DNA of 21,000 nt, taken from positions 33,891,757-33,912,756 of the forward strand of contig NC_134842.1 in the NCBI RefSeq assembly GCF_965363235.1. The letters are read 5' to 3'. A program made the translations under genes and the position numbers. Origin of the DNA: Mytilus galloprovincialis. Lineage: Eukaryota. Positions within the stretch are counted from its first letter, which is position 1. Every line of letters begins with the position of its first letter. The notes below the pieces were generated by a model. That model saw only the letters and a program-made list of their open reading frames with translations. It was not told the DNA's origin and ran no database searches. Below, in pieces: positions 1-21,000 of this stretch.

Positions 1-83
1 ATTTTACTTATATAACATAATTTTTAATGCATTTGCCAATTTGAAGGCTAAACGAATACCAAACTATTATATTATTTCAACAG

Positions 84-290
84 GTATATGTAAAGGGAAA
101 ACAGACGGGAAAACTTTGCCCTACGTTGGTTGTAGATCGTATTGGAAGTGTCAAGATGGCATCCCTGAACCAATGTGCTGCCCTGCTGGTCAACATTATG
201 ATAATAAACAATCTAAATGTGTTGTTGGAATATCATCAGCATGTTACGGTGTAAGTTGTGATGGTGCAGCCAGAGCTTCCCCTCGTAAGA
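84..290 (+). CDS. Gene 1 internal exon. Encodes a type-2 chitin-binding (peritrophin-A, CBM14) domain. It is entered in phase 1, and the 5' end of the gene lies upstream of the window.
   Basis: Acceptor tttcaacag|GT at 81-83. The frame stays open through ICKGKTDGKTLPYVGCRSYWKCQDGIPEPMCCPAGQHYDNKQSKCVVGISSACYGVSCDGAARASPRK. The cysteine spacing is C-x13-C-x5-C-x8/9-C-x12-C-x7-C, which is the ChtBD2 pattern. The donor AAGA|GTAAGT at 291 leaves phase 1, which is the only phase compatible with the next exon. The track 'ORF' 41-325 starts on TTG and is not a real start. Confidence 0.72.
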
Positions 291-1170
291 GTAAGTACAA
301 TGTATATATATATATCACAGTTTAATTCTTTTAAGTATTTATATCGCTAATTTACATTGGACAAATTCTGCAGTAGACATTAATAATTCCGAAACAATTT
401 TTGATGTTCAAACCAAGACCGTTTTTGTTTATTTCATTGGAAACCTATCTTTTCAAAATAAGACAATCAGTTCTTTATTGGTTAATTTTCAAATATGACA
501 TGAAATGCTATTGCTTACCTCTAAATTTCCTATTGTGACGTCATGAAAAAAGGCGACCATGCCTGATTGTTTTACATAGAAAGAACACACCTTTTTGCCG
601 ATTAATTGAAAAAGAATAATTTAATTTTAAATGTTTAAATCGCCCGGCAAGGTCCGTGTTATAAATTTTGAAAGTGAAATTTCTCAAGTAGGGAAATATC
701 TTTTTAGCATTCGATGGGTAGGTATACGTAGAATCTATATATATATAAAATAAGTAAATAATTAATAAATCTTGCGCATTAAACCCATCATGTGTTCTGT
801 TTGATATTTAGATGTTTTTTAGATTATGCAATAATAAATTAATTGATTGCTGTTTGTTTAACATCCAGTGGCAAATGTTCCATGCATATACGGCACGAAT
901 TCTTACACAAACTACTGAAAGACATATGTAGGAGTTCAGCCTACAGTCTGTTTTAATAGACAGGTCTGGTTTGTCTATATATGACAGACCCCCAACCCCC
1001 GCCACCCTACCCGTCCTGAATAAATTACATGGAGACTAGATATTCAACTTCTGACAAGCAAAATAAATGTCTTCTTGTTTCAGAGGCATGCGATTTAAGA
1101 AAAATTTTATAAATTAAACAGAAATAATTTCACTTTCTGACCAGCAAAAATAAATGTCTTCTTTTTTCAG

Positions 1171-1344
1171 ATCCAGCATGTGATTATGAGGAAAATTCTA
1201 AAGATCCTGCTACATATTACCAAGTACTGAGAGTAAAGGGGTTTGCCGACAGGAAATTCTTACGCAGCTGTGCTCCTGGTACTATTTACAGTGATTTAGA
1301 CTGTATGTGTGTAATGGATTATGATGAAATTGCCAAAAAGACAG
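1171..1344 (+). CDS. Gene 1 exon, Cys-containing module (…NPACDYEENSKDPATYYQVLRVKGFADRKFLRSCAPGTIYSDLDCMCVMDYDEIAKKT), phase 1 to phase 1.
   Basis: Acceptor cttcttttttcag|AT at 1168-1170 and donor ACAG|GTAAGA at 1345. Only one of the three frames is open across all 174 nt, and that frame needs one base from the previous exon, matching the phase-1 exit at 290. Confidence 0.6.
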
Positions 1345-1699
1345 GTAAGATTTGAATGGCGTTCTCAATTATTTTCTTCTAAAAGAGGGACGAAAGATAC
1401 CCGAAAGATACCAAAGCGATACTCAAGCTCATAGATCGAAAATAAACTGACAACGCCATAGCTAAAAAAGAAAAAGACAAACGGACAAATAATAGTACAT
1501 AAGACACTACATAAGCAATGTTATATGATTTTTGAATAACTAAATTTTATCTAAAGATATAAAATTTATTTGTACGAGACATAGAAACAGGTTGATTAAG
1601 ATGACGTTAATTTATGATCTGTTTCTAGGAAAGTATAAATAAAATAGGTATTTTGAGACAATTTATCATGGTTGTTCACTTAAACTGAACAGTTTTAAC

Positions 1700-1910
1700 T
1701 TGGAAATAAGAAATGTAAACTTAAATATGAGGAATGTGAACTTGGGAGTGAGGAATATCAACGTGGGCGTGAGGAATGTCAACTTGGGCGTGAGGAGTGT
1801 CAAGCTCAGGTTAGAAATGTCAAGTTCGAAGTTTTAGAGGAATGTCAAGTTCGAAACGACCGAGGAATGCCAGATTCGAAGTTAGAAATGTGAAAATAGA
1901 AGTCGTTCAT
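1700..1910. repeat. Intronic minisatellite of about nine degenerate copies of a roughly 21-bp unit GAGGAATGTCAACTTGGGCGT.
   Basis: gaggaatgtgaacttgggagt / gaggaatatcaacgtgggcgt / gaggaatgtcaacttgggcgt / gaggagtgtcaagctcaggtta / gaaatgtcaagttcgaagtttta / gaggaatgtcaagttcgaaacgacc / gaggaatgccagattcgaagtta …. Confidence 0.75.
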
Positions 1911-2175
1911 CTTAAAAATAGAATTCCCTTCCAGTATTATGTAGACGTCCGGTTAGGAGGAAAAGGAGTAGGCCCGGTAAGGACCGATTTTGGCCTCAAA
2001 TTTCAGGTTCATCTGACGAAAGATTTTGACCACTTTTTAAACACTTAAGTGTCTATTTCATTTGATTCGATTAGTTTATGTCAAAGATTTTAACTGATTT
2101 AGTCATTAAAAACGATCCGATTCAAGCCTAAATATGAAAAATCTACCAAATATGCCAAAAAATGTCACTTTTCAG

Positions 2176-2322
2176 ATGGTTTTTGTCAAAAATGAAAGTG
2201 GCCGCATCCGTGTTCATCCTCAACCTTTATATATGTTATGCATAATTATAAAATACAACTTACATTTCAATATTAAAGATGAACACGAATGCGGCCACTT
2301 TCATTTTACACGAAAACCGTTC
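2176..2322. repeat. Foldback, MITE-like inverted repeat. The arms are about 42 bp and about 90% identical, with a 28/29 core match, and they are separated by about 58 bp.
   Basis: The left arm GGTTTTTGTCAAAAATGAAAGTGGCCGCATCCGTGTTCATC (2179-2218) pairs with the reverse complement of GATGAACACGAATGCGGCCACTTTCATTTTACACGAAAACCG (2278-2319). Confidence 0.6.
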
Positions 2323-2812
2323 AAAATTCAACTAAAATGCTAGAATTGTGAAGATTTTAGTTTTTAGTAATTTAGCATGACTTAATGGTGCTAGTACCCG
2401 ATATATGTACATTGTATTATCAAAAACAGCCCATATTTATGTAGCAGAAGCATTCTACTGTCCAATAAATAAATAAAAGTTTACATTTTAACAATTTTGT
2501 AAAACTGCTATATTTTGGGGCCAAAAAGGGGTCTAACTTGACCTTCTCCTTTCTCAAAACGATCCTTGTGTGGAAAATATTTAACTTTCATTATTTGGCA
2601 TTAACAAATTTGGAATAAAAGTTTTAGGTAGAAAAAAATTTAATGACATGACAAATGTATAAATTGTAAGAAAGTTGTTTTTAGATATAATATAGATGCT
2701 TTTATTCAACGTACACAGGCATAATTTATGTTAATGCGTACTCGGTCATTGTACAGCATCTGCCAATGATACTTACCAAAAACATGACGTCATGCATGAC
2801 TATATTTTTCAG

Positions 2813-3222
2813 CTTGTAGTGCAATGATTACCCAAGGTGCAAATGGTCAGTTCTACTATAAGAAAGACATGAATTTACCATTTGGAAAATCAAACTTAGA
2901 CTTGACCTCTGAACCAGATGCTATGACCTTCAATTCAAAATCCCATATCAACATATGGCGTCTTGCCAACCATGAATTTATGGACTCATTCGGGGTTGAG
3001 ATGAATGTGAAACTCACTCCATTTACCGGAAAGAAGGGATCTAAAACTGAACAGATCATGTTAAACTGTCTTCATAGTGACGCAGTACTGGAGGAAGACC
3101 AATGCTCGCCTTCTATGTCTCTACAAGTCAGGAAAGAACCTAAGAAGTACACATTCATCGCGCAATTGTTTACACGCACTGATAGAGGAACAGAATATAA
3201 TAAGACAATCTCCAGCACAGTA
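2813..3222 (+). CDS. Gene 1 exon encoding 137 aa with no domain I recognise (…ACSAMITQGANGQFYYKKDMNLPFGKSNLDLTSEPDAM…TDRGTEYNKTISSTV), phase 1 to phase 0.
   Basis: Acceptor tatatttttcag|CT at 2811-2812. A 160-codon open frame (track ORF 2824-3306) is unusually long for this AT-rich sequence. The first two bases complete a split codon G+CT. The donor GTATGT at 3223 comes just before the frame degenerates into a poly-T, intron-like stretch. Confidence 0.6.
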
Positions 3223-3791
3223 GTATGTTATCTTTTTTTTAACAGTTACAATTTTTTTTTACATTATAATTATGCAGAATTTTTAATCGATTTATCGATT
3301 ATATAACTGTTAGATTTGTCAAAAACAGTAAAATTTCATATTCATAAAAAGGAGATGTGAGTGTATACATAATCCATGGGACGACCACCCAAGGACAAAA
3401 ATTATTGCGGCAATATATTGCGGGTTACATACCTACGGCACTTTGTAATTATGGCGGATCCAGACTACTCTTCTACATTGTTCTAGACTCATTGCGATTT
3501 AGCCTAAGAGCTTAACATCTTGTAAGTTCACTGGTGCATTGTTTATATCTGCATATTGGCCTTTATGTGTGTTTATTGTTGGGTTTGTTTTTCATTTTAT
3601 GTCATTTATGTATATACTACATTTTCTTTTAATCTTTTTTTTTTGTGTCCAGAACATGCATGAAATATTTGCCGCTGCACGTAAAGCAACCAACAAACAA
3701 TTTATCAATTCGTATCTTGTATATACATTTGTATGCATGCAAACTACAGTTTTCATCTGAATTATGAATTTATCCAACGTTTCCATTTTAG

Positions 3792-3897
3792 TCTTCCTCA
3801 AGTGGCTACAAAGGATACATTCCTATCACATTTGCATATGATGGTGACAATTTTGCATTGAAGGCCGACAGCAATGAGCAATCTGTACCTTTGTCAG
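3792..3897 (+). CDS. Gene 1 small exon (SSSGYKGYIPITFAYDGDNFALKADSNEQSVPLS+G), phase 0 to phase 1, ending in a GC donor.
   Basis: Acceptor ccattttag|TC at 3790-3791. Only the phase-0 frame is open. The donor CAG|GCAAGT at 3898 matches the consensus perfectly apart from GC, and it leaves the phase 1 needed by the next exon. Confidence 0.4.
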
Positions 3898-3973
3898 GCA
3901 AGTACATTACCATATCCATAGCTGGTGCAGTTATAAAAAAAAGATGCTGATGATGACGATTTTCATTTTTGAT

Positions 3974-3976
<3 letters not shown>

Positions 3977-4038
<62 letters not shown>
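3977..4038. repeat. (AT)31 microsatellite, in intron 4 of gene 1.
   Basis: Uninterrupted atat… run. Confidence 0.95.
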
Positions 4039-4042
<4 letters not shown>

Positions 4043-4155
4043 GATATATTAAAAAAAAATTGCTATGAATTATGAACAATTATTTAATGACAAGCAAAAT
4101 TATTTTTAACGATTTGTGAAAAAAATCCAATTCAGTAACTTTTTTTCTAAATTAG

Positions 4156-4247
4156 GTTGGATACAGCGAAGACAGACCGGCTTGGTTTTTGGACGTCCAA
4201 CAATTAGAAATACCTCAGTAGGTTTCTTGGATGGCAGCTTGAAAGAG
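4156..4247 (+). CDS. Gene 1 small exon (G-WIQRRQTGLVFGRPTIRNTSVGFLDGSLKE), phase 1 to phase 0.
   Basis: Acceptor ttttttctaaattag|GT at 4154-4155 and donor GAG|GTAATT at 4248. Only the frame that begins after two bases is open. Confidence 0.4.
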
Positions 4248-4652
4248 GTAATTTTATTTATTATTTTGGTTGTAATAAAATAACTAACAAAAGATTGCCA
4301 AAGAAATAGCTATTCACCACAAACTACATGGAAAAGATCGTCACAATTTTTATATAGCATCGTACAGCTTTCGATAACGTGAGCAATGAGCAAAGTCCAT
4401 ACCATATAGTAAGCTTTGAAAGGCCTCGACATGACTAAATGGAAAACAATCCAAATAAAAAAAACAGCGTGATTTATGTTAATGTTGATGGCTATCAGAT
4501 TTCTTTGTTGCTTTTTGAAATGATGTTGTTTTTTCGTCAACCACCATATTCACACTTCAATAATAAAGATTGGCTATTAATTGCATGTATATTAAATTTC
4601 ATTTTTAATGAAGCGTGGGTTTTAATAAAAGTGTGCATTTTTTATTTTACAG

Positions 4653-4709
4653 ATTAACGTTTACGACTGTATCCCACTATCAATCAAGGACGCACTGACA
4701 ATAATGTAA
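4653..4709 (+). CDS. Gene 1 terminal coding exon (INVYDCIPLSIKDALTIM*), with the stop codon TAA at 4707-4709.
   Basis: Acceptor tttttattttacag|AT at 4651-4652. The phase-0 frame runs 18 codons to TAA. An AATAAA lies about 170 nt downstream. Confidence 0.4.
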   Translation: MNVYDCIPLSIKDALTIM

Positions 4710-4880
4710 CCTGCACTGGACTACAGACCACGGACCACGTACACCAGGACAATCCCAACGACATTAAAATATTCGTTCTCATCTGTTTCTCAAGAATCTA
4801 CAAAAAAAAACTGTTTTCAAATTTTAGAAATGACGTAAATTTTTCTTCGTACTCTTAAATGTATGTAATTTTCTATCTTT

Positions 4881-4886
4881 AATAAA
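4881..4886 (+). terminator. Candidate polyadenylation signal AATAAA for gene 1.
   Basis: AATAAA sits about 172 nt downstream of the inferred stop codon, in an AT-rich 3' flank. Confidence 0.35.
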
Positions 4887-5136
4887 CTTCTTGCATATTT
4901 TAAATTTGTATTGATGTTTGCATATTCATATACCCCAACACTGGATGTTATTGTCAACTCGGTAATAGGAACATGACTGCTACATGTGTATGTATCTGAT
5001 GTAATGAAATACTTCTGTTTCAAGTTAGGGTGAAGGCAAAACGTTTATAACCGCTGCATTTGTTTGCACATATCAGAAGTCAGGAACCTGATGTTTAGTA
5101 CTTAATGTTTGTTGATGTGGTTCCTAACTTTAAGTG

Positions 5137-5142
<6 letters not shown>

Positions 5143-5169
<27 letters not shown>

Positions 5170-5360
5170 TCGATTCGTCGTTGGTGTTTCTGTTTGAATT
5201 GTTTACACTAGCATTCGAGGCCCTTTATAGTTTGCTGTTTGGTGTAATCCAAGGCTCCGTGTTGAAGGCCGTACTTTGACCTAAAATTATTTACGTTTTA
5301 CACATTGTAACTTGAAGTTGTCTAATGACATCATTTTACATTGGAGATGGTGTAACAACA
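5143..5360 (-). mobile_element. SINE-like retroposon copy in minus orientation with an A-tail of about 26 nt (T26 on the plus strand at 5143-5168).
   Basis: The reverse complement of 5176-5300 reads …GGTCAAAGTACGGCCTTCAACACGGAGCCTTGGATTACACCAAACAGCAAACTATAAAGGGCCTCGAATGCTAGTGTAAACAATTCAAACAG… followed by poly-A. The same core recurs on the plus strand at 6186-6404. Confidence 0.6.
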
Positions 5361-6185
5361 CGAAAACAAAATAATCTACAAATTTAGAACTACAAAACAA
5401 TAAACGATGGCGTTGTTGGTTTTTTTTTCTTCAAGTACAATAAGAAAAAGCTGAAACATGGCACTCTACATCACGTGTATGCTTTCAATGCCCTCTAAGA
5501 GATAACTGCAAAGGGGTTAGGAACATCTATGTTGAAATCTTTGTAGAAGGTGAACTAAATGTTTATTATACTGTATACATGTATAAAATTACTGAAAATG
5601 GAGGTTTTATGTTCAGTGCCAAAGAAGAAGGCAATACTTTACTATAGGTCTTGAAATATAACACTGGTACATACAAAATGTACATTAGGGAGTTGGTCAA
5701 TTTAGGAGATTTCGGGAGAATTATTGACAAAATATAAAGAATTGAGGAATTACAGAGAATATTGGGCATAACAATAAAGACAAAACAAGCCATAAAGCCT
5801 ACAGAAAACCATCAAAGTACAAGATGATGTCTAGAAATTATTAATATTATCACAAAGAAACTATATAGAGAGTGACAGATTATTAGTTAGGGTTACATTT
5901 AATCTGTCATCGCATACGGTGTTATAGTTAAGTTGAAAGAAAATCAAACCTACCTTATGATTGGCTACCTATGACGGTCCTACACGGTCGGTCCTATATT
6001 TGGTGGTGTTTTGTTTTTGTGGTTTTTTTTTTGCCGTTTCTGGTCATTACTTGCATATCATTCTATTATTATAATATGTCTGCTTTGAATCTTATACTTT
6101 CGGTTTTGGAATGCGCATCTGGTGCAGAACAATTGGTACCATTAATTTAATTCCAGTCTATATCTGATAATAATATATAAATAAG

Positions 6186-6404
6186 GAGATATGGTATGTC
6201 TGACAATGAGACAACTATCAACCAAAGTTCATATGGAGTGAATGTAAGCAATTACCGGTAACACGGTACGGCCTTCAACAAATAGAAAACCAATACCATG
6301 AAGTCGGCTATAAAATACCCCGACATGAAAAATATGAAACAATTTAATTGAGAAGGCTAACGTCCGAATACTTAACAAAAGTATTTACGAAAAAAAAAAT
6401 ATGA
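6186..6404 (+). mobile_element. Second copy of the same SINE-like family in plus orientation (head GATATGGTATGTCTGACAATGAGACAACTATCAACC … ACGGTACGGCCTTCAACAAATAG … GCTATAAAATACCCC … A10).
   Basis: It shares the CAATGAGACAAC head motif, the GGTACGGCCTTCAACA core and the CTATAAA(G/A) box with the minus-strand copy at 5143-5360, and it ends in an A-run at 6395-6404. Confidence 0.55.
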
Positions 6405-6480
6405 CAAACATTAAAAACGACAAAAACTGAACTACAGCCTCTTGACTTATGAAGAATGTGGCGGTGTTAATAGATATAGG

Positions 6481-6545
6481 AAGATGTGGTGTGAGTGCCA
6501 ATGAGACAACTCTCCATACAAATAACAATTTAAAAAGTAAACCAT
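6481..6545 (+). repeat. Head fragment of the same repeat family (AGATGTGGTGTGAGTGCCAATGAGACAACTCTCCATACAAATAACAATTTAAAAAGTAAACCATTAAAC).
   Basis: Near-identical to the 5' region of the copy at 6186 and to the short fragment at 20281-20310 (AGATGTGGTATGAGTGCCAAAAATAAGG). Confidence 0.55.
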
Positions 6546-7827
6546 TAAACATGTTTGTGCGCGCTCAACTTGACCTGGGACAGTGGTGTTAGAGCACAAC
6601 ATAACAAACTATAAAATTCAGTTGAAAATGACTCAATTCATCAAAATCAGAAAAACATCGAATTAAACACAGACCAGATGTTGCAAGATATTTATGCATC
6701 TCTCATCCATTACAACAAAAAAGACACCGTCCGTGAAGTACAGATCTGAGAGGACTCACAGTTACTGACAGCTATTTCAAAGCAGTTAAAATCAATAAAA
6801 GAAAAAGTGAACAATTTTCACAGCTTTCTAAATATTTTACCTTAAGTTTAACTTCATAGAAACCAGGTTTATCCTTAATTGTACATGTATCAGCTTTCTA
6901 CAGGCCAATTTTCAACATACCTTTAAAGCCTTCTAACAAAGTAACTGACCATCAAACAGAGGTACTCCAAAACAAAAACCTGGTTTTCTGGAAATCTAAA
7001 ATTAGTATACTATGGAGCGCATTAATCCTCAATTTTTAATGCAAACTCGTAGACAAGTAAATTTTGGCTCAAAATGATCTAGATATATTTCTCTTTCACC
7101 AAAAGTTTCATTTCTGCAAATTTGTTGGTTAGTTTAAGTAAACAAGGACACCAAAAGCACTATTTTGTGTCAGAGTAGGGCTACTTTTAAATTGGAGGGA
7201 GTAATTGGTGGTCTGACACCTAAAAACTGTTGCTATCGTTTAGCGTCCATCGTCCGTTTTTACGTTTTGGAATTTTCCTCAATAACCACCGTTTCTGATA
7301 GACCTTATGAGTGTCTAAAATATACTTCATAATAGTAATGTCGATTCATCCAGTTGACTCAACATGGCAACCATATTGCTAAAATTAAAAGGTAAACGTA
7401 AAATGCAAAAAATTGACTAATATTTTGAAACAAAAATACTTCTGACCGGGAAAGCATGTTTATAAAATTACAATCTTAGACTACGTACGTACCCTCTATC
7501 TCCACAAAATTACCAATTGATTCCCTGTAGTAGTGTTTATCTTTAACAGAGAGGCTAAAGACACCAAAGGTGCCTTGCACCAATGCTGTTTTCAGATGAA
7601 AATTGAAATAGTATAGCCAGTTTTGTTTTCAGTGCTGCTAATATAGTATTGTGTTGATGCGAAGGAGTTGCCAGTTTAATCCTTGCTAGAGAGGAATTCC
7701 TTTGATTGTGTTGGATATTTAGATACGCAGTCACGTCATGTCAAAGGAGGAGTTAAATCCAAACTCAAAGTATGCTCTGAACGTAAAAGACAAAAAAAAA
7801 TGAAACACTTACAATAAAATGGATAAT

Positions 7828-7930
7828 GGAAATGGGGAATCTGTCAACATGGTCAAGGAGACAGAAACCCGACCAAAGATCATAGAACAGACGAAGGCCG
7901 ACACCAATGGGTCTTCAATCCAGCGAGAAA
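7828..7930 (+). repeat. Copy of a second, related dispersed repeat (…GGGGAATCTGTCAACATGGTCAAGGAGACAGAAACCCGACCAAAGATCATAGAACAGACGAAGGCCGACACCAATGGGTCTTCAATCC…).
   Basis: It shares the motif GGGGAATGT-TCAAAGAGACAACAACTCGACCAAAGAGCAG…ATCAATGGGTCT with 18359-18425 in intron 7 of gene 2. Confidence 0.45.
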
Positions 7931-8814
7931 ATTTTGCACCATGAGGCTGACCCCTAAAATTAGTCTACTTGTTCGGTAAAAATGGACGTCTAACTACGTA
8001 TACACTCAAAAACATATAATTGAACTGAAAATTAAAAATAATAGATATGAAAGACTATAACTAAGATAATAATTTAAAAAACAACACAGCAATACACATA
8101 CATGTAGTATGACTCAGTTTAAAAGAAGCATAAGTCCAATGTCAGAATAGGTCACAACAACTATTTAAGGGATCGGTAGTTGACCCGCTGCATGACTATG
8201 TTTCTGGGCTTTTTCAACATAGTGTTTTACACTCATTTTCCAATTCCATTTTTAATTTTCGGATTTATCATACTCGGCCCATTATGCAGTACCTCCTTAT
8301 TGAATTAGTTGTTGGTTTGTTATCGCCACATTCTGACTAAAATCGGCCCACTATCCACTTGCGTTTCTACAAACGGAAGCAGGTATTATGGGCTGTTTTA
8401 GCCAGAATTTTCGAAAAGAATATGTGTGAAATACTTGCTACTAAACGTTAACCAAACACGCTACCGATCAATCTCTTCTAAAAACAGTCAATTTGACAAA
8501 AGTTAAATAAATGTATAATATATATGGTAGTGGTGAGAATCCGAAATTTTCATCTGATTTGTTTTTCCTAAGGAAATATATCATTTAAAGTTTTCTTAAA
8601 TCCAATTTCAAATTAAGATATTGATACAAGTCCCATTACAATCATTGCTTCCATTTTAGACCTGTGGTCAGTACTTAAATGAGTGACTATGTCAATGCCC
8701 TTTAGGCAACTTGTATTTAAATTGAGACGATCTTAATTTGTCTGTCTTTTATCTATATAATATCTTATCTTACATGTTCATCTCAATCAAATGTTCAATT
8801 AAAAACATTCCTTA

Positions 8815-9108
8815 GGGAGCTACCATTTGATTTTTATGGGGGGGCTAGGATGAAATTTGAAAAAAATAGGCAGGACAGGAGTTTTGAGTAAAAAAAAAAG
8901 GCAGGATGAGACACTTTTTAAAAAAAAAGGCAGGATGACAATTTAGGTAAAAAAAGTCAGGATAAACTAATAAAAAAAAAGGCAGGACCGAATAGAGTGA
9001 AAAATAAAAAGGCAGGACAGAGATTACAACTAAAAAAAAATGCAGGACAAAATTTTTCATCCTAGCCCCCCCCCCCCCCCCCCCCATAAAAATCAAATGG
9101 TAGCTCCC
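8815..9108. mobile_element. Non-autonomous DNA transposon of MITE type, Tourist-like (PIF/Harbinger-like). It has roughly 40-bp terminal inverted repeats and a TTA target-site duplication.
   Basis: The left end GGGAGCTACCATTTGATTTTTATGGGGGGGCTAGGATGAAA (8815-) is the reverse complement of the right end TTTCATCCTAGC(C)20ATAAAAATCAAATGGTAGCTCCC (-9108). Both ends are flanked by TTA (8812-8814 and 9109-9111). The element has no coding capacity. The 83-aa minus-strand ORF in the track is an artefact of the poly-G/poly-C runs. Confidence 0.75.
8865..9052. repeat. Internal tandem array of the MITE: seven degenerate copies of an A8-10-GGCAGGAY-plus-variable-tail unit of about 27 bp.
   Basis: aaaaaaataggcaggacagg…, aaaaaaaaaaggcaggatgag…, aaaaaaaaaggcaggatgaca…, aaaaaaagtcaggataaac…, aaaaaaaaaggcaggaccgaa…, aaaataaaaaggcaggacaga…, aaaaaaaaatgcaggacaaaa…. 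Confidence 0.8.
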
Positions 9109-9308
9109 TTACGAAGCATAATATAATTTGATGATTCATTAAAATTAATGTGTGAAATAAATTCGTTTTATTTTCTATCGCAATTATGTATTTTTGTTTC
9201 TATGGGAAACATGATGGTATTATTATGAAGTGACTCGGATACACCTTTTTTGGTTCTCTCGATAAATATATAAATGTTCTTACTTTAAATAAAACTAATA
9301 TAAACAAC

Positions 9309-9331
9309 TATATATATATATATATATATAT
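9309..9331. repeat. (TA)11 microsatellite, intergenic.
   Basis: tatatatatatatatatatatat. Confidence 0.9.
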
Positions 9332-11337
9332 GACCTTTTCTAGAAGGGAATATTTTAATTTTAAACGAGAAAGTCTATAAAAAAGTTACAGAAACAGAAA
9401 CGAGTTTTGGTTCCATGTAATTGTTGACTTTCCTTTTTCTGAATGGTGATGCTTATCTGGCTCATTCTAACAGTATATATGTGTTTACACATCTTGTTCC
9501 CTATGCCTATGTCTGCAGTGACGTTTTAATATTTAGATAAATGTAATCTTTCATGACTGGTAAATTATTATGTGTTTCAAGATATACAATCAAGTAGATT
9601 TCTTGGAAAAACTGTAATACAGCATTCAATGAATTTTAAACCACATTTTTAGGAGACATTGCGTACGTGAATTTGACAGTCGTCAACGTCACACAAGGAA
9701 AGGGAGACATATTCTCTTTCATTAGTAATTTATAACTTCATCAGCGATAGTAACAATAACTGCATGGAATTTTATTCAACGAATCTTTACAAAACAAAAT
9801 GGCTTTATCCTAAACAGTCATACATAGCACAATCTAATTGACCATATTCGATATACTAATGATAAAAAAAAAACTAATAGATTACAAATACATTAATCAA
9901 ATACAAGTTAAAGAAGACACTTTGAAAAAATAAAACAAACGCAAAGCGGCGCAAACGCAAACGCAATCGAAAAGACAAAGACAATGAAATGTGCATTAGA
10001 CAAATACCCGTATGTCATTCATACAATCTGATGGTAGATATCTAGTGCAATCTTTGTTGATGGTATCTTAGAAAAATGTCATGTACCTGACGCAATGGGA
10101 ACATTGTAGGTGTGTCTTTATTGTGGTTGTAGATTATTATCTAAAGTGTGGGGACAATAAGTGTTGCCACTATTATACACATTAAAATGTTACTCTTATA
10201 TTTACATATAATAGTTAAAACAATTTGGTCTTTAACTTTCATTGTGAAATACCAATTATATAATATATACTATACTGGAGCAAAGTTGTGAATTTAATTT
10301 CCACGATAAGTCATTAGCAGATAAAATGTATTTAATATTCTAGTTAATAATTAATTCTAAGCAAAGGTACATAATACCAATATGATTAATCTCTCTGGAC
10401 AAATATTCCACCGAACAACCATTACTATACACATTATTATAAATCCATCCACATAACTTTTATTAAATATTCAAAACCCCCCGGTGTCGGATGATTTTAA
10501 ACTAATATATTTACAACAATTCTGCAATTACTGTACTAGAAATTCTTTACTAAGAATAGACTTCCAACCATGTTTAGAAAAAAAGAAGATCTTTCTATAA
10601 ACAGACATTCTTATATGGTAAAATAATTTAACTCTTTTTAACTTTTTCGAATAAAAAGATTTAAATATACAATGTAGGTTACCAGTGCAGCAAGTCCAAT
10701 TTGGTAACTTGTTTAACCAAAATAATATCCATACCTAGTTACATTTAGTGCCCTACTTATGTAATGAATTCTACTATTAAGTACTAATGAATATGGATTT
10801 AACATTTTTTTTTTATTATCATTTAATATATTTTAGAACAAACTTTTTATTCAATACCTGAAATTGCCTCTAAGTTATAATAAAAGAAATGAGTTACAAT
10901 TCATCCGATTTATTTCATGTAAATTTGTCTAAACTAGAACAAAACTCCGCTTCCGGTTATGCAAACTTTGTGAAATCGTGCATTTTACTAGACATCAACT
11001 GATGTTATCAAATTTCCACATTTTCCAGGCCGTTACTTTTTACCTAGGGCTACAGAAATTCTTTCCTAAACACATGGCTAAAGTCATCATTTAAAAATGT
11101 CCATTTTTTCTTCACGATAGATTAGGTCCGGTAACTCCTTACACAAAAACGCTCAGGGGAGACTACAAAATGACAATTAATCGCCTATCAGAATCTGAAA
11201 TCTTGAGTTTTCACCCTGATGGAACGAATAATAAATATTGTATAATGTGACAAAGGTTTCCGTCATTAAAAGAAATAGTTCCATGAGAGCGTTCCGTGTG
11301 ATGGTGTCTTGTTAAATTTTCGGTTGAAGTGGATATT

Positions 11338-11460
11338 TATTTCATTTGAAGTTTTGGTAAGATTTAAATACAAAATCTTCATCTTTCATGGTAAATTAAA
11401 TGAAATTCAAAGTTCTGGTAAGGTTTGCTCAAAATCTACATTTTTCTTGGAAATTTATTT
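11338..11460. repeat. Two tandem copies of a unit of about 62 bp (…TTGAAGTTTTGGTAAGATTTAAATACAAAATCTTCATCTTTCATGG / …TCAAAGTTCTGGTAAGGTTTGCTCAAAATCTACATTTTTCTTGG).
   Basis: Direct comparison of 11338-11399 with 11400-11460 gives about 75% identity. Confidence 0.5.
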
Positions 11461-12157
11461 TTAGTTTATACTTTTAGCCGTCAGAAGAAATAAAAAAAAA
11501 AAGAATTTAAAATTCCATGTGTATACTGGATATTCCAGTTTTATTTTCATACACATTTTTGCTTCTATTACCAATATTGCGAAATATTTTGGAGAACTGA
11601 TGTTGATTTTAGAAACTTGTATAATAAAGAAGTATATGAAGAATATATATGGGTGATATTTTAAAGTGCCAGTCTTTGTAAGAATCAGGCAATTTAGGTA
11701 AAAATTAAAACATGATCAGAAAAAACCCACCGAGCTAATCATGCTATTTAATACTAACCATCATCCTGAGTTAAAAAGTGTTAGCCTTTCGTTTGTGTGT
11801 GTCTGGTAATATCAAATAACTAGGTTAGAAAATTGGTTAGAATGATAGCAAATTACAGAGTTATCTCCCTTTATTCGTTAATTTCTAGTGCATTTCAACC
11901 AACTTGTATCTTCTATTACCAAAACAGAACATGGAAATGAATGTTATTTTTGTGCATAACTACATATTATGAACTGAAATCAATGTCAAATTGGGTGGGT
12001 TTTTTTTTTGTCATGTTTTCACCACTGCCTGATTCTTAGGCAGACTGGCACTTAAGTAAAATGCTTGTACACAATGCAACCATTGACCAGTTGGCACCTA
12101 ATATTCCTCAACATTAAGATCTGTAAACTATACGTCAAAAAACGGGACACAAACAAA

Positions 12158-12400
12158 GAAATTACATTTCACATCAAGAATATTTTAATGTATAATTTCA
12201 TGTAAAGAACGAAGAAAATACGTTAACAAATTAAGAAATTGCATTTACACATTAATAAGTTACAAGTGTTGATCATCATGATACGGAGTTAAAAAAGTAC
12301 ATGTTACAATTTAAGAAATTACATTTTACAAATAATGAAATTTTATGTATAAAAATTATTAATAAGAAATTGCATTTTACAAATTAAGTAACGTTTATTT
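12158..12400. promoter_or_regulatory. Cluster of four or more degenerate copies of AAGAAATTRCATTTYACA(W)ATWA spaced 60-75 bp apart, immediately upstream of the gene 2 ATG. A T-rich segment (TTTTTTTATAC ×3) follows at 12421-12460.
   Basis: aaagaaattacatttcacatcaag (12160), aagaaattgcatttacacattaataag (12234), aagaaattacattttacaaataatg (12311) and aagaaattgcattttacaaattaag (12365). Their position relative to the first coding exon suggests a promoter-proximal repeat. Function is unproven. Confidence 0.3.
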
Positions 12401-12479
12401 AATAATTATTGCGGATATAACTCGATACTTTTTTTATACTTTTTTTTATACTTTTTTCAGCTATAAGACACCTTTAACA

Positions 12480-12552
12480 ATGATTATGCGGTGGTTAGTA
12501 ACATTAGCAGTGTGCATTGCCACTCTATCAACACTGGGATATTGCCAGATCG
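12480..12552 (+). CDS. Gene 2 first coding exon, encoding a signal peptide (MIMRWLVTLAVCIATLSTLGYCQI+G), exiting in phase 1.
   Basis: ATG at 12480 in a good context (aacaATGa). The peptide has a hydrophobic core, a small-residue cleavage region and the donor ATCG|GTGAGT at 12553. A phase-1 exit after a signal peptide is the classic arrangement for secreted modular proteins. A strong acceptor-like cttttttcag at 12451-12460 immediately upstream hints at a 5' non-coding exon further upstream. Confidence 0.7.
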
Positions 12553-12911
12553 GTGAGTGCTCTCGTAAAAAAAAGTTCCTGCCAAATAATAACCATACTT
12601 TCTTTGTATGCTTGACTTCGAATACATTCGGTCTTAAGCTTACCGGATACAGTTTTGTAAGGTAGATTAAGTGCCACGGTGCGCTCGGAGATTGGTATAT
12701 ATACGCTCTATTTAACTATATATAAAAAGGATCATTCCAATCTTATATTCCAAAAACTCCACTAGATATAAATATTTTTTTATTGTGCAATCGATATTAT
12801 CGATATCAGGTTTGTCTTCTTATATACTTTATAAGATAGAAGAAAAAAGTGAGAATTTATGATTTCAATTTAAAATAGATATGCTTATAATTTTTTTATT
12901 ACTAATTTCAG

Positions 12912-13469
12912 ATAACTGTTTGGACGGCAAAGCAGATATAGTGATAGCTTTAGATGGAACCCGACTAAATACAGCTACGGAACATACCCAATTTGTTTTT
13001 ATGAAAGAGTACATCAAGAAAATTTTGAACAAAATAACACTGAATTTTATCAACGGTACAATGGTTTCTCTTTTTACATACGGGACAACTTCAACGGAGA
13101 TTGCCGACTTCAGTGCTGATAAAAACAGTATACTAACTAAGTTGCAAGCCTTAACATATCCGAGACTTCCAACTCGATATACCAATCTGGCACTAGACCA
13201 CATCACAGAGAAATTTAAGAAATTCAATCGCCGTGGTGTGCCAAGAATAGCCATTATATTTGTAAACGGAAACACAAACGGAGATTTCTCTACGCTAAAA
13301 ATAGCCGCTAAAAAAGCAGCAATAAACGAGAACATTCAAATAATAGCTGTTTCTGCAAATTCCACGTTTGCTGTTCGAGACCTTGACACTATCACAAGCT
13401 ATGTTCCAGGAAGAATCATTTCTGCGGTTTATAGAGATGACGATCCTGATATGGCCGCTGTTTGCCAAT
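12912..13469 (+). CDS. Gene 2 exon encoding VWA domain 1 (NCLDGKADIVIALDGT…IQIIAVSAN…MAAVCQ), phase 1 to phase 1.
   Basis: Acceptor tattactaatttcag|AT. A 186-codon open frame. VWA landmarks are present: a βA strand DIVIALDGT, RYTNLALDH in the TNTG-AL position, a βD strand IAIIFVNGNTNG, and ENIQIIAVSAN. The donor AATG|GTAAGT is at 13470. Confidence 0.85.
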
Positions 13470-14119
13470 GTAAGTTTGAATTATTTTAAAATTTGATTTA
13501 AAAAAATCCAGACATTGGTTTTTAACCTAAATTTATCAATATTTGCATTCTTAATGTTGAAATTTGCATGGAATATATCAATAAGAATATCGTTTAACAA
13601 CATTTTTATGTTTTATCAGAGAAAAAAAATCCTAATTAAAATCGAGTCCTTTGAAAATACAATGAGCAAACTGTCCCTTCTAACTACATATATTAGATAT
13701 AACATGTACAAAAATGTACATTATAGATGCCACATTGAGAATGGTAAAGAAAACAAAAAAACAATTGTATGAAATTTGTGCTATTTTATATATAGTTTTT
13801 AATATTTTTCTAGCTTTGTCTAGAATTATTTGATGCCGTGAAATATATAATGTTTTGTATAGTAATTTTATCTACACTCTAACTTATAGTGATGTTACAA
13901 TGAAATACTTCTTCATTAGATTTTCATGTTTGAAAAATCATAATGATGGTTTAATTTGATTTAAACGTGTTTATATATTTGATACAAATATGCCATTCCT
14001 AATGTCCATCAAAATCCATAAGCCCGAAGAATATGTGTAAAGTTGTAAACACCATACAACTTTTGCTAGACTTCCGAAATTTATTACTATAGCTTTTGAG
14101 TTGTATGTTTTTTTTTCAG

Positions 14120-14149
14120 ATATGATAGGAGGAACTGTCTTGCCGCGAA
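14120..14149 (+). CDS. Gene 2 linker micro-exon of 30 nt (Y-MIGGTVLPR-), phase 1 to phase 1.
   Basis: Acceptor tttttttttcag|AT and donor GAAG|GTAAGT. It is in phase with both flanking VWA exons. It resembles the other two linker micro-exons in length, phase and flanking context. Confidence 0.55.
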
Positions 14150-14661
14150 GTAAGTACCTTTTGAATAGAATTTAATTTTGGATTTAACATGTCTTTTAAT
14201 TGGTTGAAAGTTGTTTTGTCTATCAGCTCATAGACATACTTTTTTCATGAAGCCGTGACCTCTTAAACTTTTTTTCATGATTTCCTCCTTAAAAATAGAA
14301 TTTAGAATTGAATGATAAGGAACGGCTGTAGCATGTTTTCTCTCTATTCAAATAACCTCAAAATATAGTGCACACTTTTAAATAACCTGTATAATGAGGT
14401 TATTTCGGATATACAGAAAACATATTACAGTCACACCGCCATTAGATAATAAAAATTTTGCTTTACGGATTGACAATTTTTACTGATAAAGCGTTACATT
14501 GTGAACATAAATAAAATAAGCAGCCACTTTTAAACATTTCTGAAGAAACAATCGAGTAGAATTTTTATTTCCACTAATTGTGCGATAGCACTGAAACAAA
14601 TTAAAAGCTAGCAAAATGAACATAAAAGAACGGTTACATTACTTTTTTATTTTTATTTCAG

Positions 14662-15210
14662 ATTGTACCGGGAAAGCTCACGTTATTCTCGGCATTGACC
14701 TTTCAACAAAATCCCGGTTCGACATGGCTTTAAATCTTGGGATTGCATTGTTCAGTAACGTACGACAAGTTAGAAGAACATTGTTGTTAAATGATGCTAA
14801 TAACTATGAGTATACTTTTGCCCCTGGTGTGAATTCTAAATCAGAGTTCGGTAAAATTCAAAGCGAGGCAGCCAGCCGTTTGAATTCAGGTTCATATGAT
14901 GCAAAGGGAATGGTGGACAGCTTTGTAAGCGCCTTTAATAAAAGTCTACTAACAACCATGCATATGGCTAGAGTTGCTATTCTTATATCAGACACGGATT
15001 CTGGTTCTCCAACACAGATGAGACAAGCAGTAGATATGCTTCGGAACCAAAACATTAAGTTGATAATCATAGCAGTACAAGCAGAATTTAAGCCAAGTTT
15101 GCAGACTCTTTTAGAACTTACGGAGGAAAACTTACAAAACCAGATAGTAACTTCAGATATGACACTCTCTGTAAGCGGACTCAACCAAGTAATGAACTCT
15201 GTTTGTTATG
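14662..15210 (+). CDS. Gene 2 exon encoding VWA domain 2 (NCTGKAHVILGIDLSTKS…IKLIIIAVQ…NSVCYG), phase 1 to phase 1.
   Basis: Acceptor ttttatttcag|AT at 14659-14661. 183 codons are open. The VWA fold pattern is present (βA strand HVILGIDLS, βD strand VAILISDTDSGS, then KLIIIAV). The donor TATG|GTAAGA is at 15211. Confidence 0.85.
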
Positions 15211-15545
15211 GTAAGACTTTTTATGTATATTTGAATATCAATTTGATTTTATATTCTTCAAAATAAAGCGTGGTTGGTTTCATTTTACATGAACACAACC
15301 AATAGATATAAGTAATAAAACAAATTTAGCTTTTGTTTATATTTCAAAAGAGTAAAGATAAAGACATTTTTATTTCCTACATGACATTAGCTACGTGACC
15401 AAATTATATATGGAAAATCAGACTCCTCTCTTTATAATGTATCGAGTCTTAGAATAAATAAAAAAATCGCTGCCTAGTATATATTAGTTACGGTTATATG
15501 TGCTCATACTTGCAATTGGCTAATCTTTAGCTTTAATACTTTCAG

Positions 15546-16118
15546 CAATTCAAAGATGTCCAGGGGAGATTGACGTCATGATTGCCATGGATACGTCCTA
15601 CAGTATAGCATCTCAACCTGAAAAAGTGCAATTGGTTAAGGCTTATACCAAAATTATTGCCAATAGTTTTATTCACAACAGAGTACATGCAGCACAAATA
15701 GCCATCATTGCGTTTGGTACAAGTGTTTTCCATGTATCGTTCTTTGGGGATAACCTCATTGATATTATTGAAAACATCAACCTTGCTCAACCAATTTCGA
15801 ACGATTATAAAACTAATACAGATATAGCCTTAGACTATATGATCAATAGGACGAACTCAAAGGGACGACCAGGAGTTCCGAAAGTAGCTATTATAGTAAC
15901 AGACGGTAAATCTACAAATGGATTACAAAATCTACAAAACAGTGCTATTAGGGCAGCAATGAACAATTTGATAACTGTAGCCGTGGGAGTTGGGGATGGC
16001 TATATAATGGAAGAATTGAGCAATTTAACCAATGGAATTCAAGAAAATATTATTGAATCTACTTTTGAAGATCTGACATCAATCGCTGCTTCGAAAACAG
16101 TAGATAGATTGTGTTTAT
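15546..16118 (+). CDS. Gene 2 exon encoding VWA domain 3, the only copy with a complete MIDAS (AIQRCPGEIDVMIAMDTSYS…NTDIAL…VAIIVTDGKST…ITVAVGVG…DRLCL), phase 1 to phase 1.
   Basis: Acceptor taatactttcag|CA at 15543-15545. 191 codons are open. All three MIDAS elements are present: DxSxS (DTSYS), T (KTNTDIAL) and D (TDGKST). The donor TTAT|GTAAGT is at 16119. Confidence 0.87.
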
Positions 16119-16629
16119 GTAAGTTCCACGACATTTCAATATTGGACAGTGTTGGCTTGCTGGGGTTTGATACTTTCATTTAATGATACATTCCCATACC
16201 AAATTTTAGCGTCCGAAAAAAACATTATTATGCTTTGGAGTTTACAGAAAAAGAATTTCGTATCAAACCAGAGTTCTGGAAATCTTTTGACGCTGGTGAT
16301 CCATGGGAAAAATCTCCTGATCTTTAAGTTTATTTCTGTTGCAAATTACCAAAACTGTGTCGTTTGAAAAGAAGTCAGTACATAAAACTGGGGGAATTAT
16401 TCCTTTGTTCTAATTATAGTTTTGTAGAATAAATAAACGTGTAATTTACATCCAATGTAGTCTTGGCCGAAGAGGAGTTAAAAATTTTGAAGGAAGTCAT
16501 TTGTTTTTTACACTAGAGTTTAATTGCTTTTAATTCTAAATGCGCAGCATCATAATCTTAAACATAAACTTTGTTATGAAGCTTTATAAAAATCAGCATT
16601 CTAAATAATATTTTTTTTATATTTTGTAG

Positions 16630-16659
16630 TCGCAATAGACGGACAAGAAACGAGTCAAG
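16630..16659 (+). CDS. Gene 2 linker micro-exon of 30 nt (F-AIDGQETSQ-), phase 1 to phase 1.
   Basis: Acceptor ttttttttatattttgtag|TC and donor CAAG|GTATGT. It is the same length and phase as the micro-exon at 14120, and it similarly follows a C-x-C/CxG domain end. Confidence 0.55.
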
Positions 16660-17493
16660 GTATGTTATGTGATTTATAAATAATATTGCATGTATCTGAA
16701 GAAAGCCGTTCATTAATGCTTTGAATTATAAAAATAATAATTTCATCAAGCTTTCATCAGAGAAAAATTGTTAAATAGTTATAATGACTAAAAAAATAAT
16801 TATGTTCTAAAAATTAATTTATACATGATATCAGAACTAACAGAAATCGAGATTAATTACTATATCAAACCCACATCTCTGAAATACGAGAGTGCTAATG
16901 TTGTTTTTCTCCAAATCTAACTAAAGTCTGATTGCTTGGAAGGAACCAACGCACCTTCGGCAAGAAAACTGAAAATCCCTGTCTGTTAAGACTAGAGTCG
17001 AGCGCACCTGCAATGTACAGGTTTCGAACAAACAACCTCGGATTTGAAATACTGCTAGTGATACATTAGTGGAACTACTTTGATCACTAGTCCATTGAGA
17101 CCTCAATGTGCTCATTATATTTCAGTTGAGATATTATCTTATGATATACTAGTAATACAAGATCATTTAACGTTTGTTATCGCTATTTTACAAAATAGTC
17201 CTTTGATCTGACTGACTGATTACTTCCTTTCTCAGCACAGTCGAGTGATATGAAAAAAGTTATCGCTAGAAAAACAGCGCACGTGCCGTTGTCAATGATT
17301 TTAACAACTTCGTCATAAGTTAAACAGCGATAAACAGATTACCATTGGTCATCTCAACTCGATTGCTTTTTGCACTATCACAGTACCGACTCGAGCGAGA
17401 AAATCAATCTCGTTGAGATAACCAACAATAATCTAAATTTATCCATAACAAACACGTTCTTAAAATAATTTCTTGCATTACCTTTTTTATTAG

Positions 17494-17876
17494 TTTGTGA
17501 AGGCGCTGCTCACGTTACGATAGCAGTAGATGTCGGTGATGCAAAGAACTTTGATGAAGTAAAGCTTTTTGCTGCTAAGCTTATAGCAAATCTTAAAGTA
17601 CAAGAAATGTTGGTATCTATTGTAATTGGCAGTACAGGGGCTGAGTATAATTTTCCCGCCAATACTGACAGCAATACTATTCGGAATACTATTTTGAGAT
17701 CTACAAATTCTGACCAAAACATCTACAACCACACTGGTACCATAAATCGTGCAGCAAAGGCATTTGCTGCAAAACCAATCATGCCTAGGATTGTATTGTT
17801 CATCACTGATGGAAAATCGACTAATCCTGCTTCGTCTATAGCTGCTGCTAGAATTGCTGCAACAAATGACATTCAG
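17494..17876 (+). CDS. Gene 2 exon encoding the N-terminal two-thirds of VWA domain 4 (VCEGAAHVTIAVDVGDAKN…HTGTINRAAKAF…IVLFITDGKSTN…ATNDIQ), phase 1 to phase 0.
   Basis: Acceptor ccttttttattag|TT at 17492-17493. The frame is open and is the same frame as track ORF 17607-17882. VWA motifs are present (TDGKST βD). The donor CAG|GTATGA at 17877 comes after a complete codon. Confidence 0.78.
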
Positions 17877-18358
17877 GTATGAATACTTTCTTTTATAAAT
17901 ACGGACATGATATTAGTTCCATTGCCGTAACTATTCTCCAAGATAATCAGAACGCATTTACACGTATGACCCTCAGCGATTCAACATTTTCATATACCAT
18001 ACAAAATGTTCCATTTGCTTCAATATTTGAAATTACGCAAGTGCTTGGTCGATACTGTAGAATTGTGACTAGAGTTACAGTATCTTTTTTTTTATTGCCA
18101 GAATGATGACGTATTATGCTGAACTGAATCAGTTCGATTATGGTATGAAAATCAAACCATAAACCAGATGACAACTTTAAGAAATGTATCCTTGACCACA
18201 GCTTAAACTGTGTAATCTCATCTTATCATTTTGAATTAAGCAATATGTATCTCCCTTAAATTCAAAACTCGGATTCCTTGTCCGGATTTGTCTATCCTCT
18301 GACATTTAGTTTAATCCTCTTTTCAACATTTGTAGTAGATTTTGGATAAAATGAAGAA

Positions 18359-18425
18359 TTGAAACGGGGAATGTTTCAAAGAGACAACAACTCGACCAAA
18401 GAGCAGAAAAATGTCATCAATGGGT
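18359..18425 (+). repeat. Second copy of the GAGACA…CGACCAAAG…CAATGGGTCT repeat, intronic in gene 2.
   Basis: See 7828-7930. Confidence 0.45.
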
Positions 18426-18581
18426 CTATATTCAAATATTTAACCTCATGCTTTACTGTAGAAATGTGTACTTAGTTGTTCAAAATGTGCATCTGGTAAA
18501 TCAAATTTGTACCTTTAATGCTTTTATTTAATCGAAGAACATTATTGCGTAGCATCGTCATTTATTTTCTTTTATTTAAAG

Positions 18582-18738
18582 TTTTTAGCACTTGGTCTAA
18601 TAAAAAAAGATATATCGGCTGTGGATATGAACGAGATAACCGGAATAGCTGGTGGTATTATACAAAATAGATTCGTTATATCAGAGGAAGGTCTACAAAG
18701 TAGTGGTGTAAACCTAGTCATTATGTCTGTCTGTCATG
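18582..18738 (+). CDS. Gene 2 exon encoding the C-terminal third of VWA domain 4 (FLALGLIKKDISAVDMNEITGIA…VNLVIMSVCH+G), phase 0 to phase 1.
   Basis: Acceptor ttttcttttatttaaag|TT at 18580-18581. This is the only phase-0-compatible acceptor; the nearby tttttag at 18588 gives an immediate stop. The sequence aligns with the C-terminal halves of the other VWA copies (…AVG…EL..IT…C-x-G end). The donor CATG|GTATGT is at 18739. Confidence 0.7.
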
Positions 18739-19293
18739 GTATGTATTATAATATCAAAAGCTTCTGAATAGTATTATAGGGGTCACTAACAATTATGATG
18801 TCGCAAAATAGTGAACAATCTCAAGTCGAATCTGGTAAAAATAAGATGTTAACCTGTAATGTAAAGCGTAATGCTGAAGTCTCTTCAAACGAAATACACA
18901 AAAATGCTTAAATTTTTAAAACTTTATTGCTGTTTATTCTAATGCAAATTAGTCTACGGTTAATACAATGCAACCAATGCAATGTAACACTTCCGACCTG
19001 CGCGCGCATTGTCTTATCTGTATTTATTTTCCAGGACTAGGTTTGCTTTTTTTTCAAACCTATAGTTCCCATTTCCTAATTCATTACATTTTTTTGTAGC
19101 ATATGAGAGTCTGTAAAACGCAAAACTCTATGCATTTACGTCAGTACGAAACGAAACTTGTTAAAAACCGTCTGAAGCTGGGAGTTGTTTTAGACACACG
19201 TAAAGGATGCTCAGAATAGTAGTTTCCGTTTCTAAGGGAATGACTTTTACATTTTAATTTATGTATCATTGCATCATATTTATTATTTTGTAG

Positions 19294-19326
19294 CTATAAG
19301 TGATTGGAGTGGAACATCACTACTGA
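19294..19326 (+). CDS. Gene 2 linker micro-exon of 33 nt (A-ISDWSGTSLL-), phase 1 to phase 1.
   Basis: Acceptor tattattttgtag|CT and donor CTGA|GTAAGT. It is in phase with both neighbours and is the third member of the linker micro-exon series. Confidence 0.5.
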
Positions 19327-19639
19327 GTAAGTTTTTATAATTTAAAAAAATAAGGTTTTTAATTTAAATTTAAATTTTAGCTACGATGATTCCTCATTTG
19401 TGTTTCATTTTCTGATATTTCTTACATTATATTTCAATATCCAACTGGTCTCGTTATGTGAAATTTGTATTTATTTATTTTTTACATATTGAGATACATG
19501 TATTATTGTGACAAAAATGTTTGGTATCAAAGTTATGAAAGATGCTTTAACTTTCGTTTTAATATTTATGGGTTCCAACAATTATACGCCAAGAATTTTA
19601 GGAATTTGTACAACATGATGTATTGTTTATTAATTTTAG

Positions 19640-20167
19640 AATTTATGGGTCCTGCCGAAGTATCACTAATGATTGACTCCTGCGATGGAACCATGCACAC
19701 CTTCTACCGTGCATTTGCTAAAGATGTTCTTAGATATATCAACGTGGAGGACAACAAGGTCAAATTAAATGTAGCCTCGTTTTGCTCTAAAGTGGAACCA
19801 ATCAGCTCATATCAGGACATGTATTATATTCATCCTAGTCTAAAATATGAAAATATAATGGCGAACAAGCAATGGACAGCATCGCAAATAATCGGCGACT
19901 ACATCCTGCATTTTAATGATATCCGCTCATCGAATAAAATTGGAATTGTCTTAGTAAACGATGCCACTAATGAACCGAATTTAAGACTAATTGCACAGTT
20001 TGCTTACCAGCAAGGCATTACTCTTTTTGCAATTGGAATTGATTACGGACAGCAGAACCTTGAAATGAAGTTGGCACAAATAAGTCCTAACGGCTATATG
20101 AAATTGCCTCTTAATCAACTTAACGTTATGGGGATGAACTTCCTTATTACCAACTTTATGGCAATGG
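19640..20167 (+). CDS. Gene 2 exon encoding VWA domain 5 (K-FMGPAEVSLMIDSCDGT…IGIVLVNDATN…ITLFAIGIDYG…NFMAMG), phase 1 to phase 1.
   Basis: Acceptor ttaattttag|AA at 19638-19639. 176 codons are open (track ORF 19465-20190, whose N-terminus is intronic). It has the VWA βA, βD and C-terminal patterns. The donor ATGG|GTATGT is at 20168. Confidence 0.82.
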
Positions 20168-20280
20168 GTATGTTAATTTTTAAATGTTGATTTGGTTTAT
20201 TTATGTGATATGAAAAATTTCAGTTGTTTGTGTAATGTGTGATGAGCATATGGTTCCTTTTTTAGCTAGTAGATACAAGA

Positions 20281-20310
20281 AGATGTGGTATGAGTGCCAA
20301 AAATAAGGTT
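20281..20310 (+). repeat. Short fragment of the same repeat head inside intron 10 of gene 2.
   Basis: AGATGTGGTATGAGTGCCAA matches the head at 6481. Confidence 0.4.
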
Positions 20311-20745
20311 CCTTTTTTATATGCTTAAATGGTATCCGCACACAATGAACTTTCAACGGAATTCAAGATATCACGACAGTTTAGAGGAACGTTATTTAAA
20401 ATTCAAGCTATGTATTATAACACCAGATTGAGTTGTAGACTTTTTAATTAATGATGTACCACCAGAGTAGTAGCTGTCCCATTGAAAAGGTCATTCTCTT
20501 AAATATAATGTTGAAAAAAAACTTATAAATCATTCATCATAAGATGTTTGTCCCCCAGGCCTAAATGGCCCTATCCAGATTTGGCACAATTTATTTAATT
20601 TTTCAATTCTCATTCCTTAGCCGAATTCTATGATATAGGTCTATACTGTTGTCATCTGTTATTTTGACTTTGCTCAATTAATTTGTTTTCGTATTTATAT
20701 ATATATTTCACGATATATTTGTCTGATTTTGATATCAAATTGCAG

Positions 20746-21000
20746 CTAATGCTAGTGACAGATACGTTGCTATGGGACTTGTTGGTTTTAATCCGACGAT
20801 AGACTTAGGCAACCAGTCCATCCGATATAATCATTTGGTAACCAGTCTTCAGGGCCAGACCAGGATGTTAACTGGAAATATCAGGAATGAGATGGATAGT
20901 CGGATATCAAATGCAGTTTACACCGGAAATGGATTGGCCATTCATGACGCAATTGCAAATTTTAGACAGCTATTCAAAAATAAGTCTGGAAAGAAATATG
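20746..21000 (+). CDS. Gene 2 exon running off the window end, encoding a divergent VWA-like domain 6 (A-NASDRYVAMGLVGFNPTIDLGNQSIRYNHLVTSL…AVYTGNGLAIHDAIANFRQLFKNKSGKKY…), entered in phase 1.
   Basis: Acceptor gatatcaaattgcag|CT at 20744-20745. 85 codons are open to the window edge in the phase dictated by the previous exon. The T-G-N-G-x-A-I…F segment resembles the VWA α2/α3 'TNTGxAL' region. The βA strand and MIDAS are not recognisable. Confidence 0.55.

What the first reader, a model, noticed from the sequence alone, without database searches (positions are those of the whole stretch)
1..21000. Tandem same-strand pair of Pif/BMSP-like secreted matrix-protein genes (ChtBD2 C-terminus of gene 1, then signal peptide and VWA array of gene 2)
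The 3' end of gene 1 carries a canonical six-cysteine type-2 chitin-binding domain. Gene 2 starts 7.7 kb downstream on the same strand and consists of a signal peptide followed by at least five tandem VWA domains. A secreted protein combining tandem VWA domains with a peritrophin-A chitin-binding domain is the hallmark architecture of the molluscan nacre and shell-matrix proteins Pif and BMSP. A head-to-tail pair is the expected result of a tandem duplication, so the VWA part of gene 1 would lie upstream of the window and the ChtBD2 and C-terminal part of gene 2 downstream. This places a biomineralisation gene cluster in the window, but that is an inference from domain architecture, not from a database match.
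Basis: partly seen in the sequence, partly recalled or inferred. Interest (0 to 1): 0.7.

Follow-up and report, generated by a model that had tools for sequence, protein, structure and literature searches.

The report
Mussel Pif-type and multi-VWA gene pair
The window, from a Mytilus mussel genome, holds the tail of a secreted Pif-type chitin-binding matrix gene and the start of a neighbouring, very divergent gene with at least five VWA domains; this is an ordinary member of a gene family already known to be expanded in molluscs, and a role in shell formation is not shown.

Summary
Gene 1 (+ strand) has six GT/GC-AG exons from 84 to 4709. They encode a CBM_14 chitin-binding domain, a second Cys-rich CB-like module and an uninterrupted laminin-G-like domain. 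Gene 2 starts at ATG 12480, 7.7 kb downstream on the same strand. It has a signal-peptide exon, then five Pfam-significant VWA domains (E 2.5e-48) and a partial sixth.

The window is Mytilus, 92-98% identical to M. edulis CAJPWZ010000098.1. In that record gene 1's missing 5' part lies upstream: a signal-peptide exon, one VWA exon and another CBM_14 exon. So gene 1 has the Pif/BMSP-family architecture (SP-VWA-CB-CB-CBlike-LG). It lacks any Pif80/BMSP100-like insert.

The tandem-duplication idea holds for gene 1 and a further upstream paralogue, not for gene 1 and gene 2. Gene 2's VWAs are only 24-27% identical to gene 1's. Gene 2 is a real gene: 10 synonymous against 6 nonsynonymous SNPs in six individuals. 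It has no close annotated relative. Its nearest solved structure is the byssal protein PTMP1. Its 3' end, with or without a chitin-binding domain, could not be reached.

Verdict: new members of a known kind; the shell-matrix role is unproven.

The parts
84..290 (+). Gene 1 exon, phase 1-1: CBM_14 (peritrophin-A) chitin-binding domain. It corresponds to the second CB domain of Pif/BMSP-type proteins.
   Evidence: Pfam CBM_14 E 4.3e-9, full model. It aligns to the second CB of P0112, P0058, P0102 and P0106. AG/GTAAGT splice sites. 95.7% identical and ungapped in M. edulis L008 92805-93011.
1171..1344 (+). Gene 1 exon, phase 1-1: third, degenerate Cys-rich CB-like module (…PACDYEEN…SCAPGTIYSDLDCMC…).
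   Evidence: Colinear with P0112 585-626, P0058 and P0081. 100% identical in L008.
2813..3222 (+). Gene 1 exon: N-terminal and central part of the laminin-G-like (LG) domain.
   Evidence: Aligns to the LG-N region of VWA-CB-LG mollusc proteins. 99% identical to the C-terminal part of M. edulis CAG2185682.1.
3792..3897 (+). Gene 1 exon: LG domain (…GYIPITFAYDGDNFALKADSNEQSVPLS). It is followed by a predicted GC-AG intron (3898-4155, donor AG|GCAAGT).
   Evidence: The frame and the 10-residue spacing to the conserved (I/F)G motif match homologues only with the GC donor.
4156..4247 (+). Gene 1 exon: LG domain (WIQRRQTGLVFGRPTIRNTSVGFLDGSLKE).
   Evidence: Matches the homologue motif xIxxR…IG…F.GEIDE. 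98% identical in L008.
4653..4709 (+). Gene 1 last coding exon (INVYDCIPLSIKDALTIM*, stop TAA 4707-4709). An AATAAA signal lies at 4881.
   Evidence: Same terminal exon as in the M. edulis model. The VYDCIP motif matches homologue C-termini IYFCLP and AYKCVP. AATAAA position.
12480..12552 (+). Gene 2 exon 1: start codon and signal peptide (MIMRWLVTLAVCIATLSTLGYCQI).
   Evidence: ATG, hydrophobic core, GTGAGT donor in phase 1.
12912..13469 (+). Gene 2 exon 2: VWA1. The MIDAS motif is degenerate (LDGTRL; D to N in the DG loop).
   Evidence: Pfam VWA E 4.5e-15. Domain alignment.
14662..15210 (+). Gene 2 exon 3: VWA2, very divergent.
   Evidence: Pfam VWA E 2.7e-4 on the ORF alone; part of the 5 stretches. 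5 synonymous and 6 nonsynonymous SNPs in 6 individuals.
15546..16118 (+). Gene 2 exon 4: VWA3, the only domain with a complete MIDAS motif (DTSYS…T…D).
   Evidence: Pfam VWA E 8.5e-18. PTMP1 E 1.7e-22. The exact ORF is present in at least 9 Logan contigs. All 5 SNPs are synonymous.
17494..17876 (+). Gene 2 exon 5: first two-thirds of VWA4.
   Evidence: Weak Pfam VWA/VWA_2 hits. Splice sites and frame.
18582..18738 (+). Gene 2 exon 6: last third of VWA4.
   Evidence: Phase-0 acceptor and phase-1 donor keep the frame open. Ends in the SVCH motif shared with VWA2.
19640..20167 (+). Gene 2 exon 7: VWA5. It has no MIDAS motif and no flanking Cys pair.
   Evidence: Pfam VWA E 3.2e-5. The exact ORF is in two Logan contigs.
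20746..21000 (+). Gene 2 exon 8, which runs off the window: possible partial sixth VWA-like domain.
   Evidence: Open frame and AG acceptor in phase. Only pattern-level resemblance to the beta2…alpha3 part of a VWA; no significant match.
1962..2552 (.). MITE-like insertion of about 590 bp, with terminal inverted repeats, inside a gene 1 intron. It is not part of either gene's coding sequence.
   Evidence: Absent at the orthologous M. edulis site (L008 95897/95898). A second copy lies at L008 1633-2204, 90.5% identical.

Best explanation
The window is a piece of a Mytilus (edulis-complex) chromosome. It lies inside a same-strand cluster of secreted VWA-domain extracellular-matrix genes.

Gene 1 is a small (about 623 aa) Pif-type protein. 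Its order is signal peptide, one MIDAS-competent VWA domain, two CBM_14 chitin-binding domains, a third degenerate CB-like module, and a complete laminin-G-like domain. The window holds its last six exons. The laminin-G-like domain has no low-complexity insert.

Inferred mechanism for gene 1: the CBM_14 modules anchor the protein to chitin. The VWA (through its metal site) and the LG domain bind other matrix proteins. It would therefore act as a chitin-to-protein cross-linker, like Pif97. It lacks the calcium-carbonate-binding Pif80/BMSP100 insert.

Gene 2 is a separate, much more divergent gene, and the window holds its first eight exons. It encodes a signal peptide and a string of at least five VWA domains, mostly one per phase-1 exon. 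Only the third domain keeps a full MIDAS motif, and that domain is also the most constrained. I infer that it is a multivalent secreted matrix cross-linker from the same molluscan VWA expansion. Whether it ends in chitin-binding/LG modules is open (about even odds). Whether it works in shell, byssus or another matrix is also open.

Shown: gene structures, domains, orthology to M. edulis, purifying selection.
Inferred: chitin and protein binding, tissue and role.
For: Gene models: open frames with canonical junctions.

Domains: CBM_14 E 4e-9; VWA E 2.5e-48 in 5 stretches.

Organism: an ORF cluster 96% identical to gene 1 exon C contains M. edulis CAG2185682.1. Window 5-9558 aligns to M. edulis contig CAJPWZ010000098.1 at 92-98%.

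Gene 1's 5' part in that contig: signal-peptide exon 79733-79790, VWA exon 86567-87115, CB1 exon 88913-89131. All are in phase with window exon 84-290. The full model gives Pfam VWA 2.9e-27 plus two CBM_14 stretches.

Colinearity: gene 1's C-terminal part aligns with mollusc VWA-CB-LG proteins (E 2.9e-13 and 6.3e-12). Two of these carry Pfam Laminin_G_3 at the matching place.

LG region: it scores 41 bits against an HMM built from five homologues without gene 1, against at most 6.6 bits for 1,000 shuffles.

Gene 2 is functional:
- Exons are intact in 6 individuals.
- There are 10 synonymous and 6 nonsynonymous SNPs, and 5 of 5 in VWA3 are synonymous.

Family affinity of gene 2:
- Proteins with CB domains are enriched among the best matches of VWA1 (5 of the top 15, P 1e-3) and VWA4 (6 of the top 15, P 6e-5).
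- The top match of VWA4 and VWA5 is Lottia LOTGIDRAFT_236719, the shell 'BMSP-like' protein (PMC11291548).

Family definition and chitin/VWA roles: PMC11291548, PMC5597905.
Against: - No expression or proteome evidence ties either gene to the shell.
- Gene 2's 3' end is unseen, so a chitin-binding domain is unproven.
- Gene 2's best-conserved domain, VWA3, is closest in the PDB to byssal PTMP1 (E 1.7e-22). Its nearest library relatives are mostly CB-less matrilin- or collagen-VI-like proteins. VWA2, VWA3 and VWA5 show no CB-positive enrichment in the top 15.
- All matches of gene 2 are weak (34% identity or less, apart from one unnamed 57% fragment).
- Four of the five VWAs lack a full MIDAS motif.
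- Pfam itself does not call Laminin_G on gene 1. The LG assignment is by transitive homology.
- Gene 1's upstream exons are read from a related assembly, not from the window's own contig.
Confidence: 0.7

Rival explanations
1. Gene 2 is itself a Pif/BMSP-type gene whose ChtBD2, LG and C-terminal exons lie just beyond position 21000. Genes 1 and 2 would then be head-to-tail products of tandem duplication, forming a shell-biomineralisation cluster.
For: - Gene 1 and the next gene upstream are both VWA-CB-LG genes on the same strand.
- CB-bearing proteins are enriched among the best matches of VWA1 and VWA4.
- The shell protein Lottia 236719 is the top match for VWA4 and VWA5.
- Bivalve BMSPs carry several tandem VWAs before the CB domain (PMC11291548).
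Against: - Gene 1's VWA is no closer to gene 2's VWAs (32-43 bits) than to those of other species (66-92 bits). Its true local paralogue is the upstream gene, at 109 bits.
- Bivalve BMSPs have four VWAs; gene 2 has at least five or six.
- No CB exon is visible within 8.5 kb of gene 2.
- VWA3 groups with PTMP1 and matrilin-like proteins.
- There are no shell expression data.
Confidence: 0.4
2. Gene 2 is a VWA-only extracellular-matrix protein of the PTMP1, matrilin or collagen-VI-like kind. It could be a byssal thread or connective-tissue matrix protein that binds collagen. It would merely sit next to a Pif-type gene.
For: - PTMP1 is the only significant PDB hit for VWA3 (E 1.7e-22). Other PDB VWAs are at E 4e-4 or weaker.
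- 140 of the 150 nearest relatives lack CB domains, and many are named cartilage matrix protein, matrilin, or collagen VI/XII-like.
- VWA1-4 have the N/C-terminal Cys pairs typical of matrilin/collagen-VI A-domains.
- The organism makes a byssus.
Against: - Identity to PTMP1 is only about 28-30% (28%).
- PTMP1 does not match VWA4 or VWA5 and barely matches VWA1 (14.8 bits), whereas CB-bearing proteins do match them.
- The gene lies in a Pif-type cluster.
Confidence: 0.45
3. Gene 2 is a decaying or non-functional duplicate (pseudogene), or an artefact of stringing chance ORFs together.
For: - The domains are extremely divergent: 13-26% identity to VWA1 in the domain alignment.
- MIDAS is lost in 4 of 5 domains.
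- VWA2 and VWA5 barely reach Pfam thresholds.
- No annotated protein with this sequence was found in a library of 1.84 billion representatives.
Against: - Eight exons give 1,025 codons with no stop, and every junction is GT-AG and in phase.
- The exons are intact in 6 individuals, with an excess of synonymous changes (10:6, and 5:0 in VWA3), where roughly 1:3 is my rough neutral expectation.
- An ORF 57% identical to VWA3 exists in another sequencing run.
Confidence: 0.05

Closest known systems
Pif (Pif177 = Pif97 + Pif80) of Pinctada fucata and the Pif/BMSP family as defined by Shimizu et al. 2024 (PMC11291548)
   Same: Gene 1 shares a signal peptide, a single VWA, CBM_14 followed by CBM_14-like modules, and then a laminin-G domain. 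The VWA has an intact MIDAS motif. Mollusc VWA-CB-LG proteins are its best matches.
   Different: Gene 1's LG domain is uninterrupted. There is no Asp/Lys/Arg-rich Pif80-type insert and no low-complexity region, so there is no obvious carbonate-binding part. Only 2 of 34 family members were reported with a complete LG. Subfamily placement was not tested, because no reference Pif sequence was available here.
BMSP (blue mussel shell protein, M. galloprovincialis BAK86420)
   Same: Gene 2 comes from the same genus. It has a signal peptide followed directly by several tandem VWA domains.
   Different: BMSP has four VWAs, then CB and a split LG with Gly/Ser-rich inserts. Gene 2 has at least five or six very divergent VWAs, and its CB/LG part is unknown. 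Of the 20 named hits among the 150 closest relatives of VWA3, none was BMSP, and none of the 10 CB-bearing hits that could be named was a Mytilus protein. So gene 2 is not BMSP itself.
Proximal thread matrix protein 1 (PTMP1), M. galloprovincialis byssus, PDB 4CN8
   Same: It is the closest solved structure to gene 2's VWA3 (E 1.7e-22). It has tandem VWA domains joined by short Cys-containing linkers. It is a secreted mussel matrix protein.
   Different: PTMP1 has two VWAs only. Identity is about 28-30%. The other gene 2 domains do not resemble it preferentially.
Lottia gigantea LOTGIDRAFT_236719 ('BMSP-like' shell protein)
   Same: It is the top match of gene 2's VWA4 and VWA5 and ranks fourth for VWA1. 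Its CB domain matches window exon 84-290. It has been detected in shell (PMC11291548).
   Different: It has two VWAs plus Thr/Ser-rich low-complexity regions. Scores are low (14-34 bits).
Matrilins / collagen VI-type multi-VWA proteins
   Same: They are also strings of VWA domains, each clasped by terminal cysteines, and they are secreted.
   Different: No collagen triple-helix, EGF or coiled-coil exons are seen in the window. Vertebrate and amphioxus hits reach high scores only by summing many domains at about 27% identity.

Membership tests
Pif/BMSP family - gene 1 | Secreted (N-terminal signal peptide) | tested here: met
   The M. edulis orthologous locus has an exon MMLLFIPVLLVAVVNGAVG, with a phase-1 donor that fits the VWA exon acceptor. 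It lies outside the window. No SignalP run was possible.
Pif/BMSP family - gene 1 | VWA domain upstream of the chitin-binding domain | tested here: met
   VWA exon at L008 86567-87115. Pfam VWA E 2.9e-27 in the full model. DGSES MIDAS motif is intact. It was read from the M. edulis assembly, not the window.
Pif/BMSP family - gene 1 | CBM_14 / CBM_14-like domain(s) downstream of the VWA | tested here: met
   CBM_14 at window 84-290, E 4.3e-9. A second CBM_14 stretch lies upstream and a CB-like module at 1171-1344.
Pif/BMSP family - gene 1 | Laminin-G domain (often split) after the CB domains | tested here: met
   41 bits against the LG HMM from homologues, compared with at most 6.6 bits for shuffles. 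The homologues carry Pfam Laminin_G_3. Pfam does not call it directly on gene 1. The domain is unsplit.
Pif/BMSP family - gene 1 | VWA falls in the Pif/BMSP clade (BLASTP below 1e-10 to PfuPif VWA and clade membership, PMC11291548) | tested here: inconclusive
   No PfuPif sequence was available. As a proxy, CB-bearing proteins make up 5 of the top 15 matches of gene 1's VWA (P 1e-3).
Pif/BMSP family - gene 1 | Presence in shell matrix / mantle expression | not testable with these tools
   No RNA-seq or proteome mapping was available. Accession searches in papers found nothing.
Pif/BMSP family - gene 2 | Secreted, with N-terminal VWA domain(s) | tested here: met
   Signal-peptide-like exon at 12480-12552. 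Five Pfam VWA stretches, E 2.5e-48.
Pif/BMSP family - gene 2 | CBM_14 and LG domains downstream of the VWAs | not testable with these tools
   The gene runs off the window at 21000. Logan contigs are too short. The metagenome scan was empty. The M. edulis locus fetched ends at window position 9558.
Pif/BMSP family - gene 2 | VWA domains belong to the Pif/BMSP clade | tested here: inconclusive
   CB-bearing proteins are enriched among the top matches of VWA1 (P 1e-3) and VWA4 (P 6e-5), but not VWA2, VWA3 or VWA5 in the top 15. VWA3 is nearest to PTMP1 and matrilin-like proteins. All scores are low.
BMSP subfamily (bivalve) - gene 2 | Exactly four tandem VWA domains at the N-terminus | tested here: not met
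   At least five Pfam-supported VWAs plus a partial sixth.
PTMP1-like byssal thread matrix proteins - gene 2 | Two VWA domains only, collagen-binding, foot-gland expression | tested here: not met
   The domain number differs (at least 5). Sequence similarity is limited to VWA3, at about 28-30%. Binding and expression are not testable here.

The most novel reading that the evidence does not exclude
Gene 2 founds a Mytilus-lineage subfamily of the molluscan VWA matrix proteins that has not yet been annotated. It would be a secreted chain of six or more fast-evolving VWA domains in which only one domain (VWA3) keeps a metal-binding MIDAS site and is under strong constraint. The others would have become MIDAS-less spacer or adhesion modules. 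It would have been recruited next to Pif-type genes, either for shell or for byssus.
Probability: 0.3. Interest if true: 0.4.

Novelty: new member of a known kind. Interest (0 to 1): 0.3.

Why it matters
Bivalve genomes carry about 160 VWA-domain genes, and Pif/BMSP-type proteins are central to current models of nacre formation, where they link chitin and protein scaffolds.

This locus adds a compact Pif-type gene that lacks the mineral-binding insert. It also adds a neighbouring, highly divergent multi-VWA gene that seems to be missing from public protein sets.

The current M. edulis model for the region (CAG2185682.1) fuses at least two genes and skips seven of gene 1's exons: the VWA exon and six of the seven that follow. 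Corrected models would help people who map shell or byssus proteomes and study how these families expand.

None of this changes the general picture. It is incremental.

Tried and rejected
- Word-indexed protein search with the gene 2 model and with the gene 1 C-terminus found nothing. This negative is unreliable, because the exact VWA3 ORF is in the collection.
The single VWA3 exon was used instead.
- First gene 1 endings were rejected. These were read-through to TGA 3948 and then to TAA 4281. The GC-AG intron and the final exon 4653-4709 match homologue motifs and the M. edulis terminal exon.
- The alternative donor for exon 84 at position 248 was rejected, because the longer exon keeps a Cys that is conserved in homologues.
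- An alternative GT donor for exon 3792 (GGCAA|GTACAT) was considered by hand. It was rejected because it shortens the conserved 10-residue spacing.
- A PDB profile search with the LG alignment gave no laminin-G hit, only a weak spurious one. Single-sequence PDB search of the LG region found nothing.
- The supplement of PMC11291548 holds accessions and low-complexity strings but no full sequences. A direct comparison with PfuPif or MgaBMSP was therefore impossible.
- I looked for a missing small exon between 20168 and 20745 for the N-terminus of VWA6 and found none.
- Attempts to reach gene 2's 3' end failed. The Logan contigs carrying VWA5 are only 1.07 kb, and the metagenome scan was empty.
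- Searching papers for SRR29152241, CAG2185682 and A0A8S3PQU2 found nothing.
- Rfam and tRNA scans of the window found nothing.

Full report
**What is in the window.** The sequence is AT-rich (about 32% GC) and has eukaryotic split genes. On the + strand two genes can be assembled from stop-free segments joined by canonical splice sites.

Gene 1 occupies 84-4709. Its exons are 84-290, 1171-1344, 2813-3222, 3792-3897, 4156-4247 and 4653-4709. The first exon is a full-length Pfam CBM_14 (peritrophin-A/ChtBD2) domain (E 4.3e-9, model 1-53/53). It has the canonical six cysteines plus an extra adjacent Cys.

Eight exons give a 1,025-codon open frame that runs off the window. Exon 1 encodes a signal-peptide-like N-terminus. 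The rest gives Pfam VWA at E 2.5e-48 in five separate stretches. Most VWAs are one phase-1 exon each, and VWA4 is split by a phase-0 intron. The last exon (20746-21000) resembles the middle of a sixth VWA but has no significant match.

**Which organism.** A profile of gene 1's C-terminal part found one database protein. It is an ORF from a public sequencing run, 96% identical to exon 2813-3222. Its 90% cluster contains Mytilus edulis CAG2185682.1. The genomic locus of that protein (L008, GCA_905397895.1, contig CAJPWZ010000098.1) aligns to window 5-9558 at 92-98% identity, apart from transposon-sized indels. The exact VWA3 ORF of gene 2 occurs on at least nine contigs, from runs SRR29152234-43. 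Six retrieved contigs are 98.4-99.8% identical to window 14.3-17.3 kb. The window is thus from a mussel of the M. edulis complex.

**Gene 1 is a Pif-type gene.** The M. edulis locus supplies the 93 kb upstream of the window. tblastn with 150 VWA proteins and with the M. edulis model shows exactly one VWA exon upstream of gene 1's chitin-binding exons (L008 86567-87115). It is preceded by a signal-peptide exon (79733-79790) and followed by a first CBM_14 exon (88913-89131). All splice phases fit window exon 84-290.

The composite 623-aa protein has Pfam VWA at E 2.9e-27, with an intact DxSxS…T…D MIDAS motif, and two CBM_14 stretches. The window-encoded part aligns colinearly with mollusc VWA-CB-LG proteins:
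- Babylonia P0112, E 2.9e-13
- Dreissena P0058, E 6.3e-12
- Sinanodonta P0081, Patella P0023, Candidula P0106 and Tegillarca P0102

Window exon 84-290 corresponds to their second CB domain, and 1171-1344 to a third, degenerate one. Exons 2813-4709 correspond to their laminin-G region. P0106 and P0112 have Pfam Laminin_G_3 hits at the matching place. An HMM built from five homologues without gene 1 scores gene 1's region at 41 bits. The maximum over 1,000 shuffles is 6.6 bits.

SP-VWA-CBM_14(-like)-LG is the Pif/BMSP-family architecture described by Shimizu et al. 2024 (PMC11291548). Unlike Pif and BMSP, gene 1's LG domain is not interrupted by a low-complexity insert. It therefore has no counterpart of the carbonate-binding Pif80/BMSP100 part.

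Getting the 3' end right required a GC-AG intron (3898-4155, donor AG|GCAAGT). Only this junction reproduces the 10-residue spacing and the xIxxR motif of homologues. The last exon ends in VYDCIP…, matching homologue C-termini (IYFCLP, AYKCVP) and the terminal exon of the M. edulis model.

Gene 1's exons are ungapped and 95.7-100% identical between the window and M. edulis. There are 8 synonymous and 7 nonsynonymous differences. Two of the nonsynonymous ones fall at 4275-4276, in the tail of the rejected 4156-4283 exon, which is intron in the final model.

**Gene 2.** Its VWA domains are very divergent from one another: 13-26% identity to VWA1 in the domain alignment. VWA1-4 keep the N- and C-terminal cysteines typical of extracellular A-domains. 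Only VWA3 keeps a full MIDAS motif (DTSYS…T…D).

An exhaustive HMMER search of 1.84 billion representative proteins with VWA3 gave only 711 hits at E ≤ 1e-3. The best was an unnamed 185-aa ORF at 57% identity, and everything else was ≤34%. M. edulis proteins are in that collection, so gene 2 appears not to be annotated as a protein there. This is an inference.

Of the 150 listed relatives, names were retrieved for 30. These are mostly molluscan 'uncharacterized', 'cartilage matrix protein', 'matrilin-like' or 'collagen VI/XII-like' proteins, plus amphioxus and shark multi-VWA giants that score by summing many domains. Ten of the 150 carry CB domains.

In the PDB the only significant match of VWA3 is the byssal collagen-binding protein PTMP1 (4CN8, E 1.7e-22).

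Looking at each domain separately gives a mixed picture:

| Domain | CB-bearing proteins in top 15 matches | Top match |
|---|---|---|
| VWA1 | 5 (P 1e-3) | unnamed ORF P0003 |
| VWA2 | 0 (not enriched) | P0037 |
| VWA3 | 1 (not enriched) | unnamed ORF P0003 |
| VWA4 | 6 (P 6e-5) | Lottia LOTGIDRAFT_236719 |
| VWA5 | 1 (not enriched) | Lottia LOTGIDRAFT_236719 |

Lottia LOTGIDRAFT_236719 is the shell 'BMSP-like' protein of PMC11291548. Gene 2's place relative to the Pif/BMSP clade therefore stays undecided.

Gene 2 is nevertheless a working gene. In six individuals the two exons covered are intact. They carry 10 synonymous and 6 nonsynonymous SNPs, and in VWA3 all 5 are synonymous. Segregating sites are 1.4% in exons against 2.3% in introns, which is not significant (P 0.13).

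**Tandem duplication.** The M. edulis locus shows another VWA-CB-CB-LG unit about 30 kb upstream of gene 1, on the same strand. Its exons are VWA 52508-53101, CB 60863-61093 and 62697-62864, and LG 66276-66713. It is 32-45% identical to gene 1 domain by domain. That pair fits tandem duplication.

Gene 2 does not fit it. Gene 1's VWA scores 109 bits against the upstream paralogue and 66-92 bits against other species' proteins. It scores only 32-43 bits (24-27% identity) against gene 2's VWAs, and the domain numbers differ.

**Function.** Nothing here measures expression or localisation. The following is inference from the established roles of the domains:
- CBM_14 binds chitin.
- VWA/MIDAS mediates metal-dependent protein-protein contacts.
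- The Pif97 VWA pulls down other nacre proteins (PMC11291548).
- VWA proteins with CB domains are modelled as linking chitin to the protein network (PMC5597905).

On that basis gene 1 most likely bridges chitin and matrix proteins. Gene 2 most likely acts as a multivalent matrix cross-linker with one metal-dependent site. Both are near-neutral (pI 7.0-7.7), not acidic mineral binders. Shell and byssus cannot be told apart with the tools at hand.

**Limits.** Gene 2's 3' end could not be reached. No reference Pif or BMSP sequences were available for a direct tree. Gene 1's 5' exons come from a related assembly.

**Verdict.** For gene 2 and for the biomineralisation role it is open. The result is new members of a known, heavily expanded family, of modest interest.

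Noticed in passing
window 1962-2552 (intron of gene 1); L008 95897/95898 and L008 1633-2204: A MITE-like element of about 590 bp has roughly 22-bp terminal inverted repeats (AAGGAGTAGGCCCGGTAAGGACC … GGTCTAACTTGACCTTCTCCTT). It is inserted in the window but absent at the orthologous M. edulis site. Another copy (90.5% identical) lies about 94 kb upstream in M. edulis. This is a polymorphic transposon insertion.
   Followed up: partly
window 3898-4155: A predicted GC-AG intron (donor AG|GCAAGT) lies in gene 1. Only this junction keeps the frame and the conserved spacing of the LG domain. It needs confirmation from cDNA.
   Followed up: partly
L008 10001-98022 (M. edulis CAG2185682.1 / A0A8S3PQU2): The public M. 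edulis gene model spans 88 kb and looks fused. It joins Ig-like exons, a complete VWA-CB-CB-LG unit, and then gene 1's signal peptide and CB1. It skips gene 1's VWA exon and the exons equivalent to window 84-290, 1171-1344, 3792-3897 and 4156-4247.
   Followed up: partly
L001 (SRR29152241 contig) versus window 2575-3367 and L008 95771-96738: In the resequenced population the gene 1 LG exon region is only 84-88% identical at DNA level to the window and to the M. edulis reference (96% at protein level). In the same runs the gene 2 region is 98.4-99.8% identical to the window. This could be a very divergent haplotype, introgression or an undetected paralogue. It remains unexplained.
   Followed up: partly
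L008 30377-35212: A long array of about 65-bp tandem repeats lies upstream in the M. edulis locus. Each unit translates to a roughly 22-residue motif that matches residues 253-282 of the M. edulis model. It is a minisatellite-like or repetitive coding stretch inside the fused model.
   Followed up: no
window 1728-1880 and 8891-9053: Short tandem repeats occur in gene 1's intron (21-25 bp units) and in the intergenic region (27-30 bp A-rich units). An (AT)36 microsatellite lies at 3977-4049, inside the GC-AG intron.
   Followed up: no
window 6812-7249 versus L008 100080-105734: The M. edulis reference carries about 5.6 kb of extra sequence in the gene 1-gene 2 intergenic region relative to the window. 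This is probably another transposon-sized indel.
   Followed up: no

What the first reader, a model, noticed from the sequence alone, without database searches (positions are those of the whole stretch)
8812..9111. Intact Tourist-like MITE (TTA target-site duplication) with an internal satellite and asymmetric G7 versus C20 homopolymers in its terminal inverted repeats
The terminal inverted repeats are perfect apart from the homopolymer length, and the TTA target-site duplication is present. Together these indicate a relatively recent insertion by a PIF/Harbinger-type transposase. The interior is not a deleted transposase gene. It is a 7-copy tandem array of A-rich units of about 27 bp centred on GGCAGGAY, a MITE-with-minisatellite structure. 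The G7/C20 asymmetry inside the otherwise identical repeats indicates replication slippage after insertion, or an assembly artefact in a homopolymer. A 20-nt poly-C or poly-G tract can form G-quadruplex or i-motif structures and can act as a fragile or recombinogenic site in the intergenic region between the two matrix genes.
Basis: seen in the sequence. Interest (0 to 1): 0.55.

Follow-up and report, generated by a model that had tools for sequence, protein, structure and literature searches.

The report
Ordinary Tourist-like MITE with internal minisatellite
This is a small, non-coding "cut-and-paste" transposon copy (a MITE) sitting between two extracellular-matrix-type genes of a marine invertebrate; other copies with the same ends and the same TTA/TAA target duplication exist elsewhere, so it is real but of a common, well-known kind.

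Summary
Window 8815-9108 is a 294-bp element. It has a 41-nt left terminal inverted repeat and a 54-nt right one, identical except for G7 versus C20. It is flanked by TTA on both sides and carries seven A-rich 25-31-bp units around GGCAGGAY.

Three further copies turned up in unrelated marine metagenome contigs, each about 95% identical and each in a different flank. Similarity stops exactly at GGGAGC.../...GCTCCC, and every flank seen (6 of 6) is TTA or TAA. One of these copies is full length, has a TAA/TAA duplication, the same seven units, and a 7-nt tract in both arms.

The array therefore belongs to the family, and G7/C7 is the likelier original state on the one symmetric copy seen. The C20 is a derived expansion. 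A second copy has at least 12 residues, so expansion is not unique to this locus.

The best explanation is a Tourist-like MITE moved in trans by a PIF/Harbinger transposase and its Myb-like partner. No autonomous partner, host copy number, empty site or poly-C length could be checked, because no host genome was searchable. The G-quadruplex and fragile-site idea is untested.

This is a new member of a known kind and of low interest.

The parts
8812..8814 (.). [quoted passage not shown]
   Evidence: Read directly. It matches 9109-9111. The other copies are flanked by TAA, which is TTA read on the other strand.
8815..8855 (+). Left terminal inverted repeat, 41 nt: GGGAGCTACCATTTGATTTTTAT + G7 (8838-8844) + CTAGGATGAAA
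   Evidence: Inverted-repeat pairs I1 and I3. The 25-mer is found once per strand with 0 expected by chance. It is identical in L001 and L003, including the G7.
8844..8868 (+). 'Unit 0': the inner repeat and adjacent spacer (GCTAGGATGAAATTTGAAAAAAATA), which align with the array units
   Evidence: Alignment A2: AGGA is invariant across units 0-7 and the A-run sits in register.
8869..9057 (+). Internal array of seven A-rich units (25-31 bp). Each has a GGCAGGAY core (five exact, two with one mismatch), 8-13 variable nt and an A7-A10 run. The last unit runs into the right repeat.
   Evidence: The same seven units occur in the same order in copy L003.
9055..9108 (-). Right terminal inverted repeat, 54 nt: TTTCATCCTAG + C20 (9066-9085) + ATAAAAATCAAATGGTAGCTCCC
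   Evidence: In L003 the tract is CCTCCCC (7 nt). In L002 it is at least 12 nt (CCCCCTCCCCCC, at the start of the contig).
9109..9111 (.). [quoted passage not shown]
   Evidence: Read directly.

Best explanation
Window 8815-9108 is one copy of a multi-copy, non-autonomous class II DNA transposon: a Tourist-like MITE.

**Inferred from knowledge of the family.** A PIF/Harbinger DDE transposase and its Myb/SANT/MADF-like DNA-binding partner, encoded by an autonomous element elsewhere in the host genome, recognise the 41-nt inverted repeats and subterminal motifs. They excise the element and re-insert it at a TWA trinucleotide, and repair of the staggered cut duplicates that trinucleotide.

**Shown here.**
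- The inverted repeats and the 3-bp TTA duplication.
- Independent copies elsewhere with exactly the same boundaries and TWA flanks.
- No coding capacity.

**Internal array.** The array of GGCAGGAY/A-tract units is a family feature, because it is present unchanged in another copy. It is not a change specific to this locus. Its register begins inside the inner part of the left repeat, so it most likely arose by tandem duplication of the subterminal segment in a progenitor (inferred).

**Homopolymer.** The tract was most likely 7 nt in both arms originally; one symmetric full-length copy shows this. The right-arm tract in this copy expanded to about 20 by replication slippage. That happened either after insertion or in its immediate source copy.

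**Location.** The copy lies in the roughly 9-kb gap between a CBM_14-containing gene and a multi-VWA gene, about 3.4 kb upstream of the VWA gene's signal-peptide-like first ORF. No effect on either gene is shown.
For: - **Anatomy:**
- **Second full-length copy:** L003 (ENA ERZ6864376, minus strand, 5334-5612) shows 3.9% substitutions against the window copy. It is flanked TAA/TAA, has the same seven units, and has G7 on the left and CCTCCCC on the right.
- **5' partial copy:** L001 517-678 is 95.7% identical, is preceded by TAA and has G7.
- **3' partial copy:** L002 1-35 is followed by TAA, and its flank contains a reverse-transcriptase-like coding stretch (identified by reading the translated sequence; not run against Pfam).
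- **Boundaries:** similarity ends at the repeat tips in every copy and the flanks are unrelated.
- **Target specificity:** the chance of four independent sites all being TWA at this base composition is 3.6e-5.
- **Extended target preference:** in the six half-sites, C occupies position -2 in 5 of 6 (uncorrected p = 5e-4) and T occupies position -4 in 5 of 6. PIF/Harbinger elements are known to prefer an extended target of 9-15 bp (PMC2836001).
- **Family definition from the literature:** a 3-bp duplication that is usually TAA/TTA, a requirement for two proteins, and Tourist-like MITEs of 100-500 bp (PMC2836001). The Myb-like protein of Harbinger3_DR binds a 9-bp subterminal motif (PMC9710019).
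- **Host plausibility, if the host is a bivalve (host not identified):** MITEs are abundant in bivalve genomes and 58 autonomous PIF-Harbinger families have been curated there (PMC10294476).
- **No coding capacity or known RNA:** no Pfam domain in the only long ORF and no Rfam family.
Against: - No autonomous PIF/Harbinger element with matching ends was found or could be sought, because no host genome is searchable with these tools. The superfamily assignment is therefore indirect.
- Only three extra copies were recovered, two of them partial. They come from metagenome assemblies whose host species is unknown.
- Copy number in the window's own genome is unknown, and there is no second copy in the 21-kb window.
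- One carrier contig, L001, is chimeric with bacterial DNA.
- No empty site was recovered.
- The flank consensus does not match the maize PIF palindrome CWCTTAGWG (that consensus is recalled from memory).
Confidence: 0.86

Rival explanations
1. It is a MITE, but of another superfamily: Stowaway/Tc1-mariner (TA duplication), piggyBac or Kolobok (TTAA), hAT (8 bp), or CMC/EnSpm (3 bp with no sequence preference).
For: The superfamily was assigned without seeing a transposase. 3-bp duplications also occur in CMC elements, and an AT-rich genome (32% GC) makes TWA fairly common (7.8% of trinucleotides).
Against: - **TA:** in the window copy the base after ...GCTCCC is TT, not TA. Shifting the boundary by one base gives TT/TA in the window and TA/AA in L003.
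- **TTAA:** it is absent on both sides.
- **8 bp:** the flanks ATTCCTTA and TTACGAAG do not match.
- **Non-specific 3 bp:** all four independent sites being TWA has p = 3.6e-5.
- **CMC:** the ends are GGGAGC..., not CACTA-like.
Confidence: 0.07
2. It is a unique palindromic or cruciform structure, or a local duplication-inversion, and not a mobile element. This is the alternative the first reader named.
For: There is no second copy in the window. None was found in viral contigs or in bacterial and archaeal genomes.
Against: Three other copies sit in unrelated flanks with identical boundaries and TWA flanks. One is full length with its own TAA/TAA duplication.
Confidence: 0.01
3. It is a tandem-repeat-carrying non-autonomous Helitron/Helentron of the pearl/DTC84/Cg_HINE type, which is the usual carrier of internal tandem repeats in bivalves.
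For: It has an internal tandem array between short flanking modules, as in DTC84 and Cg_HINE (PMC3879986, PMC7492417). An element with that layout abuts the truncated copy in L001: 168-bp repeats followed by a GACG/GACT microsatellite.
Against: Those elements have short, imperfect inverted repeats, a putative AA duplication or none, core repeats of about 160 bp and a microsatellite module. This element has 41-nt perfect terminal inverted repeats, a clean 3-bp TWA duplication, 25-31-bp units and no microsatellite.
Confidence: 0.03
4. The C20 tract is a sequencing or assembly artefact and the true copy is symmetric (about C7).
For: Homopolymer length is error-prone on every sequencing platform. 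No Logan short-read contig carries this copy's ORF. L002 breaks off inside its own tract.
Against: An over-call of 13 bases is far beyond usual homopolymer error. An independent copy in a different assembly (L002) also has at least 12 residues. The same assembly carries other long simple tracts: T26 at 5143-5168 and (AT)36.
Confidence: 0.15

Closest known systems
Tourist-like MITEs of the PIF/Harbinger superfamily (e.g. rice mPing, maize mPIF/Tourist)
   Same: It is small (294 bp, within the 100-500 bp range) and non-coding. It has terminal inverted repeats and a 3-bp TTA/TAA duplication. It occurs in multiple copies with exact boundaries. There is a hint of a target preference that extends beyond the trinucleotide (PMC2836001).
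   Different: There is no sequence similarity to the plant families. The host is an unidentified marine invertebrate. The repeats are long (41 nt, against roughly 15 nt typical of PIF elements; PMC9710019) and contain a G/C homopolymer. The interior is a minisatellite. The autonomous partner is unknown.
MITEs that carry internal tandem repeats (Xenopus Xstir/MITE-borne repeats; bivalve DTC84/pearl; Crassostrea Cg_HINE)
   Same: A short array of tandem repeats rides inside a non-autonomous element and is dispersed with it (PMC6947457; PMC3879986 and PMC7492417).
   Different: DTC84, pearl and Cg_HINE have core repeats of about 160 bp, a microsatellite module, an AA duplication or none, and are now placed with Helentrons. 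This element has 25-31-bp units, perfect long inverted repeats and a TWA duplication, so the resemblance is in layout and not in mechanism.
Subterminal repeated binding motifs of Harbinger3_DR, bound by its Myb-like protein
   Same: A short motif (AGGAY, extended to GGCAGGAY) is present in the inner part of both inverted repeats and is reiterated internally. In Harbinger3_DR the Myb-like protein binds a 9-bp subterminal motif (PMC9710019).
   Different: Here the motif is repeated seven times in one orientation across the whole interior. No binding protein is known and no binding was tested. The resemblance is only a lead.

Membership tests
MITE (non-autonomous class II element) | Terminal inverted repeats at both ends | tested here: met
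   The arms are 41 and 54 nt and 100% complementary apart from the homopolymer length.
MITE (non-autonomous class II element) | Small size and no transposase coding capacity | tested here: met
   The element is 294 bp. The longest ORF is 83 aa, is of low complexity and has no Pfam hit. Its only database relative is the same ORF in another copy.
MITE (non-autonomous class II element) | Multiple dispersed copies whose similarity ends at the inverted repeats | tested here: met
   Three further copies (L001, L002, L003), each about 95% identical, lie in unrelated flanks. Copy number in the host genome itself was not measurable.
PIF/Harbinger (Tourist-like) | 3-bp target-site duplication with TWA (TTA/TAA) specificity | tested here: met
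   The window copy has TTA/TTA, L003 has TAA/TAA, L001 has TAA and L002 has TAA. That is 6 of 6 flanks and four sites, with p = 3.6e-5 under a non-specific target.
PIF/Harbinger (Tourist-like) | Target preference that extends beyond the trinucleotide (9-15 bp) | tested here: inconclusive
   C occupies position -2 in 5 of 6 half-sites and T occupies position -4 in 5 of 6. There are only six half-sites and the p-values are not corrected for multiple positions.
PIF/Harbinger (Tourist-like) | Ends shared with an autonomous element that encodes a DDE transposase and a Myb/SANT/MADF-like ORF | not testable with these tools
   No host genome is searchable. The repeat patterns gave 0 hits in viral contigs and prokaryotic genomes and no hit in the curated bivalve class II library text that is held.
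PIF/Harbinger (Tourist-like) | Precise empty sites (a single TWA) at orthologous or allelic loci | not testable with these tools
   Exact-protein look-ups of the flanking small ORFs found no contigs covering the site.
Stowaway / Tc1-mariner MITE | TA target-site duplication | tested here: not met
   In the window copy the right flank begins TT. No boundary shift gives TA on both sides in both full copies.
pearl/DTC84/Cg_HINE (Helentron-type carriers of tandem repeats) | Core repeats of about 160 bp plus a microsatellite module, short imperfect inverted repeats, and an AA duplication or none | tested here: not met
   The units are 25-31 bp, there is no microsatellite, the inverted repeats are 41-nt and perfect, and the duplication is TWA (definition from PMC3879986).

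The most novel reading that the evidence does not exclude
The internal array may not be passive cargo. It could be a multimerised copy of the subterminal binding motif (AGGAY within GGCAGGAY, spaced about three helical turns apart by phased A-tracts) for the Myb-like partner of the mobilising Harbinger. That would make this family an unusually good substrate for, or a sink of, its transposition machinery. Alongside this, the G/C homopolymer embedded in the inverted repeat may expand preferentially in one arm: left arms read 7, 7, 7 and right arms read 20, at least 12, and 7. That would be a systematic, strand-asymmetric instability built into a transposon end.
Probability: 0.12. Interest if true: 0.4.

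Novelty: new member of a known kind. Interest (0 to 1): 0.13.

Why it matters
It matters little beyond annotation.
- It should be masked as a repeat and not read as a regulatory or structural oddity of the matrix-gene locus.
- It may be a useful presence/absence marker, and its poly-C tract a length-polymorphic one, in a region of tandem VWA/chitin-binding genes.
- The family adds an example of a TWA-type MITE that carries a short minisatellite. In bivalves (the suspected but unconfirmed host group), the carriers of internal tandem repeats described in the papers read here are Helentron-type elements.
- If the internal motif array proved to be reiterated transposase-partner binding sites, it would bear on why some MITE families amplify so well. 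Nothing here shows that.

Tried and rejected
- **Rfam:** a scan of the whole window at gathering thresholds found nothing.
- **Exact-pattern scans:** the repeat 25-mer, the repeat 20-mer and an internal 30-mer gave 0 hits in IMG/VR viral contigs. The 20-mer and the internal 30-mer gave 0 hits in bacterial and archaeal genomes.
- **Protein route:** searching with the element's 83-aa ORF gave one hit, which led to the full-length copy L003. The other reading frames are too broken to use.
- **Empty site or allelic contigs:** exact look-ups of ORFs at 9361-9492, 8468-8584 and 8845-9096 found nothing on record.
- **Host identification:** the VWA exon and the ORF at 2824-3306 hit only unnamed Logan proteins. 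A literature search for the run and assembly accessions found nothing. The Logan contigs are only 92-94% identical at the DNA level, which points to a related species or a divergent haplotype.
- **Literature:** a full-text search for the repeat sequence found nothing. A search of the supplementary TE libraries of the bivalve mobilome paper found no match, and the held class II library file is only 13 kb.
- **Rejected readings:** Stowaway (TA), piggyBac/Kolobok (TTAA), hAT (8 bp), Helentron-type carrier and unique palindrome. Reasons are given under the rival explanations.
- **Not run:** The search of protein representatives, because its 50%-identity library carries no context and could give neither copy number nor flanks; structure prediction, which is not relevant to a non-coding element.

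Full report
**1. What is in the sequence**

Window 8812-9111 reads TTA, then a 294-bp element, then TTA.

- **Left end (8815-8855):** GGGAGCTACCATTTGATTTTTAT, G7 (8838-8844), CTAGGATGAAA.
- **Right end (9055-9108):** the exact reverse complement, except that the homopolymer is C20 (9066-9085).
- **Chance:** It occurred 0 times in 100 dinucleotide-preserving shuffles.
- **Interior:** seven A-rich units of 25-31 bp lie between the arms. Each has a GGCAGGAY core, 8-13 variable bases and an A7-A10 run. Five cores are exact; the other two read GTCAGGAT and TGCAGGAC.
- **Motif enrichment:** five of the six GGCAGGAY occurrences in the 21-kb window, counting both strands, are inside the element.
- **Folding:** as single-stranded DNA the element forms a long terminal stem, dG -44 kcal/mol, z = -5.65.

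One addition: the inner 11 nt of the left repeat plus the following 14 nt (8844-8868) align with the units as a 'unit 0'. The array therefore begins inside the inverted repeat.

**2. Is it a transposon? The multi-copy test**

The window holds no second copy. Prokaryotic genomes and viral contigs hold none either.

- **L001** (marine metagenome ORXM01024247)...ACACA-TAA-GGGAGCTACC... followed by 162 bp that are 95.7% identical to the window copy, including G7 and the first four units.
- **L002** (ERZ887851): starts inside the right arm (CCCCCTCCCCCC-ATAAAAATCAAATGGTAGCTCCC), followed by TAA. Its flank contains a stretch that reads like a reverse-transcriptase fragment (by eye from the translation; not run against Pfam).

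A protein-route search with the element's only long ORF (83 aa, minus strand) found one relative, P0001. Its contig, L003 (ENA ERZ6864376, 11.3 kb), carries a full-length copy on its minus strand at 5334-5612. That copy reads ...ATTTCC-TAA-GGGAGC...GCTCCC-TAA-AAGAAA... It has the same seven units in the same order, G7 on the left and CCTCCCC on the right.

Similarity between copies stops at the repeat tips, and the flanks are unrelated. All six observed flanks are TTA or TAA. At the window's base composition, the chance that four independent sites are all TWA is 3.6e-5.

**3. Which kind of transposon**

PIF/Harbinger elements and their Tourist-like MITEs are defined by these features (PMC2836001):

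- a 3-bp duplication that is usually TAA/TTA;
- usually precise excision;
- a target preference extending over 9-15 bp.

The duplication criterion is met. The extended-preference criterion is only hinted at: C at position -2 in 5 of 6 half-sites (uncorrected p = 5e-4) and T at position -4 in 5 of 6.

Other superfamilies fail on the duplication. TA does not fit the window copy's right flank under any boundary shift. TTAA and 8-bp duplications are absent. A non-specific 3-bp duplication is unlikely given the TWA specificity.

Bivalve carriers of tandem repeats of the pearl/DTC84/Cg_HINE type have a different layout: repeats of about 160 bp, a microsatellite, and an AA duplication or none. They also use a different, Helentron mechanism (PMC3879986, PMC7492417).

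The one defining feature I could not test is an autonomous element with the same ends. No host genome is searchable here, and the curated bivalve class II library text that is held gave no match. The literature supports host plausibility only if the host is a bivalve, which was not established: MITEs are abundant in bivalves and 58 autonomous PIF-Harbinger families have been curated there (PMC10294476).

**4. The interior**

The 83-aa ORF has no Pfam match, and no Rfam family matches the window. L003 has the same seven units, so the array was already present in the progenitor of these copies. It did not form at this locus.

The register of the array starts in the inner repeat. The simplest origin is therefore tandem duplication of the subterminal segment; this is inferred. 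The Myb-like protein of Harbinger3_DR binds a 9-bp subterminal motif (PMC9710019). The reiterated GGCAGGAY cores might be multiplied binding sites, but that is a lead and not a result.

Between copies the cores are not specially conserved. In L003, unit 3 reads GTCAGGAT and unit 4 reads GGCAGGAT, which is the reverse of the window copy. That is what one expects of neutral decay after insertion.

MITEs carrying tandem repeats are a known phenomenon (PMC6947457).

**5. The homopolymer**

| Arm | Window | L003 | L001 | L002 |
|---|---|---|---|---|
| Left | G7 | G7 | G7 | not covered |
| Right | C20 | 7 (CCTCCCC) | not covered | at least 12 (CCCCCTCCCCCC, cut by the contig end) |

The original state was therefore most likely symmetric at 7/7, on the one full-length copy seen, and the C20 is a derived expansion. 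A second copy is also expanded. The expansion could therefore have been inherited from a source copy instead of arising after insertion, and the data cannot tell these apart.

An over-call of 13 bases is larger than ordinary homopolymer error, and the assembly holds other long simple tracts: T26 at 5143-5168 and (AT)36 at 3977-4049. The exact length still needs read-level confirmation.

A run of 20 G on the minus strand satisfies the formal G-quadruplex requirement of four G3 runs with 1-nt loops, which needs 15 nt. The quadruplex, i-motif and fragile-site idea is thus permitted by the sequence, but nothing here tests it.

**6. Age**

Perfect inverted repeats do not date an insertion, because both arms are copied from the source element. 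A better, though thin, indicator comes from the 161 columns where three copies overlap. There the window copy has 1 private substitution, against 7 in L003 and 4 in L001. The window copy and L003 differ by 3.9% substitutions overall. Together with the intact duplication, this fits a relatively young copy. The other copies may come from a different species, so this is only indicative.

**7. Context**

- **Genome:** the window is eukaryotic, with 32% GC.
- **Upstream gene:** ORFs at 41-325 (CBM_14 chitin-binding domain) and 2824-3306.
- **Downstream gene:** a signal-peptide-like ORF at 12480-12665 is followed by VWA-domain exons from 12.9 to 20 kb.
- **Position of the element:** it sits in the roughly 9-kb gap between the two genes, about 3.4 kb upstream of the second gene's likely start. 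'Intergenic between two matrix-type genes' is plausible but not proven without transcripts.
- **Host:** it could not be named. The VWA exon's exact protein is found only in unnamed Logan contigs (SRR15505940/41/47, SRR22865492, SRR29182347). These are 92-94% identical to the window at the DNA level, with synonymous differences in the exon. They come from a close relative or a divergent haplotype.

**8. Verdict**

This is a real, intact Tourist-like MITE that carries a family-wide minisatellite and a locus-specific or lineage-specific poly-C expansion in one arm. It is a new member of a well-known kind; whether it is already in Repbase or Dfam could not be checked. Interest is low.

The most novel reading still open has two parts. 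The first is that the array is a set of multiplied binding sites. The second is that the homopolymer is unstable in one arm only. Either would need the host genome and an experiment.

Noticed in passing
window 11662-12055: A second, unrelated MITE-like element of 388 bp (11665-12052). Its inverted repeats are AGTGCCAGTCTTTGTAAGAATCAGGCA (27 nt, 3 mismatches). It is flanked by TAA (11662-11664) and TAA (12053-12055), so it is also Tourist-like. It lies about 430 bp upstream of the signal-peptide-like ORF at 12480.
   Followed up: partly
window 2178-2318: A 141-bp hairpin with 55-nt arms that are 82% complementary (GGTTTTTGTCAAAAATGAAAGTGGCCGC...). It has no clear target-site duplication and no Rfam match. 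It may be a decayed MITE or a foldback, and it lies between exons of the upstream gene.
   Followed up: no
L001 679-1331: The truncated MITE copy is abutted by 2.9 copies of a 168-bp satellite (742-1229), a (GACGGACAGACT)n microsatellite (1235-1269) and a 17-bp duplicate (1298-1331). This layout resembles pearl/DTC84/Cg_HINE Helentron-type elements. The contig then continues into bacterial-looking coding DNA (judged by eye from the sequence; not scanned), so it is either a nested insertion or a chimeric assembly.
   Followed up: partly
window 14883-16288 versus L004-L008: Five Logan contigs from five sequencing runs encode the identical VWA exon protein but are only 92-94% identical at the DNA level, with synonymous changes in the exon. 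All lose similarity to the window at 16288. Three of them (L004, L005, L008) share an identical 173-bp tail that is absent from the window; L006 carries only its first 58 bp, and L007 ends before the break. This suggests a structural difference, probably a repeat insertion, between the window genome and a close relative or haplotype.
   Followed up: partly
window 41-325, 2824-3306, 12480-20190: The flanking genes look like two tandem matrix-type genes. Upstream there is a CBM_14 (peritrophin-A chitin-binding) exon and a 160-aa ORF with no Pfam match. Downstream there is a signal-peptide-like ORF followed by several VWA-domain exons. From memory, this architecture resembles mollusc Pif/BMSP-like shell-matrix proteins. 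That was not tested.
   Followed up: partly
window 5143-5168 and 3977-4049: Other long simple tracts occur in the same window: T26 and (AT)36. The assembly therefore does carry long low-complexity runs apart from the C20.
   Followed up: no
window 1728-1880: Two adjacent short tandem arrays, with periods of 21 and 25 bp (3.6 and 2.6 copies), lie between the CBM_14 exon and the ORF at 2824. They may be coding repeats or an intronic minisatellite.
   Followed up: no

What the first reader, a model, noticed from the sequence alone, without database searches (positions are those of the whole stretch)
12912..20167. One-VWA-domain-per-exon architecture with phase-1 symmetric exons and three homologous 30-33 nt linker micro-exons
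VWA1, VWA2, VWA3 and VWA5 are each encoded by a single exon (558, 549, 573 and 528 nt), and each is entered and left in phase 1. Between VWA1/VWA2, VWA3/VWA4 and VWA4/VWA5 sit micro-exons of 30, 30 and 33 nt, also phase 1 to phase 1. The peptides they encode, YMIGGTVLPR(N), FAIDGQETSQ(V) and AISDWSGTSLL(K), each follow a domain ending in CQ, CL or CH and precede a (N/V)C-x-G-x-A-x-V start of the next domain. This is the textbook signature of domain amplification by exon duplication and shuffling. The micro-exons would be missed by most ab initio gene finders, which would then call a frame-broken or truncated protein.
Basis: seen in the sequence. Interest (0 to 1): 0.6.

Follow-up and report, generated by a model that had tools for sequence, protein, structure and literature searches.

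The report
Mussel multi-VWA gene with linker micro-exons
This is the front half of a mussel (Mytilus) gene for a secreted protein built from repeated VWA adhesion domains; each domain sits on its own exon and three tiny linker exons lie between them, a real and conserved layout but a textbook one that is already annotated in a sister species.

Summary
Exons of 558, 30, 549, 573, 30, 383+157, 33 and 528 nt have AG/GT borders and splice into one open frame. That frame holds five Pfam VWA domains, and 9 of the 10 introns in the window are phase 1.

The window comes from a Mytilus mussel. The M. coruscus orthologue (CAC5419279.1, auto-named "COL6A", 2197 aa, 91% identical) already contains all three micro-exon peptides. 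Mapped on its genome, it has the same exon sizes, and 20 of its 23 introns are phase 1.

The micro-exons are real coding sequence. Between the window and M. coruscus they carry 9 substitutions, 8 of them synonymous (P about 7e-5). Their lengths and splice sites are unchanged, while the flanking introns differ 1.1 to 11-fold in length.

- Skipping the micro-exons does not break the frame.
- A standard pipeline did find them, in M. coruscus.
- Their mutual homology is not demonstrable (p about 0.01 to 0.11).

One VWA domain per phase-1 exon is already described for collagen VI alpha3 and for sponge aggregation factors. Verdict: real, well supported and ordinary. No transcript evidence was available.

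The parts
12480..12552 (+). Exon 1: start codon and signal peptide (MIMRWLVTLAVCIATLSTLGYCQI), ending in phase 1
   Evidence: Read from the sequence. The donor is G|GTGAGT. It matches the first exon of the M. coruscus model (MRWLVTLTVCIATLSTLGYGQI; 67 nt, phase 0 to 1).
12912..13469 (+). VWA1 exon, 558 nt, phase 1-1
   Evidence: The M. coruscus orthologous exon is also 558 nt. Nucleotide identity is 88.9% and dN/dS is 0.11. It has two Cys, at residues 3 and 185 of 186.
14120..14149 (+). Micro-exon m1, 30 nt, phase 1-1, encodes (Y)MIGGTVLPR(N)
   Evidence: It is the best in-frame AG..GT candidate in its intron, with 0/400 shuffles reaching its score. M. coruscus has a 30-nt exon with 3 substitutions, all synonymous, and conserved CAG| and |GTAAGTAC. 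The peptide is present in CAC5419279.1.
14662..15210 (+). VWA2 exon, 549 nt, phase 1-1
   Evidence: The M. coruscus exon is 549 nt. In the distant relative L006 the exon is 543 nt and also phase 1-1. It is 100% identical to part of M. edulis CAG2185681.1.
15546..16118 (+). VWA3 exon, 573 nt, phase 1-1. It is the only domain with an intact MIDAS DxSxS motif (DTSYS), and it begins with a built-in 4-residue linker, AIQR
   Evidence: The M. coruscus exon is 573 nt and the L006 exon is 567 nt. No micro-exon precedes it in any of the three lineages.
16630..16659 (+). Micro-exon m2, 30 nt, phase 1-1, encodes (F)AIDGQETSQ(V)
   Evidence: Joint-best candidate in its intron, with 18/400 shuffles reaching its score. 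Across three lineages (window, L023, M. coruscus) there are 5 synonymous and 2 non-synonymous changes, with TAG| and |GTATGTTA conserved. The peptide FAIDGQETRQV is in CAC5419279.1.
17494..17876 (+). VWA4 first exon, 383 nt, phase 1 to 0
   Evidence: the junction NDIQ|FLALG aligns without a gap to the other VWA domains. The M. coruscus exon is 383 nt.
18582..18738 (+). VWA4 second exon, 157 nt, phase 0 to 1
   Evidence: The M. coruscus exon is 157 nt.
19294..19326 (+). Micro-exon m3, 33 nt, phase 1-1, encodes (A)ISDWSGTSLL(K)
   Evidence: The splice score alone is weak, with 100/400 shuffles reaching it. Conservation is strong: 32/33 nt identical in M. coruscus and 32/33 in the roughly 90% lineage L026. 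Both changes are synonymous, and the alignment decays right after GTAAG. The peptide is in CAC5419279.1.
19640..20167 (+). VWA5 exon, 528 nt, phase 1-1. It is a divergent VWA domain without the terminal Cys pair
   Evidence: The M. coruscus exon is 528 nt.
20746..21000 (+). First 255 nt of the next exon (351 nt in M. coruscus), entered in phase 1. It starts a sixth, two-exon VWA-like domain
   Evidence: The ORF is open to the window end. It matches M. coruscus exon 11, ANASDRYVAMGLVGF.... A VWA hit over this region of the orthologue scores 59.5 bits.

Best explanation
The region is the 5' half of a Mytilus gene for a large secreted mosaic protein. The protein has a signal peptide, about nine VWA domains, Thr-rich spacers, chitin-binding CBM14 modules and a C-terminal domain. 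This is a Pif/BMSP-like architecture that databases auto-name 'COL6A'.

The gene is assembled almost wholly from symmetric phase-1 exons. Each VWA domain from its N-terminal Cys to its C-terminal Cys-x is one exon (two exons for VWA4). The short peptides that tether one domain to the next are encoded either at the start of the next VWA exon (AIQR before VWA3) or on their own 30-33-nt phase 1-1 exons (m1, m2, m3).

Shown: the exon borders, the open frame, the VWA identity, purifying selection on the micro-exons in the proposed frame, and conservation of exon sizes and phases in M. coruscus.

Inferred:
- The two terminal Cys of VWA1-4 form the usual clamp disulfide, so the micro-exon peptides are flexible inter-domain linkers.
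- The array grew by ancient duplication of phase-1 exons.
- Because every unit is a multiple of 3 nt and phase 1-1, single domains or linkers could be skipped without frame loss, as in collagen VI alpha3.
For: - The spliced frame is open and the splice sites are canonical.
- Pfam finds five VWA stretches.
- The window is collinear with the M. coruscus locus L008.
- The annotated orthologue P0154 (CAC5419279.1) contains YMIGGTVLPRN, FAIDGQETRQV and AISDWSGTSLLK.
- Exact mapping of P0154 on L008 gives 24 exons. The first ten are 67, 558, 30, 549, 573, 30, 383, 157, 33 and 528 nt, and 20 of 23 introns are phase 1.
- Pooled micro-exons show 8 synonymous and 1 non-synonymous change, dN/dS about 0.03 against 0.13 for the big exons, with P(at least 8 of 9 synonymous) = 7e-5. 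Intron lengths differ 1.1 to 11-fold.
- Two further lineages add only synonymous changes in m3, and 3 synonymous plus 1 non-synonymous change in m2.
- The alignments lose register immediately beyond the donor sites.
- A relative with 51.5% amino-acid identity keeps VWA2 and VWA3 as single phase 1-1 exons joined by CH|AITKC.
- VWA1-4 each have exactly two Cys, at the extreme ends of the domain.
- CBM_14 is found in the orthologue's C-terminal part.
Against: - No transcript or junction read was seen. No spliced, RNA-derived protein for this gene turned up in the protein collection, so constitutive inclusion is not shown.
- The M. coruscus model is a prediction. I only infer from the method paper (PMC7227121) that RNA-seq hints support it.
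- The splice-site score of m3 alone is no better than chance.
- The disulfide clamp and the linker role are inferred from what is known of VWA domains, not tested here.
- The C-terminal LG-like domain that defines Pif/BMSP proteins was not detected by Pfam.
Confidence: 0.9

Rival explanations
1. The micro-exons are chance AG...GT open segments inside introns and are never spliced in. The mature mRNA joins the VWA exons directly, which is also in frame.
For: Skipping keeps the frame. The splice scores of m2 and m3 are reached by 4.5% and 25% of shuffled introns. No transcript evidence was obtained.
Against: Lengths are exactly conserved. The AG/GT and extended donor sites are conserved. There are 8 synonymous against 1 non-synonymous substitution versus M. 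coruscus (P = 7e-5), and 10 against 2 over all lineages, while the neighbouring intron sequence is unalignable or 55-75% identical with many indels. The segments are included in the M. coruscus gene model. Direct joining would leave only 2-3 residues between the last Cys of one domain and the first Cys of the next.
Confidence: 0.03
2. The micro-exons are cassette exons, included in some isoforms and skipped in others, which changes the spacing between neighbouring VWA domains. This is a variant of the best explanation rather than an alternative to it.
For: All three are multiples of 3 nt and phase 1-1, so skipping is in frame. In collagen VI alpha3, exon skipping of single-exon type A repeats is documented (PMC2116307). 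About 60-80 nt upstream of m1 and m2 is conserved at roughly 80%.
Against: There are no isoform data. Very low dN/dS and consensus-like GTAAGT/GTATGT donors fit constitutive use equally well. The upstream conservation may be no more than the branch point and polypyrimidine tract.
Confidence: 0.3
3. The three micro-exons are not homologous copies of one ancestral linker exon. They arose independently, for example by intron gain inside linker-coding sequence at the start of VWA exons, or by separate exonisation events.
For: Peptide similarity is not significant against random windows of the same protein (565/5000) and only p = 0.013 against shuffles. There is no DNA similarity in the exons or their flanks. 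The VWA2-VWA3 linker (AIQR) lies inside the VWA3 exon in three lineages, which shows that a linker can exist without an intron. VWA1 and the later VWA exons have no preceding micro-exon.
Against: Position, phase and length are the same in all three. A-I follows the intron directly or after one residue in m2 (FAI), m3 (AI) and VWA3 (AI), with MI in m1. This is a post-hoc motif with roughly 1e-3 probability. The VWA domains themselves are only 18-26% identical, so loss of detectable similarity in a 10-residue linker is expected even if the linkers are homologous.
Confidence: 0.45
4. The conserved 30-33-nt islands are non-coding regulatory elements (intronic enhancers or small RNAs), not exons.
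For: They are short conserved islands inside fast-evolving introns.
Against: Substitutions fall almost only on synonymous positions of the proposed frame. The conservation is bounded exactly by AG and GT. There is no Rfam or tRNA hit. The segments are translated in the annotated orthologue.
Confidence: 0.02

Closest known systems
Mytilus coruscus CAC5419279.1 / UniRef100_A0A6J8EEZ2 'COL6A' (2197 aa), on CACVKT020009019.1 in GCA_011752425.2
   Same: It is the orthologue: 91% amino-acid identity over 1054 residues in a single ungapped block. Exon sizes and phases are identical, and all three micro-exon peptides are present.
   Different: It is a different species. The introns are 1.1 to 11 times longer and m2 has S to R. 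The name is misleading, because the protein has no collagen triple-helix region: the longest G-X-Y run is 3.
Collagen VI alpha3 N-terminal type A (VWA) repeats (chicken gene, Doliana et al. 1990, PMC2116307)
   Same: The signal peptide and each VWA repeat are encoded by individual exons. Exon skipping yields in-frame isoforms with different numbers of repeats.
   Different: It is a vertebrate collagen with a triple helix. That source describes no separate 30-nt linker exons. I did not verify the intron phases of COL6A3 here; that they are phase 1 is my recollection of Patthy's class 1-1 modules.
Sponge aggregation factor genes AqAFB/AqAFE (PMC5400394)
   Same: All VWA domains lie in single exons with short spacer sequences at the exon ends. 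154 of 155 introns are phase 1, which the authors interpret as an exon-shuffling signature.
   Different: The spacers sit inside the VWA exons rather than on separate micro-exons. The proteins are otherwise unrelated (Calx-beta and Wreath domains).
Pif/BMSP family of mollusc shell matrix proteins (PMC11291548)
   Same: They are secreted proteins with tandem N-terminal VWA domains followed by chitin-binding domains. Some members have poly-Thr inserts between the VWA and chitin-binding domains. The orthologue here has a VWA array, Thr-rich spacers and CBM_14.
   Different: Bivalve BMSPs have four VWA domains, while this gene has about nine. The LG domain was not detected by Pfam, and phylogenetic placement was not tested. 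That paper does not mention exons or introns.
Mytilus galloprovincialis proximal thread matrix protein 1 (PTMP1, PDB 4CN8)
   Same: It is the closest solved structure by sequence to the VWA3 exon (E = 1.7e-22) and is a mussel protein of two tandem VWA domains.
   Different: It is a byssal protein with only two domains. Its gene structure was not examined.

Membership tests
VWA domain (Pfam PF00092) | A match to the family profile above the curated gathering score | tested here: met
   168.5 bits against a cut-off of 23.8, with five stretches in the spliced window protein. The orthologue has six stretches at 255.8 bits.
VWA domain (Pfam PF00092) | MIDAS metal-site motif D-x-S-x-S at the end of the first strand | tested here: inconclusive
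   The motif is present only in VWA3 (DTSYS). It is absent from VWA1, 2, 4 and 5. MIDAS is not required for family membership, but it bears on metal-dependent ligand binding.
Class 1-1 (symmetric phase-1) exon-shuffling module | Both flanking introns are in phase 1 and the exon borders coincide with the domain borders | tested here: met
   VWA1, 2, 3 and 5 and m1-m3 are all phase 1-1 and multiples of 3 nt. VWA4 as a two-exon unit is also phase 1-1. In the orthologue 20 of 23 introns are phase 1. The Cys-to-Cys domain borders lie within 2-5 residues of the exon ends.
Class 1-1 (symmetric phase-1) exon-shuffling module | The intron positions and phases are conserved in orthologues | tested here: met
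   M. coruscus has identical exon sizes. In L006, at 51.5% amino-acid identity, VWA2 is 543 nt and VWA3 is 567 nt, and both are phase 1-1.
Micro-exon (very short internal coding exon) | Length below the usual thresholds (27 nt or less in strict definitions, 51 nt or less in loose ones) | tested here: inconclusive
   At 30, 30 and 33 nt they meet the loose definition and miss the strict one. The thresholds are quoted from my own knowledge.
Micro-exon (very short internal coding exon) | Demonstrated inclusion in mature mRNA | not testable with these tools
   No RNA-seq or cDNA resource was available. The indirect evidence is purifying selection in frame and inclusion in an annotated model that is probably RNA-seq guided.
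Collagen VI (the name given to the orthologue) | A collagenous Gly-X-Y triple-helical domain | tested here: not met
   The longest G-X-Y run in the 2197-aa orthologue is 3 triplets. The protein is therefore not a collagen VI chain and shares only the VWA modules.
Pif/BMSP shell matrix protein family | VWA domain(s) followed by chitin-binding domain(s) | tested here: met
   The orthologue has a VWA array followed by CBM_14 at 22.5 bits against a cut-off of 22.1. The score is only just above the cut-off. The window itself holds only the VWA part.
Pif/BMSP shell matrix protein family | A C-terminal laminin-G-like (LG) domain, and placement inside the family tree | tested here: inconclusive
   There is no Pfam LG hit at E of 1 or less on the C-terminal 420 residues. 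No phylogeny was made. Presence in shell was not tested.

The most novel reading that the evidence does not exclude
The ancestral duplication unit of this mussel gene may have been a two-exon cassette, a linker micro-exon plus a VWA exon. On this reading the VWA3 exon start (AIQR/AITK) is a fused remnant of such a linker exon. The surviving micro-exons would be regulated cassettes that let the animal vary the spacing between disulfide-clamped VWA domains in a matrix protein.
Probability: 0.12. Interest if true: 0.35.

Novelty: new member of a known kind. Interest (0 to 1): 0.15.

Why it matters
The main value is practical. It gives a validated exon map for a large Mytilus VWA/chitin-binding matrix-type gene. 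It also shows that the M. edulis database model for this locus (CAG2185681.1) is mis-joined, while the M. coruscus model is sound. That matters for shell and byssus proteomics, which search against such models.

Conceptually it is one more clean example of phase-1 modular gene construction. The small twist is that three inter-domain linkers sit on their own 30-33-nt exons. It does not change any current view.

Tried and rejected
Only the single-exon query worked.
2. A metagenome scan with the VWA3 exon found no relative.
3. The exhaustive representative search with VWA3 gave one 57%-identical genomic ORF, which became L006. Otherwise it returned only distant multi-VWA proteins at 22-34% identity, whose linkers are not comparable.
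4. The spliced protein could not be submitted to the representative search, which accepts only contiguous window translations.
5. Literature searches for the SRA run numbers and the protein accessions found nothing. The exact species of the window and of L006 therefore remain inferred.
6. A possible fourth micro-exon at 20270-20287 (VDTRRC) was rejected. It is absent from the M. coruscus protein. It is not aligned at the orthologous position, and it overlaps a dispersed repeat that matches L008 35572-35602.
7. Contigs that carry the VWA2 ORF (L009, L010, L020-L022) stop short of m1. For m1 the only comparison is therefore with M. coruscus.
8. I tested whether the upstream gene is a close paralogue and found only a weak CBM14-level similarity.
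9. tRNA and Rfam scans of the window were empty.
10. Structure prediction was not run. It would not report Cys-Cys distances, and the two-domain constructs of interest are not contiguous in the window.

Full report
**What is in the sequence.** The window is AT-rich (about 32% G+C) and has eukaryotic GT-AG introns. All have an AG before and a GT after, the lengths are exactly as stated (558, 30, 549, 573, 30, 383+157, 33 and 528 nt), and the concatenated exons give one open frame of 946 codons in the frame that corresponds to phase-1 borders. Pfam finds five VWA stretches (168.5 bits, cut-off 23.8).

A signal-peptide exon at 12480-12552 (MIMRWLVTLAVCIATLSTLGYCQI) ends in phase 1. An exon that starts at 20746 runs off the window. 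Nine of the ten introns in the window are phase 1. The exception is the phase-0 intron inside VWA4, whose borders are confirmed by a gapless fit to the other domains.

**Are the micro-exons more than chance?** With a crude generic splice-site matrix, each proposed micro-exon ranks first or joint first or second among all in-frame AG..GT candidates in its intron. Against dinucleotide shuffles only m1 stands out: 0/400 for m1, 18/400 for m2 and 100/400 for m3. Because they are 30, 30 and 33 nt and phase 1-1, leaving them out also gives an open frame of 1025 codons with no stop. Frame alone cannot show whether the micro-exons are used.

**Finding relatives.** Two word-indexed protein searches with long spliced queries saturated and returned nothing. 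A metagenome scan was also empty. A search with the VWA3 exon alone found a 100%-identical ORF on Logan genomic contigs.

Exact look-ups of window ORFs then showed which 90% clusters they belong to. These clusters contain two annotated proteins:
- Mytilus coruscus CAC5419279.1 ('COL6A', 2197 aa, P0154).
- Mytilus edulis CAG2185681.1 (563 aa, P0170).

The window is therefore a Mytilus locus. It is 100% identical to the M. edulis protein across the VWA2 exon and 91% identical to M. coruscus over 1054 residues in one ungapped block.

**The decisive comparison.** P0154 contains all three micro-exon peptides, in the contexts ...AAVCQYMIGGTVLPRNCSGKAHV......ERLCLFAIDGQETRQVCEGAAHI... and ...SVCHAISDWSGTSLLKYMGPAEI.... 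I fetched its genomic locus (L008) and mapped the protein on it exactly. The gene has 24 exons, and 20 of its 23 introns are phase 1. The first ten exons are 67, 558, 30, 549, 573, 30, 383, 157, 33 and 528 nt, the same sizes as in the window from the second exon on. The window and L008 are collinear.

At nucleotide level:
- m1 differs at 3 sites, all synonymous.
- m2 differs at 5 sites, 4 synonymous and 1 giving Ser to Arg.
- m3 differs at 1 site, synonymous.

AG and the extended donors (GTAAGTAC, GTATGTTA, GTAAG) are unchanged, and the alignment falls apart immediately downstream of each donor.

Pooled over the three micro-exons there are 8 synonymous and 1 non-synonymous change, giving dN/dS of about 0.03. 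The large exons give 0.13. The probability of at least 8 of 9 changes being synonymous under neutrality is 7e-5. Over the same interval the nine introns differ in length by 1.1 to 11-fold.

Two contigs from a more divergent Mytilus lineage, about 83-90% nucleotide identity here, add more data. For m2 they add two synonymous changes at new codons, a third that matches M. coruscus, and one non-synonymous change (L023). For m3 they add one synonymous change (L026). Over all lineages the count is 10 synonymous against 2 non-synonymous.

**A more distant relative.** A contig from another species (L006) is 51.5% identical at the amino-acid level. It carries the whole VWA2 exon (543 nt), a 211-nt intron and the VWA3 exon (567 nt). 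Both exons are phase 1-1, and the junction reads CH|AITKC, against CY|AIQRC in the window. The phase-1, one-domain-per-exon layout, and the absence of a micro-exon before VWA3, are therefore old.

**What the gene is.** The orthologue has a signal peptide followed by about nine VWA or VWA-like units. It also has two Thr-rich spacer exons, of 153 nt and 45 nt, and the 45-nt exon is itself a phase 1-1 short exon. These are followed by Cys-rich exons with a CBM_14 chitin-binding match, and by a C-terminal domain on four exons. This is the VWA plus chitin-binding architecture of the mollusc Pif/BMSP shell-matrix family (PMC11291548). However, the LG domain was not detected and no phylogeny was made, so I do not claim membership. 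It is not a collagen, since the longest Gly-X-Y run is three triplets. The closest solved structure to VWA3 by sequence is the mussel byssal protein PTMP1 (4CN8, E = 1.7e-22).

**How it most likely works.** VWA1-4 each have exactly two cysteines, 2-5 residues from the start of the exon-encoded unit and at its second-to-last residue. In well-studied VWA domains such as the von Willebrand factor A domains, these positions form a disulfide that ties the termini together; this point rests on my own knowledge and is inferred here, not tested. The micro-exon peptides lie wholly between the last Cys of one domain and the first Cys of the next, so they are inter-domain tethers of 10-11 residues. Only VWA3 keeps a DxSxS MIDAS motif.

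Because every unit is phase 1-1 and a multiple of 3 nt, any unit could be duplicated, lost or skipped without frame damage. That is the accepted mechanism by which such arrays grow. It is also the basis of exon-skipping isoforms in collagen VI alpha3 (PMC2116307). Whether skipping happens here is unknown.

**The 'homologous' claim.** The five VWA domains are only 18-26% identical to one another, so the duplications are ancient and introns cannot date them. The three micro-exon peptides are weakly similar. Their sum-of-pairs score is exceeded by 67 of 5000 shuffles, but by 565 of 5000 random windows of the same protein. Their DNA and flanks show no similarity beyond AT-rich noise.

One suggestive, post-hoc pattern exists. 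After the Cys-x|intron border, the sequence reads YMI, AIQ (inside the VWA3 exon; AIT in L006), FAI and AIS. This would fit a common origin of the linkers, with the VWA3 linker fused to its exon. It is not proof, and I rate common and independent origin as about equally likely.

**The 'gene finders miss them' claim.** The M. coruscus model includes all three micro-exons. The genome paper states that genes were predicted with BRAKER using RNA-seq (PMC7227121). That this model comes from that annotation is my inference from the ENA-style accessions.

The M. edulis model is indeed defective. It starts at a spurious exon at about window 9628-9723 and joins to VWA2. It leaves VWA2 at an internal GTAAGC donor, then jumps to VWA4b and on to a far downstream exon. 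This is wholesale mis-joining, not a frame problem caused by micro-exons.

**Comparison with what is known, and novelty.** One VWA domain per exon is described for chicken collagen VI alpha3, together with a separate signal-peptide exon and in-frame exon skipping (PMC2116307). Single-exon VWA domains with short spacers in genes where 154 of 155 introns are phase 1 are described for sponge aggregation factors and interpreted as exon shuffling (PMC5400394). The phase bias seen here (20 of 23) is of the same kind. The only feature I did not find described is that three of the spacers sit on their own 30-33-nt exons, and this is already implicit in a public gene model. I therefore class the finding as a new member of a known kind and score its interest low.

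**Limits.** No transcript data could be examined, so inclusion levels and possible cassette behaviour are unknown. For m1 only one cross-species comparison was available. The species of the window, probably of the M. edulis complex, and of L006 are inferred.

Noticed in passing
window 1-3303 (+ strand): This is the 3' end of a neighbouring upstream gene. The ORF at 2-322 carries a CBM_14 chitin-binding domain (36.4 bits). There is a Cys-rich ORF at 1128-1352, and an ORF at 2800-3303 is 84% conserved with M. coruscus (L008 436-961). Similarity to the VWA gene's own C-terminal part is only weak, so a tandem-paralogue relationship is not shown.
   Followed up: partly
window ~9628-9723, 14662-15180, 18582-18738: The M. 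edulis database protein CAG2185681.1 (563 aa) is a mis-joined model of this locus. It has a spurious first exon upstream of the true start. It skips the signal peptide, VWA1 and m1, then uses an internal GTAAGC donor inside VWA2. It then skips VWA3, m2, VWA4a, m3, VWA5 and several later exons.
   Followed up: yes
L001-L005, L023, L026, L027 against window 14883-16288, 16485-18259, 19233-20300: Logan genomic contigs from runs SRR15505940-47, SRR22865492 and SRR29182347 are only 82-94% identical to the window in nucleotides, yet the VWA3 protein sequence is 100% identical. They come from a divergent haplotype or a sister Mytilus species. L001-L003 and L005 lose alignment at window 16288 and end 58 to 173 nt later, which suggests a repeat or insertion there.
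   Followed up: partly
window 16923-16929: Contigs L007, L009, L010 and L011 (99% identical to the window) carry about 64 extra bases at this point in the m2-VWA4 intron. This is an indel or tandem-duplication polymorphism.
   Followed up: no
window 5038-5314, 6165-6547, 20270-20300: These belong to a dispersed repeat family. The segments match 5-8 places in both orientations inside introns of the M. coruscus gene (L008 10497-10774, 17295-17484, 24716-24897, 35565-35675, 39498-39806). The 20270-20300 copy explains a spurious 18-nt 'exon' candidate (VDTRRC).
   Followed up: partly
window 8808-9115: A 37-nt inverted repeat (8808-8844 and 9079-9115, 94.6% identical) encloses A-rich 27-30-nt tandem arrays at 8891-9053. 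The element looks like a MITE.
   Followed up: no
window 1728-1880 and 3977-4049: There are minisatellites with 21-nt and 25-nt units (3.6 and 2.6 copies) and an (AT)36 microsatellite.
   Followed up: no
L008 33082-33234 and 36240-36284 (M. coruscus, beyond the window): The same gene has two further short phase 1-1 spacer exons rich in Thr, of 153 nt and 45 nt (the latter encodes ATTTTTSTTTTVPTT). Separate linker exons are therefore a general habit of this gene, not only of its first half.
   Followed up: partly
window 19640-20167 (VWA5) and 20746-21000: VWA5 lacks the terminal Cys pair and has Cys at residues 15 and 49 instead. The next exon begins in what aligns to the middle of a VWA domain (profile positions 43-166), so the sixth unit seems to lack the first strand and helix.
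   Followed up: no

What the first reader, a model, noticed from the sequence alone, without database searches (positions are those of the whole stretch)
12912..21000. Only one of the five or six VWA copies (VWA3, 15546-16118) keeps an intact metal-ion-dependent adhesion site (MIDAS)
VWA3 has DTSYS (DxSxS), KTNTDIAL (the MIDAS Thr) and TDGKST (the MIDAS Asp). VWA1 has ALDGTRL / RYTNLAL / VNGNTNG. VWA2 has IDLSTKS / no TNTG / SDTDSGS. VWA4 has VDVGDAK / HTGTINRAAKAF / TDGKST. VWA5 has IDSCDGT / VNDATN. The start of VWA6 has V in place of D. This pattern suggests one copy remains a cation-dependent ligand-binding module, while the others have drifted towards structural or spacer roles. It could equally reflect recent subfunctionalisation after duplication.
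Basis: partly seen in the sequence, partly recalled or inferred. Interest (0 to 1): 0.55.

Follow-up and report, generated by a model that had tools for sequence, protein, structure and literature searches.

The report
One metal-site VWA among five copies
A secreted, probably molluscan, matrix protein gene carries five tandem von Willebrand A domains, and only the third keeps the full metal-binding adhesion motif; this is real and old, but the same pattern is well known from collagen VI-type proteins.

Summary
Window 12480-21000 (+ strand) encodes the 5' part of a secreted multi-VWA protein. It has a signal-peptide exon and five VWA domains, each on its own phase 1-1 exon (VWA4 is split by one phase-0 intron). 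A further exon runs off the window. HMM, HHalign and AlphaFold2 placement of the five MIDAS positions (DxSxS...T...D) gives:
- VWA3: D-S-S-T-D, intact.
- VWA1: D-T-L-R-N.
- VWA2: D-S-K-(S/Y)-D.
- VWA4: D-G-A-T-D.
- VWA5: D-C-G-(Q/T)-N.

"VWA6" is not a significant VWA match (E=0.23) and cannot be judged.

VWA3 is the only plausible canonical cation site, and a 57%-identical orthologue keeps it. The other copies are not drifting spacers. Orthologous exons from other assemblies are 47-60% identical, with dN 0.29-0.50 against saturated dS, and they carry copy-specific conserved residues. "Recent subfunctionalisation" is not supported, because the copies are only 13-26% identical to each other and the orthologues mostly share the same states.

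The pattern is already known from collagen VI, where most VWA domains lack a conserved MIDAS. This gene is a new member of a known kind. Its closest relatives are mollusc VWA proteins, PTMP1 and a Lottia BMSP-like shell protein. Interest is low.

The parts
12480..12552 (+). Exon 1: start codon and signal peptide (MIMRWLVTLAVCIATLSTLGYCQI). The donor is G|GTGAGT, phase 1.
   Evidence: Read from the sequence; the hydrophobic leader is predicted helical with low pLDDT.
12912..13469 (+). VWA1 exon (186 codons, phase 1-1). MIDAS-equivalent residues are D-T-L / R / N: DGTRL 12953-12967, Arg in PTRYT 13169-13183, Asn in VNGNT 13262-13276.
   Evidence: Pfam VWA 57.1 bits. HHalign probability 99.6. AlphaFold2 pLDDT above 90, with D38 as the last residue of beta1, R112 two residues before alpha3 and N142 first after beta4.
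14662..15210 (+). VWA2 exon (183 codons, phase 1-1), the most diverged copy. Residues are D-S-K / S or Y / D: DLSTK 14697-14711, GSYDAKG 14889-14909, Asp 14991-14993 in SDTDS.
   Evidence: Pfam 22.1 bits, below the 23.8 cut-off. The AlphaFold2 single-domain model has pLDDT 67.8 and the full VWA topology. Foldseek TM 0.6-0.73 to VWA/I-domains. The Asp falls in the column of the near-invariant family Asp.
15546..16118 (+). VWA3 exon (191 codons, phase 1-1), the only canonical MIDAS: D-S-S in DTSYS 15590-15604, Thr in KTNTD (15812-15814), Asp in TDGKST (15902-15904).
   Evidence: Pfam 69.5 bits. PTMP1 E=1.2e-22, with DxSxS, T and D aligned. AlphaFold2 pLDDT above 90. Orthologue P0003 keeps all five residues.
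17494..17876 (+). VWA4 exon a (beta1 to beta5), with a phase-0 donor CAG|GTATGA. Residues are D-G-A / T / D: DVGDA 17529-17543, HTGTI 17730-17744, TDGKST 17805-17822.
   Evidence: Pfam 35.5 bits. AlphaFold2 pLDDT about 85, with D602 at the end of beta1 and D695 after beta4. The orthologue in L005 has DVTDT, a conserved Thr and TDGKS.
18582..18738 (+). VWA4 exon b (beta5 to the C-terminal Cys: FLALGLIKKD...MSVCH).
   Evidence: Exons a and b together make 180 codons, which restores phase 1-1.
19640..20167 (+). VWA5 exon (176 codons, phase 1-1). It lacks both terminal Cys. Residues are D-C-G / Q (with Thr two residues on) / N followed by D: DSCDG 19675-19689, KQWTA 19867-19881, VNDAT 19954-19968. 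A second conserved Cys lies in ASFCS 19774-19788.
   Evidence: Pfam 26.0 bits. AlphaFold2 pLDDT about 70. Orthologues P0168, P0169 and P0007 are 52-59% identical and keep DSCD, ASFCS and ND.
20746..21000 (+). Next coding exon (ANASDRYVAMGLVGF...TGNGLAIHDAIANF...), cut by the window end. It may be a degenerate sixth VWA, but this is not established.
   Evidence: No Pfam hit. Family HMM E=0.23, aligned only to HMM positions 67-106, with Leu at the Thr column.

Best explanation
This is the 5' part of a eukaryotic gene, most likely molluscan, for a secreted extracellular-matrix protein built as a string of VWA domains. There is one domain per symmetric phase 1-1 exon. The five domains are old paralogues.

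Only VWA3 keeps the canonical MIDAS (Asp-x-Ser-x-Ser, Thr, Asp). It is therefore the one copy expected to hold a divalent cation on its top face and to bind a ligand carboxylate through it, as integrin I-domains and PTMP1-type domains do.

The other four copies have lost two to four of the five coordinating residues. They still fold as VWA domains and are conserved between species. They most likely act as MIDAS-independent interaction or assembly modules, as von Willebrand factor A3 and most collagen VI VWA domains do. Together they give a beads-on-a-string matrix protein with a single cation-dependent site.

Shown here: the gene structure, the folds, the residue assignments and the conservation between species. 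Inferred: metal binding by VWA3, and the roles of the other copies.
For: Gene model: consensus splice sites, and every VWA unit is a multiple of 3 in phase 1-1.

Five VWA domains: Pfam, family HMM, AlphaFold2 and Foldseek. The top Foldseek hits are PTMP1, collagen VI, VWF A3 and integrin alpha1/alpha2 I-domains.

MIDAS assignment: three methods agree. The control behaves as expected in VWA3, where D412 is the last residue of beta1, T486 lies two residues before alpha3 and D516 is first after beta4.

Conservation:
- The VWA3 orthologue P0003 is intact.
- The VWA1 orthologues are DVETD or DRKIS, with Arg at the Thr position.
- The VWA2 orthologue is DLSTD...D.
- The VWA5 orthologues are DSCDS...ND.
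- Contig L004 carries the VWA2 and VWA3 orthologue exons side by side.
- dN is 0.29-0.50 with dS saturated.

[quoted passage not shown] "Many VWA domains ... contain an imperfect MIDAS motif" (PMC4294422).
Against: - No metal or ligand binding was measured, and an intact motif does not prove function.
- The AlphaFold2 models of VWA2 (pLDDT 68) and VWA5 (about 70, below 50 around residues 817-844) are only moderate. The Thr-equivalent position in VWA2, VWA4 and VWA5 is uncertain by one or two residues.
- VWA2 keeps Asp, Ser and Asp plus a conserved SDxDSGS block, and the VWA4 orthologue has DxTxT...T...D. Non-canonical cation binding by these copies is therefore not excluded.
- The closest named mollusc relatives (Lottia, Patella, Nucella, Mytilus coruscus, Elysia, Ylistrum) have every detected domain intact, so this gene is unusual within that group.
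- The source organism, the expression of the gene and its 3' part are unknown.
Confidence: 0.7

Rival explanations
1. The degenerate copies still bind cations, but through non-canonical sites. Candidates are the conserved acidic SDxDSGS block plus Asp/Ser of VWA2, and DxTxT...T...D in VWA4-type domains. Under this reading the protein is a multivalent Ca2+ or CaCO3-binding shell or byssus matrix protein, not one with a single cation site.
For: - VWA2 keeps D, S and D at MIDAS positions. GIDLST and LISDxDSGS are invariant between the window and the 47%-identical orthologue.
- The VWA4 orthologue has DVTDT with Thr and Asp kept.
- The closest named relative of VWA1, VWA4 and VWA5 is the Lottia shell BMSP-like protein Lgi236719.
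- BMSP-type proteins bind calcium carbonate (PMC11291548).
Against: - The fifth MIDAS position of VWA2 varies (Lys here, Asp in the orthologue), and so does its Thr position (Ser/Tyr/Asp here, Asn/Tyr/Asn there).
- In this genome VWA4 has Gly and Ala at both Ser positions.
- According to PMC11291548, carbonate binding in BMSP maps to the BMSP 100 fragment. It has not been shown to reside in the VWA domains.
- Nothing was measured here.
Confidence: 0.2
2. The degenerate copies are decaying relics of recent tandem exon duplication and are heading towards neutral spacers or pseudo-exons.
For: - Four of the five copies lack the motif.
- VWA2 and VWA5 score at or just below or above the Pfam cut-off. 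Their profiles find no solved VWA structure by sequence.
- On the same contig pair, VWA2 has a higher dN than VWA3 (0.50 against 0.32).
Against: - The copies are 13-26% identical, so the duplications are old.
- All exons are open, with consensus splice sites and preserved phase.
- Orthologous exons exist in several other assemblies at 47-60% identity, with dN far below the saturated dS.
- The models are folded.
Confidence: 0.05
3. The apparent loss is an alignment artefact. After structural alignment, other Ser, Thr or Asp residues of the degenerate copies occupy the MIDAS positions.
For: Neighbouring candidates exist:
- T111 and T114 flank R112 in VWA1.
- D875 follows N874 in VWA5.
- T847 lies one or two residues from the Thr column in VWA5.
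- S77 and D79 flank Y78 in VWA2.
Against: - Loop 1 contains no alternative Ser or Thr in VWA4 (DVGDAK).
- In VWA1 it has Leu, and in VWA5 it has Cys and Gly, at positions fixed by the end of beta1. The models are confident or moderately confident there (pLDDT above 90 for VWA1, about 85 for VWA4).
- Three independent methods agree.
- A one-residue shift cannot restore more than one of the two to four missing ligands.
Confidence: 0.03

Closest known systems
Collagen VI alpha chains (N- and C-terminal VWA arrays) and invertebrate "collagen alpha(VI)-like" multi-VWA proteins
   Same: - Tandem VWA domains in a beads-on-a-string arrangement, with terminal Cys pairs.
- Most copies lack a conserved MIDAS (PMC3919171).
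- Among the best-scoring relatives are proteins named collagen alpha-3(VI)/alpha-6(VI)-like (Ylistrum, Nematostella, Scyliorhinus).
- The Nematostella protein P0012 has 2 of 18 domains intact and often has Arg at the Thr position, like VWA1 here.
- Solved collagen VI N5, N2 and C-terminal structures are structural neighbours.
   Different: No Gly-X-Y triple-helical exon is seen in the window. Identity is only 25-30%. The gene starts directly with a signal peptide followed by the VWA domains. Orthology to collagen VI is not shown.
PTMP1 (proximal thread matrix protein 1, mussel byssus; PDB 4cn8, 4cn9, 4cnb)
   Same: It is the only solved protein found by sequence for VWA3 (E=1.2e-22) and VWA1 (E=9e-6), and it is the top Foldseek hit. 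It is a secreted mollusc matrix protein made of tandem VWA domains.
   Different: PTMP1 has two VWA domains, and both carry D-S-S-T-D. Here there are five or more domains, and four are degenerate. Structural-alignment identity is about 19%.
Pif/BMSP family of mollusc shell matrix proteins (VWA plus chitin-binding plus laminin-G), including Lottia gigantea BMSP-like Lgi236719
   Same: - N-terminal signal peptide followed by tandem VWA domains. Bivalve BMSPs have four (PMC11291548).
- Domains of Lgi236719 (P0025) are the best non-orthologous matches of VWA4 and among the best of VWA1 and VWA5.
- The gene immediately upstream in the window ends with CBM_14-type exons that align with P0025 residues 973-1060, E=9e-8.
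   Different: No chitin-binding or laminin-G exon of the focal gene lies inside the window. The three detected VWA domains of P0025 are all D-S-S-T-D. The PMC11291548 text does not mention MIDAS at all.
von Willebrand factor A1 and A3 domains
   Same: These are VWA folds that bind their ligands without using a MIDAS (PMC3919171). VWF A3 is among the closest structural neighbours (TM 0.82-0.87 normalised to the target).
   Different: They are single copies within a very different multidomain protein. Sequence identity is about 14-20%.

Membership tests
VWA domain (Pfam PF00092) | Sequence match at or above the Pfam gathering score (23.8 bits) | tested here: met
   VWA1 57.1, VWA3 69.5, VWA4 35.5 and VWA5 26.0 bits. 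VWA2 scores 22.1 bits, just below the cut-off. The VWA6 fragment has no hit.
VWA domain (Pfam PF00092) | Rossmann-type fold with the order beta1-alpha1-beta2-beta3-alpha2-alpha3-beta4-alpha4-beta5-alpha5-beta6-alpha6 | tested here: met
   The AlphaFold2 secondary structure shows this order in VWA1, VWA3, VWA4 and VWA5 and in VWA2. Foldseek hits are VWA/I-domains. VWA6 could not be modelled because it is cut by the window end.
Canonical MIDAS (DxSxS...T...D) | All five coordinating residues present at the end of beta1, before alpha3 and after beta4 - VWA3 | tested here: met
   D412, S414, S416, T486 and D516. These residues align with the MIDAS residues of PTMP1.
Canonical MIDAS (DxSxS...T...D) | All five coordinating residues present - VWA1, VWA2, VWA4, VWA5 | tested here: not met
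   VWA1 is D-T-L-R-N. VWA2 is D-S-K-(S/Y)-D. VWA4 is D-G-A-T-D. VWA5 is D-C-G-(Q/T)-N.
Canonical MIDAS (DxSxS...T...D) | A divalent cation is actually bound | not testable with these tools
   This needs biochemistry or an experimental structure.
Collagen VI | A collagenous Gly-X-Y triple-helical region flanked by VWA arrays | not testable with these tools
   No Gly-X-Y exon lies in 12480-21000. The gene continues past the window end.
Pif/BMSP shell matrix proteins | VWA domain(s) followed in the same protein by chitin-binding (CBM_14) and laminin-G regions | not testable with these tools
   The 3' part of the focal gene lies outside the window. The separate upstream gene does have CBM_14 (36.4 bits), and it aligns with the Lottia BMSP-like protein at E=9e-8.
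PTMP1 | A two-VWA architecture in which both MIDAS motifs are intact | tested here: not met
   There are five or more VWA domains and only one is intact.

The most novel reading that the evidence does not exclude
The four "degenerate" copies may not simply have lost the MIDAS. Each may have replaced it with a different conserved chemistry on the same face:
- VWA1: a built-in Arg in place of the Thr or metal, conserved in 4 of 4 sequences.
- VWA5: a possible disulfide between the loop-1 Cys (DSCD) and the Cys just after beta2 (ASFCS). This copy has lost the usual terminal disulfide.
- VWA2: a conserved acidic SDxDSGS cluster that could form a non-canonical Ca2+ site.

This would make one BMSP-like matrix protein an array of five differently specialised binding faces.
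Probability: 0.15. Interest if true: 0.4.

Novelty: new member of a known kind. Interest (0 to 1): 0.18.

Why it matters
It matters little beyond annotation. The result shows that an unannotated, lineage-restricted multi-VWA matrix gene (probably molluscan, possibly of the Pif/BMSP or collagen VI-like kind) has one candidate cation-dependent site and four constrained MIDAS-less modules. For anyone studying this protein in shell, byssus or matrix assembly, it points to VWA3 as the domain to mutate first. It also flags copy-specific conserved residues in the other domains. It does not change what is known about VWA domains, because mixed arrays of intact and degenerate MIDAS domains are textbook for collagen VI and von Willebrand factor.

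Tried and rejected
- Word-indexed protein search with the spliced 944-aa protein found nothing. With VWA3 alone it found only itself. With a 44-sequence VWA alignment it returned mainly vertebrate collagen XXII and a few orthologues.
- No named orthologue was found, and the organism could not be identified. Only Logan run accessions are available: SRR29152242, SRR29152236 and ERR9287624 for the window sequence; SRR26215658, SRR26215655, SRR18771425 and ERR3959503 for the orthologues.
dS is saturated (above 2 or undefined) at about 50% identity, so only dN is usable.
- Profiles of VWA5 and VWA2 with their orthologues found no solved VWA structure by sequence.
- The Whittaker and Hynes 2002 review could not be retrieved.
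- The exon at 2800-3303 gave no significant match to Pfam or to the Lottia protein.
- Rfam and tRNA scans of the window found nothing.

Full report
**What the region is.** The window is AT-rich (about 32% G+C) and has only short open frames, which is typical of an intron-rich eukaryote. On the + strand a gene starts at 12480 with a signal-peptide exon, MIMRWLVTLAVCIATLSTLGYCQI, whose donor is G|GTGAGT. The coding exons that follow are:
- 12912-13469
- 14662-15210
- 15546-16118
- 17494-17876 plus 18582-18738
- 19640-20167
- 20746 to beyond 21000

All have AG/GT boundaries. Each VWA unit is a whole number of codons in phase 1-1 (186, 183, 191, 180 and 176 codons). VWA4 is the only unit split, by a phase-0 intron.

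**Are they VWA domains?** Pfam PF00092 matches VWA1 (57.1 bits), VWA3 (69.5), VWA4 (35.5) and VWA5 (26.0). VWA2 scores 22.1 bits against a cut-off of 23.8, and the last exon has no hit. A family HMM was built from 268 domains of the closest relatives. Scanned over all six frames of the window, it finds the same five exons and nothing else significant. The last exon scores E=0.23 and aligns only to the alpha2-alpha3 part of the model.

AlphaFold2 on the spliced protein gives pLDDT above 90 for VWA1 and VWA3, about 85 for VWA4 and about 70 for VWA5. VWA2 had no alignment cover in that run and came out below 50. Modelled alone, VWA2 reaches pLDDT 67.8 and pTM 0.68, with the complete VWA strand and helix order. 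It matches solved VWA/I-domains at TM 0.6-0.73. The structural neighbours of the full model are PTMP1, collagen VI, VWF A3 and integrin alpha1/alpha2 I-domains. Five VWA domains are therefore established. The sixth is not.

[quoted passage not shown] I used VWA3 as an internal control. In its model the first Asp (D412) is the last residue of beta1, the two Ser follow at +2 and +4, the Thr (T486) lies two residues before alpha3, and the last Asp (D516) is the first residue after beta4. Applying the same landmarks to the other copies, and checking them against hmmalign and HHalign, gives:

| Copy | beta1 Asp | Ser 1 | Ser 2 | Thr | beta4 Asp | Canonical residues kept |
|---|---|---|---|---|---|---|
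| VWA1 | D38 | T40 | L42 | R112 | N142 | 1 of 5 |
| VWA2 | D12 | S14 | K16 | S77/Y78 | D110 | 3 of 5 |
| VWA3 | D412 | S414 | S416 | T486 | D516 | 5 of 5 |
| VWA4 | D602 | G604 | A606 | T670 or T672 | D695 | 3 of 5 |
| VWA5 | D780 | C782 | G784 | Q845 (T847 nearby) | N874 (D875 next) | 1 of 5 |

VWA2 is numbered within its own exon. The other copies use the numbering of the spliced 944-aa protein.

The headline observation is correct: only VWA3 is canonical. VWA2 keeps the beta4 Asp (14991-14993) and is 3 of 5, not blank. The comment on the start of VWA6 cannot be evaluated. A one-residue register shift could rescue at most one ligand per copy. It cannot restore the motif, because loop 1 of VWA4 (DVGDAK), VWA1 (DGTRL) and VWA5 (DSCDG) lacks the required hydroxyl residues.

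**Relatives and the age of the pattern.** The exhaustive HMMER search found 502 proteins at E of 0.001 or better. Near-identical hits are single-exon ORFs from Logan assemblies of the same species. At 41-60% identity there are orthologous exon ORFs from other assemblies:
- VWA1: P0006 (DVETD) and P0008 (DRKIS). P0121 lacks the start of the domain. All have Arg at the Thr position. At the last Asp position P0006 has Ser and P0008 has Thr.
- VWA2: the exon in contig L004 has DLSTD and keeps the Asp. GIDLST and LISDxDSGS are invariant between it and the window.
- VWA3: P0003 keeps DSSYS, KTN and TDGKST, so it is intact.
- VWA4: L005/P0015 has DVTDT with Thr and Asp kept.
- VWA5: P0168 and P0169 have DSCDS, ASFCS and ND.

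L004 carries the VWA2 and VWA3 orthologue exons next to each other, so the domain order is conserved. Within the window the copies are only 13-26% identical to one another. The duplications and most of the MIDAS losses are therefore old, not recent. Only VWA4 shows a lineage-specific difference.

**Selection.** Codon comparison with the orthologous exons gives amino-acid identity of 47-60% and dN of 0.29 (VWA5), 0.32 (VWA3), 0.41 (VWA4a), 0.47 (VWA1) and 0.50 (VWA2). dS is saturated (above 2 or undefined). The ratio cannot be quantified, but dN far below dS in every copy argues for purifying selection on all five. On the one contig where two copies can be compared in the same species pair, VWA2 changes about 1.5 times faster than VWA3. 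The other loci come from different samples, so their dN values are not strictly comparable.

**How unusual is it?** In 512 VWA domains from the 150 best-scoring relatives, 362 (71%) are D-S-S-T-D. Of the 48 proteins with four or more detected domains, 31 have at least one degenerate domain, 15 have half or fewer intact, and 5 have a quarter or fewer intact. An example is a Nematostella collagen alpha-3(VI)-like protein with 2 of 18 intact. Arg is the commonest non-Thr residue at the Thr position of degenerate domains, at 36 of 150. With p=0.71, one intact domain or fewer out of five has P=0.028.

The nearest named mollusc relatives have every detected domain intact. These are Lottia Lgi236719, Patella, Nucella, Mytilus coruscus COL6A, Elysia and Ylistrum. 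This gene therefore sits at the degenerate end of its neighbourhood. That sample is biased towards canonical domains, because it was selected by similarity dominated by VWA3 and by full-length HMM matches. The published precedent is explicit: most collagen VI VWA domains lack a conserved MIDAS, and VWF A3 binds its ligand elsewhere (PMC3919171).

**Identity of the gene.** No annotated orthologue exists in the searched collections. The best named relatives are a Sinanodonta woodiana VWFA protein, an Elysia crispata protein, Ylistrum collagen alpha-3(VI)-like, and shark and Nematostella collagen VI-like chains. Patella, Nucella, Batillaria, Mytilus coruscus COL6A and Lottia LOTGIDRAFT_236719 follow. 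The last is the shell BMSP-like protein Lgi236719 discussed in PMC11291548. Its domains are the best non-orthologous match for VWA4 and among the best for VWA1 and VWA5. PTMP1 is the only solved protein found by sequence.

Upstream in the window, + strand exons at 2-322 (CBM_14, 36.4 bits) and 1128-1352 align collinearly with residues 973-1060 of that Lottia protein at E=9e-8. The 3' end of a Pif/BMSP-type gene therefore lies about 9 kb upstream. The focal gene may be a neighbouring family member, but its own 3' part is outside the window, so membership cannot be tested. A molluscan origin is inferred from these relatives and is not shown.

**Verdict.** VWA3 is the only candidate canonical cation site. 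The other copies are conserved MIDAS-less VWA modules, not drifting spacers, and the divergence is ancient. This is a new member of a well-known kind of protein architecture, and interest is low. The most novel reading still open is that the degenerate copies each carry a different conserved replacement on the MIDAS face: Arg in VWA1, a possible disulfide in VWA5, and an acidic SDxDSGS block in VWA2. Testing that needs coordinates or experiments.

Noticed in passing
window 2-322 and 1128-1352 (+ strand); also 2800-3303: These are exons of a separate upstream gene. The first is a CBM_14 chitin-binding domain (36.4 bits). Exons 1 and 2 align collinearly with residues 973-1060 of the Lottia gigantea BMSP-like shell protein Lgi236719 (E=9e-8). 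This looks like the 3' end of a Pif/BMSP-type shell matrix gene lying about 9 kb upstream of the multi-VWA gene, so the two may be tandem family members. The 2800-3303 ORF had no significant match.
   Followed up: partly
window 19681-19683 (Cys in DSCDG) and 19783-19785 (Cys in ASFCS): VWA5 has lost both terminal cysteines that close the other four domains. It has two other cysteines, conserved in the orthologues that cover these positions: one in MIDAS loop 1 and one just after beta2, both on the top face. They may form a replacement disulfide.
   Followed up: partly
window 13175-13177 (Arg in PTRYT): The MIDAS Thr position of VWA1 is Arg in the window and in all three orthologous sequences. 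Arg is also the commonest non-Thr residue at this position in degenerate VWA domains of relatives (36 of 150), including most domains of a Nematostella collagen VI-like protein.
   Followed up: partly
window 14691-14708 (GIDLST) and 14982-15008 (LISDTDSGS): In the otherwise fast-evolving VWA2 (47% identity to its orthologue), the motifs GIDLST and LISDxDSGS on the top face are invariant. This hints at a conserved non-canonical site.
   Followed up: no
L005 474-905 compared with window 17529-17543: The VWA4 orthologue in another assembly has DVTDT (DxTxT) where the window has DVGDA, and it keeps the Thr and Asp. The loss of the two hydroxyl ligands in VWA4 therefore seems specific to this lineage.
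   Followed up: partly
window 20746-21000: The exon after VWA5 (ANASDRYVAMGLVGF...TGNGLAIHDAIANF) is in phase with the gene, but it is only a marginal VWA match (E=0.23, alpha2-alpha3 region). It seems to lack a normal beta1/DxSxS segment, and no separate exon for that segment was found in 20168-20745.
   Followed up: partly
window 3977-4049; 1728-1803; 8891-9053: These are simple repeats: (AT)36, a 21-bp unit in 3.6 copies, and A-rich units of 27-30 bp. No Rfam family or tRNA was found anywhere in the window.
   Followed up: yes
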